NCBI GenBank assembly: GCA_963790305.1
Contig: CAWBOC010000009.1
Coordinates: 768,001 to 832,000 of the forward strand
Direction of reading: 5' to 3'
Length of the DNA: 64,000 bases
Source: an uncultured Gemmatimonadaceae bacterium
GTDB taxonomy: Bacteria > Gemmatimonadota > Gemmatimonadetes > Gemmatimonadales > Gemmatimonadaceae
Notes under the pieces: model-generated
What the model was told of the DNA's origin: nothing
Database searches by the model: none
The model's input: only the letters and a program-made list of their open reading frames with translations
Shown: piece by piece, positions 1 through 64,000 of the stretch
Layout of the letters: the number at the start of each line of letters is the position of its first letter
How positions within the stretch are numbered: position 1 is the stretch's first letter
Program-made: the position numbers and the translations under genes

Positions 1-2136
1 AGCTTCGCGCGGTGGGACGACATCGACATCCACTTCAGAGGCACGACGATTACGTCGGGCGGACATGGATTCGCCGGCATCGCGCGCCGGCGCCTGCTCG
101 AGATTCTTCAGCAGCGTGCACGGAGCCTTGGCGTCGACCTTCGATTTCGGCAGGAGATCCGGGGCCTCGCCGATCTGAAGCGACTCGGACTCGACGACGC
201 GGACGTCGTCGTCGCCGCCGACGGCATCAACAGCGTGATCCGGCAGGAGCTCGCCGCGCACTTCCGACCGAATCTCGATGTGCGAAAAGCGCCCTACATC
301 TGGCTCGGAACCACGCAGCGCTTCGACGCCTTCACCTTCATCTTCGTCATCAACGACGCGGGCGTCTTTCAGGTGCACGCCTATCGCTTCGAGGAAGCGC
401 AGTCGGCGTTCATCGTCGAATGCGACGAGCGTTCGTGGCGGAACGCCGGCTTCGATCGGATGGATGCGGCGGAGTCGCTCGCGGCATGCGAGGCGATGTT
501 CGGGCCGTGGCTGGGAGGGCATCGCCTCATGCACAACGCACCGCATCAGCGCGCCAAACCCTGGCTCACCTTCGTGCGGGTGAGCAACGGCTCGTGGTTT
601 CACGACAAGGTCGTGCTCATCGGGGACGCGGCCCACACCGCGCACTTCTCCATCGGCTCGGGGACCAAGCTCGCGCTCGAGGACGCCATCGTCCTGGCGC
701 GCGTGATCGACGAGCATGGCACCAAGGACCTGCCCGGCGCGCTGCAGCGCTACCAGGACGAGCGCATGACCGAGGCGCTCCGTCTCCAGAATGCGGCGCG
801 CAATTCGATGGAATGGTTCGAGAACGTGCGACGGTACGTGAATCTCGACCCGCCGCAGTTCGCGTATTCACTCCTCACGCGCAGCCAGCGCGTGAGCCAC
901 GAAAATCTCCGCATGCGCGACGGCACGTATCTGTCGGGCGTGGAACGATGGTTCGCGAGCCGGGCAGCGACTTCCCCGAACGCGCGCGAGTCCGCCAGCG
1001 ATGAGATGCCGCCGCCACCGATGTTCACTCCCTTTCGGCTACGCGGCACCACCCTGGAGAATCGAGTCGTCGTCGCGCCCATGGACATGTACTCGGCCGT
1101 CGACGGAACGCCGGGCGACTTCCATTTCGTCCACCTCGGCGCCCGCGCGCTCGGCGGCGCGGGACTGCTGGTGACGGAGATGACATGCGTTTCTGCCGAC
1201 GCACGCATCACACTCGGCTGCACGGGGATGTATTCCGACCAGCACGTTGGCGCGTGGCGGCGCATCACCGACTTCGTGCACCAGTGGAGCCGCGCCAGGA
1301 TCTGCCTGCAGCTCGGCCACGCGGGTCGAAAGGGGTCGGTCAAGCTCCCCTGGGAGGGCGGCGACGACACGCCTCTCACGGGGCAGGGCTGGCCCGTGCT
1401 CGCGCCTTCCGCCATCCCTTACACGTCGCACATGCCGATCCCGCGCGAGATGACGCGCGCCGACATGGACCGCGTGCGCGAGGCCTTCGTGCGCGCGGCG
1501 CGCATGGCCATTGAGGCGGACTTCGACATGCTGGAGCTGCACTGTGCCCACGGGTATTTGCTCTCGAGCTTCATCACGCCCCTCAGCAATCAGCGTAAGG
1601 ACGAGTACGGCGGCAGCCTCGAGAATCGCGTGCGCTTCCCGGTGGAGGTCTTCGCCGCGATGAGGGCGGTATGGCCCGCCGATCGACCGATGTCGGTGCG
1701 CATCTCGGCCACCGATTGGGTGAATGGCGGCGTGACGGGAGATGACGCGGTCGAGATCTCGCGGGCGTTCGGCCGCGCCGGCGCCGACATCATCCACGTG
1801 TCGACCGGCCAAACGTCGATCGATGCGAAACCCGTGTATGGACGCATGTATCAGACACCGTATAGCGACCAGGTGCGCAACGAGTGCGGGCTCCCCACCA
1901 TCGCGGTCGGGAACATCGTCGATGGCGATCAGGTGAACGCGATCATCGCGGCAGGCCGTGCCGACCTGTGTGCACTCGCGCGACCGCACCTCGCCAATCC
2001 CCACTGGACGCTGTTGGCCGCCGCGACCGCCGGGTACTCCGCCCAGCATTGGCCTGTGCAGTACCTCACCGGGAAGCGACAGCTCGAGCGCGCGATGCAA
2101 CGAGAGCTCGAGCTGCGCGGGACGGCGACGATATGA
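1..2136 (+). CDS. Bifunctional salicylyl-CoA 5-hydroxylase / 2-aminobenzoyl-CoA monooxygenase-reductase (FAD monooxygenase + OYE-like domain), 5'-truncated by window edge
   Basis: Frame is open from base 1 ([12 protein letters not shown]...AADGINS). Monooxygenase motif [24 protein letters not shown] is followed by a TIM-barrel NADH:flavin oxidoreductase ([32 protein letters not shown]). Confidence 0.9.
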
Positions 2137-2927
2137 CCGCGCACGCGGTCGGTGCGTTCCTCGCCGGAAAGCACGCCATCGTCACCGGCGGCGGCAAGGG
2201 AATTGGCGCCGCGATCGCGCGGGAGCTGGCGGGCCACGGAGCCTCGCTGACGCTTCTCGGGCGCGACACGACGGCCCTCGACCGTCAGGCGGCCGCGATC
2301 GGGAAGCTGGGCGCGCGCGTTCAGACGTTCGTCTGCGACGTCGCCGACGAGGCTCTCGTCGAGAGCGCCTTCCGCGAGGCCATCGGTGCGCTCGGCGTGC
2401 CGTACATTCTCGTGAACAACGCCGGGGATGCTTCCGCAGCACTCTTCCACGAGCTCGACCGCGCCAGCTGGGATCACACGATCGCGGTGAATCTCACCGG
2501 AACCTTCCTCTGCACGAGACAAGTCATCGGCCCCATGCTCCAGGCGGCGGAAGGGCGGATCGTCAACATCGCGTCCACGGCGGCGCTCAAAGGCTACAAG
2601 CGCATGGCCGCATACGCCGCGGCCAAACACGGCATACTCGGCCTAACGAGATGTGTTGCGTTGGAGACCGCGAAGAGCGGGATCACCGTCAACGCGGTGT
2701 GTCCCGGATATACGGCGGAGACGGGATTGCTCGACCGGGCCGTGAGCAATCTCACCAGCGCGGGAAAGAGCGAGCAGGAGGCGCGAGACATGTTGAACCG
2801 GGGGAGCGCGCGCGGATCGCTCGTCCGTCCGGAGGAGGTTGCCAGCGCCGTCGCCTGGCTGTGCTCGCCGGGGGCGAGCGCCGTCACCGGGCAGGCGATC
2901 GTCGTCGCGGGCGGGGAGGTCATGTGA
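2133..2927 (+). CDS. SDR family oxidoreductase
   Basis: [12 protein letters not shown] and YAAAK motifs; ATG 2133 overlaps the upstream stop (ATGA). Confidence 0.9.
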
Positions 2928-2972
2928 GCCCGCCCGCTTCCCGCCCTTGACCGTTCGCCCTAAGTTGGCCGA

Positions 2973-3806
2973 ATGACCACGCGCATTCGCGGCGCAGACC
3001 TCAAGCCGCGCCACTTCCAGTGGCACGTCGACGACCGCGTCGCCACGATCACGCTGAACCGTCCCGAGCGAAAGAATCCGCTCACCTTCGAAGCGTACGC
3101 GGAGCTGCGCGATACGTTCCGGCAGCTCGCCTTCGCCAGCGACATCAAGGTAGTCGTGCTCACCGGCGCCGACGGGAACTTCTCGTCAGGCGGCGACGTG
3201 CACGAGATCATCGGGCCGCTCGTCAAGCTGAAACGCGAGGGGAAGATGGACGAGCTCCTCGCCTTCACGAGAATGACGGGGGACGTCGTGAGAGCGATGC
3301 GCGCGTGCCCGCAGCCGATCATTGCCGCCGTCGATGGCGTCTGCGCCGGGGCCGGAGCCATCCTGGCCATGGCGAGCGACCTCCGGATCGGGACGTCGCG
3401 GACGCGCGTCGCGTTTCTGTTCACGCGCGTGGGCCTCTCGGGGGCGGACATGGGCGCCTGCGCGATGCTTCCGCGGATCATCGGCCAGGGACGGGCCGCC
3501 GAGCTGTTGTATACCGGGCGGTTCATGTCGAGCGATGAGGCGGAGCGGTGGGGGTTCTTCAACAAGGTGACGAACCCGGAAGCGCTCGCCGACGAGGTGC
3601 GATCGCAGTCGCGCTCGCTCGCCTCCGGTCCGACGTTCGCTCACGCGATGACGAAACGGGCCTTGCACCAGGAATGGGGAATGGCGCTCGACGAGGCGAT
3701 CGAGAGCGAGGCGCAGGTGCAGGCGATGTGCATGGCGACGGAGGATTTCGCGCGCGCGTTCGAGGCGTTCACTCGCAAACAGTCGCCAGTCTTCGAAGGC
3801 AATTGA
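2973..3806 (+). CDS. Enoyl-CoA hydratase/isomerase family protein
   Basis: [34 protein letters not shown] crotonase motifs. Confidence 0.9.
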
Positions 3807-4987
3807 GGCAACCGGCAACGCCCGACCACCTCGAGTGGCCCTTCTTCGATGCCCCACATCGCGAGCTTGCCCGCGACATCCGCGAGTGGTCCCGAGCCGA
3901 GCTGTGGACTGAATCGGAGCCTGACGATGTCGATGCCGCCTGTCGAGCGCTCGTCAGGCGGCTCGGTGAGGCGGGATGGCTGCGGCATGTCGTGCCCGCG
4001 GCGTACGGGGGTGTGAGCGACACGCTCGACGGACGCTCGCTCTGCTTGATCCGCGAATCGCTGGCGACCGCCTCTGGCCTCGCCGACTTCTCGTTCGCGA
4101 TGCAGGGACTGGGAACGGGACCGATCACGTTGTTCGGCTCGGATGCGCTGAAGCGGCGGTACTTGCCGGACGTCGCGGCCGGACGGCACATCGCGGCGTT
4201 CGCGATCTCGGAGAGCGGGGCGGGCTCCGACGTCGGCGCCATGGAGACCGTCGCGCGGCGCGACAGCGAGGGGTTCGTGCTCGACGGCGAGAAAACGTGG
4301 ATCTCCAACGCCGGGATCGCCGATCATTACGTCGTCTTCGCGAAGCTGGACGAGGGAAAGTCCAAACGTGACGGAGAACGGCGATACATCGCGCTCGTCG
4401 TCGATGCCGACGACGACGGCATCAGCGTGACGGAGCGCATCGACGTCTCCGCGCCGCACCCGCTGGGGACGGTTCGATTCGAACGCTGCCGCGTGGCGGC
4501 GGATCGCGTCGTGGGCGAGCCAGGCGCAGGACTACGCGTCGCCCTCGCGACACTCGACCTGTTTCGGCCGACCGTCGGCGCAGCAGCGCTGGGGCTCGCG
4601 CGACGAGCAATGGAAGAGGCCTCTACCTGGGTCGCAGCGCGCGAGGTGTTCGGGAAAGCGCTGGCCGAGCATCAGATGACGCAGGCGCGTCTCGCCGAGA
4701 TGGCCGTGCGCATTGATGCCAGCGCGTTGCTCGTGTACCGTGCCGCCTGGACGCGCGACGCGACGGGACGGCGAACGACGCGTGAGGCGGCAATGGCGAA
4801 GCTTCACGCCACCGAAGGCGCGCAACGGGTGATCGACGATGCCATCCAGCTCCTCGGCGCTCGCGGAGTGCAAAAGGGCGCGGTCGTCGAGCGCCTCTAC
4901 CGGGAGATTCGTGCCCTCAGGATTTACGAAGGGACGAGCGAGATCCAGAAGATCGTGATCGCCGGTACGCTGACGGAGCGCGCGTGA
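3803..4987 (+). CDS. Acyl-CoA dehydrogenase
   Basis: [32 protein letters not shown]; probable TTG start overlapping the upstream stop. Confidence 0.9.
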
Positions 4988-6603
4988 CCGCTCACGTCGA
5001 TCAGTTCGCGCGCCGCATGCTGCCTCCACGAGAGCTCTGGCCGGAGATCTCGATGGGCGAGCTGCGCTACCCGGACGTGATGAACTGCGCGGCGGAGCTG
5101 CTCGACACGATGGTCGGACAGGGCAACGGAGACCGTATCGCGCTGCGATTTCCGGGCGGCACGTGGACGTATCGCGAGCTGCTCGAGCACTCCAATCGGA
5201 TCGCGCATGTTCTCACGAGGGACCTGGGACTGGTACCGGGGAATCGCGTGCTGCTGCGCGGTCCGAACAATCCAATGATGGCGGCGTGCTGGTTCGCGGT
5301 GCTCAAGGCAGGTGGCGTCGTCGTGTGTACGATGCCGCTCCTTCGCGCGCGGGAGCTGGCGTATCTCATCGAGAAGGCGCAGGTCACGCTCGCGCTGTGC
5401 GATGCCCGCGTCCGACAGGAGCTGGAGCAGGCGGCGTCGAGCACGCCGACGCTGAAGCGGATCGTCGAGTTCGGGACCGATGCCCCCGGCTCGCTCGATG
5501 CGTTGACGCGCTCGAGGCCGGCGATCTTCACCAACATCGCCACGGCGGCCGATGACGTCGCCCTCATCGCGTTCACATCGGGAACGACGGGTCAGGCGAA
5601 GGGGACGATGCATTTTCATCGCGACGTTCTCGCGATCTGCGATCTGTTCCCACGTCACGTTCTTCGCCCGTCGCGCGACGATGTCTTCTGCGGCTCCCCT
5701 CCCCTGGCCTTTACCTTCGGCCTCGGGGGGCTGCTGCTTTTTCCGATGCGCGTGGGAGCATCGACGGTGCTGCTCGAGCAGGCAGCGCCGCCGCAGCTAC
5801 TGCAAGGAATCCAGGACTTTCGCGCCACCGTATGCTTCACCGCCCCGACCGCCTATCGAGCGATGGCGGCCGCCAGCGCTGGCTTCGATCTCTCCTCGCT
5901 CCGCAAATGCGTGTCGGCGGGAGAGCATCTTCCTGCGGCGACCTTCGAACAGTGGCGCGCCGCGACCGGCCTCAAGATCATCGATGGCATTGGCTCGACC
6001 GAGATGCTTCACATCTTCATCAGCGCGTCGGGTGAGGACATTCGCGCTGGATCGACGGGCCGCGCGGTGCCGGGGTATCGCGCTCGCGTGATCGACGGTC
6101 ACGGCGATGAGGTTCCCCCCGGGACGATCGGGCATCTCGCCGTGCAGGGGCCCACTGGGTGCCGCTATCTCGACGACACCGAACGCCAGCGCACCTACGT
6201 CAAGAATGGATGGAATTTGCCCGGCGATTCCTACCGCATGGATGAGGATGGCTATTTCTGGTATCAGGCCCGCACCGACGATCTCATCGTCTCGTCCGGC
6301 TACAAGATCTCCGGCCCCGAGGTCGAGAACGCGCTGCTCGATCATCCGTCGGTCGCCGAATGTGGCGTCGTCGGCGTGCCCGATGAGGAGCGCGGCTGCA
6401 TCGTGAAGGCGTTCGTCGTATTGAGGCCCGGCGTCACCGCCACGGAGGCCACCACCAAGGAGCTTCAGGAGTTCGTGAAATCGCAGATCGCGCCATACAA
6501 GTATCCCCGGTCGATCGAATTCGTCTCGGCGCTGCCACGTACCGAGACGGGCAAGCTTCAGCGCTTTCGCCTGCGCGACGCACGCGCGGGCAACGCGAAG
6601 TGA
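4984..6603 (+). CDS. 2-aminobenzoate/benzoate-CoA ligase family (AMP-binding)
   Basis: FTSGTTGQAKG, DGIGSTE, LPRTETGKLQR; context within the aromatic-CoA operon. Confidence 0.88.
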   Translation: MTAHVDQFARRMLPPRELWPEISMGELRYPDVMNCAAELLDTMVGQGNGDRIALRFPGGTWTYRELLEHSNRIAHVLTRDLGLVPGNRVLLRGPNNPMMAACWFAVLKAGGVVVCTMPLLRARELAYLIEKAQVTLALCDARVRQELEQAASSTPTLKRIVEFGTDAPGSLDALTRSRPAIFTNIATAADDVALIAFTSGTTGQAKGTMHFHRDVLAICDLFPRHVLRPSRDDVFCGSPPLAFTFGLGGLLLFPMRVGASTVLLEQAAPPQLLQGIQDFRATVCFTAPTAYRAMAAASAGFDLSSLRKCVSAGEHLPAATFEQWRAATGLKIIDGIGSTEMLHIFISASGEDIRAGSTGRAVPGYRARVIDGHGDEVPPGTIGHLAVQGPTGCRYLDDTERQRTYVKNGWNLPGDSYRMDEDGYFWYQARTDDLIVSSGYKISGPEVENALLDHPSVAECGVVGVPDEERGCIVKAFVVLRPGVTATEATTKELQEFVKSQIAPYKYPRSIEFVSALPRTETGKLQRFRLRDARAGNAK

Positions 6604-6995
6604 AGATCGTCCAGCCCGCGGGATGGCCGCGGCCTGCCGGCTACGCGAACGCCGTGAGCGCGAGCGGCCGCGTCGTGTCGGTGTCTGGGCAGATCGGATG
6701 GAACCCGGTCAGCGAGACGTTCGAGACCGACGAGATGGCGGCGCAGGTCCGACAGGCGCTCGACAATCTCGTGGTGGTGTTGCGCGCCGCGGGCGCGGAG
6801 GCGCGCCACGTCGTGCGTCTCACCTGGTACGTGACTGACCGCGCCGAGTACGTCGCTGCGCGCCGCGAGATCGGCGAGGCGTATCGCGCGCTGTTTTCCG
6901 ACCACTATCCCGCGATGTCCGTCGTCATCGTCGCCGGCCTGCTCGATCGCCGCGCCAAGGTGGAGATCGAGGCGACGGCCATGGTTCCACCGTAG
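6600..6995 (+). CDS. RidA/YjgF family protein
   Basis: VSGQIG...YPAMS...KVEIEA motifs. Confidence 0.88.
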   Translation: MKIVQPAGWPRPAGYANAVSASGRVVSVSGQIGWNPVSETFETDEMAAQVRQALDNLVVVLRAAGAEARHVVRLTWYVTDRAEYVAARREIGEAYRALFSDHYPAMSVVIVAGLLDRRAKVEIEATAMVPP

Positions 6996-7033
6996 CGACC
7001 AGAGTGATGACGTACGCGCGATTCCTCAGGGCG

Positions 7034-7119
7034 GATCGAGGATGTCGAAGGTGTCGAGGTGATCGAGGAGAGGCAACGAGGTGTCCTCGATTACCTCGAC
7101 GACCTCGACACCCTTGACC
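7034..7119. repeat. Inverted tandem-repeat element, 9-mer family 1 (GTCGAGGNN)
   Basis: gatcgagga-tgtcgaagg-tgtcgaggt-gatcgagga, 14-nt spacer, then tcctcgatt-acctcgacg-acctcgaca-cccttgacc. Confidence 0.85.
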
Positions 7120-7168
7120 ACTTAGGCCCGTTGCGTTGCCCTAGCGCGGGTCGCCAGTTTTCCCGCAC

Positions 7169-8356
7169 ATGTTGAAATCGACACCATTCCACCCGCGCAC
7201 CGCCGCGCTGATGGAAGCACAGCAGTGGCGGCGCTGGTCGGGGTTTCTCGTGGCGAGCGCCTACGAGATGTCGCACGAGCGCGAATACCACGCGATTCGC
7301 AACTCGGCGGCGCTCTTCGACGTGTCTCCACTCTACAAGTACCATGTGCGAGGCCGCGACGCGACGCGCCTGCTCGACCGCGTCGTGACGCGCAACGTCG
7401 CCAAGTGTCAGCCCTGCCAGGTGATGTACACCCCATGGTGCGACCCGCGCGGAAAGGTGATCGACGATGGAACGCTGCATCGCTTCGGGGAGGACAATTA
7501 TCGCCTGACCTCGGCCGACCCCAACATGCGCTGGCTCCACCAGAACGCGCGGGGCATGCAGGTGGAGATCGAGGATGCATCGGAGCGCGTGGCTTCCCTC
7601 TCGCTCCAGGGCCCGCTGTCACGGACCATTCTCGAGCATGCGATCGGGCGCGACCTGGGATCACTGAAATACTTCCGCCTCACCAACGCCACGGTCGCGG
7701 AGGTGCCGGTCGTGATCTCACGAACCGGCTACACCGGCGATCTCGGCTACGAAGTGTGGATGGATGCCGGTGACGCTCTTCCGGTGTGGGACGCGCTGAT
7801 GGCGCACGGAAAGCCATACGGGATCACTCCGGCGGGGATGCTCGCCCTCGACATCGCGCGCATCGAAGCGGGGCTCATTCTTCTCGACGTCGACTACGTG
7901 TCCGCTCGTAAGGCGCTCATCCCGGGTCAGCTCTCGTCCCCCTTCGAGCTCGCGCTGGCGTGGACCGTCTCGCTCGACAAGCAGCCATTCAACGGCAAGC
8001 AGGCGCTCGCGCAGGAGAAGGCCGAGGGCCCTTCCTGGTCGCTCATGGGTCTCGAGATCGACTGGCTCACCCTCGAGCCGCTGTACGAGAACATGGGACT
8101 CGCCCCGAGGGTGGCCGCGGCCGCCTCACGGGTGAGCGTGCCGGTGTACGACGGCTCGAAGCAGGTGGGCTACGCCACGAGTAGTACCTGGTCGCCGCTC
8201 CTCAAGCGCTACATCGCGCTCGCGCATCTGGAGGCATCAGCTGCGCGACCGGGCAAGACGCTCGAGTTCGAGATCACCGTCGAGCACCGGCGCAAGCGCG
8301 CCGAGGCGCGCGTTCGCAAGCTTCCGTTCTACGACCCCACCCGGAAGCGCGCGTGA
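7169..8356 (+). CDS. Aminomethyltransferase (GcvT-like) family protein
   Basis: ALFDVSPL, GKVIDDG, LSLQGP, SRTGYTGDLGYE, ARIEAG. Confidence 0.88.
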   Translation: MLKSTPFHPRTAALMEAQQWRRWSGFLVASAYEMSHEREYHAIRNSAALFDVSPLYKYHVRGRDATRLLDRVVTRNVAKCQPCQVMYTPWCDPRGKVIDDGTLHRFGEDNYRLTSADPNMRWLHQNARGMQVEIEDASERVASLSLQGPLSRTILEHAIGRDLGSLKYFRLTNATVAEVPVVISRTGYTGDLGYEVWMDAGDALPVWDALMAHGKPYGITPAGMLALDIARIEAGLILLDVDYVSARKALIPGQLSSPFELALAWTVSLDKQPFNGKQALAQEKAEGPSWSLMGLEIDWLTLEPLYENMGLAPRVAAAASRVSVPVYDGSKQVGYATSSTWSPLLKRYIALAHLEASAARPGKTLEFEITVEHRRKRAEARVRKLPFYDPTRKRA

Positions 8357-9972
8357 AGAACGGGAAGGTGGACGCCATCATCATCGGCGCTGGGCATAAC
8401 GGGCTCATCTGCGCCGCGTACCTCGCGCGCGCCGGCAAGAAGGTGCTCGTGCTCGAGCGTCGGCACATCGTCGGCGGTGCGGCGGTCACGGAGGAGATCG
8501 TTCCGGGATTCAAGTTCTCCGAGTTCTCGTACGTCGTGAGCCTCTTGCGGCCGGAGATCATTCGCGAGCTCGACCTTCCAGGGCATGGCCTCCAGATCCT
8601 GCCCCTCGAGAGCACGGTCACGCCGATGCTCGACGGGAACTATCTCGCCGCGTGGGCGGATCACGACGAGACCCGTCGCGAGCTGTATCGACATTCACCC
8701 CGCGACGCCGACGCGTACGACGAGTTCGGCATCCTGATGCACCACATGGCGCACGCGGTGAAGCCGATCATCGGCATGATGCCACCCGATCCCGCATCGC
8801 TGTCCCCGAAGGAGCTGCTGTCTCTCGGCAAGCTGGGCGGACACATGCGATCGCTCGGGGCGCGGAAGTTCTACGCGCTGCACAAGCTCATGACGATGAG
8901 CTCGGCGGACTATCTCGACGAATGGTTCGAGACCGACGTGCTCAAGGCGACGAAGTCCGCGAGCGGGATCATCGGGACGTTCATGGGACCGCGCTCGCCC
9001 GGCTCGGCGTACGTGCTGCTGCATCATTACATGGGCGAGATCGACGGCGCCTTTCGCGCGTGGGGATTTCAGAAGGGCGGCACCGGCGGAGTGAGCGATG
9101 CGATCGCCGGGGCCGCGAAACAGCTGGGCGCAGAGATCAAGCTCGAGGCGCCGGTCGGCCGCGTGATCGTGAAGAATGGGCGCACGACGGGCGTCGCGCT
9201 CGAGAACGGCGACGAGTATCACGCCGACATCGTCGTGTCGGGGCTCGATCCCAAGCGGACCTTCCTCAAGCTCGTCGAGGAGCGCGAGCTGCCCGAGGAC
9301 TTCGTCGCCAGCATTCGCCGGTTCAAGACGCGTGGCTCGTCAGGCAAGGTGAATCTGGCGTTGTCGGAGCTGCCGCGCCTCACCTGCATGGAACCGGAGA
9401 ACATTGGCCGCTGGGGTGGGGTGCCCATTCCCGCCGAGCGGTATCTTCGCGGGGCGATCTCGATCAGCCCCACGATGGACTACGTCGAGCGCGCCTACGA
9501 CGACGCCAAGCACGGCTCCTTCTCGAAGCGTCCGTACATGGACGTCGTCATCCCGTCGATGATCGATCCCGGAATGGCGCCGCCAGGCCAGCACGTGATG
9601 TCGATCTTCTGTCAGTACGCGCCGTACGCGATCGACGGTGGGTGGGATGACGCGAAGCGCGAGGCGTTCGGAGACGCGGTCATCGACGCGCTCGCCGTGC
9701 ACGCGCCGAACATCAAGAACGCGATCATCGCGCGTCAGGTGCTGACGCCGGCTGATATCGAGCGCATCACCGGACTTACCGAAGGCAACATCTTCCAGGG
9801 CGAGCTCGCACTGGATCAGCTCTTTTTCCTGCGTCCGGCGCCGGGGTACGCGAAGTACCGTACGCCGGTCGATGGGTTCTATCAGTGCGGGTCAGGCACG
9901 CACCCCGGCGGCGGCATCATGGGCGCGTCCGGTCGCCTCGCGGCCCTGGCGATTCTCGGCGAGCGCTCATGA
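8353..9972 (+). CDS. Phytoene dehydrogenase-like NAD(P)/FAD-dependent oxidoreductase (COG1233/PYROXD2-like)
   Basis: IIGAGHNGLICAAYLA Rossmann motif; C-terminal CGSGTHPGGGIMGASG. Confidence 0.85.
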   Translation: MKNGKVDAIIIGAGHNGLICAAYLARAGKKVLVLERRHIVGGAAVTEEIVPGFKFSEFSYVVSLLRPEIIRELDLPGHGLQILPLESTVTPMLDGNYLAAWADHDETRRELYRHSPRDADAYDEFGILMHHMAHAVKPIIGMMPPDPASLSPKELLSLGKLGGHMRSLGARKFYALHKLMTMSSADYLDEWFETDVLKATKSASGIIGTFMGPRSPGSAYVLLHHYMGEIDGAFRAWGFQKGGTGGVSDAIAGAAKQLGAEIKLEAPVGRVIVKNGRTTGVALENGDEYHADIVVSGLDPKRTFLKLVEERELPEDFVASIRRFKTRGSSGKVNLALSELPRLTCMEPENIGRWGGVPIPAERYLRGAISISPTMDYVERAYDDAKHGSFSKRPYMDVVIPSMIDPGMAPPGQHVMSIFCQYAPYAIDGGWDDAKREAFGDAVIDALAVHAPNIKNAIIARQVLTPADIERITGLTEGNIFQGELALDQLFFLRPAPGYAKYRTPVDGFYQCGSGTHPGGGIMGASGRLAALAILGERS

Positions 9973-11567
9973 CCTACGACGTGATCGTCATCGGAGGCGG
10001 CGTCGCCGGCCTCACGAGCGCCGCGCTCCTCGCGAAAGCGGGTCGTCGCGTGCTCGTGCTCGAGCGGCGGGACGTGCTGGGAGGGCTGCATTCCACCGAT
10101 GAGATCGTGCCCGGCGTGCGCGGTGACGCGGTGGAGCACGATGTTGGCTGGATCCCATCTTCGGTCATGAAGACGCTCGAGCTCGACGAGCGCGCGCTCT
10201 CGCTGGTGCGTCCCGATCCGTCGGCCGTCTCGCTGCTTCCTGGCGGCGAGACCCTGACGGTGTGGACCGACCCCGCGCGCACGTCGAGCGAGCTGCAGCG
10301 GCGTTCACCTGCCGATGCGCGCGCATGGCGCGCCTTTGGCGAGCGCGTGAGCCGGCTCGCGGGATTTCTCGAGGCCATCTATGACGGTCCGGCACCGGAG
10401 CCCCTCGCGTCCGGAGCGACGGAGCTGCTCTCGATGCTCGGACTCGGCCGCAAGGCACGCTCGTTAGGGCGCGACGGGATCATCGACCTGCTTCGCACGC
10501 TGCCGATGAGCGTCGCGGACGTGCTCGATGAGACGTTCGAAAATGCCGCGCTGAAGGGGCTGATCGCGACATCCGGGGTCTCGCGTCTCGTTCAGGGGCC
10601 GAAGTCGGGCGCGACCGCGTTTCTGCTGGTGCACAACCACGTTGGCACGCCACCGGGCGCCATTTGCTCGCGGCTGATCGCCCGCGGCGGGCTCGGCGCG
10701 CTCGCCAAGGCGCTGGCCGACTCCGCGCGTGCGGCGGGGGCCGAGATTCGAACTGATGCGGCCGTCGCACGTATCGCGGCAACCGAGGACGGGGTCAGCG
10801 GCGTGATTCTCGAGGGTGGCGAAGAGATCGCCGCGACCACGATTCTGTCGACGCTCGATCCGCGCCGCACGTTGTACGATCTGATCGACCCGATCTACAT
10901 CGATCCGGAGCTTTCACAGGCGATCGGGACGGCGAGGTATCGCGGCGCGTGCGCGAAGGTGAACCTCGTGCTGGATGGATTGCCGCCCCTTTCCGAAGAG
11001 CTCCTGCGCGGTGCGCTGGTGGTCGCGCCGAGCATGTCGTACCTCGAGCGCGCCTACGATGCAGCGAAGTACGGGGGGATTTCCGAGCGGCCATATCTCG
11101 AGGCGCGCATCCCCACCTTGCACGACCCGTCACTCGCACCGGCGGGACGGCACGTGATGTCGGTGCTCGTGCAGTGGGTGCCGTATCGCCTGCGTGGCGC
11201 GGCCTGGGACAGCGCGCGGCGCGACGCGGTCGGGACTCTGGTCATCGACACGCTGGCGGACGTGCTCCCGGGCTTCGCGAAGCGCGTCGTCGCGAAGCAG
11301 GTGCTGACGCCGAAGGACATCGAGGACAAATACGGCGCGACCGAGGGCAGCTTGACCCACGGGGAGCTGACGCTCGACCAGATTCTGTTCATGCGTCCGG
11401 TGCCCGGTCTGTCGAGGCATGCGACACCGATTTCCGGGCTGTATCTTGGCGGACCGGGCACCCACCCCGGCAGCTCGATCGCATCGGCGGCACGCGCCGC
11501 AGCGGCGATCGGCGGGTCCAAGCGAGGGGCGCGCTCGCGGGCGCGCGCGAAAGCAGCAGCACGGTGA
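9969..11567 (+). CDS. Second, more divergent phytoene dehydrogenase-like oxidoreductase
   Basis: VIGGGVAGLTSAALLA; colinear with the upstream paralogue (KVNL, YLERAYDAAKYG, GELTLDQILFMRP); ATGA overlap. Confidence 0.82.
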   Translation: MTYDVIVIGGGVAGLTSAALLAKAGRRVLVLERRDVLGGLHSTDEIVPGVRGDAVEHDVGWIPSSVMKTLELDERALSLVRPDPSAVSLLPGGETLTVWTDPARTSSELQRRSPADARAWRAFGERVSRLAGFLEAIYDGPAPEPLASGATELLSMLGLGRKARSLGRDGIIDLLRTLPMSVADVLDETFENAALKGLIATSGVSRLVQGPKSGATAFLLVHNHVGTPPGAICSRLIARGGLGALAKALADSARAAGAEIRTDAAVARIAATEDGVSGVILEGGEEIAATTILSTLDPRRTLYDLIDPIYIDPELSQAIGTARYRGACAKVNLVLDGLPPLSEELLRGALVVAPSMSYLERAYDAAKYGGISERPYLEARIPTLHDPSLAPAGRHVMSVLVQWVPYRLRGAAWDSARRDAVGTLVIDTLADVLPGFAKRVVAKQVLTPKDIEDKYGATEGSLTHGELTLDQILFMRPVPGLSRHATPISGLYLGGPGTHPGSSIASAARAAAAIGGSKRGARSRARAKAAAR

Positions 11568-11595
11568 CACGATGACAATGATCCTGGTGTAATCG

Positions 11596-12732
11596 ATGGC
11601 CACATTCCTTCGAACGGTCGAGAGCTTCGTTCAGGGCGCGCGCACAATGCCGCAGCGCTATTACGTGGGCGAGGAGGTGTTCGCTCTCGAGCAGGACCGC
11701 ATCTTCGCGCGGTCCTGGCTCTGCATCGGACGCAGCGCCGAGCTGGCCGAGCCGGGCGCATACAAGCTGCAGGCGATCGGGGCGGACAGCGTAATCATCC
11801 TGCGCGAGAAGAGCGGCGCGCTGCGCGCCTTTCATAACGTGTGTCGCCATCGCGGGACGCGTCTGTGCGAAGCAGAGCGCGGGACGCTTCGCGAGACGAT
11901 TCAGTGTCCCTACCACGCCTGGACCTATGCGCTCGACGGGCGCCTCATCGGCGCGCCGCACATGCAGGAGGTCGCGGGGTTCGACAAGAAGGAGTATTCC
12001 CTCGTCGGCGTCGCGCTCGAGGAGTGGGAGGGCTTCGTCTTCATCAACATGGCGCCGAACCCGGAGCCATTCGAAAAGGTGTACGGGCCATTGCTTGGGC
12101 GCTTCGCCCGCTTCAACCTGGCGGGGCTGAAGGTCGCCAGACGCATCGAGTACACCGTGAAGTCGAACTGGAAGCTCGTGCTCCAGAACTACAACGAGTG
12201 CCTGCACTGCCCGACCATTCATCCGCAGCTCTCGCGTGTGCTTCCCTACACGAGCGGCGCCAACGATCTCACCGCGGGACCCTTCCTCGGCGGCTTCATG
12301 GAGATTGCGCCTCCGCACGTCAGTGCGACGATGAGCGGGCGGGCGTGCGGGCTGCCGATCGGGACGCTTCCGGAGGAGGACCAGCGCCGCGCGTACTACT
12401 ACAGCCTGTTCCCGGCCTGGATGCTCAGCATCCACCCGGACTACGTCGTGTACTACATGGTGTGGCCGCAGTCGCCGAGCGAAACGAAGATCATCTCGGA
12501 GTGGATGTTCCATCCCGACACGATCGCGCGCCCTGACTTCGACCCGTCGGATGCGGTCGAGTTCTGGGATGTCACGAACACCCAGGATTGGCACATCTGC
12601 GAGCTGAGCCATGCCGGGATCGCGTCGCGGGCGTACGTCCCGGGCCCGTACTCTCCGAGGGAGAGTGTTCCGGCTGCGTGGGACAGGGAGTATCTCGGCC
12701 GGATGAGTGACGCGGGTGGACCGCGGGCTTAG
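11596..12732 (+). CDS. Rieske oxygenase alpha subunit (choline monooxygenase/GbcA-like group)
   Basis: Rieske ligands CRHRG...CPYHAW; mononuclear iron site NYNECLHCPTIH. Confidence 0.88.
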   Translation: MATFLRTVESFVQGARTMPQRYYVGEEVFALEQDRIFARSWLCIGRSAELAEPGAYKLQAIGADSVIILREKSGALRAFHNVCRHRGTRLCEAERGTLRETIQCPYHAWTYALDGRLIGAPHMQEVAGFDKKEYSLVGVALEEWEGFVFINMAPNPEPFEKVYGPLLGRFARFNLAGLKVARRIEYTVKSNWKLVLQNYNECLHCPTIHPQLSRVLPYTSGANDLTAGPFLGGFMEIAPPHVSATMSGRACGLPIGTLPEEDQRRAYYYSLFPAWMLSIHPDYVVYYMVWPQSPSETKIISEWMFHPDTIARPDFDPSDAVEFWDVTNTQDWHICELSHAGIASRAYVPGPYSPRESVPAAWDREYLGRMSDAGGPRA

Positions 12733-12739
12733 AGGTTCA

Positions 12740-12854
12740 ACGGCAAAGATGTCAGATGTCAGAATACAGATTTCAGAGTTCAGACTGCTCGGGTCCTGGG
12801 CCTGCGAGTTCTGAATTCTGAATTCTGTATTCTGACATCTGACATCTTTGCCGT
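12740..12854. repeat. Inverted tandem-repeat element, 7-mer family 2 (TCAGA core)
   Basis: Perfect 31-bp terminal inverted repeat acggcaaagatgtcagatgtcagaatacaga / tctgtattctgacatctgacatctttgccgt. Confidence 0.95.
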
Positions 12855-12870
12855 GGCCAGCCTTCCGTTT

Positions 12871-12899
12871 TTGCGGTTTGTGACCCCAACTCGTATACT
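12871..12899 (+). promoter_or_regulatory. Putative sigma70 promoter of the M16 protease
   Basis: TTGCGG-17 nt-TATACT, followed by an AGGAG RBS before ATG 12927. Confidence 0.65.
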
Positions 12900-12926
12900 C
12901 TTTTCCCCCGCAGAAGGAGTGCAACG

Positions 12927-15689
12927 ATGCACTTTCGTCTTGTCCCTCTGATGGCGCTGGCCGTAGCCCTAGGTCCGCAGATCCTGGCTCAAGCGCGCCC
13001 GGCCAATCAGGGCATTCCCGACATCAGGTACGAGAAGTTCGTCCTCCCCAACGGGCTCACCGTGATCGTGCACGAGGATCACAAGGCGCCCATCGTCGCG
13101 GTCAACCTGTGGTATCACGTCGGCTCGAAGAACGAGAAGCTCGGACGAACTGGCTTCGCGCACCTGTTCGAGCACCTCATGTTCAACGGGTCGGAGCACT
13201 ATAACGACGACTACTTCAAGCCGCTCGAGAAGGTCGGCGCCACCGACCTCAACGGCACCACCAACTTCGACCGGACGAACTACTTCCAGAACGTCCCGAC
13301 GTCGGCGCTCGACCTCGTGCTGTTCCTCGAGTCCGACCGCATGGGGCACCTGTTAGGCGCGATCGATCAGCCGCGGCTCGACGAGCAGCGCGGCGTCGTG
13401 CAGAATGAAAAGCGACAGGGAGAGAATCAGCCCTACGGCAAGGCGTTCTCGAACATCGTCGAGAACACGTATCCGCGCGGGCATCCGTACTCCTGGTCGG
13501 TGATCGGGTCGATGGAGGATCTGAGCGCCGCCGCTCTCGCGGACGTCCAGGACTGGTTCAAGTCGTACTACGGGCCGAACAACGCCGTCATTGTGATTGC
13601 GGGCGACATCGACGCCGCGACCGCGCGTCAGAAGGTGGAGAAATACTTCGGCGCCATCCCGCCCAGCCCGCCGATCGCGAAGCAGGACAAGTGGGTCGCG
13701 AAGATGACCGGCACCCACCGCGGCATGATGCAGGACCGCGTGCCGCAGGCGCGTATCTACAAGATCTGGAACGTTCCGGAATGGGGATCGCCGGAAGCCG
13801 ACCACCTCAGCCTCGTCGCCAACGTCCTGGCCGACGGCAAGAGCTCTCGATTCTACAAGAGACTCGTCTACGACGACCGCATCGCCACCGATGTGCAGGC
13901 GTTCGTCTTCCAGAAGGAGATCGGCAGCCAGTTCTTCATCCAGGCACGCCCGCAGCCCGGTGGCGATCTCGCCGCGGTGGAGCGCGCGATCGACGAGGAG
14001 CTGGCGCGATTCATCGCGGAAGGTCCGACGCCCGCCGAGCTGCAGCGGGTGAAGACGCAATTCCGGTCGAACTTCATTCGTGGGGCCGAGCGCATCGGCG
14101 GCTTCGGTGGAAAGTCCGACATTCTGGCGACGAACATGGTGTACGCGGGGAATCCCGAGCACTATCGCGTCACCCTTCAACGGGTCGCCAGTGCCACCGC
14201 CGCGCAGCTGCGGGCCGCGGCGCGCGACTGGCTCTCCGATGGCGTCTACGCGCTCGAAGTGCATCCCTATCCACAGCTTCAGGCCTCCAGCAGGCCGCTC
14301 GATCGCTCGAAGCTGCCCGATGTCGCTGCGCCCCCGGCGCCGAAGTTCCCGACGATCGCGACGGCGACACTGTCCAATGGGCTCAAGGTGTATCTGGCCG
14401 AGCGCAGTGACGTCCCACTCGTGAACTTCAACCTGATGATCGACGCGGGCTATGCGGCCGACCGGACGGGAGTGCTCGGCACGGCCAGTCTCGCCATGAA
14501 CATGATGGACGAAGGCACGAAGACTCGCTCAGCCCTCCAGATCAGCGACGCGCTCCAGCGCCTTGGAGCTCAGCTTGGGACGGGATCGGACGTCGACATG
14601 TCGACGGTCACCCTGTCGACGCTCAAGGCGAACATGGATTCGTCGCTGCAGATCTTTGCCGACGTCGCCCTCAACCCCAGCTTCCCGCAGAGCGACTTCG
14701 AACGGCTTCGCAAGCTCCAGCTGGCGCAGATCCAGCGGGAGAAGGTGACGCCGGTGCAGATGGCCCTGCGCGTGTTCCCGGTGCTGCTCTATGGCAGCGG
14801 ACACGCCTACGGCATCCCGCTCACCGGATCGGGGACCGAGGAGTCGGTGACACGGCTGACGACGGCCGACCTCGCGAGCTTCCACCGGACATGGTTCAAG
14901 CCGAACAATGCGTCGCTCATCGTCGTCGGAGCGACGACGCTCGCCGAGATCACGCCGAAGCTCGAGCGTCTGTTCGGCCGTTGGCAACGTGGTGACGTGC
15001 CTCGCAAGAACATTGGCGAGGTCGCGCATCAACCGCGCTCGGCGGTGTATCTGATCGATCGCCCGGGATCCGAGCAATCGATCATCTTCGCCGGCCATGT
15101 CGCGCCCCCCAAGGCCAATCCCGCCGAGATCGCGATCATCACGATGAACGACATCCTGGGCGGAAGCTTCACCTCTCGCGTGAACATGAACCTGCGTGAA
15201 GGGAAGCACTGGTCGTACGGGGCCTTCAGCCTGCTGTTCGACGCGCGCGGGCAGCGCCCGTTCATTGTCTACGCGCCGGTGCAAACGGACAAGACGAAGG
15301 AGTCGTTGGCGGAGGTAGTCAGCGAGCTGCGCGGCATCGTCCGTGACAAGCCGGTCACTCCGGAGGAGCTTGCCAAAGCGCAGGCGAATCTGACGCTGAG
15401 CCTTCCCGGCCAGTGGGAAACAATCGGAGCGGTCGGCGGCTCGATCGCCGAGATCGTGCGCTTCGATCTGCCTCACGACTACTACGACACGTTCTCCTCG
15501 AAGGTACGTGAGCTGAAGGTGGCCGACCTGGCGAACGTCGCGCGCGAAACGGTGCAACCGGACAAGCTGGTGTGGGTGGTGGTCGGTGATCGCGCAAAGA
15601 TCGAGGCGGGAATTCGTGAGCTGAATCTGGGACCGTTGCAGTTCCTCGACGCGGATGGCAAGCCGGCGCAGATGGCCGAGGTGCCTTAG
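12927..15689 (+). CDS. M16 family zinc protease (pitrilysin/PqqL-like), secreted
   Basis: Signal peptide; GFAHLFEH (HxxEH) motif; second M16 half lacks HxxEH. Confidence 0.92.
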   Translation: MHFRLVPLMALAVALGPQILAQARPANQGIPDIRYEKFVLPNGLTVIVHEDHKAPIVAVNLWYHVGSKNEKLGRTGFAHLFEHLMFNGSEHYNDDYFKPLEKVGATDLNGTTNFDRTNYFQNVPTSALDLVLFLESDRMGHLLGAIDQPRLDEQRGVVQNEKRQGENQPYGKAFSNIVENTYPRGHPYSWSVIGSMEDLSAAALADVQDWFKSYYGPNNAVIVIAGDIDAATARQKVEKYFGAIPPSPPIAKQDKWVAKMTGTHRGMMQDRVPQARIYKIWNVPEWGSPEADHLSLVANVLADGKSSRFYKRLVYDDRIATDVQAFVFQKEIGSQFFIQARPQPGGDLAAVERAIDEELARFIAEGPTPAELQRVKTQFRSNFIRGAERIGGFGGKSDILATNMVYAGNPEHYRVTLQRVASATAAQLRAAARDWLSDGVYALEVHPYPQLQASSRPLDRSKLPDVAAPPAPKFPTIATATLSNGLKVYLAERSDVPLVNFNLMIDAGYAADRTGVLGTASLAMNMMDEGTKTRSALQISDALQRLGAQLGTGSDVDMSTVTLSTLKANMDSSLQIFADVALNPSFPQSDFERLRKLQLAQIQREKVTPVQMALRVFPVLLYGSGHAYGIPLTGSGTEESVTRLTTADLASFHRTWFKPNNASLIVVGATTLAEITPKLERLFGRWQRGDVPRKNIGEVAHQPRSAVYLIDRPGSEQSIIFAGHVAPPKANPAEIAIITMNDILGGSFTSRVNMNLREGKHWSYGAFSLLFDARGQRPFIVYAPVQTDKTKESLAEVVSELRGIVRDKPVTPEELAKAQANLTLSLPGQWETIGAVGGSIAEIVRFDLPHDYYDTFSSKVRELKVADLANVARETVQPDKLVWVVVGDRAKIEAGIRELNLGPLQFLDADGKPAQMAEVP

Positions 15690-15697
15690 CCTTAGGA

Positions 15698-15809
15698 ACG
15701 GCAAAGATGTCAGATGTCAGAATACAGAATTCAGAATTCAGAGTGCCCGGATCCTGGGCCGGCGAAATCTGAATTCTGAAATCTGTATTCTGATATCTGA
15801 CATCTTTGC
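15698..15809. repeat. Inverted tandem-repeat element, family 2
   Basis: acggcaaagatgtcagatgtcagaatacaga...tctgtattctgatatctgacatctttgc; near-copy of 12740-12854 including the spacer. Confidence 0.95.
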
Positions 15810-15820
15810 TTTTACTCGAA

Positions 15821-16210
15821 ATGATAAAGACTTACGGCCTTACTCACCTTGCGATCGGAGTAGAAGATCCCGAGCGAGCTCTGCTCTTTTATCAGAAAGT
15901 TCTCGGGGTGATCCCCGTCTACAAGGAGAAGGATTTCATTCAGGCGCAAACGCCCGGCAGCCGCGACGTGCTTGTGTTTCAGAAAACGAAACGGCGGGCG
16001 CGCTCGTCAGGCTCGATCGCGCATTTCGGATTTCGTCTCGTCGACCCCGCGGACATCCTCGGCGCTGTACGTGCCGTCGAGCAGGCGGGCGGCAGTGTAC
16101 TCGATCAGGGCGAATTCTGCCCGGGCGAGCCGTACGTGTTCTTCCGCGACCTCGACGGCTACGAGGTCGAGATCTGGTACGAGATCCCTACCCCGGTCGA
16201 CCCTACTTAG
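15821..16210 (+). CDS. VOC (glyoxalase/bleomycin resistance) family protein
   Basis: GLTHLAIGV...FYQKVLG...AHFGF...FFRDLDGYEVEI. Confidence 0.85.
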   Translation: MIKTYGLTHLAIGVEDPERALLFYQKVLGVIPVYKEKDFIQAQTPGSRDVLVFQKTKRRARSSGSIAHFGFRLVDPADILGAVRAVEQAGGSVLDQGEFCPGEPYVFFRDLDGYEVEIWYEIPTPVDPT

Positions 16211-17135
16211 TCTCGGTCGTTCCCGCCGCGGGGCCGGTGACGCGCTTCTTCTGCTCCACGACCTTCGCCGCCCCCGCTTCCGGGCGGATCCCCCCGCCGA
16301 ACTTGACGGCCCACGCCTGCGTGAACTCCGCGCCGAAGAGCACGATATGCGAGGCGTAGTAGATCCAGATGAGGATCACCGCCAGCGTGCCCGCTGAGCC
16401 GAAGGAGCTGCCGGGATCGCTGCGTCCGAGGTAGAACCCGATCAGGAACTTGCCGATCACGAAGAGAATCGTGGTCACGATCGCGCCGACCCACACGTCG
16501 CGCCACGCAACCTCGGCGTCGGGAAGAACCTTGAACATCGCCGCGAAGAGAAGTGTCACGACAATGAACGCGAAGGCGAACTCGAGGACGAGCATCACCG
16601 ACTCGTTGATTCCTCCGCCGTACCGTTCGCTGAGCGCGGTGATCGCCGCGGTGATCGCGAGCGAAACGATCAGGAGAAACACGATGCCGAGAATGAGACC
16701 CAGCGAAAAGACGCGCTTGGTGATGAAGTTCCGTATCCCTCCCTGCGACGGATCGGGCTCGACATGCCACGCCGTATTCAGTGCTCCCTGCAGCTGAAGG
16801 AAGGCGCCTGTCGCACCGAAGGCGAGCATGCCGAGGCCGGCAATCGTCGCCATGGGGCCCTGTCCTCCCGTCGGGTCCTTGTGCGCCACCATCGTCAGGA
16901 CCTCCCGGGACGCCTGCTCGCCCATGAGATCCCTGATCTGATATCCGATCGCGTTCTGAACCTCCTGAGGATTCCAGATTATCCCGGCCAGCAGGAGAAG
17001 CAGCGCGATCAGCGGCGCAAGCGCGAAGACCGTATAATAGGACAACGCAGCGGCGAGCCGCGGGCAGTCATCGCGGAAGAATTTCTTTCCCGATTCCTTG
17101 AACAGCTCGAGCACATCCCGCGGACGGATCTTCAT
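16203..17135 (-). CDS. YihY/virulence factor BrkB family membrane protein
   Basis: AAALSYYTVFALAP; multiple TM helices; GSSFGSAGTL..IWIYY...FGAEF. Confidence 0.9.
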   Translation of the reverse strand: MKIRPRDVLELFKESGKKFFRDDCPRLAAALSYYTVFALAPLIALLLLLAGIIWNPQEVQNAIGYQIRDLMGEQASREVLTMVAHKDPTGGQGPMATIAGLGMLAFGATGAFLQLQGALNTAWHVEPDPSQGGIRNFITKRVFSLGLILGIVFLLIVSLAITAAITALSERYGGGINESVMLVLEFAFAFIVVTLLFAAMFKVLPDAEVAWRDVWVGAIVTTILFVIGKFLIGFYLGRSDPGSSFGSAGTLAVILIWIYYASHIVLFGAEFTQAWAVKFGGGIRPEAGAAKVVEQKKRVTGPAAGTTETK

Positions 17136-17180
17136 GACAGCTCCTGTGACGTCGGTCACAGGGGAGGCAAGGCAAAGTCG

Positions 17181-17534
17181 ATGCCCGTCCAACGCGATTA
17201 CATATTACGCCTCCTTGAGCAGGCAGCAGCCGTCGTGCGACGACTGCGCGAGCTGCTCAGCGCTGGCACCGGGGAGCCCGTAGTGATGGTTGATGAGGCG
17301 CGTGCCGCGCAGGCCGCGCTCTTCGGCAATTCGTGGCCGCTCCTTCAACAGGTGAACGTGCCCACGGCGACCGCTCTCGTGCGCGACCCCCGTCAGCTGG
17401 CGGTGTGGGCCGATCTTCTGCGAGTGGAAGCGCAGGCAACCCGCGCTATTGGTGATGAAAAGCGCGCCAGCTACCTCGAATCGCGAGCCGAGGAAATCGG
17501 GACGGCCGCGGTCCGTACCGCGCAGGCGCAGTAG
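17181..17534 (+). CDS. Hypothetical helical protein
   Basis: MPVQRDYILRLLEQ...; fills the gap between divergent yihY and the M23 peptidase. Confidence 0.6.
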   Translation: MPVQRDYILRLLEQAAAVVRRLRELLSAGTGEPVVMVDEARAAQAALFGNSWPLLQQVNVPTATALVRDPRQLAVWADLLRVEAQATRAIGDEKRASYLESRAEEIGTAAVRTAQAQ

Positions 17535-17539
17535 ACTGC

Positions 17540-18214
17540 ATGGGAGCCGTCGCATTGCATCGCGGAATGCTCGTGCTTGGGCTGATTGCGTGTCGTGTCA
17601 TTCCCGAGCAGGAAGAGGGTCGCGTCGATACCAGCGCGCACGCCGACACGCAGACGATCGATCTCGCCGCTCCCCCACGCGAGCCTCCAGCTCTCGCCGA
17701 CACGCTCACCGCGCTCGACAACGCCGACTCGATTCGCCGGGACACGACGAACCCGCCCGTTCCGCAGGATGCGGAGCTGAGCGCGCTTGCAAAGACGCTG
17801 ACGATCCCCGTCGTCGGTGTGAAATCGGAAGATCTGCTGGATACGTTCAACGAGAAGCGCGGGGAGCGACGTCACGACGCACTCGACATTCCTGCGCCTC
17901 GCGGGACGCCCGTGCTCGCGGCGACCAACGGTCGTGTACTGCGGCTCTTCACGAGCGCGCGCGGCGGCTTGATGATCTACACCGCCGACTCGACGGAGCG
18001 CTTCGTACTGATGTACGCGCACCTCGACGGCTACGCCGACGGCGTCAGCGATAACGGCCCGCTCCGTCGCGGTCAGGTGATCGGCTATGTCGGGACGACG
18101 GGGAATGCGCCACCGAACGTGCCGCACCTGCACTTCGCGATCGCCCGTTCATCGGACGTCTCGCGTTGGTGGGAGGGGACGCCGGTGGATCCGTTGCCGT
18201 TACTGCGGAGGTAG
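17540..18214 (+). CDS. M23 family metallopeptidase (probable lipoprotein)
   Basis: HDALD (HxxxD), YAHL, PHLHF motifs; LIAC lipobox-like sequence. Confidence 0.88.
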   Translation: MGAVALHRGMLVLGLIACRVIPEQEEGRVDTSAHADTQTIDLAAPPREPPALADTLTALDNADSIRRDTTNPPVPQDAELSALAKTLTIPVVGVKSEDLLDTFNEKRGERRHDALDIPAPRGTPVLAATNGRVLRLFTSARGGLMIYTADSTERFVLMYAHLDGYADGVSDNGPLRRGQVIGYVGTTGNAPPNVPHLHFAIARSSDVSRWWEGTPVDPLPLLRR

Positions 18215-18296
18215 TCGAGGTGGTCCAGGCAGTCGAGGTGATCAACGTGAAGGCGCCTCGATCACGTCGACATCCTCGAAAACCTCGACAACCTTC
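18208..18296. repeat. Inverted tandem-repeat element, family 1, between convergent genes
   Basis: gtagtcgaggtggtccaggcagtcgaggtgatc...gatcacgtcgacatcctcgaaaacctcgacaacc; contains the M23 stop codon. Confidence 0.85.
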
Positions 18297-18297
18297 G

Positions 18298-18792
18298 CTA
18301 TCGGGTGTTCCGGATCTCGCGAAGAATCTCGCGCGGCGAATACCCGGGGCAGAACCACTGGGTGGTCGTCGCGGCAGCAGAGATCGACAGGTGCCCGGTC
18401 CTCGGCAGCACCTGCATCGCGCCGACGGTGAGTCCCCAGAGTACGATGACGAGGGAGAGCGCGTGGCAGCGGGCCATGCGGGTGCGCCAGGTCCACTGCA
18501 CCGACCACAGGCCGCCGACCATCACGACTACCGAGGCTCCGAGGAACCAGAACAGTCCCGAGCCGCAGTCGCGCGCGTAAGGCCAGAAGTAGATGCCGAC
18601 GGCAACAGCGAGTGAGAGACCGATGCGGAGCATCGCGCCGTTGGTCAGCTCTTCGGGGGAGAGCGGGGTGGCGGCGAGCCCATTGGCGGAAATACGACCC
18701 GGCTTGCCTGTGGCGCCGTGCGTGTCGTACTCGCGCTCGATCTTCTTGAGCTCGGCCTTCCAGTTAATGATGTCTGTCACGGGTGGCTCCAT
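18298..18792 (-). CDS. Hypothetical membrane protein
   Basis: INWKAELKKIEREYD N-terminus and three hydrophobic segments; start uncertain. Confidence 0.65.
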   Translation of the reverse strand: MEPPVTDIINWKAELKKIEREYDTHGATGKPGRISANGLAATPLSPEELTNGAMLRIGLSLAVAVGIYFWPYARDCGSGLFWFLGASVVVMVGGLWSVQWTWRTRMARCHALSLVIVLWGLTVGAMQVLPRTGHLSISAAATTTQWFCPGYSPREILREIRNTR

Positions 18793-18948
18793 AGGCGTAA
18801 CGACCCTGCACAGGTGAGACGGGGCAGCGGCGCGCAGGGCAACGCCCTTCTTGACGGCTCCTCTTCGGTCGACCGTATGGTCGTTTCCCGGCGACCCGAA
18901 CACGCGCCAAATTGCGGGGTATTTCGTGGACCTTTCACCTGACGAAAC

Positions 18949-19677
18949 GTGACGACCGACCGAACGATTGTAGGAACCGCCATTCTCGCCGTGGGCCTCG
19001 TGCTGGCGGGATTGCTCGTGGGCGGCGGGTTCGCGAAGGGGCGCGACGCCGATCACTTCGTCACCGTGAAGGGAGTCTCCGAGCGCGAAGCACGAGCCGA
19101 CCTCGCGATCTGGCCGCTCGCCATCGTCGCCGCCGACAATGACCTGAGCCGCGCGCACGCGAGCCTGCTGCGCAGCGTGCGTGAGATCAAGACGTTCCTC
19201 GCCCGCAACCAGCTCGACACCACCGAGCTCACGCTCCAGCAGTTCGTCGTTTCCGACGCGCTCACGAACCAGTACGGCGGTGGGAACGTGACGACGCGAT
19301 TCGTGATCCGGCAGACGGTCGTCGTTCGCTCGACGCAGCCCGAACGCGTGGCGGCGGCAAGCCAGCGCGTGGGAGAGCTGGTGAGCGCAGGCGTCGTGCT
19401 CTCGTCAGGCGGCGAGTATGGGCCGGGTGGGCCGACCTACGTCTTCACCAAGCTCAACGACCTGAAGCCGCCGATGATCGCCGAGGCGACGGCGCGCGCC
19501 CGCGAGGCGGCCGAGCAGTTCGCTCGCGACGCGCGCAGCGAGCTTGGCGGCATTCGACGGGCGAACCAGGGGATCTTCGAGATCCTCCCCCGCGACCAGG
19601 CGCCGGGCATCTTCGAAGGGAACCAGATTCTGAAGACGGTGCGCGTGGTGTCGACGATCGAGTATCTGCTGGATTGA
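18949..19677 (+). CDS. SIMPL (DUF541) domain protein
   Basis: VTVKGVSEREARADLAIWP...IRRANQG...KTVRVVSTIEY. Confidence 0.85.
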   Translation: MTTDRTIVGTAILAVGLVLAGLLVGGGFAKGRDADHFVTVKGVSEREARADLAIWPLAIVAADNDLSRAHASLLRSVREIKTFLARNQLDTTELTLQQFVVSDALTNQYGGGNVTTRFVIRQTVVVRSTQPERVAAASQRVGELVSAGVVLSSGGEYGPGGPTYVFTKLNDLKPPMIAEATARAREAAEQFARDARSELGGIRRANQGIFEILPRDQAPGIFEGNQILKTVRVVSTIEYLLD

Positions 19678-20218
19678 GGCGCTAGAGGCGCTAAAGGCGC
19701 TAAAGGCGCTAACCACCGCGCGGTAGCAGACTCTGTTGCAGGCGGTACAAAAGAAAGCCGGTTCGTCGGGCCGCGTCCGCTGCCGCCTCAATCGCCGTTT
19801 CAGGGAGGTACTCGAGCAGCGTGATCGCTTCGAGGTGCGTCTCCAGCTCGCGCAGTGACCCTGACGCGATAGAGAGATGGCGAAGGTAATCCCCACGCGT
19901 GGAACGCCCGAACCCTTCAGCGATGTTGGCCGGAACCGAGACGGCGGCGCGTCGCAGTTGTGCAGCCAATCCGTATCGTTCCGATCCGGAAGCTGGCGAG
20001 CGACTCGATAGACTTCCACGAGCAGCAGCATGGTGTTCCGCCACGTGACGAGGTCACGGTGCGTCTTGTGCGACGGGCGGGAGCCAGACTGCTGTTGAGC
20101 GATCACGCCGGAGTATGAGGCCCTTTCGCGGACGAGATAGCATCGTTCAATCTCCAGCCGTACCTCCTCGGCGCAGCGCCTCTAGCGCCTCTAGCGCCTC
20201 TAGCACCTCTAGCGCTTT
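19676..20218. mobile_element. Putative element: four-helix-bundle gene enclosed by inverted arrays of the 9-mer (G/A)AGGCGCTA (family 3)
   Basis: Left arm of 4 units at 19676-19711; right arm of 5 reverse-complement units at 20174-20218; a single cargo gene lies between. Mobility is inferred, not shown. Confidence 0.55.
19709..20106 (-). CDS. Four-helix-bundle protein (23S rRNA intervening-sequence protein / Avd-like), one-base frameshift near 19985
   Basis: [25 protein letters not shown] in one frame continues as [47 protein letters not shown] in the next. Confidence 0.88.
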
Positions 20219-20329
20219 CGACGTCAGGAAATTGTCGAGTCATCATCAACCGCGCGTCGGCGATCTTTGGCGCTGGACACTCTCGCTCCACACGCTTATC
20301 ACTTGAGAACTAGGCCTCCAGCCCCACGC

Positions 20330-20764
20330 ATGCGCAAACGACTCATTCTCTCGCTCATCACGCTCGCGGTCGCCGCGCCGTCGATCGGTGCCGCGCAAAA
20401 CGGGAAAGGTCCGCCGCCCGTGCCCAAGCGCGACACCGTCGCGGTGGCACTCGTCTCCACGGATTCCGTGGCGGCAGGCCAGGTCGAGAGGGTCGTTCGC
20501 GGACGACATCGTGAAGTGCAGTTCTGCTTCGAGGAGAGCGGACTCAAGACCGATCCCGAGCTGTCAGGCACGTTCGCGATGGTGATTAGCCTCGATACGC
20601 TCGGAACCGTGTCGCGCGTCGATCCGTCGTGGCGCGAGTGGAGCGGGCCTGACGGCACCGCTGTCGAGGCGTGCGTGATGCAGCGCGCGCTCACGTGGAA
20701 GTTTCCCGCGTACCTCGCCGTGGCCACGCCGCGGCACGAGGTCACCTTTCAGTTCTCGCGATAG
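20330..20764 (+). CDS. Secreted protein with AgmX/PglI (TonB C-terminal-like) domain
   Basis: Signal peptide; VQFCFEESGLKTDPELSG...VEACV...WKFP pattern. Confidence 0.65.
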   Translation: MRKRLILSLITLAVAAPSIGAAQNGKGPPPVPKRDTVAVALVSTDSVAAGQVERVVRGRHREVQFCFEESGLKTDPELSGTFAMVISLDTLGTVSRVDPSWREWSGPDGTAVEACVMQRALTWKFPAYLAVATPRHEVTFQFSR

Positions 20765-21037
20765 ATGCCCTGCCTCTTCGCGGTCTTCGCGCTCGTCACA
20801 CCGCGGCTGCTGATACTTTTCCTCTACTTCTTCACCACCTGGTTCCACGGCATCTTCGCTTCGCTCCTGTTCCCGATCCTCGGTTTCGTCTTTCTTCCGA
20901 CGACGCTCCTCTGGTATTCGGCGGTGCACCACTGGTTTGGCGGACAGTGGAGTCTCTGGCCGATCGTTGGCCTCGTCGTCGCTCTCATGATCGACATCTC
21001 GCCGGCGGGCGGGCGGCGTCGCCGCAAGGCCGCGTGA
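20765..21037 (+). CDS. Small hypothetical membrane protein
   Basis: 90 aa, hydrophobic (LGFVFLPTTLLWY) with a basic tail; coupled to both neighbours. Confidence 0.7.
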   Translation: MPCLFAVFALVTPRLLILFLYFFTTWFHGIFASLLFPILGFVFLPTTLLWYSAVHHWFGGQWSLWPIVGLVVALMIDISPAGGRRRRKAA

Positions 21038-21429
21038 AGGCACCGAGCTTCGGTCTGATTCTCGTCGCGGCGTTTACTGTCGGAACGGGAATCAACGGGC
21101 TGTACAACGCGGCGACCGACATGCCTGACGCCCCCAACACGCTCGCGACGATCGTCGGGGTGGTCAACATCGTCATGGGAGGCACCGGGCTGGCCGCCGC
21201 CGCGCTCATCTGGCGTCAGCATCCAGCCGCGGCCGCGCTCATCATCCTCTGGGGCGCCTCCGCGGTGGGCGCATCAGTGCTGGCCCCGCGCGCTTACGCG
21301 CCAGAAGCGGGATGGCCGGCGGCGATCCTTGGTGGCGTCGTGACGGCAGCGCTCGTCGTCACGATCGTGCTGTACGTGCGATGGCGCCTTCGCCTCACGG
21401 CGCGCGGTGAATCGTCCCCTGCTTCATAA
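21034..21429 (+). CDS. Hypothetical 4-TM membrane protein
   Basis: GTG start overlaps the upstream stop; four hydrophobic segments. Confidence 0.6.
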   Translation: MKAPSFGLILVAAFTVGTGINGLYNAATDMPDAPNTLATIVGVVNIVMGGTGLAAAALIWRQHPAAAALIILWGASAVGASVLAPRAYAPEAGWPAAILGGVVTAALVVTIVLYVRWRLRLTARGESSPAS

Positions 21430-22705
21430 CGAGACGCACGCGCCGCAGCGCGGCGATGTCGCGCAGCGGATCGCCGTCGACGGCGATGAGATCGGCGAAT
21501 AGGCCCTGACGCACGGTACCAATCTCATTCTCGAGGTGCAGTACGCGCGCGTTCACCGACGTGGCCGCGCGCAGAGCCTGAAGCGGCGTCAGGCCGTAGT
21601 CGACGAGGAGCTCGAGCTCACGCGCATTCTCCCCATGCGCGAACACGCCCACGTCGCTCCCATTGCACATGATGACACCCGCCTCGAGCGCCGCACGCAC
21701 GCTCGCGCGCTTCTCGCGAACGCGCGCCGGCTCGGGATCGACACCCTTTCTCCATCCCCCGTACTGAAGCACCGCGTCGCCAGCGGCGATGGTCGGACAG
21801 AGCGCCACGCCTTTTTGCGCCATGAGGCGAAAGACCTCCGGAGTGCCTGCGTCGCCATGATCGATCGTCTCGACTCCGGCCGTGATCGCGCGACGCATCC
21901 CTTCCGGTGAGGTCGCGTGCGCTACGACGGGCCGTCCACCGCTACGCGCGGTCTCGACCAGCGCGGTGAGCTCATCCTGCGTGAACGCGGGTCGCGCATC
22001 GCCACTCGGCCCCCACCGATAATCCGCGTAGACCTTGATCCAGTCCGCACCGCGCGCGCTCTGGTCGCGCACGACGCGCCGGATGTCCTCGATTCCACCC
22101 ACTTCTTCCGCGCCCTGCGGAATCGCGAGCTCGGGCGCGAACCCCGAGGGTGCATAGGTTCCGTTCGCGACGATGGCACGCGTGGTCACGATCAGCCGCG
22201 GACCGGGAATGATTCCCTGCTCGATGGCATCGCGAAGCCCGACGTCGGCGTAGCCGGCGCCTTCCGTGCCGAGGTCACGCAGCGTGGTGAAGCCAGCATC
22301 GAGCGTTGCGCGTGCGTGCACGGTCGCGCGCGCCACTCTCAGCGCGAGCGGCTCCCGCAGCACCTGGTCGTCCCAGGACGTTTCGTTGTAGGGGTGGAGG
22401 AGCAGGTGCGAGTGTGCATCGATGAGCCCGGGGAGAAGGGTCATCCCCGGAAGCTCGATGATGCGGGCGCCAGCGGCGCTCACATCGGCAGCGGGCCCGA
22501 CCGCCGCAATGCGATCGCCGCGAACGAGAACCACCCAGCCTTCGCGCGATTGCGTCGCGACGCCGTCGAACACCCGCGCGGGACGCAGGAGCAGCGGCTG
22601 AGTGGAGCGACTCGTATCAGCGCGCTGGGCCTCGGCCGGAGCGGCCGAGAGAAGTGGAGTGAGAGCCAGGATGGCGAGGGCGGACAGCCCTCGCCGAGGG
22701 CTTAC
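21395..22705 (-). CDS. Amidohydrolase family protein (Xaa-Pro dipeptidase-like), secreted; start codon unresolved
   Basis: PGLIDAHSH, DWIKVYA, VVAHA, TIDHG, GSDVG, ADLIAVDGDP; signal-like segment near 22690 lacks a canonical ATG/GTG. Confidence 0.85.
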   Translation of the reverse strand, partial: VSPRRGLSALAILALTPLLSAAPAEAQRADTSRSTQPLLLRPARVFDGVATQSREGWVVLVRGDRIAAVGPAADVSAAGARIIELPGMTLLPGLIDAHSHLLLHPYNETSWDDQVLREPLALRVARATVHARATLDAGFTTLRDLGTEGAGYADVGLRDAIEQGIIPGPRLIVTTRAIVANGTYAPSGFAPELAIPQGAEEVGGIEDIRRVVRDQSARGADWIKVYADYRWGPSGDARPAFTQDELTALVETARSGGRPVVAHATSPEGMRRAITAGVETIDHGDAGTPEVFRLMAQKGVALCPTIAAGDAVLQYGGWRKGVDPEPARVREKRASVRAALEAGVIMCNGSDVGVFAHGENARELELLVDYGLTPLQALRAATSVNARVLHLENEIGTVRQGLFADLIAVDGDPLRDIAALRRVRLVMKQGTIHRAP

Positions 22706-23103
22706 GCCGCGTCGACCCCGGGATCGGTGGTCGGACCCGGCTCCGCGCGCTGCTCCTTGCCATTGCCCCCGTTCCGGCCGGCGAAGAACCAGCGCAGCAG
22801 CCAGACGACGAGGAGAATCGGCAACGCGATCTTGAGCAGGGCGAACCCCATCGCCAGCACCGCCGAGATGACGCCGATGATCGCCATCCCCGCGCCGAGC
22901 ACGAGGACGATTGGGAGCCCGATGATCGCCAGGAGCAGGAGCAGCGGAACTCCAACGATCAGCAGCACCAGCAGGAGCGGAATCCCGACTACCTTGAGGA
23001 TGCCGGCGATCGGTAGCAGGATCACGAGCAGCGCGGCGAGGACCGCCCCGAGAGACCGCTGCAGGATCAACTTGAGCAACCAGGCTTTCACGAGCGTCCA
23101 CAT
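22702..23103 (-). CDS. Hypothetical highly hydrophobic membrane protein
   Basis: 133 aa, Leu/Ile-rich; GGAGG RBS upstream. Confidence 0.7.
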   Translation of the reverse strand: MWTLVKAWLLKLILQRSLGAVLAALLVILLPIAGILKVVGIPLLLVLLIVGVPLLLLLAIIGLPIVLVLGAGMAIIGVISAVLAMGFALLKIALPILLVVWLLRWFFAGRNGGNGKEQRAEPGPTTDPGVDAA

Positions 23104-23139
23104 GGCGACCTCCGGGCGGCGTCATGCCGTTTCCCGTCC

Positions 23140-23166
23140 TACGAAGCCGGTAAAAGGGAAGTTTCA
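23140..23166 (-). promoter_or_regulatory. Putative ECF-sigma promoter
   Basis: Minus strand TGAAAC-17 nt-CGTA upstream of the 23103 start. Confidence 0.5.
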
Positions 23167-23348
23167 TGATGGCCGATCGTCCCCCTAACGAGTAAACGTA
23201 TGCCCGCCATGCGATTCCCGGCGTGTCATATCCGCACTGCCCGGCTCGACCGGGCCAGCTTGCTCTTTGCTGAGCGGGATGGCAAGGGCATGGGGAGCAT
23301 GTTGCCGCTCGATGTCAGCGCGGATCACCCCGTGCGGAGCAACGCGCC

Positions 23349-24044
23349 ATGACGAATTCTCGACCCACGGCAGTCATCACTGGAGCATCGCGCGGTATTG
23401 GGCGTGCGATCGCGCTTCGCCTTGCGCCACGGTGGAGCATCGTCGCCCTCGCCCGCACGGCGCCGGAGCTCGAGACCCTCGCGGCGGAGATCCGCGGACA
23501 AGGTGGAACGTGCGAGCCACTGGTCGTCGATGTGACCGATGGGCGCGCGGTGCGCACCGCGCTCCAGGGACGGGACGTCGACGTCGTGGTCAACAACGCC
23601 GGGGTCGGCGTCATGAAGCCATTCGTCGATCTCACGCCGGAAGAATGGCAGCTCATGATGGACGTGAACCTCAACGCGGTCTATCACGTCACGCACGCGC
23701 TGCTCCCGGGAATGATTCAGCGCGGCCGAGGGCACGTAGTGATCATCGGCTCGATCTCCGGGAAGACGGGCTTCGCGGGAGGTACGGGCTACGCCGCGAC
23801 GAAGTTCGCCGTCAACGGCTTTGCCGAGAGCTTGATGCTCGAGGTTCGCGATGCGGGTGTGAAAGTGTCCGTCGTGATGCCCGGCTCGGTGTCAACGTCG
23901 TTCAGCCGGACGGGCCGCGATCAGTCGTGGAAGCTCATGGCGGAGGATGTCGCCACGTCGGTCGAATTCCTCCTCGACGCGCCACAGCGCATGCTCGTCG
24001 ACCGGATCGAGATGCGACCGCTGAATCCGCCGAAGAAGACGTGA
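23349..24044 (+). CDS. SDR family oxidoreductase
   Basis: TGASRGIG, NNAG, YAATK. Confidence 0.9.
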   Translation: MTNSRPTAVITGASRGIGRAIALRLAPRWSIVALARTAPELETLAAEIRGQGGTCEPLVVDVTDGRAVRTALQGRDVDVVVNNAGVGVMKPFVDLTPEEWQLMMDVNLNAVYHVTHALLPGMIQRGRGHVVIIGSISGKTGFAGGTGYAATKFAVNGFAESLMLEVRDAGVKVSVVMPGSVSTSFSRTGRDQSWKLMAEDVATSVEFLLDAPQRMLVDRIEMRPLNPPKKT

Positions 24045-24415
24045 GCATCGCGTCGATCGCTGCGGCGGCCGCGCTCGTCATCACTGGCTCGGCGCTCACG
24101 GCGCAGGAGCACGGCCCTACCGTAACCGCGGCACGCGTCGCTTTCGCGGTGCCCGCGATGATCGACCACGACGATCCGCCAGCCCTCGAGCCGCCGGCCT
24201 CGTGCGGATCTGCACTGAAGAACGCCGCCCTTCTGGGGCTCGGTCTGTCGCTCGCGACGGCCGTGATCGAGCTGACGTACACCGTCGTGCGAGAGCCCTT
24301 CGTTCGCAATGGACACGACCTGCCAGTGGCCGACCCGACGATCATTGCATGGGCCGGCGGCGCCGGATTCATCGGCGGTGTCGTCGGCACCGCACTCTGC
24401 CGGCGACGGCGTTAG
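24041..24415 (+). CDS. Hypothetical secreted/membrane protein
   Basis: GTGA overlap; signal-like N-terminus; Gly-rich hydrophobic C-terminus. Confidence 0.55.
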   Translation: MSIASIAAAAALVITGSALTAQEHGPTVTAARVAFAVPAMIDHDDPPALEPPASCGSALKNAALLGLGLSLATAVIELTYTVVREPFVRNGHDLPVADPTIIAWAGGAGFIGGVVGTALCRRRR

Positions 24416-24417
24416 GC

Positions 24418-24627
24418 ATGGTGACACGGAGGATCGTCGGGTTCCACCAGGACCAGGAAGACCACTGGGTGGCTGACCTCGACTGCGGGCACTCGCAGCA
24501 CGTGCGTCACGATCCACCCTGGCAGGTACGCGCGTGGGTGATTACCGTCGAGGGACGCAACGCGCGAGTCGGCACGACACTCGAGTGCCGACGCTGCGAT
24601 GAGCCGTTCGTTCCACCCTCCCCGTGA
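24418..24627 (+). CDS. DUF3565 family protein
   Basis: RIVGFHQDQEDHWVADLDCGHSQHVRHDPPWQVRAWV...LECRRCD. Confidence 0.8.
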   Translation: MVTRRIVGFHQDQEDHWVADLDCGHSQHVRHDPPWQVRAWVITVEGRNARVGTTLECRRCDEPFVPPSP

Positions 24628-25640
24628 GCGCCCTGGCTACCTCGAACACTGTCCGTACCGGTCTGCCCGACACGGCGCTCACACGCCATGCGAAGGTCGA
24701 GGTCCCGCTCCTCTGCGGGGCGATGTACCCGTGCAGCAATCCCGAGCTCGTCGCCGCGGTGTCGGAGGCTGGCGGGCTCGGCATTGTGCAGCCGGTGTCC
24801 CTCACCTTCGTGCACGGCCACGACTTCCGCGAGGGGCTTCGCCTCATTCGTCGGCTGACGTCGCGGCCGATCGGCATGAACGCGCTGATTGAGCAATCGT
24901 CGCGCATCTATCACGAGCGCATGGTGAAATGGGTCGACATCGCGCTCGAGGAGGGTGTCCGCTTCTTCGTCACATCGCTGGGCAATCCGAGGTGGGTCGC
25001 CGAGCGTGCGCACGCCGTGGGCGGCATCGTCTACCACGACGTCACGGAGAGGAAGTGGGCGCTGAAAGGGCGCGACTCCGGCGTCGACGGGTTGATCGGC
25101 GTGAACAACCGGGCCGGCGGGCACGCCGGGCCTTTCAGCGCGGAGCGCCTGCTCGAGGAAGTTGGAGATCTCGGACTGCCCATCGTGTGCGCTGGCGGAA
25201 TCGGCGAGGAGCGGGAGTTCGTCGAGGCGCTTCGCATGGGTTACGCGGGAGCACAGCTGGGCACGCGGTTCATCGCCACGACCGAATGCCGGGCGAGCAC
25301 GGCCTACAAGGACGCTATTCTCGCCGCGGACGAGGATGACATCGTGCTCACGGAGCGCATCACCGGCGTGCCGGTGGCCGTGATTCGAACACCCTACATC
25401 GAGCGAATGGGGCTCCGCGCCGGGCCGATCGCGCGCTGGATGCTGCGCGGTCATCGCACCAAGCACTGGATGCGAACGATCTACGCGCTGCGCTCGGCGC
25501 TGCAGCTCAAGCGCGCGTCGCTCGATGAGACGGGCACGCACGACTATTGGCAGGCCGGCAAAAGCGTGCGCTCCATCTCGAGGATCGAGCCCTCGGGAGA
25601 CATCGTGCGTCGATTCGCGAAGGCTGCCGTAGAGGCATAG
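24624..25640 (+). CDS. Nitronate monooxygenase / FabK-like flavoprotein
   Basis: ELVAAVSEAGGLG, AGGHAG, CAGGIG, AQLGTRFIAT. Confidence 0.88.
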   Translation: MSALATSNTVRTGLPDTALTRHAKVEVPLLCGAMYPCSNPELVAAVSEAGGLGIVQPVSLTFVHGHDFREGLRLIRRLTSRPIGMNALIEQSSRIYHERMVKWVDIALEEGVRFFVTSLGNPRWVAERAHAVGGIVYHDVTERKWALKGRDSGVDGLIGVNNRAGGHAGPFSAERLLEEVGDLGLPIVCAGGIGEEREFVEALRMGYAGAQLGTRFIATTECRASTAYKDAILAADEDDIVLTERITGVPVAVIRTPYIERMGLRAGPIARWMLRGHRTKHWMRTIYALRSALQLKRASLDETGTHDYWQAGKSVRSISRIEPSGDIVRRFAKAAVEA

Positions 25641-25685
25641 AATTACCTGCACTCCCGCCGCTCGACTCCTCTTGCTCCCGCTCTC

Positions 25686-26123
25686 GTGAACGACCGCTCG
25701 ATCGACAAGCCGAATCGCATTCCGCAGATCTATGGCTACACCGTCTGCCTCATCGCGGTCGTGGCGCTCCTCATCAGCATCAACGGTATCGTCGACGCCG
25801 CCTTCACCCTCGCGAATCCGCTGCACGGGCCGTACGGTCACCCGGAGGGGCTTACCAACTTCGAGTCGTATGAGGCAAGTCGCGTCGAGCGCACGGCGCC
25901 GGACCGCAACCTCCCCGTCGACACGACCTCAATAGAGACGAGACGTCGTCGCTTCGAGGCGCTTCGGGCCGACCGGATCGAGGCCAACCGGTTGCAGGCG
26001 TGGCGACGCATCGTGGGCAACGGCCTCATGATCGCGATCGCGATCGCGCTCTTCGCCTGGCACTGGAGCTGGTTGCGGGCGCGGATGGCCGAGGAGCGGG
26101 CCGCGGGAGGCCGGACCGCGTGA
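25686..26123 (+). CDS. Hypothetical 2-TM membrane protein
   Basis: IYGYTVCLIAV...LFAWHW; two TM segments flanking a soluble loop. Confidence 0.65.
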   Translation: MNDRSIDKPNRIPQIYGYTVCLIAVVALLISINGIVDAAFTLANPLHGPYGHPEGLTNFESYEASRVERTAPDRNLPVDTTSIETRRRRFEALRADRIEANRLQAWRRIVGNGLMIAIAIALFAWHWSWLRARMAEERAAGGRTA

Positions 26124-26690
26124 GTCTGCCGACGCTCACGACCGAGCGTCTCGTCCTTCGTCCGTTCGCGCTCGCCGATGCAGCCGAAGTCACGCGCCTC
26201 GTGAGCGACCGCCGCATTGCCGACACGACGCTCAACATTCCGCACCCGTACGACGAAAGTACCGCCGCGGCGTGGATCGGCACCCACGCCGAGGTCGCCG
26301 AGCGTGATGAGGGACTCACCCTCGCCGCGACGGACCGAACGAATGGACGAATCGTCGGCGCTGTGGGGCTCAGCATCAGGCGCCCACACCGGCGCGGCGA
26401 GCTCGGCTATTGGATTTCCGTCGAGGAGTGGGGGCGCGGGTATGCGACCGAGGCCTCGCGCGCGATGCTGGACCACGCGTTCGGCGCGCTCGACCTCTCG
26501 CGCGTCGTCGCCCACTGCCTCACGAGAAACGAAGCATCGTGGCGCGTGATGGAGAAGCTCGGCATGCAGCGAGAGGGCCGGCTTCGACAGCACGTCGTGA
26601 AGTGGGACGTGCTCGAGGACATTCTGGCTGTACGGGATTCTGCGAGAGGAGTGGCGCGCGCTCAGCCGCGCGGCCGGTCCTTATACCTGA
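26120..26690 (+). CDS. GNAT (RimJ/RimL-type) N-acetyltransferase, frameshift near 26622
   Basis: LTTERLVLRP, ELGYW...WGRGYATEA, NEASWRVMEKLGM; the expected tail LYGILREEW lies in the +1 frame. Confidence 0.85.
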
Positions 26691-27252
26691 ACCGCGCCCA
26701 GTTGGGCACGCGCGTCCAGCGCGCGCGATTGGCGAACGAGCCCCCGCGCAGGATCTTCGGCTCTTCCACCGTCACGAACGCCTGCGAGTCCCATTTGTCG
26801 ACGATCTTCATGATTTCATCGAGATGCGACCGGTGGACGACCGAGTCGACGATCTCGACGGTGCCGTCCCGGCCATAGCCGGCCACCTCAGTGGCGCCGT
26901 AGCCGCGCTCGCGCAGCGCGTTCGCGATCTCGACGCCGCCGTGCGGCGAGACAATGCGCACGGTCGACAAGCCGTATGCGACGGCATTCTCGATCTGGAC
27001 GCCGACCAGTGTGCCCGTCGCGAAGCCCGCGGCATACCCGAGCACGTGCCAGACGCTCCCGAGATGCTGGAGTACGTTGCCGACGACGAGGATGAAGATG
27101 AGCGCCTGAAAAAAGCCGAGCGACGCGGCGTGGTACCGCTTGCCGCGGACGGCAAAGAGGACGCGCATGGTGTCGATCGAGACGTCGGCAACGCGAAGCC
27201 CGAAGATGAGCAGCGGGCCCCAGGGGAGGTCGAAGAGTTCGGGGGCGTTCAT
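26662..27252 (-). CDS. UPF0316 / DUF2179-type membrane protein
   Basis: IFGLRVADVSIDTMR, YAAGFATG, LRERGYGAT...G.G, D.QAFV. Confidence 0.82.
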   Translation of the reverse strand: MNAPELFDLPWGPLLIFGLRVADVSIDTMRVLFAVRGKRYHAASLGFFQALIFILVVGNVLQHLGSVWHVLGYAAGFATGTLVGVQIENAVAYGLSTVRIVSPHGGVEIANALRERGYGATEVAGYGRDGTVEIVDSVVHRSHLDEIMKIVDKWDSQAFVTVEEPKILRGGSFANRARWTRVPNWARFRYKDRPRG

Positions 27253-27286
27253 CTGGTACGGAAGCTAGTAGAGAGGTGCCCGACGG

Positions 27287-29464
27287 CTACTTCTGCGGCG
27301 AGATCTCCGCCTCACGCTCCTCCAGCGCTTCAACCCGCGTCCCGAGCCGGTCGATCGCTTCCTGCATGCGCGCGAGACGAACGGTGACGTCGCCCATCGG
27401 GACGGCCGAGGGAGGCGCGCTCGGCAAGGCTACGGACCGTGCCGGCCAGAACGTCTTCACGAGCGCGAACACGAAGAGCGCCAGCAAGACGAGCTGCGCG
27501 AGCAACGTTTCGACCGTGTTGTAGATGCCCATGGCATCGATGGACGGAAAGCCGGGAATCGTCGTGATCGGAACCACGTTCCCTTCCTGGAGCTCGCGGA
27601 CTCCCTTCCCCGCAAATACGAACGCCATGTAGTAGAGCACGACGCTGGTGGTGGCGAAGAACGGCCTCAGCGGGACGCGAACCCCGAAACGGTAGAAGAG
27701 CGTGAACACGACCGCCAGCACCGCGGCGCCAGCCACGATCCCGAGAACGATCGGCCCCATGGCGTCCTTCCCTTCGCCAAAGAGCGCCTGATAGAACAGC
27801 GCGGTCTCGGCGCCTTCGCGGTACACGGCGAGGAAGGCGACGAACGCGAGTGCCGACCCGCCGCCATGCTCGAGCGCATTCGTCACCTTGTCGCGAATGA
27901 ACTGCTGCCAGCGCGCGGCCTCCACCTTCGAGATGAGCCAGTAGCTCACCGAGAACAGCACCGCGACCGCCACGAGCATGGTCGCGCCCTCGATGATCTC
28001 GCGGCTGGCCGGCATCGAGCGCAGCACCGTCTGCAGAACGATCGCGGTGGCAGCGCTGGCGACGAGGCCGAGCGCGGTGCCGGTCCAGATCGAGCGAAGG
28101 CGTGCGCGATTGCCCGTCTTCAGCAGGAAGGCGCAGATCGCGCCGATGACGAGAATCGCCTCGAAGCCCTCGCGCAGGATGATGAGGAACGATTGGAAGA
28201 AGGTCGCCCACCTTCCGGACGGCGATTCCGTGAGCGCGAGGATGCTTGGGAGCTGCGCCTCGATGGTATTCCGCGCGCGTTCCGCGCTACGCACATCACC
28301 ACGGCGGACTGCGCCCTTGAAGTCGGCGAACTGACGCTCGGCCGCGGCAACGAGCCCTGGGTCCCGCGCCCGCGCGCGCGTCTCCAGCGGCTCGAAGGCA
28401 AGGTATGCATCGAAGGCGAGGTCGCCCGCCTCCGGTCCGCGGCCGCCTCGAGCCGCCGAGAGCGCCTGGTCGAGCGTCGCCACCACGCGTCGCGCCGTGC
28501 CGCGGACATCGTCGGTCGATGCGACGGCGTTAGGCGTGGGGACGCGCGCGGCCGCCAGGCTGCGCAGATGGGCGACGATGCCGGCGAGCTGCTTCGCATC
28601 GAGTCCTTGGCTTGGCGGCATCGCGGTGCCGGGGATGCCGTCCTGAATGACCGCCGCAAGCGCGGCGTCACTCCGCTCGGCCTGCCAGGCAAAGGTGCCG
28701 ATGTCGGGTGGAAGCCGCGTCAGCGACGAGGCGGCGGGCCCATCGGCCGCACCCGCGGCGCCGTGACACGCGAGGCACGAACGCGTGTACAGCCCTTCCC
28801 CCTCCAGCCGATGCGCATCCGTCGCCCGCAGCGAATGCAGGTACGCGACGATATCCCATCGCTGGTCAGCCGTCAGCCGATCGCCCCACGCGATCATGGG
28901 CGTCCCCGCGATACCCACCGATATCACGCGAAAGACGAGCGCCGGAGTGAGATCCGCCATCGCCTCGGCGTCCCCGAGAGCGGGGGGTGCCGGGGTCATT
29001 CCGCGCGCTGCGGGTCCATCCCCCATTCCTGCCGCGCCGTGGCACGATGCGCAGTTCTGCGCGTACAGCGCGCGTCCAGCGGCGACTTCGAGCGTTCGAG
29101 TGGGCAGCTCGAGCGCCCCCTCGTTGCCGAGCGCACTGACGAAGCGCTGGTAGAGCGCGTCGACTTCGGACGGGGGACGCTTCGCCGCGACAACGCCGCG
29201 AAGGGAGTCGACCAGGAGCCGGACGACGGGCGCGCGGTCGCCGCTCAGGCGCTCCGCCACTCCACGCGCATCCTGGAGGAAGTCGACGGCCTCCTGATAC
29301 TCGAGCTCGGAGGTGAGCTTTCCCGAGGCGTCGATGCCTTTCGAGTACTCCTCGACCGCGACGCCGACAATGCTCGACAGCCGCCGCGCCGGGTGTTCCT
29401 GCGCACGCCCCGGGGCGGCGGCCGCGAGGACGAGGCCGAAGGTGAGAAGCGTTCTCAAATGCAT
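27287..29464 (-). CDS. Cytochrome c / FTR1 family iron (or lead, PbrT-like) permease fusion
   Basis: Two CxxCH motifs (CASCH, CLACH) and two REGxE motifs (REGFE, REGAE). Confidence 0.9.
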   Translation of the reverse strand: MHLRTLLTFGLVLAAAAPGRAQEHPARRLSSIVGVAVEEYSKGIDASGKLTSELEYQEAVDFLQDARGVAERLSGDRAPVVRLLVDSLRGVVAAKRPPSEVDALYQRFVSALGNEGALELPTRTLEVAAGRALYAQNCASCHGAAGMGDGPAARGMTPAPPALGDAEAMADLTPALVFRVISVGIAGTPMIAWGDRLTADQRWDIVAYLHSLRATDAHRLEGEGLYTRSCLACHGAAGAADGPAASSLTRLPPDIGTFAWQAERSDAALAAVIQDGIPGTAMPPSQGLDAKQLAGIVAHLRSLAAARVPTPNAVASTDDVRGTARRVVATLDQALSAARGGRGPEAGDLAFDAYLAFEPLETRARARDPGLVAAAERQFADFKGAVRRGDVRSAERARNTIEAQLPSILALTESPSGRWATFFQSFLIILREGFEAILVIGAICAFLLKTGNRARLRSIWTGTALGLVASAATAIVLQTVLRSMPASREIIEGATMLVAVAVLFSVSYWLISKVEAARWQQFIRDKVTNALEHGGGSALAFVAFLAVYREGAETALFYQALFGEGKDAMGPIVLGIVAGAAVLAVVFTLFYRFGVRVPLRPFFATTSVVLYYMAFVFAGKGVRELQEGNVVPITTIPGFPSIDAMGIYNTVETLLAQLVLLALFVFALVKTFWPARSVALPSAPPSAVPMGDVTVRLARMQEAIDRLGTRVEALEEREAEISPQK

Positions 29465-29513
29465 CCCGATCGAATGTATCGGGATTGCGGCGTGGACGTA
29501 ACCCCATTTGGGA

Positions 29514-29628
29514 AGAGGCGCTAGAGGCGCTAGAGGCGCTAAACGCGCTGGGGTCTTAGCGCATTCCAGCGGCTGCAAGCACCTGTGATCGTCGAGCGCC
29601 TCTAGCGCCTCTAGCGCCTCTAGCGCCT
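29514..29628. repeat. Inverted tandem-repeat element, family 3, without cargo
   Basis: (gaggcgcta)x3 ... (tagcgcctc)-type x4, with a spacer of about 50 nt. Confidence 0.92.
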
Positions 29629-29666
29629 GTTCACCTAACCCAGATCCCGCGCTACATTCCGCCTCC

Positions 29667-30137
29667 ATGAAAACCCTCCGCCTCGCCGCCATCCCGCTGT
29701 TCGCCCTCGCCGTGCCTCTTGGCGCCGCCGCCGTCTACGCGACCGGTCACGACCACGCAGCTCCCATCGCCATTACCGTTTACAAGAACGCGCAATGCGG
29801 GTGCTGCAGGAAATGGGTCGATCACCTTCGAAAGGAGGGGTTCGAGGTTACGGCCAAGGACGTGGACGACCTCGCGGCCATCAAGGCCAAGCTCGGCGTC
29901 CCCGCGTCGCTGAGCTCCTGCCACACCGCGATCGTGGGTCAGTACGTGGTCGAGGGGCACGTCCCGGCCGCTGACATTCGCAAGCTGCTCGCGGAGAAGC
30001 CGAAGGTCGCCGGAGTCGGCGTTCCGGGAATGCCCATGGGGTCGCCGGGGATGGAGATGCCGGACATGCCGGCCGACAAGTACGACGTGATGACCTTCGC
30101 GAAGGACGGAAAGCAGAAGGTGTTCGCGTCGCATTGA
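29667..30137 (+). CDS. DUF411 (CopG-like) metal-binding protein
   Basis: VYKNAQCGCC..W, SCHTA, YVVEGHVPA, VPGMPMGSPGME. Confidence 0.9.
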   Translation: MKTLRLAAIPLFALAVPLGAAAVYATGHDHAAPIAITVYKNAQCGCCRKWVDHLRKEGFEVTAKDVDDLAAIKAKLGVPASLSSCHTAIVGQYVVEGHVPAADIRKLLAEKPKVAGVGVPGMPMGSPGMEMPDMPADKYDVMTFAKDGKQKVFASH

Positions 30138-30150
30138 GCGACGCGCATCG

Positions 30151-30738
30151 CTACTTCACGACCTCGAGCACGAAGTTGATTCTCTCCGCCGGGAGAATCC
30201 ACGCGAACTTCCGCTCGTAGCGCTCGGGATCCCGGTTCGCCCACCGGGCAATGGCGCGCTGGATCACGCTCCTCCCCTCGAATCCAATGCGCGCCTCACG
30301 CTTTCTGAGAAACGCGTTCGAGTAGCGGTACCGCGCCAGCGTCGTTCCTTCGACGAAGTAGTCGAAGCTGCGTGTGCTGAACGCGTGCCGATGCGTGGGA
30401 TCGGTGTGGAAGTTTGCGCTGCTGAAGTGCGGCACCTCTACGAGCAGCACACCCCCGGCCGCCACGATCCGGTGCAGCTCCTCCACCACGCGAACGACGT
30501 GCTCGACATGCTCGAGCACGTGCTCGGCGATCACGACGTCGAACGAGTCCGCTGGAAACGGATACGGCGTTTCGTCGAGATCGTGGAGCACATCGGGCGC
30601 GGCGAGCGGATTGACATCGAGCGTCACCGCGTGAGGCACGCGCTTGATGGTCCCGGCGCCGATCTCGAGGACGCGCACCTCCGGCGCGAGACTTTCGATG
30701 TTGGTCGGGACGGACCGCACGACGGGCACGCCGCTCAC
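30151..30738 (-). CDS. Class I SAM-dependent methyltransferase
   Basis: VLEIGAG, HVLEH, DPTH motifs. Confidence 0.8.
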   Translation of the reverse strand: MSGVPVVRSVPTNIESLAPEVRVLEIGAGTIKRVPHAVTLDVNPLAAPDVLHDLDETPYPFPADSFDVVIAEHVLEHVEHVVRVVEELHRIVAAGGVLLVEVPHFSSANFHTDPTHRHAFSTRSFDYFVEGTTLARYRYSNAFLRKREARIGFEGRSVIQRAIARWANRDPERYERKFAWILPAERINFVLEVVK

Positions 30739-31115
30739 CGCTCCAGCACGACGAATGCGGCCGCCGTGGGACCATCGTGCGTCAACGTGAGCCAGGTGCG
30801 CGTGATGGCGAGCTGCTCGGCGCGCTCGCGCGCCTGGCCATGAAGCGCGAGCGCGGGACGGCCGTGCGCGCCAATGACGACCTCCATCTCGCGCCATGAG
30901 ATCGCGTGCGCCTGTGTGGTTCCGGAAAGCGCCTTGAACGTCGCTTCCTTGGCCGCGACGCGCGCCGCCAGGTGCCGCGCCGGCTCCATGCGCGCCATCG
31001 CATAACGACGCTCGTCCTCGGTGAACAGACGCTCCAGCGCGCGCTGTCCCTTGGAGGAAAGGAGCCGCTCCACGCGCGCGATGTGCACGAGATCCACCCC
31101 AATGCCGACGATCAC
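30735..31115 (-). CDS. acpS: Holo-[acyl-carrier-protein] synthase
   Basis: IVGIGVDLV, LFTEDE, AARVAAKEATFKAL, GRP, LTLTHD. Confidence 0.92.
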   Translation of the reverse strand: MIVGIGVDLVHIARVERLLSSKGQRALERLFTEDERRYAMARMEPARHLAARVAAKEATFKALSGTTQAHAISWREMEVVIGAHGRPALALHGQARERAEQLAITRTWLTLTHDGPTAAAFVVLER

Positions 31116-34005
31116 GCCGGTCCCCGGGCGATGAACAGCTTGAGACGGCGCAGGCGGCCCTCCGAGCGGGCGATGGCGATGTAGACACCGTTTCGAACGG
31201 CGGACGCGATGTCCCACATGACCGTCGTCGCGCCCCCCTGGACCGATGTCGCCCACACCAGGCGTCCGGCGAAGTCGAAGACACGCACGTCGCCGCCCCC
31301 GTCGCCAAAGGGCCACGTGAGAATGCACGACACTCGATCGCACCGGATTACTCGAGGGACGCAGCTCCCCATCCACCCGCACGACCGTCGCGGCACCGTG
31401 CGCAGCGACCAGGATCTCGTCGAGCCACCACCCCGTCTGCGCCGAGAAGAACTGCGCGACGAACTCGATCATGATCGTTCGGCCCGCGAGCCCCGTCATG
31501 ACCACGCGCTCCGGGTAGTACACCGGCGCACGTCCCGAGACGACTCCCGTCGTCACCCACGACGCCCCCGAATCCACCGAGAGGCGAACTTCCCCGCGCG
31601 GATCGAGGCTGAAGCCATTGCCCAGGTACCGGGTCCAGAAGAGCACGGACACGGTGTCGATGTTCGCGGGGACGTGAATCAGGGGCGACCGAAGGCGACC
31701 CACCGCGGCATGCCAGGCCGACCGCCCGCTCACGCGCTGCGGCACCACCGTGAAGCCGTTAGGCACCCAGCCCGTCTCGTTGGCTTCGGCGCCGGTCGAC
31801 GCGAGAACGGTGAGGTCGAGCGCGGTCTCGCCGGCGACGATCGTCGCGCGCACCGGCCGGACCACGGTGTCGCTCTCCATGCGCACCATGTACGCTCCAG
31901 CATCCTCGCTCTGGTGCACCGGCACCGTCCCGCGCGTCTGCACCGTGGTCTGCGTCGCCAGATCGCGAGGAACGCGCACGCGAACGATCGGAGACAGCGA
32001 CTCGATGCCGATCCTCTCGTTCTCCAGTCCTGTCGTAATCGACCGAGCGTCCATCGGATTGCTCGCCGCATCGAGCAGGTCGAGCGCGAAGGGCAGATTG
32101 TCCGCGAACATCTGCGCCAGGCGCTGCTCATTGTCGGGGAACTCGAACCCGTAGTAGCCGTTGTTCTCGAAGCCGCTGGTCAGCTCTGGCGTAAACGCAA
32201 TCGTCCCGAACGTCGCGTACGCCCAGTCCGTGTACTCCCCGTTCGTGGGATACAGATTCCACCCCCACGCGGGGTGGTAGTGGTTGCGCTCGGACCCCGG
32301 AATGTTGTCGCGGACGGCGGGACGAACGTCGGTTCCTCCGAGCGCGCGGAAGATGCCGTCATCGCCGGTGATGCGACCGAAGTCGTCCCCCCACGGCCAC
32401 AGGATGAGCCCGGTGAAGGTGTGATAGCTCACCGAGATCACCGGCACATGCGTACGATGAAATTCGGCGATCGCCTGCGTCTCCAGCTCCGATTCCGCGA
32501 ATGGCCCCCGGTAGGTCTCCGCCTGCGCGAACGATGACGATCCAACTTCGTCGGCGCCCCAATGCTCGGAATGGTTGCGATTGAGATCCACGCCGTACGT
32601 GCCGTCGGTGTTCGCGCGCCGATTCTTTCGCCAGAGCCGGTCGGTCGTGAAGGTGTATTCGTATCCGTCGGGATTCACCACCGGCACGATCCAGAATGTC
32701 GCGCCGCCTGACGAGCGAATCGACTCGCGGACCCGGAGCGGGGCTCGTCGCAAGGTACCGGATGAGCCGCAACGCCATCTCGGTGGCGGCCCACTCGCGC
32801 GCGTGATACGTCGCCATGAACAGGACATTCGGCCGCGACGGAGCGTCATCGGCCTCGCCAATCTTTACGGCGAACATGGGCCGTCCGCCGAGCGTTCGCC
32901 CTATCGTGTCGAGATGGATCCGCGGATTCGTGCGAGCGAGTGAATCCAGCCACACGGGAATGCCGCGCACAGGGTCGTCGTACGACCGGTAGACCCGTGT
33001 CACGGTGACCGCCGACAAGCCGAGCTGCCGCTCCCGACTGGTTCCCGGTGCGACGACGGGAGACACGCGCGCCCCCAGAAGGTCGAGCTGACCGCGCCGG
33101 TTCGCTTCGATAACCACCAGTGCGTGATCGCTCGCCTCGAACACGACATCGAAGCCACGAGCGATCAGCGTGTCCGTCGAGACCCCTTCGACACGCAGCG
33201 TGACGTGCTGGGCGGCAGCCGCGGCCGGGAGGAAGAGCGCCAGCGTCGCACCGAAGCGCAGTCGCCGCCACCAACGCCGCTTCCGAGGCGTGACACTGTC
33301 GCGCAATACCGGGTGCATCGCGAACCAGCACCGATCGGCGGAGTCAATGACGTCGTGCACCGCGTCGCGCCAGGCGCGCCAACGCGCCAGCTGCACCTCG
33401 GGCGGGCTCGTTCGAACGGCGGCCGCGGCCGCCTCGAGTCGCTCGAGCCTCCGCACGACATCGTCGGTGCATTCGCCGAGGATGGCCTCGGTGGCGCGCC
33501 GGTCGGGCGGCTGATCGGGATAGCGTGTCCTGGCGAAGTCGAGCACCTGGCGCTCCACCGCGTCGCGGAGTCTCGCGGCGTCGAACGCCTCGAGCCGCAC
33601 CGATGGCTCACTCGTCCGCTCCGCCTTCGCGCGGGCCGAGATGAACGGCGCGAAGAACCGATCGTGATCGTCGTCCGGTCGCGCGCGGTGCGAGCCGAGG
33701 CCGCGGAGAGATCGCGTGAGCTCGGGGAGCGCGTGGGCCGAGTTGAGGATCGTGCGCGCGAGCACGTCCAGCCCCGAGGACGCGTACATCGCGATCGTGT
33801 CGCCGGTATCGGCGTAGAGCTCGAGCGAGCCCGCGCCCTCCCGTAGTCCATCGAGGCGGCTGAATGCCACCAGCGCCCGCCGCTTGCCCACCGTCACCCC
33901 AAGCGCTTCGCCGACGACCTCGACGGTCCCCTCGCCGCCGAACTCGACGCCGCGCAGAAAGGCGTCGATCGTCGCGTGAAAGATCGGCCCCGATCGCTCA
34001 GGCAT
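31112..34005 (-). CDS. M14 zinc carboxypeptidase (carboxypeptidase T-like) with N-terminal unknown domain and C-terminal beta tail; two frameshifts (~32696, ~31323)
   Basis: YHAREW (HxxE) in one frame; WIVPVVNPDG, WRKNRR, GVDLNRN, SYHTF in the next; VRVFDFAGRLV...NGVYI tail in a third. Confidence 0.78.
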
Positions 34006-34591
34006 CTTCGAGGGCGTAGGGGTGCTCGCCGCTCAGCTCCCGATCGCAGAGCGCAGGGCTCTCACCGGTGCGTTCCTGCCAACGGCGCACGAAATCGAAG
34101 AGCCGCTCGGAGGTGAATGCCTCACGAGGAAGCCCGATCGCCTCGATCGCTCGCTCAATGGCGCCCGGATCGCCCTCGACCTCCACCAGATCGTCCATCC
34201 GCGGATACCGCTCGAACCGAACCGTCGCGCCTTGCAGGTCGTACTGAATGATCTCGCGATCGATCTCGCGGGTGAGGACAAACCCCATGCGCTCGAGGAT
34301 CTGGCGCAGCGCATCTGCATCGGGCGACCCGGCACCAATCTCGTCACGCACTTTGTAGCCATCCTCATAGCGCGTGGGGCCCTTCCAGCCAAGCTCGGCC
34401 CGCACGCTCCGTTCATCGCGGTACACGCGCAGCCGCAGAACATCATCGCGGGAGCGCAGCTGCCGATCGGCAGTGTCATACCGACAGTCTTCGAGACGTC
34501 CGCGGAAAACCAGCCGGCCGCCCGCCCGCTCGACGTTGGCGATGCGTGCCGGCATCGAGTCGACGACCGCCTTGAGCTCGACCTCACGCAT
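33998..34591 (-). CDS. CYTH domain protein (class IV adenylate cyclase-like)
   Basis: N-terminal EVELK (ExExK), LRLR, WKGP, LVEVE. Confidence 0.85.
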   Translation of the reverse strand: MREVELKAVVDSMPARIANVERAGGRLVFRGRLEDCRYDTADRQLRSRDDVLRLRVYRDERSVRAELGWKGPTRYEDGYKVRDEIGAGSPDADALRQILERMGFVLTREIDREIIQYDLQGATVRFERYPRMDDLVEVEGDPGAIERAIEAIGLPREAFTSERLFDFVRRWQERTGESPALCDRELSGEHPYALEDA

Positions 34592-35288
34592 CGACGATCG
34601 CGCTCACGACGCGGTCGGTATCGGCGAGCGTCTCGAACGCGGCGTACGCGCCGCAGCGGAGCAGCTCATCGACCGTATACGCCCCGGTCGCGACGCCAAT
34701 CGCTCGCACGCCGAGGGAGCGGCCGCACTCGACGTCGGCAGGCGTGTCCCCGATGACGACGAGATCTTCCCCCTCGAGGTGGACGCCGAGCTCGGCTCGT
34801 GCCCGGCCCCGCGCGAGCGCGGGCAGCTCCGGGCGGTGCTCGTGATCGCTGCCGAACGCACCGACGCGAAAGCAATGGGGATCGATCCCCGCCGCGCGAA
34901 GCTTCGCGTAGGCGCCCTCTCGCAGGTTGCCGGTGAGAAGACCGAGGATCGTGTCCGCGCGTCCTTCGAGCGCCGCGAGGAGCTCGAAGATTCCCGGATG
35001 CACGAGTGTATCGACGTGCTGCAGCTCGTGCTCGAGGTGGGAGAGATAGAGCGACATCAGCACGTCCATCCGCTCATCAATGTGCGCGTCATGATGTCCC
35101 TCCATCCGCATCACCTCGCGAACGATCTGCGGGTCGGTCTTGCCGTCATAGCGATGATCCTCCGGGCCCGGACTCCCGAAGACTTCGCGGAGCGCGGTCA
35201 GCATGGCGCGTCGCCCGGCGCCATTGCTCTGCAAGATGGTGCCGTCGATGTCGAACAGGACGAGCCGCGTGGGGTGGTCGGTCATCAT
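34584..35288 (-). CDS. HAD family hydrolase
   Basis: LFDIDGT, LLTGN, VIGDTPADV. Confidence 0.9.
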   Translation of the reverse strand: MMTDHPTRLVLFDIDGTILQSNGAGRRAMLTALREVFGSPGPEDHRYDGKTDPQIVREVMRMEGHHDAHIDERMDVLMSLYLSHLEHELQHVDTLVHPGIFELLAALEGRADTILGLLTGNLREGAYAKLRAAGIDPHCFRVGAFGSDHEHRPELPALARGRARAELGVHLEGEDLVVIGDTPADVECGRSLGVRAIGVATGAYTVDELLRCGAYAAFETLADTDRVVSAIVDA

Positions 35289-36224
35289 TCCGGCAACGGC
35301 TCCGCCGTTCGCGTGAGGAGCACGCCGGCGATGATGCCGACCGCGCCAACGAGCTGCCAGGCGCTGGGCTTTTCACCCAGGATTACGCGCGCGGCCGCCA
35401 GCGCGAAAATCGGCTGAAGGTTCCCGAACGCAGCCGTCCGCGTGGGCCCGAGCAGTCTCACACCGCGGTTCCAGAACAGGTAGGCAATCACCATCGAGGC
35501 GAGCCCCGCGTACACGATGGCGCCCCACGTCGCGAACGATAGCTGGTCCCAGGCCGTCCGTTCGAGTGCGGGAAGGGCGAGGAGTGACAGCGGAAGCGTT
35601 CCCCCGACAATCGTAATGGCGGTAACGACGCGCCCATCGAGCCGGTTCGCGTACGGCTTGATGAGCACCGCGAACAGCGACCAGCAGATACATCCGATGA
35701 GCACGAGTGCGCTGCCAAGAAGCGTTGCGCGTCGTGTCAGCGCCTCCGGCTGCGTGAGCGCGACGAACGCGATGCCCGCCATCGACAGGCCGATCCCGAT
35801 CATTCCTCGGCGCGTGATGCGCTCGACGCCGAGGATGCGCCCGAACAGGGCGACGAAGGCCGGCCCCGAGGAGAGGATGAGCGCCGTCGTGCCCGCCCTC
35901 GTGCGCGCGAGCCCCTCGATCATGAAGAACTGGTAGAGACCGGTGCCGAGCACACCCAGGACGAGGAGCATGCCCACATCGCGGCGCGTGAGGTGCGTCT
36001 CCCGAACGGCGAGCGCGAGGGCGACGAGCGCGATCGAATGCGAGGCCGAGCCGCGCGGCGTTGAAGACGAGCGGTGGCATCTCGCTGACGGCGAGCTTCA
36101 TCACACTCGCGTTCACACCCCAGATGAGCGCCATGCCGACGAGCAATCCGTCGGTGAGGGTCGCGCGCGGGCGCACTCCGCTCGGTGCTGACGCAGCGAC
36201 GTCTTCGGTGGCTGTGGAGCTCAT
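35285..36224 (-). CDS. DMT/EamA family transporter, frameshift near 36037
   Basis: ALIWG...PPLVFNAAR in one frame; remaining TM helices (FGNLQPIFA...LGE) in the next. Confidence 0.85.
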
Positions 36225-36245
36225 CCGAGAAAGTTAGACGGGCGC

Positions 36246-36274
36246 TCGACAGGGCGACAGCACGCCCGTAGCTT
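36246..36274 (+). promoter_or_regulatory. Putative sigma70 promoter giving a leaderless mRNA
   Basis: TCGACA-17 nt-TAGCTT-6 nt-ATG(36281); no SD. Confidence 0.55.
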
Positions 36275-36280
36275 GCGCGC

Positions 36281-36703
36281 ATGAACGTCTCCTTTGCGCT
36301 CTTCTGCGACGCCGCCAATCTCTCCCAGGAGGGGAAGCTGAACATCCTCGGCGTCTTCAATGCGGTTCAGGTGGGGACGGTCCCCACGATTCATCCCCGC
36401 GCGCACCTGGTGGTGCGGTTCAAGGGCCGGCGCACCGACATCGGAACGCACTCGGTGGTGCTTCGCTGGACGGGGCCCGAGGGGAAAGAGCTCTGGTCGA
36501 GCGGCGGTGAGCTCGACGTCGGCACGCCGCCGGCGGGCGTGACCGAGATGGATCTCCCGTTGATCGCCGCGATCGATCTCCCGATCGAGACAACGGGCGC
36601 ACACACGATGACGATCGCCCTCGATGGCGCGAGGCAGGCTGACATCACGCTGCAGGTTCGGTCGGGGCCCGCCGTTGCGACGCCCGGAGGAATGATGAGC
36701 TAA
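36281..36703 (+). CDS. Hypothetical beta-sandwich protein (DUF6941-like)
   Basis: FALFCDAA...GKLNILGVF N-terminal motif. Confidence 0.75.
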   Translation: MNVSFALFCDAANLSQEGKLNILGVFNAVQVGTVPTIHPRAHLVVRFKGRRTDIGTHSVVLRWTGPEGKELWSSGGELDVGTPPAGVTEMDLPLIAAIDLPIETTGAHTMTIALDGARQADITLQVRSGPAVATPGGMMS

Positions 36704-36726
36704 GGGTGCTCACCTTTAGCACCCTT
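36702..36726. terminator. Hairpin between convergent genes; resembles a minimal family 3 unit
   Basis: aagggtgct ... agcaccctt 9-bp stem. Confidence 0.55.
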
Positions 36727-37475
36727 CACACCACTCGCCGCGCAAAGAGATACCGACCAACGAGCGCCTTCACGTACGGATCGCCGTCGTCGGTCAGATC
36801 CTCGACCCGATACCCGCCGCGGCCGAGTGCCAGGTGAACGAGGCGCGGGCCGCCGAGTGAGATCGCGACGTGGGTGATGCGACGGTCGGGGCGGTCGGAG
36901 AAGAAGAGCAGGTCGGCCGGAGATAGCGCTTCCGGCGAGAGCTGAACCGGCAAGCCGACAGCGGCCTGCTGTGAGGAGTCGCGCGGAAGACGGACGCCGT
37001 GCAGGGCAAAGATCGTTTGCGCGAGGCCCGAGCAATCGGCGCCCCACGGCGTGATGCCTCCCCATTGATATGGCGTGCCCGCGAAGTGGCGTATCGCGCT
37101 CCGTACGATTGCGTCCGCGGTTCGGGGAAACCGCTGCGGCAGCTCCGCGGCATCGACCGCTTCGCCGCTCGCCAGTCGCGCGTCGTCAGGCAGGATGGCT
37201 CCCAGCGGCAGCGGACAGGGCCAGCCGCGGGAATCCCGAATCACACATCCGAGGGAGGTGCGCGTGCGATCGAAGCGCGCCGAGCCGTCGGCATCGAGGT
37301 AGCCGCGGTGCACCCAGCCCTCGTAGTCGTCGGATCCGCGAACCCGCATCCACGGCTCCCGCTCCTCGAGAACCGTTAGGCGATGCCCCGCGAGCCGCTG
37401 CGAGACCTGCTCGCTTCCGGCCGCGGGCTGGGACTGGAGTGGGGCGATGGCAGCACTCACGATCATGGTTTTCAT
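36726..37475 (-). CDS. SH3 + NlpC/P60 (C40) peptidase, dipeptidyl-peptidase VI-like
   Basis: EQVSQ..., DDYEGWV (SH3b); PYQWGG, DCSG, LPRDS, HVAI. Confidence 0.88.
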   Translation of the reverse strand: MKTMIVSAAIAPLQSQPAAGSEQVSQRLAGHRLTVLEEREPWMRVRGSDDYEGWVHRGYLDADGSARFDRTRTSLGCVIRDSRGWPCPLPLGAILPDDARLASGEAVDAAELPQRFPRTADAIVRSAIRHFAGTPYQWGGITPWGADCSGLAQTIFALHGVRLPRDSSQQAAVGLPVQLSPEALSPADLLFFSDRPDRRITHVAISLGGPRLVHLALGRGGYRVEDLTDDGDPYVKALVGRYLFARRVV

Positions 37476-38449
37476 TGTGCACCCTGATCGGCCAGACCGG
37501 GGATGCCATCGCGGCCGCGAGCCATGCGCACCGCACGCTCGATCGCGCCCTCGAGTGCCGCGACGGCGAGCACCTCCACCTGCAGCGCTGTCGCCACCAG
37601 CCCATTCAGGGGTGAGGTCGCGAAGACGACATCCCCATCGTAGGAGGTTCCGACCGGCGTGATGCGCCTTCCGAGGGCCACGCTCGCTGCCAATGCGAGC
37701 TGCGCCAGCTCCTCGCGCGACATGGCGGCATTCGTCATGACCACCGCCAGAGTCGTATTGTGCAATGCCCTGGTGGCGAAGCGGGACTCAGCCGGCAGCG
37801 ATCCGTCGGCGAGTGAGCGCGACAGATCGACGAAGTCCCCCGCGTCGCTCCGCGCGCCGGCAATGATGCGTCCCTTCCCATCTCTGACGTCACCGAGGGC
37901 GTTCACGACGGCCAGCGCCGCGACCTGAAGCTCACCGGCGCGCTCCAGCTGGAGTCCGACGCCCCCTTTCATCGCGCGGGCAGGGCCAGCCGCCTTGCCC
38001 ACGGTCGTTCCCGTGCCTGCTCCAATACTCCCTTCTGCGATACCGTTAGGCTGTGCCTGCTCGCAGGCCTCGTAGGCCATGAGCGCGGTGGGCCGAGCCG
38101 TCGGCGAGCCGCACGGAGACAGGTCGAACACTACCGCCGCCGGAACGATCGGGACGACGCCGACGCCGACGGGAAATCCCCGACCACGCTCCTCCATCCA
38201 TCGCATCACGCCGCCGGCCGAGTCGAGCCCGAACGCCGAGCCTCCAGTGAGCACGATGGCGTCGACGCGGTCGACGAGATGGCGTGGCGAAAGCGCATCG
38301 AGCTCGCGCGTTCCGGTGGCTCGGCCGAGCAGCGCACACCCGGCGCGGAACGGTGCGTCCACGCCGCGCACGACCGTGACCCCGGTGGCGCCAATGGCAT
38401 CCGATGCGTGGCCGACCGCCATGCCCAGTGCGCGCAGATCAGCGCCCAC
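37472..38449 (-). CDS. P1/S58 family peptidase (DmpA-like)
   Basis: VGH, TGVTV, GTRE, LTGGSAFGL, GAGTG, VVNALGDV, NTTL, DGD. Confidence 0.88.
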   Translation of the reverse strand: MGADLRALGMAVGHASDAIGATGVTVVRGVDAPFRAGCALLGRATGTRELDALSPRHLVDRVDAIVLTGGSAFGLDSAGGVMRWMEERGRGFPVGVGVVPIVPAAVVFDLSPCGSPTARPTALMAYEACEQAQPNGIAEGSIGAGTGTTVGKAAGPARAMKGGVGLQLERAGELQVAALAVVNALGDVRDGKGRIIAGARSDAGDFVDLSRSLADGSLPAESRFATRALHNTTLAVVMTNAAMSREELAQLALAASVALGRRITPVGTSYDGDVVFATSPLNGLVATALQVEVLAVAALEGAIERAVRMARGRDGIPGLADQGAQ

Positions 38450-38738
38450 GCTTCTTGTTGGAGCGAATCTTGGGGAGCGGAAGGTCGATCGCGCGCAACG
38501 CGGCGGCGATCTTTTCATCGTCGAGCTCACGAATCGCGGCGAGCAAGTCGTCACGACGCACCGTGCTGCTCACGGGCGCGCTGCTGAGCGGCGTCGAAAA
38601 GGAGCGGTCGAGGGAGAGAAAGACGAGCGTCGCCTGCCACATCCCCTTGGCGGCGTCGAAGGCGGGATCGGCCATTACCGTATACGCGCGATCGTCGAGG
38701 TCGAACCGCTCGCGCACGAGCAGCAGCTCGCCGCTCAC
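38439..38738 (-). CDS. Hypothetical protein (99 aa)
   Basis: GTG start overlaps the upstream stop; 3' end overlaps the P1 peptidase start. Confidence 0.6.
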   Translation of the reverse strand: MSGELLLVRERFDLDDRAYTVMADPAFDAAKGMWQATLVFLSLDRSFSTPLSSAPVSSTVRRDDLLAAIRELDDEKIAAALRAIDLPLPKIRSNKKRGR

Positions 38739-38914
38739 GTGGGTTGCGTTACCCCGCGCTTCTCCTGACACGCCTTGCAGAGGGTGACTCCCCGCATCTG
38801 GCACACCAGGCAGATGAAGGTGCCGCACTCGTCGCACGGATACCCTTCAGAAGCCCGCTCCTCGTTGCCGCAACTACGGCACTTCATGCTGTCTTTCTCT
38901 TTGAGCTCGGTCAT
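38735..38914 (-). CDS. 59-aa Cys-rich microprotein with four CxxC motifs (below ORF-track cutoff)
   Basis: MTELKEKDSMKCRSCGNEERASEGYPCDECGTFICLVCQMRGVTLCKACQEKRGVTQPT; GGAGG RBS; GTGA coupling. Confidence 0.8.
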   Translation of the reverse strand: MTELKEKDSMKCRSCGNEERASEGYPCDECGTFICLVCQMRGVTLCKACQEKRGVTQPT

Positions 38915-38952
38915 TGACGTGCGTCCTCCCTGGATCCTTTTAGTCTCAAACT

Positions 38953-39077
38953 AGGGTCAGGAGTCAGGAGTCAGGAGTCAGGGGGGATCAGGGAGTGGGT
39001 TACAGGAGAGAACGACCTCGCTCCTGACACCTCGACCCTGACACCCCCTGATCCCTGACTCCTGACTCCTGATCCCT
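38953..39077. repeat. Inverted tandem-repeat element, 7-mer family 4 (GGAGTCA)
   Basis: agggtcaggagtcaggagtcaggagtcagggg...ccctgatccctgactcctgactcctgatccct. Confidence 0.92.
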
Positions 39078-39082
39078 GTTTT

Positions 39083-40426
39083 TCATCGCCGCTCCAACCC
39101 ATACCCACGAATCTTGTTGATCAACGTCGCACGCGAGATGCCCAGTTCCTTCGCTGCTCGCGTCCGGTTGTCGTTATGGGCGCGCAGCGTCCGCTCGATG
39201 TGCGCGCGCTCCACCTCCTCCAGCGACTTGGGGACGTGGCGCTCCACGCCGGCGCCGGTCGCGTTGCGAACCTCGGGCGCCAGGTGCTCCGTGCCGATCT
39301 TCCGCGCACCGCGTCCCACGATCATCGCCCGCTCGAGCACGTTCCGCAGCTCGCGCACGTTGCCCGGCCACGAATACCGCAGCAGCTGCTCGAGAGCGCC
39401 CTCTGACAGCTCTACCGGCGCCTCCGGCAGCTGCACGTGAAGCTCCTCGAGTGAGCGCGCGATGAGATCGAGCATGTCGTCTCGCGCACGTGCTCGCAAC
39501 GGCGGGAGATGAACCGGCATCACGCTCAACCGGTAATAGAGGTCCTCGCGAAAACGGTCTTCGACCACCTCGCTCGCGAGATCCCTGTTCGTCGCCGCGA
39601 TCACCCGCACATCGACCGTGATCTCCTGCGAGCCCCCGATTCGCCGAAAGGACTTTCCCTCCATGACCTTGAGCAGCTTGGGCTGAATTGCCGCATCGAG
39701 CGCGCCGATCTCGTCGAGAAACAGGGTTCCACCGTCCGCCACCTCGAACAAGCCGAGTTTTCGCTCCTTTATGGCGGCGGTCGAGCCGGCCTCGTGGCCG
39801 AAGAGCTCCGCCTCCAGCGCGGCCGCCGATAACCCCGCGCAGCTCAGCTCGACGAAGGGCCGTGACGATCGCGGGCTCGACGCGTGAATCGCTTCGGCAA
39901 CGCGCCCCTTCCCCGTTCCCGTCTCGCCAATGAGCAGCACCGTCGTTCGCTCCGCCGTCGCCAGCAGCTCGATCTGGTGCGCGAGCTCGCGCATCGCGGG
40001 CGATGGGCCGAGCAATGCCGTCGTACGTGCGCCACGGCGCTCCAGGAGATGCCGGTTGAGCTCACGGAGCCTCGCCTTCTCCAACGCCCGCTCGGCCGCC
40101 ACTCCGAGATGCGGAAGCTCCACCGGCTTGGTCAGAAAGTTCTCGGCGCCGCGACGCATCGCTTCCACCGCCAGCGGAATGTCACCATGTGCGGTCACCA
40201 TGATGACGACGCGCTGCTCCGGTTGCAGCCGCTCGAGCAACTCGAACCCCTGAACGTCGGGAAGCTTGAGGTCGAGCAGCACGAGATCGGGGCGTACGCG
40301 GAGACACGCGTCGAGTCCGTCGTCTCCGGTATGCGCGCGGATGACCTGGTGCCCCATACGCTCGAAGAAGGCGCCGAGGGCAGCGGCGAGCTCGACTTCA
40401 TCGTCGATGATGACGATCGTTGCCAC
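39083..40426 (-). CDS. NtrC-family response regulator (REC-AAA+-Fis HTH), GAFTGA loop degenerate
   Basis: IIDDE, DLKLP, GETGTGK, LFLDEIG, FREDLYYRL, WPGNVREL, AAKELGISRATL. Confidence 0.9.
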   Translation of the reverse strand: MATIVIIDDEVELAAALGAFFERMGHQVIRAHTGDDGLDACLRVRPDLVLLDLKLPDVQGFELLERLQPEQRVVIMVTAHGDIPLAVEAMRRGAENFLTKPVELPHLGVAAERALEKARLRELNRHLLERRGARTTALLGPSPAMRELAHQIELLATAERTTVLLIGETGTGKGRVAEAIHASSPRSSRPFVELSCAGLSAAALEAELFGHEAGSTAAIKERKLGLFEVADGGTLFLDEIGALDAAIQPKLLKVMEGKSFRRIGGSQEITVDVRVIAATNRDLASEVVEDRFREDLYYRLSVMPVHLPPLRARARDDMLDLIARSLEELHVQLPEAPVELSEGALEQLLRYSWPGNVRELRNVLERAMIVGRGARKIGTEHLAPEVRNATGAGVERHVPKSLEEVERAHIERTLRAHNDNRTRAAKELGISRATLINKIRGYGLERR

Positions 40427-40427
40427 G

Positions 40428-43400
40428 CTACCGGCGCACCTCCGTACAGAGCAGCTCGGCGACGTCTTCGAGGGCGAACGGTTTCTCAATGTACGGGCGC
40501 CCACTCTCCGCCAGGAAGGACCGCGCCCCCTCGCTGTCCACGTCACCCGTGGCGAACACCACACGAGCGGCGTGCTCGGGGTCGCTCGCCTGTAGCTCCG
40601 CGAACAGGACATCGCCCGACATGTCGGGCATGCGCAGGTCGAGCAGAATCGCGTCGTACCGACGGGAGCGAGCATGCTCGAGAGCTTCGCGTCCGCTGGC
40701 GACCGCGTCCACCGTGTGCCCCTCGCGCTCGAGATACAGTGACAACGCGGCGCGGAGCGCGGGCTCGTCGTCGACGATGAGCATGGTGCGAGGCGCCGTC
40801 GATCGCTCGGGCGCCACTGGGATCTCGCCGGTGCGAGGGGCGGGCGCATGGACGATCGGCAGCTCGACGGTGAAGATCGCACCCTCACCGAGGCGCGAGG
40901 TCACGCGAATCTGCCCGCCATGCTCGCGAATGATCGCGTCGGAGATCGAGAGGCCGAGCCCCGTTCCTTCGCCGACCGGTTTCGTCGTGAAGAACGGGTT
41001 GAAGATCTGATCCAGCTCCTCCGCGGGAATGCCGGGACCGGTATCCGCGACCGACGCAACGATGAATTCTCCTTCGCGGCGCGTGCGCAGCGTAATCCGC
41101 TTGTCGCCACCGTGGTAGCGGAGCGCCTGCTCGGCGTTCGTCAGCAGATTGAGGATGACCTGCTGCACCTGGAACGCGTCCGCCCACGTGAGCGGAAGGT
41201 CCGGGTCGTAGTCGGTGTCGACCTCGATCTGGTGCGTGCGGAGCGAGTACCGCCGGAGCTCGAGCGTGTCCTGGAGTACCTGGTTGAGATCGGCGTCGGT
41301 GCGCTCGGGATGCCGCTGGCGCGCGAAGATGAGCAGGTTCGAGACGATCTTGGCGGCGCGCTTCGCCTCCTTGTGAATCGTGACGAGCGCGTCCTGCTGG
41401 TCGGGATTCGCGCTGGACATGGCGAGCATGAGCTGCGAGAACGCCATGATGCCGGCGAGCGGATTGTTCAGCTCGTGCGCGACACCGCTCACGAGCTGCC
41501 CCACCGCCGCCAGCTTCTCGCGCTGGAGCAGCTGCTCGGCGAGCGTCCGCTCTTCGGTCATGTCACGCACAATGCCGAGACATCCGGTGACACGCCCCTC
41601 CTCGACGATCGGCGTCATCGTCACCGAGCCGACGCGCAGCGACTCGTGCGCATCCCGATAGCGGATCTCACCACGGACGCGCTCGCCGCGAAGGGTCGCC
41701 TCGAAGTGCGACCACACCGAATCACGGTCGGACGCTTCAATGAGGTCGATGAATCGCATGCCGAACATCTCACCACGCGAGCGACCAATGGCGCGCTCGA
41801 GCGCGCGATTCACCGAAGTGACGCGGCCGTCGGAGTCGATGGTGAAGATGGCGTCCAATGCCGATTCCACGAGGCGGAGGTAGCGCGCCTCGGAGCGAAC
41901 CAGCGCCTCCTCACGTGCGCGATCAGCCGTCAGGTCCCGAACAATGGCGAGCACGCCGATCACATCGTTGCCGCGAAGCATTGGCGTGTTCGTGACGGAG
42001 GCGACGCGACGATCACCGGTCTTCCGGTAGAAGTGGCACTCGTAGCGCTCGGCGGTACCGGCGAGCGCCTCGTTGAAGTGCGTCTTCACCGTGGCCACCT
42101 CTTCCTCTTCGAGCAGGCCGAGGATCGAGCGGCCCAGGAGCTCCTCCCGCCCGTACCCGGTGATCTGACAGGTGGCAAGGTTGGCCGAGGTGAAGGTCGC
42201 GCGCTTGTCGAGCGTGAAGATCGCGTCGGGAGCGGTCTCGAACAGGTTGCGATAGCGGGCTTCCGATTGCGCCACGGCATCGCGCGCCCGACGCTCTTCG
42301 GTGACATCGCGCAGCGAGGCGACGACGCCGGTGATCTGGCCAACCTCGCGCAGCGGTGCGGTACTGATCGCGACGGTACGACGATCGCCGTCGGCGCACA
42401 CGATGATCGTCTCGTAGCGCTGCGGCTCCCCGGCGAATGCCATCTCTTCACGACGCGCGACGTCCTCCCGCAGCTCGGGAACGACGAGCTCGCCGGCGGG
42501 CATGCCCATGATCGCGCCATCGGCATAGCCGAACAGATCGTCGGCCGCGGGATTGGCGAACTCAATGCGCTTCGCGCGATTGGTGATGACGATCGCGTCG
42601 CGTGACGTCTCCACGACGCGGCGGTACCGCTCCGCGAGCATGTGGAACGACGTGACGTCATCGAAGGTGACGACGGCGCCACCGCTGGGATGCGGCGAGG
42701 CCACGACGTCGAATACCTTCCCACGCGCCATCGAGCGCTGGGTCCCGTGACCGGTATGTCCCTCGACCAGCGCCTTGCCGATCACGCAGTCGCTCGGCGG
42801 GTGATGCTCTCGCAACACGGCTTGATAGAACGGATGGCCCACGAGATCCTCAGCGCGCGTGACGTTCGCGAGCTGAAGCGCGCGGGCGTTGCTGCGGACG
42901 ATCCGGCCCTCCGTGTCGAGCACGACCATCCCGCCGGCAATGGCGTCGAAGGCCACCTGCCATTCGCGCGTCGCGCTCGCCACCTCCTCGAACAGTCGTG
43001 CGTTCACGATGGCGACGCCGACGTGATCGGCGAGGCGTTGCAGAACGCGCGCGTCGTCCTCCGTGAAGTCGGCCGCACGGTTGATCGCCGCCAGCGTCCC
43101 AATGGCTCCGCGTGCGGTGATCAGCGGTACGGTGATGGCCTTGTAAATTCCGGCGGCTTCGTGCGCCGGCCCGTATACACCCTCTTCCGGGGCCCGGTTG
43201 GCGATTACGTAGGCGTGACTGAGAAATGCGCGACCGTTGAGGCTGCCAGCGATGGGGAGCCGCATGCCCCGCAGCGCCTCGGTGGCACCAACGGCCTCGA
43301 CGACCTCGAGGTCGTCGCCGTCCTGAAGCGCCACGCAGGCCCCTTCAACGCGCAGCAGGGCGGACGTGTGCCGGAGCGTGAGATTCAGCACATCGCTGAG

Positions 43401-44594
43401 ACGCAGCGACTCATTCACGGCGCGGGCGACATCGGCCAATGCTTCGCTCTGCCGCCGCTCGCGCTGGCTCTCCGCGTACAGGCGCGCATTGGCCAGAGCC
43501 ACCGCGGCCTGCGCGCCCATCGTGAGGAGGACTTCCTCATCCTCGTCGGTGTAGCCGTCGTGCTGTCTCGTGTACGCGGCGAGCACGCCAAGGAGCTGGA
43601 TGCCGACCATGATCGGCACCGCAATGAGCGCGCGCGGCGGCTCATCATCAGCCACCACGTCATCGTCGGCGAGTGCGGTGATCTCGGCCTGTTTCAGTCG
43701 CACCGAGCGACCGGTTCGCGCAACGGTGGCGATCGGGCCACCGCCTAACGGCACCGGAGGCCGCGCCGACGGCATCGAGCGCACCAGGCGCACCAACGTG
43801 ACAATGCGGCGCGTGTCGAGCTCCGGCCGGGCAATGACGATGCCATCGGCGTCGATGACGCGCGCGACCTGGCGCGCGAGCTCGCGCAGGATTTCCCCTT
43901 CCTCGAGCGAACGCGACAGGGCGCTCCCGACGTCGTGCAGGCGTTGCAGCCGCTCCGCGCGCCGGCGGGCGACGTCCGCGAGCGTTGCCTCGGTCACGGT
44001 GAGTACCACCTGGCGGCCAAGCAGCTCGGCGGTGCGCACGAGCGACTCGCTGACGGGTCCCTCCTCCGTCCCGGCGAGGACGAGCAACGCCACCAGGCGC
44101 CCGTCGCGGCGCCGGAGCGGAAGGAGGAGGATCTCCGAGGCATCGAGCGCAACCGCCCCGAGCTCCCGCGTGACCCACGCATCGCGCGTGTCGAGGCGGA
44201 ACGAGGCGCCCGTTCGGAAGCGCGCCAGCTCATCGAGGCGCCGCGGCCATGCCCCCGGATCGCCCAACGCGCGTCTGACCACCGTCTCCGCGTCGGCTAC
44301 CGCACCGGACGCCGCGACGTGCACTGATTGGCCGGGCTCGTCCTGCAAAGCCACCGCCGCACGCGCAAAGCCCAGCGCGCGCATCCCGCGTAGCAGCACG
44401 CCAAGGCGCGCGTCGAGCGATCCCGAGCGCTCCAGGTCACGCAGGGAATCCTGAAGCACCAGCAATCGATCGCGTTCACGCGCCAGCTCGCGCATCGCCC
44501 GCGCCTGCTCCGGTGCGAGCCCCTCGAGCAATGGAAGCGGAGCGGGCGCGGTCGGACGCGACACGGACGTGGCTGACCTTGAGACGTCGGTCAT
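40428..44594 (-). CDS. Hybrid sensor histidine kinase (GAF x2-3, PAS x4, HisKA, HATPase, REC)
   Basis: GVAHELNNPL, NLLTNA, DTGPG, PFFTTK, GTGLGL; C-terminal IVDDE/DLRMP. Confidence 0.92.
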   Translation of the reverse strand: MTDVSRSATSVSRPTAPAPLPLLEGLAPEQARAMRELARERDRLLVLQDSLRDLERSGSLDARLGVLLRGMRALGFARAAVALQDEPGQSVHVAASGAVADAETVVRRALGDPGAWPRRLDELARFRTGASFRLDTRDAWVTRELGAVALDASEILLLPLRRRDGRLVALLVLAGTEEGPVSESLVRTAELLGRQVVLTVTEATLADVARRRAERLQRLHDVGSALSRSLEEGEILRELARQVARVIDADGIVIARPELDTRRIVTLVRLVRSMPSARPPVPLGGGPIATVARTGRSVRLKQAEITALADDDVVADDEPPRALIAVPIMVGIQLLGVLAAYTRQHDGYTDEDEEVLLTMGAQAAVALANARLYAESQRERRQSEALADVARAVNESLRLSDVLNLTLRHTSALLRVEGACVALQDGDDLEVVEAVGATEALRGMRLPIAGSLNGRAFLSHAYVIANRAPEEGVYGPAHEAAGIYKAITVPLITARGAIGTLAAINRAADFTEDDARVLQRLADHVGVAIVNARLFEEVASATREWQVAFDAIAGGMVVLDTEGRIVRSNARALQLANVTRAEDLVGHPFYQAVLREHHPPSDCVIGKALVEGHTGHGTQRSMARGKVFDVVASPHPSGGAVVTFDDVTSFHMLAERYRRVVETSRDAIVITNRAKRIEFANPAADDLFGYADGAIMGMPAGELVVPELREDVARREEMAFAGEPQRYETIIVCADGDRRTVAISTAPLREVGQITGVVASLRDVTEERRARDAVAQSEARYRNLFETAPDAIFTLDKRATFTSANLATCQITGYGREELLGRSILGLLEEEEVATVKTHFNEALAGTAERYECHFYRKTGDRRVASVTNTPMLRGNDVIGVLAIVRDLTADRAREEALVRSEARYLRLVESALDAIFTIDSDGRVTSVNRALERAIGRSRGEMFGMRFIDLIEASDRDSVWSHFEATLRGERVRGEIRYRDAHESLRVGSVTMTPIVEEGRVTGCLGIVRDMTEERTLAEQLLQREKLAAVGQLVSGVAHELNNPLAGIMAFSQLMLAMSSANPDQQDALVTIHKEAKRAAKIVSNLLIFARQRHPERTDADLNQVLQDTLELRRYSLRTHQIEVDTDYDPDLPLTWADAFQVQQVILNLLTNAEQALRYHGGDKRITLRTRREGEFIVASVADTGPGIPAEELDQIFNPFFTTKPVGEGTGLGLSISDAIIREHGGQIRVTSRLGEGAIFTVELPIVHAPAPRTGEIPVAPERSTAPRTMLIVDDEPALRAALSLYLEREGHTVDAVASGREALEHARSRRYDAILLDLRMPDMSGDVLFAELQASDPEHAARVVFATGDVDSEGARSFLAESGRPYIEKPFALEDVAELLCTEVRR

Positions 44595-44639
44595 TCGGGC
44601 GGGATCAGGGAATCACCGGCCACGCGGTGGGGGGAGGCC

Positions 44640-44668
44640 AATGTAGAGTTTCTTGACAGCAGGGTCAA
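44640..44668 (-). promoter_or_regulatory. Putative sigma70 promoter of the histidine kinase
   Basis: Minus strand TTGACC-17 nt-TACATT. Confidence 0.6.
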
Positions 44669-45558
44669 CCGACCCGAGGCAGCAACAGACGTGCGGCGCG
44701 AGGATAGACTTCGATCTCCACCGGCGTCATCCCAACGAGCTCGCCGTCGGCCTGCGCGTCCTGCGGAGGGTAACACTCGATTTGAAAGCGTCTTCCGGAT
44801 CGATACACGACCGCGCGATGAGGGCGGAAGTCCTTGCGTAGCAACCGCCAGGCAATGCCCAGAGCCTCCCACGCGCTCGTCGGAGAAAAGACGCATAAGT
44901 CCAGCTTGCCGTCATCCCGCGCAATGCCGGGGCCGAGCACGATCAAATCGCTGAGGACCGCGCCGAAGTTCGCGACCATCACGGCGGTCGCATCGCGCTC
45001 GACGGTGTCGCCATCGACCGTCGCGCGTACGCGAAAGGTGACGTTGCGCAACGAGGCCCGCAGGGCGACGAACGCGTAGGCGATAATCCCGAGACGCCGC
45101 TTCCAGATCGGTGGGGTGTCGCGGATCATGCGAGCATCGACGCCAACTCCCCATGAGAAGGCGAAGCAACGCCCGGAGGCGAGTCTCCCGAGGTCGACGT
45201 CGGCGACTTCGCCCTTGAGAAGGGCCGTGGCGGCGCGGCGGGTGGCAATGGGGATTCCGAGCGCGCGCGCAACGAGGTTACCCGTTCCGCCGGGGAGGAT
45301 TCCGATTGGGATGCCGCGGCCGGCGAGCGCTCCGACGACCTCCATCGCGGTGCCATCACCACCGAGCGTGAACACCGCCTGGTAGTTCCCGGCGCGCTCG
45401 GCCGCGATCTGGGCGGCGTGGCCAGGCCGCTCGGTCGTGACGACATCGACACGTGCGCCCCGGGCGCCTAACGCGCGCGCGGCCGCGGCGAGGCGGCGAC
45501 GAGCACGACGCGCGGCGGGGTTGGCGACGAGGAGGAACGGCCCCCTCAGAAGCTCCAT
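44665..45558 (-). CDS. Diacylglycerol kinase (YegS/DAGKc) family lipid kinase
   Basis: ANPAA, GGDGT, PGGTGN, QADGE. Confidence 0.88.
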   Translation of the reverse strand: MELLRGPFLLVANPAARRARRRLAAAARALGARGARVDVVTTERPGHAAQIAAERAGNYQAVFTLGGDGTAMEVVGALAGRGIPIGILPGGTGNLVARALGIPIATRRAATALLKGEVADVDLGRLASGRCFAFSWGVGVDARMIRDTPPIWKRRLGIIAYAFVALRASLRNVTFRVRATVDGDTVERDATAVMVANFGAVLSDLIVLGPGIARDDGKLDLCVFSPTSAWEALGIAWRLLRKDFRPHRAVVYRSGRRFQIECYPPQDAQADGELVGMTPVEIEVYPRAARLLLPRVG

Positions 45559-48500
45559 TCCCGGAACAGATCGAGACCGAACTGCCGGGGCCGATTGAAC
45601 TCGACGGCGTCGGTGCGGCAGAGCGCGGCGCTGGTGGCTGGCTCCACGCTCATCTGGAGGGAGAATCCGTGATTCAGCCGGTGCTCGAGGGTAAGACCGA
45701 ATGCGTCGAGAAAGCGGTGGTTCTGCGCGTCCTGTCCGCCAATGGAGCACAGGCCCGCGTTGGCGCTCAGGAAGGTGCGCTCGGTGAGCTGCTTCCCGAA
45801 AGCGATGCGGGACTGCCACAGCAGATTGAGCGGGTCGGTGTCGACCTGGTAGAACTGCCGGTTCTGCGTCGTCTGCAGCTGAAACATGTCGAGAAAGCGC
45901 AGCTGATCGAATATCGCTCGCTCGGCCAGTGCGCCGAGTGTCGGGACCAGCGTGGCGAACGCGGTCTGGAGCTGGCCAGTGTTCTCAGCGACGAACGTCG
46001 GCTGGCCAGATACGAGGTAGCTGAGGATCTGCGTCTCGGAGATCTGGATCCGCTCGTCGCTCGACAGCGCGAGCCGCGGCTGCGAAAGGGTGCCGCCGAT
46101 CGTGACGCGAATGCGGACGTCACGACGGTCGCTGCCCGCCTGACGCACCGTGTGCACGGCGACGATGTCGAGCGCGGGATCGATCACCGGACCGCCGAAG
46201 AAGGTGATCACTCCGCGCTGCACCTCGAACGTGCGGATCACGCCGGGGGCGAGATACATGCGATACGTGCCCCGGTTGGCGAGAAGCGGTCCCTCGAGCG
46301 TGATCTGGTCACCCGTGAGTGTCACGCTCACCGAGCCCTCGAGCTTGATGCTCGCCTCCTGCGAGCGGAGCCATACGTCCTCGCCGATCGCGATGTCAAC
46401 GTTGCTGACCGACATGTTCCTCTTCAGGTCCTCCATCCAGCCCGGCCCGCGCCCGATGGGAGTAATCGCGCTGAAGGATGTCGTATCGATGAACGCACCG
46501 AACTCATCGTCCTCCAGCCGGTCCACGTTGACGATCTGCTTCCGAAGGCGCTCGCGCAGGTATACGGCTCCGCGCTCCACGCGCAATCCGCCGGTGAGGA
46601 GCGAGCCCTCGTAGTTCCCCGCCAGCCGCAGGTCGCCGCTGATGTCGAGGTCGGCAATGCGGCGTTGGCGAATCGCCTGAAAGTTGTTCGCTCTGAACAT
46701 CACATCGAAGGCGGACCGCCGCGCGAGGCACTCCACCAGGGAGATCGACGCGCAGGCACTGTCCTCGCTTTCCGAGAATCGCACACTTCCGCTCAGGAAC
46801 GCGCGGCTGTCGCGCGCCTCACCGCTGGCCATCACCAGACTATCGAGCCGGATCGTCGGGACCGAGTCGCCGGTGAGGGTGAGGCTCCCGTTGATGCTGC
46901 GGAGCAGCGTACCCGTCGAGGCGAGCGCCATCTGCCCGTCGCGAATGAGCACGTTCCCCGCGAAGCTCGGTCGCGTCCACGTTCCGGCGACGTCGAGCCG
47001 AGCCTGCAAGCGGCCGGTCGCGTTGGTCACTCGCGGGACCATCGTTTCTATCAGCGCCAGGTTCATGCTGTCGGCGCGGAGGCTGAGGCGCAGGGAATCG
47101 TCGATCATCCGCTTCTCGACGCTCGTCAGCGCCAGATCGAGCGGGAGGCTCGCCAACAGACTGATCGCCGGCTGGTTGTCACGGACGAGCAGCACCTCAC
47201 CGTCCAGGCGCCGTCGAGCGTAGGTCGCGCGAGCATCGAGCCGGGGAAAGCGAATCTCATCGACGCGCACCGTGTCGCCGGTCGCGCTCAGCCGCATCGT
47301 GGGATCGTCCCGCATGCCGGTGATCGCGAGCTCGAGCGTGAGCAACCCACCTAACGGCGACCGGCTCTGCGCCAGTGCGCCAAGGTCGGCGAGCGGCACC
47401 TGATGCAGCCGGAACGACGCGTCGACGGGCCGATTGGCGGGAAAATCGCCGGCCAGCACGACCCGCGCGCCGCCGTCGGCGACCAGCGCCAGCGAGTCGA
47501 TGCCGATGCTGGTGGAATCGAGCATCACGCGCGCGGGCGCCGCCATCGTCCACTGGCGATCGCCGATCACCGCCCCGAGCGTGTCCACGAGCAGACGGGT
47601 CGTGTCACCGCTGAACGCGTACGCGAGTGACATCCGCCCGCGAGGACCGGTCGCGCTGCCAATGCCGAGCGCCAGCCGGCCCGCGTTGGGGCCAGCGGCG
47701 TCGAGCGCCACGCGCGCCGAGTCGAGGCGCACGCCTGCGACGACGACTGTGTCGAGGGCCAGCGTGAGTAGACCGGCCGGCGTGCGTGGCAGACCCCGCA
47801 CCGCATAGTTGCCGCGCAACGATCGCGCGCGATCGCCGGCGATGAACAGGTCGCGTCCCTCGACGCTTCCGGAAGTCGCGAGCGAATCGATCGAGCCGCT
47901 GAGCCAGCCACTCATCTCGAAGCGTCCGGCGAGGGAATCCTGATAGGCGGTAACGAGCGAGTCACGCCGCGCGCCGGTGGCGGTGTCCTCACGGGCAAGT
48001 GCGCGAGCGCCGCGCCCCGCGCGATCCGTCGGGATCCAGGGACGGAGGCCGCCGAGCGAGTCGACGACGATCGTGTATCGAAGCGAGTCGGGGCGCATGT
48101 CGGCGAGCGAAAGCGCGCCAGATGCGGTCAGGGTGGCTGCCGTCGTTTCGACGCGCATCGTGTCGACCCGCAGCAGCCCGCCGGCGAAGGTGAGCGCGGC
48201 CGTAGAGGGGAAGATGCGGACGCCACCGACCGTCGATCGGTCGAGATCGATCGCAAGCGTCCCATCGAGGTTGGCGAGCGAGTCCCCGCTCAAGTTCGCG
48301 CGGTATTGTCCGGTGAGCCGCGAAGCGAGGATATCCGCGCGCGCGAGCAAGGCTCGCGGGTCGAGGTCCTCCACCGCCCCGGTCATCTGGGCGGCAAAGC
48401 GCGGGGCGGTCATGTCGAAGCGCCCGTCCACGCTCATCATGCCGGCATCGCCGCGCATCGTCGTCGCGAGGACAAGATCCGCCATCGTCCCCTGCACGCG

Positions 48501-50159
48501 GAGCGGACCGGTGTGCGGCCCGCGCGCGGGAAGCGCGGGATACGAACGCGCGAACTGAGTGAAGTCGATCGGCTGCGCGAAGAGGTCGACATCGAACGCC
48601 ATGAGCTCCTCGCCGTACGTCACCCGTCCCGACCCCGTGAACCGCGACTCTCCCGGGCCACCGTCCCGCAGCGTGAGGTCCGCGTCGCTGAAGCGGACGT
48701 CCATCCACGACGAGTCGAGCACGGCCGTGCCCGAGATCGTACCGCGGAGCCGTGGAAAGTCGGCGAAGAGATACTGCGGCGTGCGTAGATCGAGCGTCTC
48801 GATGTCGAGCGAGAGACTGAGAAACTTGGCGAACGCCGGGTCGAGAATGTTGATGCCGCCACTGGCCGTCGCGCGCGTCACCGCTCCCGGCACGTGCTTG
48901 TCGCGGAAGGTGATGTTCGCCTGGTCGACCATGAAGCGGTCGAGGCGACCACCGCGTCCGCGGACGTTACCCGTCAGCGTTCCCTGCCAGTCGACGGGAA
49001 ACGGACCGCCCGCCAGCGTGCGAAAGAGGTCGAAGTCCACCGGCTCCGCGCGCAGGTCCACGTCTTTCACGACAAGCACCGGGCCGCCGACGCCGAACGT
49101 CCAGTCACCGACGAGGTGAGACTTCGCCGCACGCACGTCCATGCGCGTGATGCGATAGTCGATCACGCGTGGGTCGCGCTCGTCGTTCACGATGTGGAGC
49201 AGCATGCGACCGCCGCCCTCCCGCGGGAGCGTCGGGTACACCCACGCGATGTCGGCGAGGGCTACGGTGTCTCCCGCCACCTGCACATCGTATCGCACCG
49301 GGCCCCGTTGCTTCCAGTGCACCATACCGCGCGCGCGACCGGTGGAGCCGGGCAGGTCGAAGTGCGTGATGTCGAATCGCACCGTGTCGTCCCCGATGCG
49401 AACGGGACCGCGCACGTCGCGGAACTTGAATGGGGGATCGCTCTCGTCCACATCCATGTCGCCGACGACGATGAGACGGCCCGCGCTGTCGGGATCGGCG
49501 ACGCGAGCGAACGGCGCCTCGACCTGGAGTCCCGTCCACCGCCACGTCTTCTTCAGCCCTTCCTTCGTCTCACGAATCTCGTGACCACCCGTCGTGCGCG
49601 CATACGCGAGCGCCGAATCGCGCTGGCGGGCGGTGAGCGTGTCGGAGGGCGACCACGGCATGGTGACGATGACGGTACCGTCACGAATGGTCGCGCTGTC
49701 AATGACGATGTAGTCGCCGAAGCGGCGATCGGGAGTGCGAACGCGCGGGGCACCCTTCGGGAACACGCGCCGGTAGTTCCATACGCCGTCCGAGTGCCGG
49801 CGCAGGTTCACGAAGGGCTTGTGGATGACGATGTGCTCGATGAGCAGGCGCTTGTCGATGATGTCGCGCGGATCGTAGTTGATCTCGATGGGCCCCGCGC
49901 TGACGAAGAGGGAATCTTCCTCGTCGCGGATGGCGAACGAGTCGACGACGACGCCGGTGAGGAGCCCGCCGCTGATGCGCCCGATGTGCATCGTGCCCCG
50001 CTTGCCGAGCTTCGACGCGACTTGCGCCTGGAGGTAGCGGCGCACGTAGTCCCGTCCAAGATCCGTCTGCGTCACCGATAACACAGCCGCCGCCGCGACG
50101 ACTCCAATGAGGAGCATCGCGGCGGCGCTGATGATGGCGACGAGACGGCGACGGGACAT
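45546..50159 (-). CDS. tamB: Translocation/assembly module TamB-like protein
   Basis: N-terminal anchor, long beta-rich body and C-terminal DUF490-like region (GTLSQPRLALSS); adjacent to an Omp85 gene. Confidence 0.8.
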   Translation of the reverse strand: MSRRRLVAIISAAAMLLIGVVAAAAVLSVTQTDLGRDYVRRYLQAQVASKLGKRGTMHIGRISGGLLTGVVVDSFAIRDEEDSLFVSAGPIEINYDPRDIIDKRLLIEHIVIHKPFVNLRRHSDGVWNYRRVFPKGAPRVRTPDRRFGDYIVIDSATIRDGTVIVTMPWSPSDTLTARQRDSALAYARTTGGHEIRETKEGLKKTWRWTGLQVEAPFARVADPDSAGRLIVVGDMDVDESDPPFKFRDVRGPVRIGDDTVRFDITHFDLPGSTGRARGMVHWKQRGPVRYDVQVAGDTVALADIAWVYPTLPREGGGRMLLHIVNDERDPRVIDYRITRMDVRAAKSHLVGDWTFGVGGPVLVVKDVDLRAEPVDFDLFRTLAGGPFPVDWQGTLTGNVRGRGGRLDRFMVDQANITFRDKHVPGAVTRATASGGINILDPAFAKFLSLSLDIETLDLRTPQYLFADFPRLRGTISGTAVLDSSWMDVRFSDADLTLRDGGPGESRFTGSGRVTYGEELMAFDVDLFAQPIDFTQFARSYPALPARGPHTGPLRVQGTMADLVLATTMRGDAGMMSVDGRFDMTAPRFAAQMTGAVEDLDPRALLARADILASRLTGQYRANLSGDSLANLDGTLAIDLDRSTVGGVRIFPSTAALTFAGGLLRVDTMRVETTAATLTASGALSLADMRPDSLRYTIVVDSLGGLRPWIPTDRAGRGARALAREDTATGARRDSLVTAYQDSLAGRFEMSGWLSGSIDSLATSGSVEGRDLFIAGDRARSLRGNYAVRGLPRTPAGLLTLALDTVVVAGVRLDSARVALDAAGPNAGRLALGIGSATGPRGRMSLAYAFSGDTTRLLVDTLGAVIGDRQWTMAAPARVMLDSTSIGIDSLALVADGGARVVLAGDFPANRPVDASFRLHQVPLADLGALAQSRSPLGGLLTLELAITGMRDDPTMRLSATGDTVRVDEIRFPRLDARATYARRRLDGEVLLVRDNQPAISLLASLPLDLALTSVEKRMIDDSLRLSLRADSMNLALIETMVPRVTNATGRLQARLDVAGTWTRPSFAGNVLIRDGQMALASTGTLLRSINGSLTLTGDSVPTIRLDSLVMASGEARDSRAFLSGSVRFSESEDSACASISLVECLARRSAFDVMFRANNFQAIRQRRIADLDISGDLRLAGNYEGSLLTGGLRVERGAVYLRERLRKQIVNVDRLEDDEFGAFIDTTSFSAITPIGRGPGWMEDLKRNMSVSNVDIAIGEDVWLRSQEASIKLEGSVSVTLTGDQITLEGPLLANRGTYRMYLAPGVIRTFEVQRGVITFFGGPVIDPALDIVAVHTVRQAGSDRRDVRIRVTIGGTLSQPRLALSSDERIQISETQILSYLVSGQPTFVAENTGQLQTAFATLVPTLGALAERAIFDQLRFLDMFQLQTTQNRQFYQVDTDPLNLLWQSRIAFGKQLTERTFLSANAGLCSIGGQDAQNHRFLDAFGLTLEHRLNHGFSLQMSVEPATSAALCRTDAVEFNRPRQFGLDLFREWSF

Positions 50160-50164
50160 GGTGA

Positions 50165-50252
50165 AGGGCGCTAGGGGCGCTAAGGGCGCTAGGAGCGCTA
50201 ATGTGGTTAGGGTTTCAGCGCCCTTAGCGCCCCCAGCGCCCTTAGCGCCCTA
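50165..50252. repeat. Inverted tandem-repeat element, family 3 variant (AGGGCGCTA)
   Basis: agggcgctaggggcgctaagggcgctaggagcgcta...cagcgcccttagcgcccccagcgcccttagcgcccta; supplies the Omp85 stop codon. Confidence 0.9.
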
Positions 50253-52469
50253 GAATGCTTGTCCTATCGAGAAATGAAACGTCAGCTTCTGAAAGAAGGA
50301 ATCGTCCCGGCGCGGCGTGAAGGATGTCGGGCATCCCTCGCCGAATCCGTTCGGCAGCGTGTTCCCTGGGCTGACGCACCGGAGGCGGCTGGGGTTTCCG
50401 GTGATCTCATCACGGACGATCGTGTACGCCGAACCCCGCTGCTGCGCATATCTGTTGTACGCGAGATCGAACCGGATAGGTCCAACTGGTGATGCGATCC
50501 GGAGTCCCACCCCGGGCGTCCAGCGAAACTGGTCGAGCCGAACGGTTTCCGCACGCCGGTTGTAGACCTGCCCGCCGTCAACGAAAAGTGCGAATTGGAG
50601 CAGATCCCGAAGGAAGGGCGGCCGCATCCGCAATTCCGCGTTGACGATAGCCAGCGCGTTGCCACCGGTCGGTGAGGTGCGGATGACTCCAATGGTGTCG
50701 TCCGCCACAAAGATCGTGTCGCCGGACGGAAGAATCGAGTCCACTCGAGCCGCGTTGACGAGATACACGAGCGGCCCCAGCTCGTTCTGCCGATAGCCGC
50801 GAACGGAGTTCGGCCCGCCTCCGTACATCCGCTCCTGGGGGGGCACGAAGTCGTCAGCCCCCCGCAAGGTACCGAGGGCCAGCACTCCGCCGAGCTGGAG
50901 ACGGGAGGCGAAGGTGATCCCAGGGCTCAATCCCTTATACCAGTTCGCTTCACCCGTCCACTTGTTGAAGCGAAAATCCGACCCGATGAGCCGTGACGAG
51001 TGGCGCCATTCGAGGCGTACAATGTCGCCGCGTCGCGGGTCGTACAGATTGTCGGTCCGATCGCGCGAGAGACTCACGCGGCCGGTGGCGAGCCGCGTGT
51101 TCTGCGTGAGCTCGCTGATCGCCTGCAGCTCGCAGACGTTGAACACGGCGCAAAACACGGCGTCCGCCGCCTGTGTGCGCCCATACTCGAGTTGATAGGC
51201 AAGGGTGAGCGGCGTTCGCGGACGCGTCTCGCGCGTGACCGAGGCGACACCACCGATCGTCGTGCGGCGCAGATACGCGTCGAGCTCGGAGTAGCGCTCG
51301 CTGAAGAGCGTCAGCGTCGGCGCCAGCCGCAGTCCGAACAGCAGCGGCTGCCTCAGCGTCGCGCCGGCGTAGTAGTTCACCGTGTCGCTGAAGACGTCGT
51401 TCCGCACCTGCAATGCGCACAGCTGCTCCACGCCGTCGAGCGGGTAGCCCACGCCGATCTTCGAGAGTCGGCCATTCACTTCGAGACGACGGGCGCCGCC
51501 AATGAAATCCCGGTCGACGAAACGACCCTGCGCTCGAAAACAGTCCAGCGTCGCCCACCCCGCGCCGAGGCGGACCGAGTGCATCGCCGCCTCGCTCAGG
51601 AGCACGCGGACTGCAAGCAGCGAATCGCCGGGCGGCTGCAGGCTGTCGGGCGCGGGGCGGATCTCGACGTGCGCATACGTCTCGAGCTGATAGAGATCGC
51701 GTTGGCTGCGAAACAGATCCTGCTCGCGAAAGATCTCGCCGACCCGGAGCGAGATGAGCCGCCGCACCTCCGCTTCGGAAATCTCCTGGCGCTTTCCTTC
51801 GCGCGGCTGGATCTCGACGTCGATGCGCGCGATGCGCGTCACGCGACCGGGGAGGAACTGCAGCTCGACGTTCGCCCGGTTGCGCAGCGTGTCGACCACG
51901 TAGTTACGCAGCCGCTCCGCGCGGGCGAGGCCCTGGTCCCGGAGGCGGTCAATGACGGAGGCGACACGGCGCTCCAGGTCCAGCTGGTCGAATCGGCCCC
52001 CGCGCATCTGCTCCAGCGCGCGCGCGAAGCGTGGACCGTCGCGCACCGAATCCAGACCGCTCACGCTCATGGAATCGATGAGGACGGGAGGTCCTTCGCC
52101 GATGTCGAAGCGGATGTCGACGCGACCAGGCTCCTTCACCGCCACCAGTGTGTCGACGGTTGCCTTGTAGAAGCCGCGCTGCCGGTAGAAGAGGCGGAGC
52201 CGAAGGACATCGCGCTGGAACTCGACGCGATCCAGACAACGTTGCGCGCCGAAGAAGAGGCCGACCCGACGCCAGAAGCTCGACGGCGTCGTGGCGATCG
52301 CGGCCTCGAGCTCATCGTCGGGAAAGGTCTCGTTGCCGCGAAACTCGATATCGTCGACCCGAACATCACCAGGGTCGCATTCGAGATCCTGCGCGCCGGC
52401 CGCGGCCGGCACTACGAGGAGGAGCGCGACCGCTAGTGGCGCGACATGTCGTGTGACCCGACAGCTCAC
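50250..52469 (-). CDS. Omp85 (BamA/TamA) family outer membrane protein
   Basis: POTRA-like N-terminus; GGPNSVRGY, PVGPIRFD; terminal FHFSIGQAF beta-signal. Confidence 0.9.
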   Translation of the reverse strand: MSCRVTRHVAPLAVALLLVVPAAAGAQDLECDPGDVRVDDIEFRGNETFPDDELEAAIATTPSSFWRRVGLFFGAQRCLDRVEFQRDVLRLRLFYRQRGFYKATVDTLVAVKEPGRVDIRFDIGEGPPVLIDSMSVSGLDSVRDGPRFARALEQMRGGRFDQLDLERRVASVIDRLRDQGLARAERLRNYVVDTLRNRANVELQFLPGRVTRIARIDVEIQPREGKRQEISEAEVRRLISLRVGEIFREQDLFRSQRDLYQLETYAHVEIRPAPDSLQPPGDSLLAVRVLLSEAAMHSVRLGAGWATLDCFRAQGRFVDRDFIGGARRLEVNGRLSKIGVGYPLDGVEQLCALQVRNDVFSDTVNYYAGATLRQPLLFGLRLAPTLTLFSERYSELDAYLRRTTIGGVASVTRETRPRTPLTLAYQLEYGRTQAADAVFCAVFNVCELQAISELTQNTRLATGRVSLSRDRTDNLYDPRRGDIVRLEWRHSSRLIGSDFRFNKWTGEANWYKGLSPGITFASRLQLGGVLALGTLRGADDFVPPQERMYGGGPNSVRGYRQNELGPLVYLVNAARVDSILPSGDTIFVADDTIGVIRTSPTGGNALAIVNAELRMRPPFLRDLLQFALFVDGGQVYNRRAETVRLDQFRWTPGVGLRIASPVGPIRFDLAYNRYAQQRGSAYTIVRDEITGNPSRLRCVSPGNTLPNGFGEGCPTSFTPRRDDSFFQKLTFHFSIGQAF

Positions 52470-52717
52470 CGGGGCGCGGACGTCCCAGGCCGTTTTTGGG
52501 GAGTGCGCCTCACGATGGCGCCGCGCTCGTCGATCTCCGGAATGCTCGTCTCGCGCGCGATGGGCGCGCGCTGGAGCATCATCCGCGCGAGGTAGAAGGC
52601 CGCGAGCCCTGCCCCGACGGCGAGTCCCGCCGCCGTGAGCGTCTCGCGCGCGTCGAGCTGCCGGCGGATGTAATAGACGGCGGGGGGAAGAAGACGAGAG
52701 CCGGTGTCGGGCTTCAT
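52466..52717 (-). CDS. Small hypothetical membrane protein
   Basis: 83 aa with one TM segment; coupled to the Omp85 start. Confidence 0.6.
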   Translation of the reverse strand: MKPDTGSRLLPPAVYYIRRQLDARETLTAAGLAVGAGLAAFYLARMMLQRAPIARETSIPEIDERGAIVRRTPQKRPGTSAPR

Positions 52718-52746
52718 GGTCGCGGGTTAGGGAGAAAAGATTGCGG

Positions 52747-52870
52747 ACGCGAATGCGGAATTCGGAATGCGGATTCTTATGATTGACCTACGGGTATCGA
52801 CAGTTCATCACAACTATCCGCATTCCGCATTCCGCATTCGAGTTCCGCATTCGAGTTCCGCATTCGAGTC
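52747..52870. repeat. Inverted tandem-repeat element, 7-mer family 5 (GAATGCG)
   Basis: gcgaatgcggaattcggaatgcggat...atccgcattccgcattccgcattcg plus repeated ttccgcattcgag units. Confidence 0.9.
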
Positions 52871-53791
52871 CTACACCGTATGCACGAGAATCGTCCCCGG
52901 TCCTCTCTGCTTCGCCCGTCGCTTGACGTCCGCGGCGAGCGAGCCGATCTGGCCAATGGACGTGAAACGGTCGGGCTGCACCAGAAGAATCGCAACCGAG
53001 AGACGAGCGATCGGAAATTCGCGCGCGCGGCCGTCGCGGTCGATCCCCATGAAGTGGCCTCGACGCACAGCCTCCTCGCCCACCGCATGGGCCGCCACCT
53101 CGACGAACCGGCTCGCCGTCTCCCGTCCGATCGCCTCGGCGCGCTCCGCTACCGTCACGACAATGAAGTCGTCACCACCGATATGACCGACGAAGTCGCG
53201 CGGCGTGCCCACCGCCTGCACTGCGGCACGCACCGCGGCGCCCATCTCGCGAATCACGGTATCCGCCGCCGTGAAGCCGAACGTGTCGGCGAACGGCTTG
53301 AAGTTGTCGAGATCAATGTAGCACACCGCAAACGCTTCATTCTGCTGCGCGCGCCGCGTGATCTCTTCCTCGATCGCCGTACCACCGGGTAGCCCACTCG
53401 TGGGGTTGCGATCCCCTTCGCGCCGCACGATGCGCAGCAGTGCGACGACACGCGCGCGAAGCTCACGCGGATCGAACGGCTTGGCCAGATAGTCGTCGGC
53501 GCCCGCCTCGAAGCCGGCGACCTTGTGGTCGACGTCTCCCTGCGCGGTCAACATGAGAACCGGAATTCGAGCGGTGAACGGGTTACGCTTGACGGCACGG
53601 CAGACCTCGAAGCCCGACATCCCGGGCATCACGAGATCGAGCACGAGCAGGTCCGGCTCCCGCTGCTGAATGGATGCGAGAGCCGTCACGCCATCGGCGG
53701 CGAGCGCCACCTCGTGTCCCGCTGACTCGAGGATGTCGCGCACCACGAGGCGCATGTCCTCGTTATCGTCCACGAACAGCAGGTAACTCAC
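52871..53791 (-). CDS. Response regulator with GGDEF-like domain (GGDDF)
   Basis: REC (FVDDN, DLVMP, KPF), then YIDLDNFKPF and HIGGDDF. Confidence 0.88.
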   Translation of the reverse strand: MSYLLFVDDNEDMRLVVRDILESAGHEVALAADGVTALASIQQREPDLLVLDLVMPGMSGFEVCRAVKRNPFTARIPVLMLTAQGDVDHKVAGFEAGADDYLAKPFDPRELRARVVALLRIVRREGDRNPTSGLPGGTAIEEEITRRAQQNEAFAVCYIDLDNFKPFADTFGFTAADTVIREMGAAVRAAVQAVGTPRDFVGHIGGDDFIVVTVAERAEAIGRETASRFVEVAAHAVGEEAVRRGHFMGIDRDGRAREFPIARLSVAILLVQPDRFTSIGQIGSLAADVKRRAKQRGPGTILVHTV

Positions 53792-53886
53792 GATTGACGC
53801 TGCGCTTAGGGCGCGATAAGGTTCACCGGCGCGGACGCCCGTGTCAACGGTACGCGATCGTGCATCCCCCGATAACGATCCGACCC

Positions 53887-55437
53887 ATGCGCCGACTGCT
53901 CTCCGCGCTCGTTCTCTTCATCGTCATCGCCTGCCGGGGCGGCGAATCCGCACCGCAACGCCGGACGCTGATCGATTCCCGGGATACCTACGACCCGAGA
54001 ACGCTCGATCCCGCGCTCGCCACCAATGTGCCGAGCGGACGCGCCGTCGCATATGTCTTCGATGGGCTGACGCGGTTCACCCCCGACGCGCGCCTCGAGC
54101 CGGCGCTCGCCGAGCAATGGGACGTGTCGCCCGACGGGAAAGTATACACGTTCCATCTGCGCCGCGGCGTGCGCTTTCACGACGGAACGCCATTCCTCGC
54201 GCGGCATGTGGTGAAGAGCTTCCATCGCGTTCTCGATCCCACCACCAAGAGCACGGGGCCCTGGGTGCTCTACCCCATCGACGGTGCGCGCGAGTTCGCC
54301 GATCGCCGGAACCCGTCAATTCGCGGGATAGTTGCTCCCAATGACTCGACCGTCCGCATCACGCTCGCCCAGCCGCTGGCGATCTTCCTCAAGCTGATGG
54401 CGATGCCGGTGGCCTCGATCGTTCCCGATTCGGTCGGGGCGGACTTCCGCGAGAACCCGGTCGGCACGGGACCGTGGAAGTTCGTCGAGTGGCGGCACGA
54501 CGACTACCTGCTGTTCGCGAAGAATCCGGACTACTTCGACGGAGCGCCGAGGACCGACTCTCTCCGCGCCCGCATCATTCGCGAGCCGAGCACGGCGGTC
54601 GCCGAGTTCGAGGTCGGCAATGTCGACCTGCTCTACGTTCCCGAGGCGGAGACGCGCCGATGGGAGCAGACCGACGAGCGAAACGCCACGCTCGCCGCCG
54701 CGCCGGCGCTGCGCCTCTGGTACGTGGGCATCAACACGACGCGCGGACCGCTGCGCGACGTGCGCGTGCGCCAGGCGATCAATCACGCGATCGACGTCGG
54801 CGTCATCCTCGACCGGTTGGTCGGCGGACGGGGGCGCCGTGCCGCCGGCGTCATCCCCCCGGTGCTCGACGGCGCGGACACGACGCGGGTTCCCTACGCA
54901 CATGACATCGGCCGCGCAAAGCAATTGCTGACTCAGGCCGGCTTCCCGAACGGCATCGACATTGACCTCTGGCATTCGGACAACGAGAGCTTCTCGCGCG
55001 TCGCCCAATCGATCCAGAGCTATCTCGCCGAGGCCGACATTCGCGCGCGGCTCGTGCAGCGCGAGGCGGCGGCGATGCGTGCCGCGGCACGCAATGGCGA
55101 GACCGACATGGTCCTGAAGGACTGGTACGCCGACTACCCCGACGCCGAGAATTTCTTGTATCCGCTGCTCCACACCGCGAATCGCGGTCTCGGCGGAAAC
55201 GTGTCCTTCTATTCCAATCCCGAGTTCGACCGTCTGGTGGACCAGTCGCGCGTGGAGCTCGACAGCGCGCGGCGCGTGGAGCTCTATCGACGCGCCGACT
55301 CCATCGCGTTCGCCGACGCGCCAATGGCGTTTCTCTTTTTCTATAACGAGCTGTATGCGGTGCAGCCCTGGGTTAGAGGCTTCCAGGTTCCCGTCATCTT
55401 CAACGGGCAGCGGTGGGTTCTGGCGGAGCTTCGGTGA
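53887..55437 (+). CDS. Peptide ABC transporter substrate-binding lipoprotein (DppA-like)
   Basis: IAC lipobox; PALAEQW, YTFHLR.GVRFHDG, PVGTGPW. Confidence 0.9.
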   Translation: MRRLLSALVLFIVIACRGGESAPQRRTLIDSRDTYDPRTLDPALATNVPSGRAVAYVFDGLTRFTPDARLEPALAEQWDVSPDGKVYTFHLRRGVRFHDGTPFLARHVVKSFHRVLDPTTKSTGPWVLYPIDGAREFADRRNPSIRGIVAPNDSTVRITLAQPLAIFLKLMAMPVASIVPDSVGADFRENPVGTGPWKFVEWRHDDYLLFAKNPDYFDGAPRTDSLRARIIREPSTAVAEFEVGNVDLLYVPEAETRRWEQTDERNATLAAAPALRLWYVGINTTRGPLRDVRVRQAINHAIDVGVILDRLVGGRGRRAAGVIPPVLDGADTTRVPYAHDIGRAKQLLTQAGFPNGIDIDLWHSDNESFSRVAQSIQSYLAEADIRARLVQREAAAMRAAARNGETDMVLKDWYADYPDAENFLYPLLHTANRGLGGNVSFYSNPEFDRLVDQSRVELDSARRVELYRRADSIAFADAPMAFLFFYNELYAVQPWVRGFQVPVIFNGQRWVLAELR

Positions 55438-55440
55438 ACG

Positions 55441-55565
55441 AGGGGTCAGGAGTCAGGAATCAGCGGTCAGGGGGTGTCAGGGTGAAGGTTCGAGGAGAGA
55501 GCTCGCGCGATTCACAACCTCTTCCCTGACACCCCCTGATCGCTGACTCCTGACTCCTGACCCCT
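55441..55565. repeat. Inverted tandem-repeat element, family 4
   Basis: aggggtcaggagtcaggaatcagcggtcagggggtgtcaggg...ccctgacaccccctgatcgctgactcctgactcctgacccct. Confidence 0.93.
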
Positions 55566-55567
55566 AG

Positions 55568-56489
55568 ATGCTCTCCTTCGTCGCTCGCCGGCTCCTCCTC
55601 GCGATTCCCACGCTGTTCGGCGTTCTCGTCGTCGTCTTCCTGCTCCTGTACATCGCGCCGGGTGATCCGGTGATGGGAGATGGTCGGCGAGCGCGCGGAC
55701 GCCGAGACCATCGCGCGGCTGCGCGCGGAGCTGCGGCTCGACGATCCCGTTCCGGTGCAGTTCGCGCACTACGCCGGAGGAGTGCTCAAGGGCGACCTCG
55801 GAACATCCTACATCACCGGGCGGCCGATCGCGCGCGACATCCTCGAGCGGTTCCCCAAGACGTTGCAGCTTGCCACCGCCGCGATGCTGCTCGCCGCATC
55901 GCTCGGCATCACCATCGGCGTACTCAGCGCGCGACGGCCGGGCAGCACGTTCGACCGCCTGGCAATGGGCGGTGCCTACCTCGGCATTTCGTTCCCGGTC
56001 TACTGGGTGGGGTTGATCCTCATCCTCGTGTTCGCGGTGTCGCTGCGCTGGCTTCCGCCGTCCGGGTTTGGACGCATCGAGTATCTCGTCCTTCCCGCGC
56101 TTGCGTTAGGCACGCGGTCGATCGCCTTTCTCGCCCGCATGACGCGGTCGGCGATGCTGGAGGTGCTGGGCAGCGACTTCATTCGAACCGCGCGCGCCAA
56201 GGGGTTGCGCGAGCGGGTCGTGCTGGGGCGCCACGCGCTCCGCAATGCGCTCATCCCCATCATCACGGTGCTCGGCCTCGACTTCGGCTACTACCTCACC
56301 GGGAGCATCCTGACCGAGACGATCTTCTCGTGGCCCGGGATCGGTCGCTATGTAGTCAACGCCATCGCGCGCCGCGATCTCCCCGCGATTCAGGGCAGCG
56401 TCCTCTTCTTGAGCGTCGTCTTCGTGCTCGTCAACCTCGTCACCGATCTGCTCTACGCGAAGGCGGATCCACGGGTGCGGTACGACTGA
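55568..56489 (+). CDS. Peptide ABC transporter permease (DppB-like), frameshift near 55676
   Basis: RRLLLAIPTL...PGDPV, then next frame GDLGTS, IRTARAKGL, HALRNAL, ETIFSWPG, DPRV. Confidence 0.88.
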
Positions 56490-56493
56490 ATTT

Positions 56494-56620
56494 GGGGTCA
56501 GGAGTCAGGAGTCAGGGGTCAGGGGTGTCAGGGTTGGGGTGTCAGCAGAAGTACACGCAGTTCTCTCCTGCAACCCATACCCTGACACCCCCTGACCCCT
56601 GACTCCTGACCCCTGACCCC
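56494..56620. repeat. Inverted tandem-repeat element, family 4
   Basis: ggggtcaggagtcaggagtcaggggtcaggggtgtcaggg...ccctgacaccccctgacccctgactcctgacccctgacccc. Confidence 0.93.
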
Positions 56621-56624
56621 GAGT

Positions 56625-57650
56625 TCAGACGCCGGCCTCTTCCTTTACGCCGAAGACGGCCATGTGTGACGAGTGGCCCGGATTCACCTTCTTGTCCGGG
56701 TAGATCCAGTGCACGGCCTGGTTCACGGCGATTGCCGCTTCCGAGTAGCCGGTCGCAATCAGCTTCAGCTTCCCGGGATACGTCGTGATGTCACCCGCCG
56801 CCCAGATTCCCTGGCGGCCAGTCTCCATCGCGCTATTCACGACGATCTCGTCCTTCTCGAGACTGAGCCCCCACTCCGCCATCGTGCCGAGGTCGCTCAC
56901 GAAGCCGAGCATCGGCAGAATCGCATCGCAGTCGATCGCGACGGTGGTCTTGGCCTTGATGTCCTTGAGCACCACACCGGAGAGATTCTCGCCATTGCCG
57001 GTGATGTCCTGCAGCTCGTGGAAGGTGAGCATCCGCGCCCGCCCCTCTGCGGACGCCGCGCGAATCTCTTCGACGGTTGCCGCATGCGCGCGAAAGCGGT
57101 CGCTGCGGTGCGCGAGCGTGACTGACGAGGCGCGATCGAGCAGCTGATGCGCCCAGTCGAACGCCGAGTCACCGCCGCCGATGATGAGCACCTGCTTGCC
57201 ACGGAACCGCTCGGGATCGAGCACCCGATCGTGAATGCCCTTGCCGTACCAGGGCTCGGCGCACGGCTGCGGAAGCCGGCGCGGCGAGAACGCCCCGATG
57301 CCGGCGGCGATCACGATGGCCTTCGTCGGAAACCGGTCCGTTTCGGTGACCAGCGTGAAGGTCCCGCCGTCCTCCTCGAGGGAGACGACGCGCTGATCGA
57401 AATGCATGGGTGCGCCGAACTGCTTTGCCTGCTCGAGCTGCCCCGCCACGAGGTCCTTCGCCAGCACCCGAGGAAACCCCGCGACGTCAAAGATGTACTT
57501 CTCTGGGTAGAGGGCGGTCAGCTGACCCCCGGGTTCGGACAGCGCGTCGATGACCTGCGCGGAGACTCCGCGCATGCCTGCGTAGAAAAGGGCGAACAGT
57601 CCCGTGGGGCCGGCGCCCAAAATGGTGATGTCTTTAGGGTCGTGCTGCAT
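56625..57650 (-). CDS. TrxR-type ferredoxin--NADP+ reductase (YumC-like)
   Basis: GAGPTG, GGQLTALYPEKYIFDV, GGGDSA, YPGKLKLIATG, C-terminal HSS; no CxxC. Confidence 0.88.
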   Translation of the reverse strand: MQHDPKDITILGAGPTGLFALFYAGMRGVSAQVIDALSEPGGQLTALYPEKYIFDVAGFPRVLAKDLVAGQLEQAKQFGAPMHFDQRVVSLEEDGGTFTLVTETDRFPTKAIVIAAGIGAFSPRRLPQPCAEPWYGKGIHDRVLDPERFRGKQVLIIGGGDSAFDWAHQLLDRASSVTLAHRSDRFRAHAATVEEIRAASAEGRARMLTFHELQDITGNGENLSGVVLKDIKAKTTVAIDCDAILPMLGFVSDLGTMAEWGLSLEKDEIVVNSAMETGRQGIWAAGDITTYPGKLKLIATGYSEAAIAVNQAVHWIYPDKKVNPGHSSHMAVFGVKEEAGV

Positions 57651-57671
57651 GCGATAAAAGTTAACACCCGA

Positions 57672-57778
57672 AGACGTCAGGTGTCAGACGTCAGGGGATC
57701 AGTAGCCAGGGAAGCGCGACGTAGTTGTCAGTTCTGAATTCTGAAATCTGTATTCTGAACTCTGTCATCTTTGCCGTT
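57672..57778. repeat. Asymmetric repeat element: family 2 right arm with a divergent GTCAG left arm
   Basis: ttctgaattctgaaatctgtattctgaactctgtcatctttgccgtt matches the family 2 right arm; left side is gacgtcaggtgtcagacgtcagg. Confidence 0.75.
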
Positions 57779-57779
57779 C

Positions 57780-58841
57780 ATGCAAACCACGGGCGAAGAC
57801 CACATTCTCGACTATGCCGGCGCCTTCCGCCTCCTTCGCAAGGTCGCGGACGGCGGCATGGCGACCGTCTATGAGGCCGAGCAGCTGGGCCCGGCTGGAT
57901 TCGCCAAGCGGGTCGCGCTCAAGGTCATTCATCCGCAGTACGCGTCAGAGCGCCACTGGCTCCAGCTCTTCATCGACGAGGCCAAGCTCTCCGCCAACCT
58001 CGCGCACGGCAACATCGTGCAGATCTACCAGCTCGGCGAAGTCGATGGGCAGTACTACATGGCGATGGAGTACATCCAGGGGCCGACGCTGCGCTCGATC
58101 ATCGATCGGCACGCCGAGCTGCGGCAATCAATGCCGCTTCCGATCGCCGCCTACATCGCGTCGCGCGTGTGTCGTGCGCTCGACTACGCGCACAACTTCG
58201 TCGCACCCGGTGGCCAACGGCTGGACGTCGTGCACCGCGATGTCTCTCCCGGAAACATCATGGCGTCGTGGGACGGACACATTAAGCTGGCCGACTTCGG
58301 CATCGCCAAGGCGCGGACCTCGTTCGATCCCGCCGCCGAGCGGCACATTCTCATGGGGAAGAAGCACTACATGTCCCCGGAGCAGGCGCTCGCTCTCGCC
58401 GTCGACGCACGCTCCGACGTCTTCACGTTAGGCGTCGTGCTCTACGAGATGCTCACCCTCGAGCCGTTGTTCAAGGAGGACATCACGGACCTCCTCCTCG
58501 ACGAGGTGACGGTGCATCCGCTCCCGAGCGTCCGGGCGCGCGTGCCGCAGCTGCCCGGTGAGATCGAGGACGTGCTGACGCGTGCGCTCTCGCGCGACCC
58601 CAACCGCCGGCCCACCGCCGCGGCGATGGGCCACGCGCTCGACCGATGGATCGAGCGCCAGCGTCCGGTCGCGACACCCGATCGATTGCAGGAGCACCTG
58701 GCGACGATCTTCCCCACCTCCCAGAAGCGAATCTCGGGATCCTCGAGCAAGGCGGAGACGCCGACGAAGTTCTCGAACTTCAAGCGCGGGTTGAGGCGGC
58801 CGAGGAAGCCCGGGTTGCTCTCGAGGCTGTTCGGGCTGTGA
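57780..58841 (+). CDS. Hanks-type Ser/Thr protein kinase, cytoplasmic
   Basis: GGMATV, VALK, HRDVSPGN, DFG, YMSPE, SDVF. Confidence 0.92.
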   Translation: MQTTGEDHILDYAGAFRLLRKVADGGMATVYEAEQLGPAGFAKRVALKVIHPQYASERHWLQLFIDEAKLSANLAHGNIVQIYQLGEVDGQYYMAMEYIQGPTLRSIIDRHAELRQSMPLPIAAYIASRVCRALDYAHNFVAPGGQRLDVVHRDVSPGNIMASWDGHIKLADFGIAKARTSFDPAAERHILMGKKHYMSPEQALALAVDARSDVFTLGVVLYEMLTLEPLFKEDITDLLLDEVTVHPLPSVRARVPQLPGEIEDVLTRALSRDPNRRPTAAAMGHALDRWIERQRPVATPDRLQEHLATIFPTSQKRISGSSSKAETPTKFSNFKRGLRRPRKPGLLSRLFGL

Positions 58842-58845
58842 GGGC

Positions 58846-58930
58846 AGGTCGTCGAGGATGTCGAGGATGTCCATGTGATCGAGGCGCCTTCACCTTGATC
58901 ACCTCGATCACCTAGACGACCTCGACAACC
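58846..58930. repeat. Inverted tandem-repeat element, family 1
   Basis: gtcgtcgaggatgtcgaggatgtc...gatcacctcgatcacctagacgacctcgacaacc; core is the reverse complement of the 18208 core. Confidence 0.87.
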
Positions 58931-58979
58931 CGCGAGCGCCACTCTTCACGCGCGTCCCCGCCCGCGTTAACGTGCCCGC

Positions 58980-59525
58980 ATGAAGATCTACACCAAGACG
59001 GGCGACAAGGGCGACACCGGGCTGTTCGGCGGTGGGCGGGTTCCGAAGAATCATCCGCGCGTCGAGGCCTACGGCGACATCGATGAGCTCAACGCCATCC
59101 TCGGGATGGTGCGGTCGGTCGAGATGATGCCCCGCATCGATGAAGTCCTGGTGCCGGTTCAGCGCGATCTCTTCTCGCTTGGCGCACTGCTCGCCACGCC
59201 GCACCCGGAGAAGGTCAAGCAGCAGCTCGAGAAAGCGCGCATCGATGACGCGCGCATCGCCGAGCTCGAGCGCGCGATCGACGAGGGCGAAGCGGAGCTC
59301 GAGCCACTCGAGGCATTCATCCTCCCGGGGGGAACGCCCAAGGCGTCGGCGCTGCACGTCGCGCGCACGGTGTGCCGCCGCGCCGAGCGCCGCGTCATCG
59401 CCCTCGGCGCCGAGGTCGAGGTCCCGCAGATCGTCGTCATGTACCTCAATCGTCTCTCCGATCTTTTGTTCGTGCTCTCGCGTGTCGCGAACCGGCGGGC
59501 GGGCGCGGGGGAAGTCACGTGGTAA
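58980..59525 (+). CDS. PduO-type ATP:cob(I)alamin adenosyltransferase
   Basis: MKIYTKTGDKGDT, RTVCRRAER, YLNRLSD. Confidence 0.93.
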   Translation: MKIYTKTGDKGDTGLFGGGRVPKNHPRVEAYGDIDELNAILGMVRSVEMMPRIDEVLVPVQRDLFSLGALLATPHPEKVKQQLEKARIDDARIAELERAIDEGEAELEPLEAFILPGGTPKASALHVARTVCRRAERRVIALGAEVEVPQIVVMYLNRLSDLLFVLSRVANRRAGAGEVTW

Positions 59526-59526
59526 G

Positions 59527-59632
59527 GCGAATGCGGATTGCGGAATGCGGATTCGATGCATGCCAAGATGATTCCAACGTGTCGCGAGGCATCCCGACGT
59601 CCCAGAATCCGCATTCCGCAGTCCGCATTCGT
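59527..59632. repeat. Inverted tandem-repeat element, family 5
   Basis: cgaatgcggattgcggaatgcggattc...gaatccgcattccgcagtccgcattcg. Confidence 0.92.
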
Positions 59633-59640
59633 CCCTGACC

Positions 59641-60723
59641 GTGCATTCAATCTCCCTCCCCACCTACGACGTTCTCGTCAAGCACGGCGCTCTCGCCAGC
59701 GTCGCCGACATCGCTCGCGCGGCCACGCGCGCCAATCGTTATGCGGTGATCACCGACAGCAACGTCGTGCGCGGGCACGCTGAGCGCGTCGTCCAGGCGC
59801 TGGGGTCGGTGGGGACGAGGACGTTTACGGTGCCGGCGGGGGAGGCCTCGAAGACTCGGGAGACATGGGCACGGCTCACCGATGAGCTGCTCGAAGCGGG
59901 CTTCGGGCGCGACGCGGCAATCATCGCCGTGGGCGGTGGCGTCATCGGTGACCTGGCAGGGTTCGTCGCCGCGACGTTCATGCGCGGAATCAAGTACGTG
60001 CAGGTGCCGACGTCCTTGATCGCGATGATCGACGCCTCCATCGGCGGCAAGACCGCCGTCGACACGCCGCGCGGGAAGAATCTCGTCGGCGCCTTCCACC
60101 AGCCTGCGGCAGTCCTCGCGGATCCGGCGGTGCTCGGCACGCTCCCGCCCGCGCATTTCCGCGCTGGACTCGCTGAAGCGCTGAAGCACGGCGTGATCGC
60201 CGACGCCATGTACCTCGAGCGAACGATCGCGGACACGCCGATGCTGCTCGAAGCGGCAACGCGCCGGGCCGACGCAACGGAGGCGCTCGTCGCCCGGAGC
60301 ATCGAGATCAAGGCCGAGATCGTGAGGCGGGACGAGCGCGAGCAGGGGCTACGTCAGGTGCTGAACTTCGGACACACGATCGGGCACGCGATCGAGGCGG
60401 CCTCGGGCTACACCCTCCTCCACGGCGAATGCGTCGCCGTTGGCATGGTGTACGAAGCGACCATGGCGGTGAAGATGGGAGTCGCCGGCCCCGGCACCGC
60501 GCGCGATGTGCGGCGCGCGGTAGACCGGGTCGGTCTTCCGACCGCGCTCCCCGCCGGCGTAACGATCGACCGCCTGATCGCCCTCATGCGCGCGGACAAG
60601 AAGGTCCGCTCCGGCGCGCTCCGGTTTGCGCTGCCGCGCGAGATCGGCGCGATGGCGAGCGGCGATGGGACGTGGTCGGTTCCCGTCAATGAATCGGTCG
60701 TTCGGGCGGTGCTGGCGGCCTGA
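59641..60723 (+). CDS. aroB: 3-dehydroquinate synthase
   Basis: GEASK, GGGVIGDLAGF, DASIGGKT, LNFGHTIGHAIE, HGECVAVG, DKK. Confidence 0.95.
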   Translation: MHSISLPTYDVLVKHGALASVADIARAATRANRYAVITDSNVVRGHAERVVQALGSVGTRTFTVPAGEASKTRETWARLTDELLEAGFGRDAAIIAVGGGVIGDLAGFVAATFMRGIKYVQVPTSLIAMIDASIGGKTAVDTPRGKNLVGAFHQPAAVLADPAVLGTLPPAHFRAGLAEALKHGVIADAMYLERTIADTPMLLEAATRRADATEALVARSIEIKAEIVRRDEREQGLRQVLNFGHTIGHAIEAASGYTLLHGECVAVGMVYEATMAVKMGVAGPGTARDVRRAVDRVGLPTALPAGVTIDRLIALMRADKKVRSGALRFALPREIGAMASGDGTWSVPVNESVVRAVLAA

Positions 60724-60817
60724 CGTCTCGATGAACGGTTGGTCCCGGAAGGGGGCACCTAACTTGCCAGAACCCCCTTCGATCGCTCCAACGGAGCGCA
60801 AACCCTCGGAGGCATGA

Positions 60818-60997
60818 ATGTCTTCGTTCTCGACGTACATCATTGGCTTCATCATTCTCATCATTGGTCTGGCGCTGGCGGCCTATCTGCTCAACGTGCC
60901 GGCAATGTGGATCGCCGTGGGAGTGGTGGTCCTGATCGGGATCGGGGTGCTTATGGCCACGAGCAGGACCAAGCCGCGAGATCCGCCGGCTGTGTAA
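60818..60997 (+). CDS. 59-aa two-helix membrane microprotein (below ORF-track cutoff)
   Basis: MSSFSTYIIGFIILIIGLALAAYLLNVPAMWIAVGVVVLIGIGVLMATSRTKPRDPPAV; GGAGG RBS. Confidence 0.75.
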   Translation: MSSFSTYIIGFIILIIGLALAAYLLNVPAMWIAVGVVVLIGIGVLMATSRTKPRDPPAV

Positions 60998-60998
60998 C

Positions 60999-61142
60999 TA
61001 GGGGTCAGGAGTCAGGAGTCAGGGGTCAGGGAAGGAAAGGCGCGGCAGCTTCGCTGCCGCGCTCATCGGATGAGGGCCGCTGGCGCGAAGCGCCGCGGCC
61101 CCTTTCCTTCCCCGACCCCTGACTCCTGACTCCAGACCCCTA
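60999..61142. repeat. Inverted tandem-repeat element, family 4, with branched internal hairpins
   Basis: taggggtcaggagtcaggagtcaggggtcagggaaggaaagg...cctttccttccccgacccctgactcctgactccagacccta-like arm; two GC-rich internal hairpins. Confidence 0.9.
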
Positions 61143-61285
61143 ACCTTTGATCCGCCAGATCCCCGGTTAACAACGCCACAGTTGACCTTTCAATGCCGGC
61201 GCTATTATCCTGCGCGTCCCCGACTGAGCTAGCCTGCACGACGGCCAACCGGCCCACACCATCACCTTCCATGTAAGGGGTGTGT

Positions 61286-62179
61286 ATGCAGCATGTGACG
61301 GAGAGCAGGTCCAAAGGTTACTTCCGTTCCTCTCCCTCCACCGCTTTCGACCAATACCTCCAGGACATTCAAAAGCTTCCTCTCATCGAGGACCCCGAAG
61401 AAGAGCGGCGACTCGCCCGCCGCGCGCAGAAGGGTGACGAGAAAGCCGCCGAGCGGCTCGTCACGGCGAACCTCAGATTCGTCATCTCGTACGTCAAGAA
61501 ATACCAGGGTCACGGCCTCGACCTCTCCGAGCTCGTTGCCATCGGCAACGAAGGACTCCTCAAGGCCGTCAAGAAATTCGATCCCGACCAGGGCGTGAAG
61601 TTCATCTCGTACGCCGTCTGGTGGGTTCGTCAGGCAGTGCTCAAGGCGCTCGCCGAGCAGACCCGATCCGTCCGCATCCCCCTCAATCAGAATTCGCAGC
61701 TCATCAAGCTCGCGCGCGCCGAAACGGTGCTCGCGCAGGTGCTGAAGCGCGATCCGACCGACAATGAGATCGGCCGGCTGATCGAGGAGACGCCCGACCA
61801 GGTGCGGGCTGCGCGCCAAATGTCCGCCACCGAAGTCTCGCTCGACGCTCCCATCGATCGCTCCGACCGCGAAGCCTCGACGCTCGGTGAGCGCTTCGTC
61901 GGCGTCGACGGCCGCGACATCGAGGACGTCACCGACTTCAAGCTGATGCGCGAGTTCATCGACCGCGTCTTCACCAAGTACCTCACCCCTCGCGAGCGGA
62001 AGATCCTCTACCTGTATTACGGGCTCGAGGAAGGCTCCGAGGCAATGACACTCGAAAAGATCGGCGCGCTCATGGGCGTCACGCGCGAGCGGATTCGTCA
62101 GATCCGGGAGCGTGCATTCGAGAAGCTGCGGGAGTCGCCCGACGGCCGGGCGCTGGCTGGATTCTGGAATTTCGCCTGA
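61286..62179 (+). CDS. RNA polymerase sigma factor, RpoD/RpoS-like, lacking region 1.1
   Basis: YLQDI (1.2), ANLRFV, FDPDQGVKFISYAVWW, SVRIP, TLEKIG..GVTRERIRQI. Confidence 0.92.
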   Translation: MQHVTESRSKGYFRSSPSTAFDQYLQDIQKLPLIEDPEEERRLARRAQKGDEKAAERLVTANLRFVISYVKKYQGHGLDLSELVAIGNEGLLKAVKKFDPDQGVKFISYAVWWVRQAVLKALAEQTRSVRIPLNQNSQLIKLARAETVLAQVLKRDPTDNEIGRLIEETPDQVRAARQMSATEVSLDAPIDRSDREASTLGERFVGVDGRDIEDVTDFKLMREFIDRVFTKYLTPRERKILYLYYGLEEGSEAMTLEKIGALMGVTRERIRQIRERAFEKLRESPDGRALAGFWNFA

Positions 62180-62266
62180 CCGGTCGTCAGCCTGACGAGA
62201 GGCGGGGGCTCGGCAATGCCGGGCCCCCGCTCTCGCATTCGGCACTCTCGCGTTATGTTGGGCACC

Positions 62267-62680
62267 GTGAGCTCCGAGCTGAATGCGCCGGCGAAGCCCA
62301 GCGTCCTCGTCATCGATGACGAGTCGACGATTCGCGCCGCGCTCCGCCGCTACTTCAAGCGTCGCGACTGGATCTTCGACGAAGCCGAAGATGGCGCGCG
62401 CGGGCTCGAGAAGATCCTCGCGCCGGGCGGCGACTATACCGCCATCATCTCCGATCTGCGCATGCCGGGCATGTCGGGAATGGCGCTTCACGACGAGCTG
62501 GCGGAGCGACGCCCCGAGCTGCTCGACCGGCTGGTGTTCTCGACCGGCGACGTCACCTCCAAGGACACGGCCGAGTTCGTGCAACGCACGCGATGCATCA
62601 TCCTCGAGAAGCCGTTCGAGTTGAGCAAGCTGGGTGAGACCCTCGAGCGCATACGGACCGCTACACCGCCTCGCCCCTGA
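62267..62680 (+). CDS. Single-domain response regulator
   Basis: LVIDDE, SDLRMPG, TGD, EKPF; start 62267 or 62255. Confidence 0.85.
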   Translation: MSSELNAPAKPSVLVIDDESTIRAALRRYFKRRDWIFDEAEDGARGLEKILAPGGDYTAIISDLRMPGMSGMALHDELAERRPELLDRLVFSTGDVTSKDTAEFVQRTRCIILEKPFELSKLGETLERIRTATPPRP

Positions 62681-63564
62681 CCGCCACCAGTCTTCCGCTG
62701 CTCATCAACGCCTCCGCGCCGCGCGCGCGAGAGGTGACCGAGGCCGTCCACAAGAGCGGGCTCTCGATCGAGGCGCGCGAGCTGCCCGCCGGGGAGCTGG
62801 GGCGCACGATCGAGGAGCTGGCGAAGAACGGCGTTAGGCGCGTGGCCGTCGCTGGGGGAGACGGCACCATTGCGATCGCTGCCGGCCTCGCGTCGAAGCT
62901 CTCCTTCGAGCTCGCCGTGATCCCGGGTGGAACGCTCAACCACCTTGCCACCGACCTCGGCATCCCGGACTCGCTCGAGGAGGCGCTGCGCGTGGCGATC
63001 ACCGGAGATGCACGACCGATCGACGCCGCCACCGTGAATGGCCAGCTCTTTCTGAACACCAGCTCGGTCGGCACGTACGTCACATTCGTCCGCATGCGGG
63101 ACCGCCTCGAGCGCTACCTTGGCTACCGGATTGCGAGCCTCGTGGCGGGCATTCGTCTCCTCCTTCGTCCGCGACTCTTCACCGTCGAGGTCGAGGTCGA
63201 AGGCCAAATGCGATCCGCCGTGACACCCCTCGTGTTCATCGGCGTCGGCGAGCGCGAGCTGAAGCTCCCGACACTCGGCGGCCGCGCGAAAGACGGCCGG
63301 CGTGGATTGCACCTGATGATCGTTCGCGGTCGATCCCCCGCGCGAATAGCGGCGCTGGCCTTCGCCGCGGCGGCACGCGGAACGCGATCTGCCGCGCAGA
63401 GTCCCGCACTCGACGCGTTCGTGGTAAATCGACTGACGATTCGAATGCGCCGCCCCCGAGGAAACGTCGCGACCAATGGCGAGCTTCACGCGATGTCGAG
63501 TCCGCTCGAGTATCGGTGGGTGCCGGGCGCGGTGAAGGTGGTACACCCGAGGTCGTCGAAGTAG
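62677..63564 (+). CDS. Diacylglycerol kinase (DAGKc) family protein; start uncertain
   Basis: LLINAS, AGGDGT, PGGTLNHLA, NGE. Confidence 0.82.
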   Translation: MTATSLPLLINASAPRAREVTEAVHKSGLSIEARELPAGELGRTIEELAKNGVRRVAVAGGDGTIAIAAGLASKLSFELAVIPGGTLNHLATDLGIPDSLEEALRVAITGDARPIDAATVNGQLFLNTSSVGTYVTFVRMRDRLERYLGYRIASLVAGIRLLLRPRLFTVEVEVEGQMRSAVTPLVFIGVGERELKLPTLGGRAKDGRRGLHLMIVRGRSPARIAALAFAAAARGTRSAAQSPALDAFVVNRLTIRMRRPRGNVATNGELHAMSSPLEYRWVPGAVKVVHPRSSK

Positions 63565-63670
63565 TCGAGGTCGTCGAGGTGAGCAAGGGAACGTCGTCGC
63601 CTCGATTACCTCGACGACCTCGACACCCTCGACGACCTCACATTGACCACCTCGAGCACCTCGAGCACCT
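63548..63670. repeat. Inverted tandem-repeat element, family 1
   Basis: gaggtcgtcgaagtagtcgaggtcgtcgagg...cctcgattacctcgacgacctcgacaccctcgacgacctc; contains the upstream stop codon. Confidence 0.87.
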
Positions 63671-63676
63671 TTAGAA

Positions 63677-64000
63677 GTGGCCGCGCGCACACTTCCGATC
63701 TTCCCGCTGCCGCTGGTCCTCTTCCCAGGCGTCACGATCCCGCTGCACATCTTCGAGCCACGGTACCGCCGAATGCTCGCGGATTGTCTCGAGCGTGATC
63801 GGGACTTCGGCATCGTCTTCCTCGCCGAAGGAGCCTCCGAGGAGAGCCTTGGCATCGGCGGCGACGTCGGCTGCGTCGCGCACGTTCTGTCCCACGAAGA
63901 GCTGGCTGACGGGCGATCGAACATCTCCGTCGCGGGCCGGGATCGGTTCACCCTGCGCGCGTTCGTCGCCTCGCCACTGCCCTACCGCGTCGGGATGGTC
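63677..64000 (+). CDS. LON peptidase substrate-binding domain protein, 3'-truncated by window edge
   Basis: LPIFPLPLVLFPG..PLHIFEPRYRRM..DCL...FGIV. Confidence 0.85.
   Translation, partial: MAARTLPIFPLPLVLFPGVTIPLHIFEPRYRRMLADCLERDRDFGIVFLAEGASEESLGIGGDVGCVAHVLSHEELADGRSNISVAGRDRFTLRAFVASPLPYRVGMV

Follow-up and report, generated by a model that had tools for sequence, protein, structure and literature searches.

Inverted tandem-word hairpins at gene boundaries of a Gemmatimonadaceae bacterium as probable relatives of small gene-bearing cassettes

Hairpin elements in the window

The window, that is, the whole 64-kb stretch of DNA analysed here, belongs to the genome of a soil bacterium of the Gemmatimonadaceae (4.3 Mb, 94% complete; G000 below). 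The first-pass annotation had marked 17 elements in this stretch, and all 17 loci were present where it had placed them or a few bases off. The architecture it had described, an array of tandem 7- or 9-mers followed by its inverted counterpart, was seen at 15 of these loci, but not at 57672, where the arms are mismatched, or at 36702, which is a one-unit hairpin. The five sequence families it had distinguished are visible in the window, but the genome as a whole contains at least nine. An array-pair pipeline based on TRF arrays (period 6–11, paired with a reverse complement no more than 300 nt away) recovered 14 of the 17 loci, missing those at 19676, 57672, and 36702. When 16 stretches of the window were folded, 14 had z scores between −5.0 and −17.5, and none of 200 shuffles was as stable. 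An Rfam search of the window at gathering thresholds gave no match, and no rRNA was found.

Six gene-less hairpins are built from 9-mers. The word GTCGAGGNN occurs at 7036–7117 (arms 7036–7068 and 7085–7117; −56.8 kcal/mol, z −7.8), in the family of a gene-bearing copy, or master, with the word GAGGTCGTC, and again at 18209–18294 (arms 18209–18243 and 18256–18294; z −8.1). The hairpin at 29512–29632 carries AGAGGCGCT in 38-nt arms that are 92% complementary (z −8.7), and the one at 50164–50251, with AGGGCGCTA, fills the gap from the tamA stop to the tamB start (z −8.4). The remaining two are at 58851–58930, with GTCGAGGAT (z −5.0), and at 63548–63670, where a hairpin with GAGGTCGTC (63548–63639) is followed by a solo array complementary to GAGGTGCTC (63648–63670; z −8.5 for the locus).

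The other gene-less hairpins consist of 7-mers. At 12740–12854, TCAGAAT/GATGTCA units form 45-nt arms with 96% complementarity between the termini ACGGCAAAG and CTTTGCCGT (z −17.5), and a member of the same family at 15694–15816 has variant units in identical order (49-nt arms, 90% complementary; z −13.9). The word GGAGTCA occurs at 38948–39081 (64-nt arms; −98.3 kcal/mol, z −11.2) and at 55441–55565, past the dppA stop and ahead of the dppB start (ATG at 55568; 50-nt arms, 90% complementary; −101.3 kcal/mol, z −12.6); it is mixed with GGGGTCA in a convergent gap at 56483–56631 (−107.8 kcal/mol, z −13.3). At 60999–61145, GGGGTCA arms of 51 nt (90% complementary) enclose a nested three-hairpin loop module (−129.6 kcal/mol, z −15.8). 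The word GAATGCG was found at 52739–52865, where the 3′ side continues as a 13-mer array (z −6.7), and at 59528–59631 (27-nt arms, 96% complementary; z −9.3).

Two loci depart from this pattern. The degenerate element at 57672–57765 (arrays 57672–57694 and 57732–57764) pairs poorly because its 5′ arm consists of GACGTCA-type units and its 3′ arm of the complement of TTCAGAA-type units (z −0.4; 68 of 200 shuffles as stable); at the same junction in relatives, one or the other of these words occupies both arms. The hairpin at 36702–36726 (AAGGGTGCT to AGCACCCTT) has a 9-bp stem (−14.7 kcal/mol, z −3.3; 2 of 200 shuffles as stable) and is possibly a shrunken remnant; shrunken forms comparable to it were found at orthologous junctions of relatives.

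The locus at 19676 had been taken for a plain element; it is no more than the 5′ arm of a cassette of 540 nt at 19676–20215, whose enclosed gene had been missed. The arms (19676–19712 and 20175–20215) belong to the AGGCGCTNN 9-mer family; they were paired over 19676–19710 and 20175–20209, with a score of 27.5 and an inner span of 464 nt. The loop contains, on the minus strand, a gene for a four-helix-bundle protein (19709–20044) that matched the PF05635 and TIGR02436 profiles.

Cassette genes flanked by inverted arrays

The protein encoded in the window cassette matched PF05635 with an E-value of 1.5e-22, over profile positions 26–102 only, and TIGR02436 with an E-value of 1.4e-23. Its best solved relative is XCC0516 of Xanthomonas campestris (2GSC; E-value 1.1e-15), deposited with five chains and described, in the part of the report available, as a homopentamer of four-helix bundles (PMC4990558). 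The neighbours of the cassette are an unnamed ORF and a SIMPL-family gene, whose stop codon is overlapped by the first unit of the cassette. The PF05635 proteins encoded in such cassettes are basic, with a median pI of 10.3 (n = 32).

In G000, inverted arrays flanked all six PF05635 genes and all three assessable genes for GxxExxY proteins (PF13366), with a different family at each of the nine; a fourth PF13366 gene lies at a contig end. Each of these nine families has exactly one gene-bearing copy in G000, its master, and the probability that nine random elements would fall in nine different families is 0.008. The arm families of the nine masters account for 423 of the 499 hairpins in G000, and 76 fit none. 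As a control, array flanks were found at only 4 of 740 other small genes, three of which were merely located between two separate hairpins. Among the nine genomes of the genus, all 52 PF05635 genes examined, of 55 matches, were wrapped by arrays (inner spans, 360–591 nt), as were 19 of the 24 assessable PF13366 genes. Elsewhere in the phylum, 28 other genomes supplied 28 PF05635 genes, of which 26 scored above the best of 20 shuffles. On cyanobacterial and other plasmids (Anabaena, Calothrix, Geminocystis, Azospirillum, and Gemmatirosa), 5 of 6 PF05635 genes were wrapped. A full cassette is approximately 500–600 nt long and consists of inverted arrays of 7–10-nt words, with about four words per arm and the G-rich arm at the 5′ end, around a small gene encoding either a basic four-helix-bundle protein (PF05635) or a GxxExxY PD-(D/E)XK protein (PF13366).

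Abundance, placement, and strand symmetry

Approximately 499 elements, with a median length of 92 nt, were detected in G000 (the repeat period was 7 in 231 of them and 9 in 226), and these hairpins make up about 1% of the genome. Inverted pairing of the arrays was far above chance: 346 inverted versus 15 direct pairs were found within 700 nt, and of the 1,710 arrays, 873 had an inverted partner versus 16 with a direct partner. The G-rich arm was the 5′ arm in 346 pairs, with 2 exceptions. The number of words per arm was constant (median 3.9 for 7-mers and 4.0 for 9-mers; 3–5 words in 902 of 998 arms), whereas the stem length was not. Variant units were often mirrored in the opposite arm, at times shifted by one unit. 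Units 1–3 from the stem base were closest to the consensus, and the fourth and fifth were degenerate; in the relative L001, the outer units read GGGCCAN and the inner units GGGGTCA. These patterns in the sequence are suggestive, but no more, of the outer units being newer.

Only 32 of the 499 elements lay inside called genes, consistent with the location at gene boundaries reported initially, and tandem, convergent, and divergent gaps were all occupied, including the tamA|tamB and dppA|dppB junctions, as had also been noted. The median distance from the upstream stop codon to the start of the element was 4 nt; distances to start codons are rough because the gene calls came from a crude home-made caller. 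Convergent gaps were occupied in 151 of 500 cases, versus about 10% of tandem gaps, and 55 elements lay in divergent gaps.

The closeness to stop codons, the preference for convergent gaps, and the mirroring of variant units between the arms all suit an explanation in which the hairpins are host-made 3′-end structures, either terminators or mRNA stabilisers, that lengthen and become uniform through replication slippage and hairpin-templated correction, with the small genes as mere passengers that settled in the loops of existing hairpins and have no role in producing or maintaining them. Nevertheless, we consider this explanation unlikely, and several properties of the elements themselves speak against it. 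The earlier remark that most elements lack a U-tract was borne out genome-wide: TTTT was present within 12 nt past the 3′ arm in no more than 19 of the 259 co-directional cases and in 2 of the 302 on the convergent strand. The stems, with a mean of 40 paired bases and about −70 kcal/mol, exceed what termination needs, and the elements do not have the short GC-rich stem with a U-tract that characterises intrinsic terminators. The elements in divergent gaps also do not fit. Furthermore, in a strand test for an RNA-only function, the sense and antisense strands folded equally well (mean −69.7 versus −69.6 kcal/mol; of 259 cases, the sense strand was the more stable in 129 and the less stable in 122), with 529 versus 503 G:U pairs. 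This result does not support selection on a single transcribed strand.

Turnover of words among related genomes

The elements were compared among nine genomes of the genus (G000–G008). In a protein tree, the clades matched the words: the proteins flanked by GGGCCAA formed one clade and those flanked by TCAGAAT and GACGTCA together another, each with support of 100/100, and all nine proteins flanked by 9-mers formed a single clade (94/99). Masters of one clade occupied the same chromosomal locus in different species, and master word and master protein changed together. At one syntenic master locus, the word was AGGGTGCTC in G003, GAGGTGCTC in G002 and G007, and GAGGTCGTC in G001 and G005. It had been proposed initially that unrelated words had converged on one geometry; the single 9-mer protein clade and the three words at this one syntenic locus do not support that view, and the sequences instead indicate that the array families diverged from a common stock.

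For each word, tens to hundreds of gene-less hairpins, mostly located right after stop codons, were found in the genome of its master. In the co-occurrence counts, which are not independent tests because the nine genomes are related to one another and, apart from G000, come as fragmented assemblies, the arrays of a family peaked in the genomes with its master, with three exceptions. The five genomes with 60–182 arrays of three GGGCCAA units are exactly those that have the GGGCCAA master, and the other four have 0–3; in G000, only a relic remains at the GGGCCAA master locus and no GGGCCAA arrays were found. Similarly, triple AGGGTCCTC arrays numbered 149–261 in the four genomes with the master and 0–13 in the five without it, and triple GAGGTGCTC arrays numbered 174 and 157 in the two genomes with the master and 0–57 elsewhere. 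On the other hand, large GGAGTCA families occurred where no master was found (115 arrays in G001 and 106 in G002), whereas G005, which has the master, contained only 50, and 90 GAATGCG arrays were found in G001, where no master was found either. The large GGAGTCA families without a master are what would be expected of host-made 3′-end structures; the absence of whole families where the master is absent, and the stationary, syntenic position of the masters, are not.

At orthologous junctions, hairpins were gained, shrunk, replaced by another family, or lost. Among eight genomes, the site of the window cassette carries an intact master (G000 and G004), a decayed master (G008), a short hairpin of the same family (G005), a short hairpin of another family (G001 and G006), or no element (G002 and G007), so that a decaying master appears to have been caught turning into a short hairpin. 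At the tamA|tamB junction, six different words were found among eight relatives, with an unchanged period and a loop that is conserved in comparison with L001, L003, and L008. Moreover, three junctions switched family jointly in one relative. Neither the decaying master nor this joint switch is expected of host-made 3′-end structures. The preference expressed initially for a common spreading process over ordinary terminators is supported by all of these observations taken together, namely, the missing U-tracts, the 40-bp stems, the turnover of families, the gain, decay, and loss of elements at individual sites, and the nine cognate gene-bearing copies.

Gene-less members of cassette families

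As a whole, the hairpins are probably best explained as gene-less members of families of hairpin cassettes that resemble the intervening sequences (IVSs) of rRNA genes. In the mechanism we propose, the PF05635 protein, which is likely to be a pentameric ring like its solved relative, would read the tandem words on a single strand, with approximately one word per subunit, and this putative reading would keep the dispersed arrays matched to the master via copying, conversion, or selection. In RNA, the long stems would serve as putative 3′-end or RNase III processing hairpins, and on this proposal the hairpins would be tolerated inside operons because their stems act in this way.

The loops of the gene-less hairpins give a mixed picture. 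Overall, the cognate master was the best match for 50 of 226 loops. In the PF05635 families, the loops were unlike the interior of the master, with the cognate master best in 10 of 80 (GGAGTCA) and 11 of 53 (GAATGCG) cases, which is about chance. This dissimilarity is a further point in favour of host-made structures, and it led us to reject a simple MITE model. Only two PF13366 families resembled simple deletion derivatives (cognate master best for 15 of 18 and 13 of 29 loops).

Searches for the machinery of movement gave the following results. Visual inspection of the compared orthologous junctions, where truly empty sites are rare, revealed no target-site duplication, and no known transposase family was found in the cassette. 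In the 94%-complete G000, there were no matches to the RAYT/Y1 transposase profile PF01797, with which the same search matched 6 of 14 control genomes, or to the reverse transcriptase profile PF00078. Because neither was found in G000, telomerase-like healing of two ends as the source of the G-rich-first polarity, as well as a DGR-like retrohoming route, was set aside. A survey of inverted arrays 300–6,000 nt apart returned only the cassettes of approximately 400–600 nt and chance pairs of GC-rich hexamers, which speaks against a larger autonomous element.

Relationship to known repeats and proteins

Among the closest known systems is the ORF-bearing 23S rRNA IVS of Coxiella burnetii, Leptospira, and others, which, in the available part of its description, consists of a PF05635 (S23p) gene in a body of approximately 430 nt closed by a long stem of terminal inverted repeats; it is regarded as selfish, and its stem is cut by RNase III (PMC4990558). 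For ORF-bearing IVSs in general, the body measures about 430–760 nt. The cassette at 19676–20215 matches these elements in gene family, size, and closed-stem design, and the other 16 loci in the window are gene-less. Unlike the IVSs, however, the elements described here lie between protein genes rather than in a helix of the 23S rRNA, their arms are arrays of tandem 7–10-nt words, and each cassette is accompanied by tens to hundreds of gene-less copies.

Paired tandem words have been described in two other groups of bacteria, as a descriptive class rather than a defined family. In X. campestris and X. axonopodis, GGGAATC heptamers, mostly in four units, form 70–75 convergent pairs per genome (inverted, with the G-rich array first), which are intergenic and lie 0–50 bp from stop codons or overlap them, next to genes that differ between two related species (Rehm et al. 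2015, PMC4692102, in the portion available). In Geobacter metallireducens, classes 1–3 of the "global regulator binding sites" are paired tandem words on opposite strands at a variable distance, with four 8-mers GTTGCTYN, three TCTCCGTS[Y], or five 7-mers MTYCTGA; the proB–proA gap holds one such pair (Aklujkar et al. 2009, PMC2700814, likewise in part). The elements of G000 share the features given in these partial accounts, with 3–5 words, inverted arrangement, the G-rich array first, and proximity to stop codons, and the TCAGAAT-type word found here is complementary to MTYCTGA. The Xanthomonas pairs involve a single word that was studied as a G-quadruplex former and, in the available part of that paper, was not linked to a protein gene (PMC4692102), whereas at least nine words of 7–10 nt occur here, most of them without G-runs and each tied to a small gene. 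The Geobacter sites were read, without a test, as IHF/HU sites, and no gene-bearing copy is described in the available part of that report (PMC2700814).

These precedents (PMC2700814 and PMC4692102, each in part) raise the question of whether the arrays in G000 are sites for a host global factor of the IHF/HU type or G-quadruplex signals, with unrelated cassette genes. The regularity of the words, their fixed number of about four per arm, and the G-runs in some of them (GGGGTCA) would fit, but many words lack a G-run (GAATGCG, TCAGAAT, and AGGCGCTAG) and the words track the cassette proteins. One conserved host factor is also inadequate because at least nine words coexist in one genome and differ between sister species, and we regard this explanation as very improbable. 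The elements resemble REPINs and MITEs in being intergenic, palindromic, high-copy, and lineage-specific. Mobilisation by a RAYT (Y1) transposase, as for REP/REPIN-type palindromes, or an origin as ordinary MITEs from a classical IS is nevertheless scarcely credible, given the lack of PF01797 matches in G000 and of visible target-site duplications, arms that open with the family word (e.g., GAATGCG or GGGGTCA) rather than a GTAG or CGTC head, and termini shared only with PF05635 and PF13366 genes.

The families of gene-less and gene-bearing elements nevertheless have some likeness to MITEs, in that they are short, have terminal inverted repeats in common with a longer gene-bearing copy, and occur in many intergenic copies; in the two PF13366 families, internal sequence is also common to the master. 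Unlike in MITEs, the cassette genes (PF05635 and PF13366) are not known transposases and the masters are stationary. The PF05635 families share only their arms, with unrelated loops that can predate the arms.

TRAP of Bacillus and HutP are homo-oligomeric rings that read tandem RNA words, in their case triplets with spacers, and control a hairpin. As a functional analogy only, the putative ring of the PF05635 protein may act in a comparable manner, with one word per subunit and binding to the 5′ strand in competition with the stem; about four words per arm were found here whatever the word length, and 2GSC has five chains, but no kinship in sequence or fold is claimed. PF05635 has also been likened to Avd of the diversity-generating retroelements (PMC10053308, in the part available), and the proteins here are basic. 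Unlike in Avd systems, no reverse transcriptase (PF00078) was found in G000.

Reports of paired tandem heptamer repeats from several phyla go back decades, and the repeats have stayed unexplained; the protein families PF05635 and GxxExxY are widespread orphans. The two can be tied together because the word of most hairpin families recurs at one small gene, and this shared word offers a testable candidate function for the proteins, the reading of tandem words. Our literature search, which lay largely outside the subscription journals, found no paper in which PF05635/S23p or GxxExxY genes are linked to arms of tandem words or to families of gene-less hairpins. In a broader reading, which we see as possible rather than probable, ring-forming PF05635 proteins would be specific readers of tandem 7–9-nt words, with approximately one word per subunit, each of which propagates itself together with its own arrays and writes hairpins behind hundreds of genes; this would also explain the excess of heptamer repeats noticed long ago in bacteria, as in the STRR repeats of heterocystous cyanobacteria, the GGGAATC pairs of Xanthomonas, and the Geobacter pairs, with the GxxExxY nucleases as a second, independent cargo. 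Neither classical transposition nor simple slippage explains dispersed repeats that change in step with a stationary master. For genome annotation, the hairpins inside operons that fall exactly in the gap from stop to start codon, as at tamA|tamB and dppA|dppB, may cut or insulate transcripts.

Inverted word arrays in the window and in the genome

A repeat search and a TRF run on the window returned the same inverted tandem-repeat elements as the first-pass annotation, confirming that observation, and the design it had claimed (3–5 tandem 7- or 9-mers, a spacer, and the reverse-complement array) was present at the coordinates it had assigned. Fold z-scores were −5.0 to −17.5 in 14 of the 16 stretches, and none of 200 shuffles folded as well. 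At three loci, the description held only in part. The element at 36702 is a hairpin with a 9-bp stem, but it contains one unit only and no tandem array; that at 57672 has the arrays but not the inverted pairing, with different words in its two arms (z −0.4); and the array at 19676 is not a complete element but the 5′ arm of a larger one, whose partner array lies at 20175–20215. The hairpin between tamA and tamB overlaps the stop codon of the former and leaves 9 nt before the ATG of the latter; between dppA and dppB, 2 nt separate the hairpin from the dppB ATG at 55568. At both junctions, the stem places the upstream stop codon beside the downstream start codon, and no Shine–Dalgarno sequence is visible before the ATG of dppB (window 55565–55570) or tamB (50155–50165).

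The window corresponds to positions 768001–832000 of contig C9 of the source assembly (4.31 Mb, 66% GC, 13 contigs). Across this assembly, TRF identified 1791 arrays (period 6–11, at least 2.5 copies), and array pairs lying within 700 nt of each other were inverted in 346 cases versus direct in 15. After merging, 873 of 1710 arrays had a reverse-complement partner within 300 nt, and 16 had a direct partner. The resulting set of 499 elements (median length, 92 nt) accounts for 1.15% of the genome, with a period of 7 in 231 and of 9 in 226. Each arm contained about four words regardless of word length (median 3.9 for 7-mers and 4.0 for 9-mers; 3–5 words in 902 of 998 arms), although the detection floor of 2.5 units cuts the low side of this distribution. 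The 5′ arm was the G-rich word array in all pairs but two, with identical polarity on both strands; for example, 75 pairs were GAATGCG-first and one was complement-first.

With gene positions from a crude codon-usage gene caller, 32 of the 499 elements fell inside genes, 259 in co-directional gaps (2703 such gaps), 151 in convergent gaps (500), and 55 in divergent gaps (497). In co-directional gaps, the distance from the upstream stop codon to the element start had a median of 4 nt (IQR −1 to 20). A location so close to stop codons could be read as that of plain terminators, but a TTTT tract followed the 3′ arm in only 19 of 259 co-directional and 2 of 302 convergent-strand cases, the stems averaged 40 pairs and −70 kcal/mol, and the sense and antisense strands were equal in folding. 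These features support the earlier proposal of a common process rather than terminators. No Rfam match was found in the window and no Y1/RAYT transposase in the genome; nor was any transposase, reverse transcriptase, or RAYT found as the means of writing the dispersed arrays.

Gene-bearing copies of the elements

When inverted arrays 300–6000 nt apart were considered, a few had spacers of 400–600 nt, two of which resembled each other and both encoded proteins of PF05635, the four-helix-bundle family of the 23S rRNA intervening sequences (IVS). Profile searches of the genome matched six PF05635 and four PF13366 (PDDEXK_3, GxxExxY) genes, and all those away from contig ends (6 of 6 and 3 of 3, respectively) lay between inverted arrays. 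The nine flanked genes, hereafter masters, represented nine different array families: GGGGAGT, GGAGTCA, TCAGAAT-type, GAGGTCGTC, GAGGCGCTA (the window cassette, 19676–20215), GAATGCG, CACAGAGG, CCGCAGATGG, and a GCGGAT 9-mer. The probability that nine random elements fall in nine different families is 0.008. The GGAGTCA master, a PF05635 gene, lies at C5:70659. Of the 499 gene-less hairpins, 423 could be assigned to one or another of these nine arm families. The suggestion that unrelated sequences had converged on one geometry was not supported.

The open reading frame of the window cassette (19709–20044, minus strand) matches TIGR02436, "four helix bundle protein", and its best solved relative is 2GSC from Xanthomonas campestris, deposited with five chains. 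Because its PF05635 match is limited to profile positions 26–102, the N-terminus may be short or have been called incorrectly. In the control, such flanks occurred around 4 of 740 other small genes, three of which simply lay between two separate hairpins. The fourth, a SET-domain gene (C1:799–1296, minus strand, within C1:662–1350 of the source genome), is flanked by inverted TCAGAAT-type arms with the ends GGCAAAGA...TCTTGCC; the inner span is 656 nt. The gene could be cargo of a third kind or have been captured.

PF05635 genes were detected in all nine genomes of the genus (2–10 each, 55 hits). Excluding two hits at contig ends and one below threshold, inverted arrays flanked 52 of the 52 genes examined, with inner spans of 360–591 nt. 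Of the assessable PF13366 genes in the genus, 19 of 24 were flanked, with periods of 8–10 nt. At the phylum level, 100 of 151 sampled genomes contained PF05635, a tally that includes one unpublished genome (G082), whose locus (L147) was left out of the other counts. In 28 other genomes of the phylum, the inverted arms exceeded the best of 20 shuffles at 26 of 28 loci; the arm period was 7 or 8 in nearly all, and the 5′ arm had more G than C in 23 of 28. A tblastn search of plasmids returned 21 records, mostly from Nostoc, Calothrix, and Anabaena, and the gene lay within inverted word arrays on five of six fetched plasmids (Anabaena sp. 90, Calothrix brevissima, Geminocystis, Azospirillum lipoferum, and Gemmatirosa). 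The copy in Nostoc PCC 7120 has the downstream array only and adjoins an ISL3 transposase gene. On the Anabaena sp. 90 plasmid pANA02 (locus L167), the four-helix-bundle gene and its AGGTGAC arrays lie inside a CRISPR locus, with cas6 on one side and cas4 on the other.

Phylogeny of the proteins and distribution of the gene-less hairpins

The clades of a 32-protein tree agreed with the flanking word. The GGGCCAA clade (five proteins) and the TCAGAAT plus GACGTCA clade (four proteins) each had support of 100/100, and all nine 9-mer-flanked proteins fell in one clade (94/99) with word-specific subclades. This agreement arises because the masters of one clade share a locus across genomes, as the comparison of their flanks revealed, indicating that they are inherited and do not hop. 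The word changes in place together with the protein: one master locus carries AGGGTGCTC in G003, GAGGTGCTC in G002 and G007, and GAGGTCGTC in G001 and G005, and another carries TCAGAAT in the source genome (G000) and G004 and GACGTCA in G002 and G007.

Five words were counted over the nine genomes, which are kin and mostly fragmented. Three tandem copies of GGGCCAA had 174, 96, 142, 182, and 60 hits in the five genomes with a GGGCCAA master, and 0, 0, 0, and 3 in the four without. For AGGGTCCTC (three copies, at most three mismatches), four genomes with a AGGGTCCTC or AGGGTGCTC master had 261, 212, 176, and 149 hits, and the remaining five had 0–13. Three copies of GAGGTGCTC gave 174 and 157 hits in the two genomes whose master carries this word, 57 and 34 where the same locus has a related word, and 0–7 elsewhere. 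For GAATGCG, again in three copies, the counts were 256 and 117 where the master was found, 90 in G001, where none was found, and 1–10 in the rest; for three copies of GGAGTCA, they were 389, 275, 235, 184, and 50 in genomes with the master, and 115 (G001), 106 (G002), 16, and 1 where none was found. The association with a master is thus strong in three of the families and looser in the other two. In the source genome, the GGGCCAA master locus holds a short G-rich relic and a gene-less element of another family. This element (C10:59300–59560, ~240 nt), which sits where five sister genomes hold the GGGCCAA master, belongs to the PF13366 GCGGAT family and has non-repeated outer inverted ends, GCATCCAGGTTCAAAG...CTTTGAACCTGGATGC.

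Turnover at orthologous sites

For the SIMPL-family gene, the site just past its stop codon (window 19675) was compared in the eight genomes carrying the gene. It holds an intact master in G000 and G004. In G008, the master is internally deleted and its arrays have expanded to 8–9 units. G005 has a short hairpin of this master's family, and G001 and G006 each have a short one of the GGGCCAA family; G002 and G007 have no element and instead 24 nt, followed by the same downstream sequence. The stop codon of the SIMPL gene itself varies with the element.

By its TamA relatives, the source bacterium belongs to the Gemmatimonadaceae. Around TamA, the loci of eight close relatives (L001–L008; TamA identity 83–91%, next tier ~45%) each hold 2–7 elements by the same pipeline. 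Among 38 more distant loci (L009–L046), 30 have none, seven have one or two, and one has five. The last, L016 (46% TamA identity, 73% GC), is a Gemmatimonadaceae locus whose five inverted-array elements fall within 13.7 kb; the habit thus extends beyond the genus of the window. Samples of four same-genus genomes contained 0.4–1.3 elements per 10 kb, with differing family spectra.

A 9-mer hairpin occupies the tamA/tamB junction in all eight close relatives, with differing words: AGGGCGCTA in the window, AGGGTCCTC in L001, L003, and L008, GAGGTGCTC in L002 and L004, AGGGTGCTC in L005, GAGGGTGTC in L006, and GAGGTCGTC in L007. The loop in the window aligns with those of L001, L003, and L008 despite the differing arms. 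At eight further junctions (a ninth, 38953, lacks anchors in L001–L008 and was excluded), elements were mostly present, at times as one unit only and at times missing; the word varied among relatives and the period varied once. Three junctions with GGRGTCA in the window all have GGGCCAN in L001; there, GGGCCAN makes up the outer units, around inner ones that remain GGGGTCA. Inspection by eye of the junctions compared revealed no target duplication, and in the PF05635 families the hairpin loops were unrelated to the master's interior. Taken with the tamA/tamB loop, which is conserved while its arms differ, this pattern looks more like arms rewritten around existing hairpins than like insertions of whole elements.

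Relation to published repeats and a possible mode of recognition

Here, IVS-like selfish cassettes and paired heptamer repeats probably form one system. In Xanthomonas, paired inverted heptamer arrays near stop codons (70–75 pairs per genome) have been described and taken as G-quadruplex formers (PMC4692102), and the four-unit preference given for those arrays (Rehm et al., PMC4692102) is the same as that of the arms in this study. Several classes of paired tandem 7–9-mers in Geobacter metallireducens were guessed to be IHF/HU sites (PMC2700814), and ORF-bearing rRNA IVS elements are described as having terminal inverted repeats and being cut by RNase III (PMC4990558). Our literature search found no published link joining the Xanthomonas heptamers, the Geobacter sites, and the rRNA IVS elements. 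To these accounts, the present analysis adds the scale (~500 copies without a gene, of which 85% can be assigned to one of nine masters), the stationary masters, the co-occurrence of family and master by genome, with exceptions, the series at orthologous sites, the constant word count, and PF13366 as a second cargo.

The encoded proteins are basic (median pI 10.3). In the simplest reading, a protein ring would read the tandem words on one strand, with approximately one word per subunit, in a manner resembling TRAP and HutP. Given the G-rich-first polarity, the predicted binding strand would precede its complement in transcripts from either direction. For the solved relative, a pentameric assembly of four-helix bundles has been described (PMC4990558), and the PF05635 family has been likened to Avd (PMC10053308).

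Nested modules and solitary arrays

The loop of the 60999 hairpin (window 61032–61110) is a nested module that folds as a three-way junction and consists, in order, of GGAAAGG, a GC hairpin with a TTCG loop, CTCATCNGATGAG, a GC hairpin with a GAAG loop, and CCTTTCC. The same module also occurs inside arms of other word families, at junction 56494 in L001 and L002 and at junction 60999 in L003 and L007. A second nested loop module, GTAAGACC...GAGGGCTCCGAG...CTCGGAGCCCTC...GGTCTTAC, is common to the GAATGCG hairpins at C10:293924, C13:17608, C2:9214, C2:103370, and C2:150597 of the source genome, forming hairpins within hairpins. The 3′ side of the 52747 hairpin continues as four copies of a 13-mer, TCCGCATTCGAGT (window 52817–52869), which is composed of one heptamer word plus 6 nt and has no partner on the 5′ side. 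An unpaired CACCTCGAG array (window 63648–63670) lies immediately outside the GAGGTCGTC hairpin. Its word is complementary to that of the GAGGTGCTC family, and the array resembles an arm left over from an older, sister-family element.

Follow-up and report, generated by a model that had tools for sequence, protein, structure and literature searches.

The DNA analyzed here (a stretch of 64,000 nucleotides, hereafter the window) contains, at positions 19676-20218, a unit of 540 bases in which a small broken gene is closed by mirror-image runs of a 9-base repeat. With confidence somewhat above even, we read this locus as a decaying copy of a transposase-free cassette, similar to the intervening sequences (IVS) of rRNA and accompanied by REPIN-like gene-less derivatives, in which a gene of family PF05635 lies within inverted 9-mer arrays. 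Few small orphan proteins of bacteria are commoner than those of PF05635, a family that came to light in rRNA intervening sequences. To our knowledge, they have had no known function since their discovery, and tandem heptamer repeats, such as GGGAATC of Xanthomonas and those of cyanobacteria, are equally unexplained. The locus and its genome join the two, with properties that can be tested. An earlier note on the window had described one small gene between four left and five inverted right copies of the repeat. That observation is confirmed, the right copies being partly imperfect; the interpretation first attached to it, an insertable or excisable unit, is partly supported, and all of its computable predictions are borne out. 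From left to right, the components of the locus are as follows.

18949..19677, plus strand: SIMPL-family gene (PF04402, 1.8e-15), the upstream neighbour, at whose stop codon the cassette starts
19676..19711, plus strand: left arm, four exact tandem RAGGCGCTA 9-mers (GAGGCGCTA twice, AAGGCGCTA twice)
19709..20106, minus strand: PF05635 (23S_rRNA_IVP, four-helix-bundle) pseudogene, with the C-terminal frame at 19709-20044 and the N-terminal helix in another frame, to about 20106
20175..20218, plus strand: right arm, about five inverted 9-mers of the TAGCGCCTC type, two exact and about three with one or two mismatches
20330..20764, plus strand: downstream ORF without Pfam match, the right border of the polymorphic interval

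Tandem Repeats Finder assigns period 9 to both arms, with 4.0 copies and a 96% match on the left and 4.6 copies and a 93% match on the right. RAGGCGCTA occurs 11 times in the window against an expected 0.80, a count reached in 0 of 100 shuffles. The left arm opens on the last bases of the SIMPL stop codon, the SIMPL C-terminus being identical in congeners with an empty site, and its last unit ends as the TAG of the enclosed gene (cta on the plus strand, 19709-19711), which agrees with the claim that the arm supplies the stop codon. In the predicted minimum-energy fold the left arm pairs with the right arm both as RNA (z -5.6) and as DNA (z -3.1), as expected of the long RNA or single-stranded DNA stem that had been proposed. 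The name AgmX, previously given to the downstream gene, is unconfirmed, because a Pfam search with that ORF returned nothing at E ≤ 0.01.

Membership of the enclosed gene in PF05635 is settled by sequence matches to the family HMM and to the PDB, in line with its first identification as a four-helix-bundle (IVP) gene. The minus-strand ORF at 19709-20044 scores 82.3 bits with the HMM (cut-off 33.8; E 3.4e-23) and aligns to positions 26-103 of the 106 in the profile, and a whole-genome profile scan recovers the same match. Paralog P0002 of the same genome, used as the query in place of the broken protein, matches PDB 2GSC (XCC0516), a solved pentameric four-helix-bundle member, over residues 4-120 (E 4.5e-22). 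The cassette protein has the R-x3-S-x3-N-x2-E core, which is part of the family motif quoted in PMC3936711, and R43, S47, N51 and E54 are invariant when it is aligned with three intact paralogs. The first 25 or so profile positions are encoded in a different frame, and comparison with the intact ortholog in a congener (G004) places a 1-base loss at about 19983; judging from its sequence, then, the cassette gene of the genome under study (G000, 94% complete) is a pseudogene. That the arms are collapsed or mis-joined repeats, the frameshift a sequencing error, and nothing biological enclosed at all is scarcely credible. Such repeats do break short-read assemblies, and the public contigs from four runs at this locus are short pieces that end at the arms; nevertheless, the indel lies outside any homopolymer and is accompanied by a substitution, alignments of the G004 and G008 orthologs run through both arms, and the architecture recurs in independent assemblies of eight congeners and in 78 unrelated records. 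One contig joint, from 19710 to 20174 with 15 other letters between, was rejected as an excision product, as it represents a gene-less hairpin from elsewhere.

Inverted tandem 7- or 9-mer arrays (flank score at least 14) flank all six PF05635 genes of G000, as the cassette reading predicts for every family member in the genome, compared with 3 of 397 other genes of 250-600 nt. Such arms also flank 46 of 48 tested PF05635 matches in the eight congeners, where one match at a contig edge was dropped and flanks were scored over 330 nt, compared with 260 nt for the controls, as well as 62 of 78 testable PF05635 loci from many phyla, against 5 of 264 displaced controls. Among these 62 armed loci, all outside G000, the period is 7 in 55 and the 5' arm has more G than C in 58. 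All six G000 genes differ in their unit family, an outcome with P = 0.025 when the chance of each family is weighted by its size; P = 0.19 under a uniform null counts against the cassette reading, as do three unit families in G008 that each surround two IVP genes, and one IVP gene per unit family is therefore described here as a tendency. The ACGCAGAGG family, with 14 members, has no gene copy in this assembly. Three of the six genes (c4, c5, c6), from three of the four largest hairpin families, are broken, and thus present-day hairpins need no intact cognate gene. Two kinds of candidate were set aside: a putative seventh cassette at C2:163365-163862 (gap 434), where an ordinary gene, not similar to IVP, lies between two separate short hairpins, and long-range 'pairs' at 1-3 kb, which are neighbouring hairpins of one family.

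Alternatively, host processes (slippage, hairpin-directed palindrome repair and gene conversion) might make and keep the arrays while the IVP genes ride in the loops as passengers with no action on the arms. This is distinctly unlikely in our estimation. Hairpins that outlast their genes would be expected under it, as would the presence of different unit families at one site across species and the unrelated loops of AGGCGCT-family hairpins; tandem 7-9-mer arrays as such are, moreover, about as frequent in IVP-free relatives (7.5-19 per 100 kb) as in IVP-rich ones (10-21 per 100 kb). Inverted pairs, however, are almost absent from the samples of relatives in which no IVP gene is found. Partial samples of three IVP-free relatives contain 0, 1 and 0 hairpins in 324, 213 and 160 kb, and those of three IVP-rich relatives 4, 12 and 3 in 238, 389 and 260 kb, for totals of 1 in 697 kb versus 19 in 888 kb. 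A passenger would also not be expected to travel with its unit across phyla (Mantel r 0.13, p 0.0045, with an identical unit in different phyla), to have its stop codon in or at an arm, as in 4 cassettes, to be bracketed as tightly as it is in the armed distant loci, or to come and go jointly with the arms, as at the SIMPL site.

At that site the whole series can be seen: empty, filled, decaying, and finally reduced to a bare hairpin. It is empty in G002 and G007, filled and intact in G004, filled with a frameshifted gene in G000, and part-deleted in G008, where the gene 3' end is gone and the arms are longer; G005 has a bare hairpin only, and G001 and G006 have a hairpin built from a different unit, the 7-mer GGGCCAA. 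The filled, empty and absent states anticipated for relatives are thus matched by filled, part-deleted, hairpin-only, other-hairpin and empty ones. Comparison of empty (G002, G007) with filled sites, in genomes about 84% identical there, reveals no target-site duplication and a replacement of about 17-20 nt. As regards a pre-existing hairpin as a possible target, the empty site of G002 folds only weakly (-13.5 kcal/mol, z -1.2, with 28 of 200 shuffles folding as well). Among 342 scored pairs of orthologous hairpins whose flanks are 84.7% identical, 36 are changed on both sides yet still paired, a count to be read with the caveat that alignment shift in tandem repeats can mimic compensatory change. 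Many hairpins have stayed in place between species that are about 85% identical; this counts against the cassette reading and implies that movement is rare on that time scale. One site can, on the other hand, hold different unit families in different species. Both features are seen among the gene-less hairpins of the window, which are given here without strand.

29514..29628: RAGGCGCTA 9-mer family, 4 + 4 units with a 45-nt loop, in a divergent spacer; fold z -9.1
50165..50252: variant unit AGGGCGCTA, fold z -7.6; the orthologous G004 site has AGGGTCCTC arms and unchanged borders
12747..12847: TCTGAAT/AGATGTC 7-mer family, retained at its orthologous site in G004, G005 and G002, where the arms have changed in a compensatory way
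15705..15805: TCTGAAT 7-mer family; a GTCAGGG-family hairpin is at the same site in G005
38956..39078: GGGGTCA/AGGAGTC 7-mer family with type A loop; site empty in G002
52751..52869: GAATGCG 7-mer family; a two-unit remnant only at the G004 site
55441..55565: GGGGTCA family with type A loop
56494..56620: GGGGTCA family
61000..61145: GGGGTCA family with conserved type B loop
7036..7109: CCTCGAC 9-mer family
18256-18294, 57672-57764, 58851-58925, 59532-59630 and 63548-63670: other hairpins, of CCTCGAC and other families

The first two are the arms that had been reported without cargo, in the same and in a variant unit, and both are real. Across G000 there are about 271 gene-less hairpins in unit families shared with IVP-gene arms. 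The further claim that the empty copies are cargo-less derivatives has direct support only at the SIMPL site and, through unit order, in the GGGGTCA family; for the rest, derivation is inferred. The exact order of unit variants in the GGGGTCA cassette recurs, with at most one mismatch, in 20 of 63 GGGGTCA hairpins, where each of eleven other orders scores 0-5, and this similarity supports a common ancestry of these gene-less copies with a cassette. The family has two conserved loop types, A and B, and the ends of type A loops resemble the inner ends of the cassette weakly (mean 9.5 versus 8.4 in shuffles; 16 of 22 above their own shuffles). The loops of 40 AGGCGCT hairpins are related neither to each other nor to the cassette, which counts against the cassette reading.

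On a rival explanation, these hairpins are primarily functional RNA structures, acting as terminators or mRNA stabilisers where genes end. The IVP gene would then be an intervening sequence at the level of mRNA, with RNase III cutting its stem as it does in 23S rRNA and with the protein binding or regulating such RNA stems; spread would be secondary, and selection on RNA would keep the stems. We hold this to be unlikely. Gene-less hairpins start a median of 3 nt behind a stop codon, and 77% of 293 stop-facing distances are at most 10 nt. They occupy 87 of 508 convergent spacers versus 29 of 549 divergent ones, and in tandem spacers 96 are closer to the stop and 20 closer to the start. They are predicted to be very stable, with a median of -71 kcal/mol at 97 nt; as RNA, the whole cassette closes on itself through its two arms, and many sites are kept between species with pairing preserved. 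The stem of the Coxiella IVS, moreover, is cut by RNase III in vitro, at the first repeat, according to the accessible text of PMC4990558. What this explanation leaves unaccounted for is polarity: the G-rich arm is 5' (G > C) in 266 of the 271 gene-less hairpins, and RNA function cannot explain this, because the opposite polarity would fold equally well. In addition, a test for RNA-level selection in 119 tandem-spacer hairpins found no difference between sense and antisense strands, either in stability (59 against 59) or in G-U pairs (217 against 197). The right arm of the cassette is followed by no U-tract, 29 hairpins lie in divergent promoter regions, and in 5 of 6 cassettes the IVP gene is convergent with a neighbour whose stop abuts the arm, and is therefore antisense to it.

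Returning to the IVS-like cassette, we infer its mode of movement as follows. It would have been gained as one unit, right behind the SIMPL stop codon, in an ancestor of part of the genus, and the layout would be that of an autonomous element with non-autonomous derivatives. A pentamer of the IVP protein may recognise the periodic arms in a folded-back form, more likely of DNA than of RNA, and may bring in host enzymes of replication or repair that copy or maintain them. Each hairpin would have one arm templated on the other, accounting for both the compensatory changes and the fixed polarity. After decay of the gene, as in G000, the hairpin would persist as a stable structure at the 3' end of the neighbouring gene. 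The protein contains no recognised nuclease or recombinase domain, which counts against the cassette reading.

A bolder variant, which we consider highly doubtful, is that the arms are written by fixed-polarity copying rather than by cut-and-paste, the hairpins being made and renewed without a transposase in a manner resembling telomere healing. With the IVP pentamer keeping a short G-rich unit in register, a host polymerase would extend a 3' end by repeated additions of this unit, at a site behind a gene where DNA is broken, a fork has stalled or a hairpin is extruded. Folded back on itself, the strand would then serve as its own template for the C-rich arm. Such copying would explain why the 5' arm is G-rich on both strands, why arm copy numbers are unequal and why loops are unrelated, and also the overwriting of arms in place by another unit family and the changes on both sides at a near-neutral rate. 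It would likewise tie the kinship of IVP with Avd, the cofactor of diversity-generating retroelements (DGRs), to nucleic-acid copying.

The cassette most closely recalls the ORF-bearing 23S rRNA IVS of Coxiella and Leptospira, in which, as the available text of PMC4990558 describes, terminal inverted repeats form a long stem whose loop contains a PF05635/S23p gene, the ORF is decaying and the whole unit measures about 430-540 nt. The same text reports, for the IVS in helix 45 of the C. burnetii 23S rRNA, a 28-bp stem with tandem heptamers upstream of the S23p ORF, these heptamers (GACAGAT) being variable in number and located in the 5' part of the stem region, and it presents ORF-bearing IVS as selfish and horizontally acquired. 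Unlike an IVS, the cassette lies between protein-coding genes (the SIMPL gene and the unnamed ORF), outside any 23S or 16S rRNA helix, and an Rfam search of the window returned zero RNA families; both of its arms are whole 9-mer arrays, and tens of gene-less copies of those arms exist.

Parallels with the REPIN/RAYT system, as far as the accessible portions of PMC3116915 and PMC3337134 describe it, include tens to hundreds of short hairpin-forming repeat doublets scattered over spacers, a low-copy gene flanked by its own inverted repeat family, and several families per genome, each with its own gene. A gene flanked by an inverted dispersed repeat is indeed found here for 6 of 6 genes, with the 271 gene-less hairpins in the same families. 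The differences are that the protein is a four-helix bundle of about 130 aa rather than a Y1 (HUH) transposase, and that the arms are tandem 7-9-nt arrays with a fixed polarity, the G-rich arm being 5', rather than single REP palindromes. A profile search of the whole 94%-complete genome for Y1_Tnp (PF01797) gave no match, although control genomes matched, and one for RVT_1 (PF00078) in the same genome also gave none, so that the reported lack of a transposase or reverse transcriptase in the window extends, for these two profiles, to the genome. MITEs are short gene-less elements with inverted ends, derived from or sharing ends with a gene-bearing element. The gene-less hairpins resemble them in sharing ends with a gene-bearing cassette, and in the two conserved loop types of the GGGGTCA family; in contrast to MITEs, no transposase is encoded and the ends are periodic arrays of variable copy number. 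A target-site duplication, as noted above, is not seen at the one empty site compared, in genomes only about 84% identical there. Avd, the DGR accessory protein, belongs to the same superfamily and has a homologous four-helix-bundle fold (4DWL versus 2GSC), as set out in the available part of PMC10053308. The absence of RVT_1 from the genome searched and of a template/variable repeat (TR/VR) pair, and arms that are inverted arrays rather than TR/VR, separate the cassette from a DGR.

A literature search found no published description of this design of IVP gene and armed hairpin. If the protein acts on the arms, these loci would constitute a widespread class of selfish or domesticated elements that is transposase-free and of which the rRNA IVS is one special case; otherwise, the hairpins nonetheless represent a major feature of gene 3' ends in several phyla, one that is polar and unannotated. 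For Xanthomonas, the accessible text of PMC4692102 counts 70-75 convergent (inverted) intergenic pairs of GGGAATC heptamers per genome; it interprets these, together with GGGGA(C/T)T of Nostoc, as sequences that form G-quadruplexes, without naming a protein. Like the units described here, those repeats are, in the same text, G-rich on one strand and variable in length between species. In each of three genomes, one of Luteimonas and two of Xanthomonas, a single IVP gene was found inside GGGAATC-type arms, which links these repeats to PF05635, and in all three it lies between two genes that we read by eye as accB and accC.

The small minus-strand gene enclosed at 19676-20218 belongs to the 23S_rRNA_IVP family of four-helix-bundle proteins (PF05635, S23p; hereafter IVP), its match scoring 82.3 bits where 33.8 is the cut-off (E 3.4e-23). 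As the earlier note had described, it is framed by inverted tandem arrays of a 9-mer, and the left array begins directly 3' of the TGA of a SIMPL-family gene:

18949-19677, plus strand, SIMPL-family gene (PF04402, E 1.8e-15)
19676-19711, plus strand, left arm, four tandem 9-mers (GAGGCGCTA twice and AAGGCGCTA twice)
20175-20218, plus strand, right arm, about five reverse-complement 9-mer copies

Two of the right-arm copies are exact and three carry one or two mismatches. The window contains 11 copies of RAGGCGCTA against 0.8 expected, a count that none of 100 shuffles reached. The stop codon is indeed supplied by the left arm, its TAG being the end of the innermost unit. When the 556-nt cassette stretch is folded, the arms pair and the gene is looped out, both as RNA (z -5.6) and as single-stranded DNA (z -3.1), as the proposed long stem predicts. 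The PF05635 match spans only profile positions 26-103, the first helix is encoded in another frame, and the intact ortholog in the congener G004 places a one-base loss at about 19983 in the copy of the window's own genome (G000). Given this loss and the displaced first helix, the gene is a pseudogene. The observation at this locus is thus confirmed and its computable predictions hold; the label 'AgmX' for the downstream ORF, which lacks a Pfam match, is not confirmed. The locus is a decaying representative of the IVP cassettes with hairpin arms, a widespread family that has REPIN-like, gene-less relatives.

Congeners that are 84-90% identical in the SIMPL gene were compared behind its stop codon, and the filled, empty and absent states anticipated for this interval all occur among them.

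States of the site behind the SIMPL stop codon
G002, G007: short spacer, no array
G004: cassette, gene intact
G000: cassette, gene frameshifted
G008: cassette, gene lacking its 3' end and frameshifted at further points, arms extended to 8-10 units
G005: bare hairpin of the 9-mer family of the 19676-20218 cassette
G001, G006: hairpin of a different 7-mer, GGGCCAA

The G008 unit has changed from CTAG to CTGG or CTGA on both arms. No target-site duplication was seen between filled and empty sites; about 17-20 nt of the empty spacer is replaced in the filled site. To the right of the site (G004 contig C65 and G008 C233, about 1.7-1.8 kb; G005 C91, about 1.1 kb), these three congeners have an additional gene that separates the cassette or hairpin from the downstream ORF; G000, G002 and G007 lack it.

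A scan of G000 (4.31 Mb on 13 contigs, 94% complete) returned six PF05635 genes. Inverted arrays of tandem 7- or 9-mers bracket every one of them and leave loops of about 430-590 nt, which bears out the expectation of arms around every family member of the genome. Under one scoring rule, a flank score of at least 14 is reached by 6/6 IVP genes versus 3/397 other genes of 250-600 nt. The six unit families are all different: GGGGAGT, GGGGTCA, AGATGTC/TCTGAAT, GTCGAGGTC, GAATGCG and AGGCGCTAR, the last being that of the 19676-20218 cassette. Three of the genes are intact, and frameshifts or truncations affect the other three, including the copy at this locus; the downstream arm contains or adjoins the stop codon of four of the genes. 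In 5/6 cassettes, one arm adjoins the stop codon of a neighbour with which the IVP gene is convergent. The left arm of cassette c1 (C7:167306-167372) mixes 6- and 7-mers (GGGAGT/GGGGAGT) in about 10 units, and beyond its right arm comes one more short inverted copy, such that one cassette end is itself a small hairpin; the same is seen at the left end of the GGGGTCA cassette.

Arms also accompany 46 of the 48 PF05635 matches tested in the eight congeners (one contig-edge match excluded; flank window 330 nt versus 260 nt in controls). A distant set of 80 loci, 78 of them testable, was drawn from Acidobacteriota, Planctomycetota, Chloroflexota, Armatimonadota, Cyanobacteria, Proteobacteria, Gemmatimonadota, Bacteroidota, Bacillota and two archaeal MAGs; here arms are found at 62/78 loci versus 5/264 displaced controls in the same loci, and 55 of these 62 have period 7. 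Across phyla, the arm unit varies in step with protein identity (Mantel r 0.13, p 0.0045), with mean identity of 61% for loci with an identical unit versus about 49% for those with unlike units. Such covariation would be expected from binding specificity, and shared descent of gene and arms would yield it equally well. Identical units are found in different phyla. Exact (GGGAATC)4 arrays occur in Xanthomonas, Luteimonas, Rhodanobacteraceae, Gemmatimonadaceae, Moorena, Thermoanaerobaculia, Elusimicrobia and a Thermoplasmata MAG (loci L107-L186), and this unit is therefore spread over very distant lineages.

The two 'empty' copies noted at 29514-29628 and 50165-50252 are real hairpins, and many more exist. 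Run on the whole of G000, Tandem Repeats Finder detected 1121 arrays that have a period of 7 or 9 and at least 2.8 copies; these include 271 inverted pairs with loops of at most 150 nt.

Gene-less hairpins of G000 by unit type
GAATGCG: 83
GGGGTCA: 63
AGGCGCT: 41
CCTCGAC: 34
ACGCAGAGG: 14
GGGGAGT: 9
TCTGAAT: 9
Several smaller families besides

The six IVP-flanking families are the four largest of these and two small ones. Six draws would all be different with P 0.025 when families are weighted by size and 0.19 with an even draw. The rule of a different family for each gene is not strict in relatives, as G008 has three families with two IVP genes each. The ACGCAGAGG 9-mer family (e.g. C5:5534-5633 and C5:7760-7860) has no IVP-bearing copy in the G000 assembly, its gene being either lost or in the missing 6%. 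Among the GGGGTCA hairpins, 20/63 share the order of unit variants of their cassette (at most one mismatch), versus 0-5 for each of eleven other orders of these units. These hairpins have two conserved loop types; the 40 listed loops of AGGCGCT hairpins (4-58 nt) are unrelated. The type B loop of the GGGGTCA family (about 80 nt), present at 61000-61145 of the window and at 17 sites genome-wide (e.g. C9:361012, C10:17529), occurs in both orientations and has a central TCATCTGATGA between two GC-rich sub-hairpins with GAA/GCGAAGC closures. It resembles a small independent element and hints at a single-stranded DNA stage.

Placement and polarity follow rules. Against the 4053 genes (88.6% coding) returned by our own simple gene caller, the hairpins divide into 119 in tandem spacers, 87 in the 508 convergent spacers and 29 in the 549 divergent ones. 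The median distance to an adjacent stop codon is 3 nt (at most 10 nt in 77% of 293 distances) and to an adjacent start codon 39 nt; in tandem spacers, 96 hairpins are closer to the stop and 20 to the start. The remaining 36 of 271 have midpoints inside called genes, which may reflect over-calling or arrays read through as protein. G exceeds C in the 5' arm of 266/271 hairpins, and this arm is purine-rich in 270/271, as in the armed loci of other phyla (58/62 and 59/62). Because an inverted repeat reads identically on both strands, this polarity is a real construction rule, and stem stability does not account for it.

Many of the window's gene-less hairpins are retained at orthologous sites in congeners. 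Eight pairwise comparisons at six sites gave 342 scored base pairs, with another 41 lost to alignment gaps. Of the scored pairs, 222 are unchanged, 36 have both sides changed and still pair, 24 have one side changed and still pair, and 60 are broken, register shifts in repeats being able to inflate the double-change and broken classes alike. The flanks are 84.7% identical. Independent change would be expected to yield only a few double changes, versus the 36 counted. At several sites, unit families differ between species within the same borders. For instance, 50165-50252 carries AGGGCGCTA in G000 versus AGGGTCCTC in G004, with the loop partly shared; the unit family likewise differs at this site and at 18256-18294 in comparisons with G004, G005, G002 and G001. 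Either the arms would have been overwritten in place or the exact position was hit again.

Selection on RNA should leave more G-U pairs than A-C mismatches on the sense strand of the upstream gene's transcript. In the 119 tandem-spacer hairpins, no such difference appears: sense and antisense are each the more stable strand in 59 hairpins, with 217 versus 197 G-U pairs. Mini-hairpins closed by GAA and GCGAAGC, such as those in the type B loops, would be unusually stable in DNA. No RNA run was found to contain the locus. On these grounds, we lean toward a DNA-level process that makes and keeps the arms. The hairpins may also act as RNA structures at 3' ends.

The absence of a transposase and a reverse transcriptase from the window extends to the whole of G000, where neither Y1/HUH transposase (PF01797) nor PF00078 matches were found by searches that were positive in named control genomes. 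How the elements spread, and what the IVP protein contributes, we infer. PF05635 was found in 36/41 genomes of the order (counting G000 and the unpublished G015, on which no conclusion depends). Hairpins were counted in samples of six relatives (first 20 contigs, at most 20 kb per contig).

Short-loop inverted pairs in relatives
G011, IVP-free: 0 in 324 kb
G018, IVP-free: 1 in 213 kb
G031, IVP-free: 0 in 160 kb
G027, IVP-rich: 4 in 238 kb
G024, IVP-rich: 12 in 389 kb
G016, IVP-rich: 3 in 260 kb

Plain tandem arrays are similarly frequent in both groups. This comparison of three with three related genomes supports, and does not prove, that hairpins go with IVP genes.

The anatomy of the 19676-20218 cassette is also that of the Coxiella 23S intervening sequence, but inside an rRNA gene: that element is described as 428-444 nt long, its terminal inverted repeats forming a 28-bp stem that loops out a decaying S23p ORF, with two or three tandem GACAGAT heptamers ahead of the ORF and RNase III cleavage at the first repeat (PMC4990558). 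The closest organisational parallel to cassette plus gene-less hairpins is REPIN/RAYT (PMC3116915, PMC3337134). GGGAATC heptamer arrays of Xanthomonas, 70-75 as convergent pairs, have been reported in a paper whose available sections leave the IVP protein unmentioned (PMC4692102). Two Xanthomonas genomes and one Luteimonas genome each gave a single PF05635 gene, within GGGAATC-type arms and flanked in all three by two genes read by eye as accB and accC; a G000 paralog matches the solved Xanthomonas protein XCC0516 (2GSC, 4.5e-22). Other work counts 18 such genes inside cas loci (PMC3936711) and links PF05635 to Avd (PMC10053308). In the full-text literature, with subscription journals and supplements outside its coverage, we found no paper tying PF05635 genes to inverted tandem-repeat arms or dispersed heptamer hairpins. 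New relative to print are the complete set of states at a single site (empty through to bare hairpin), the polarity and stop-codon rules, the near one-to-one relation of IVP genes to unit families, and the co-occurrence of hairpins and IVP genes across genomes. IVP matches also lie within open frames of 715, 539 and 488 aa (G017:C36:11356-11670, G027:C95:101973-102251 and G035:C5:264550-264852, respectively), which could represent IVP copies fused to, or nested within, larger genes.
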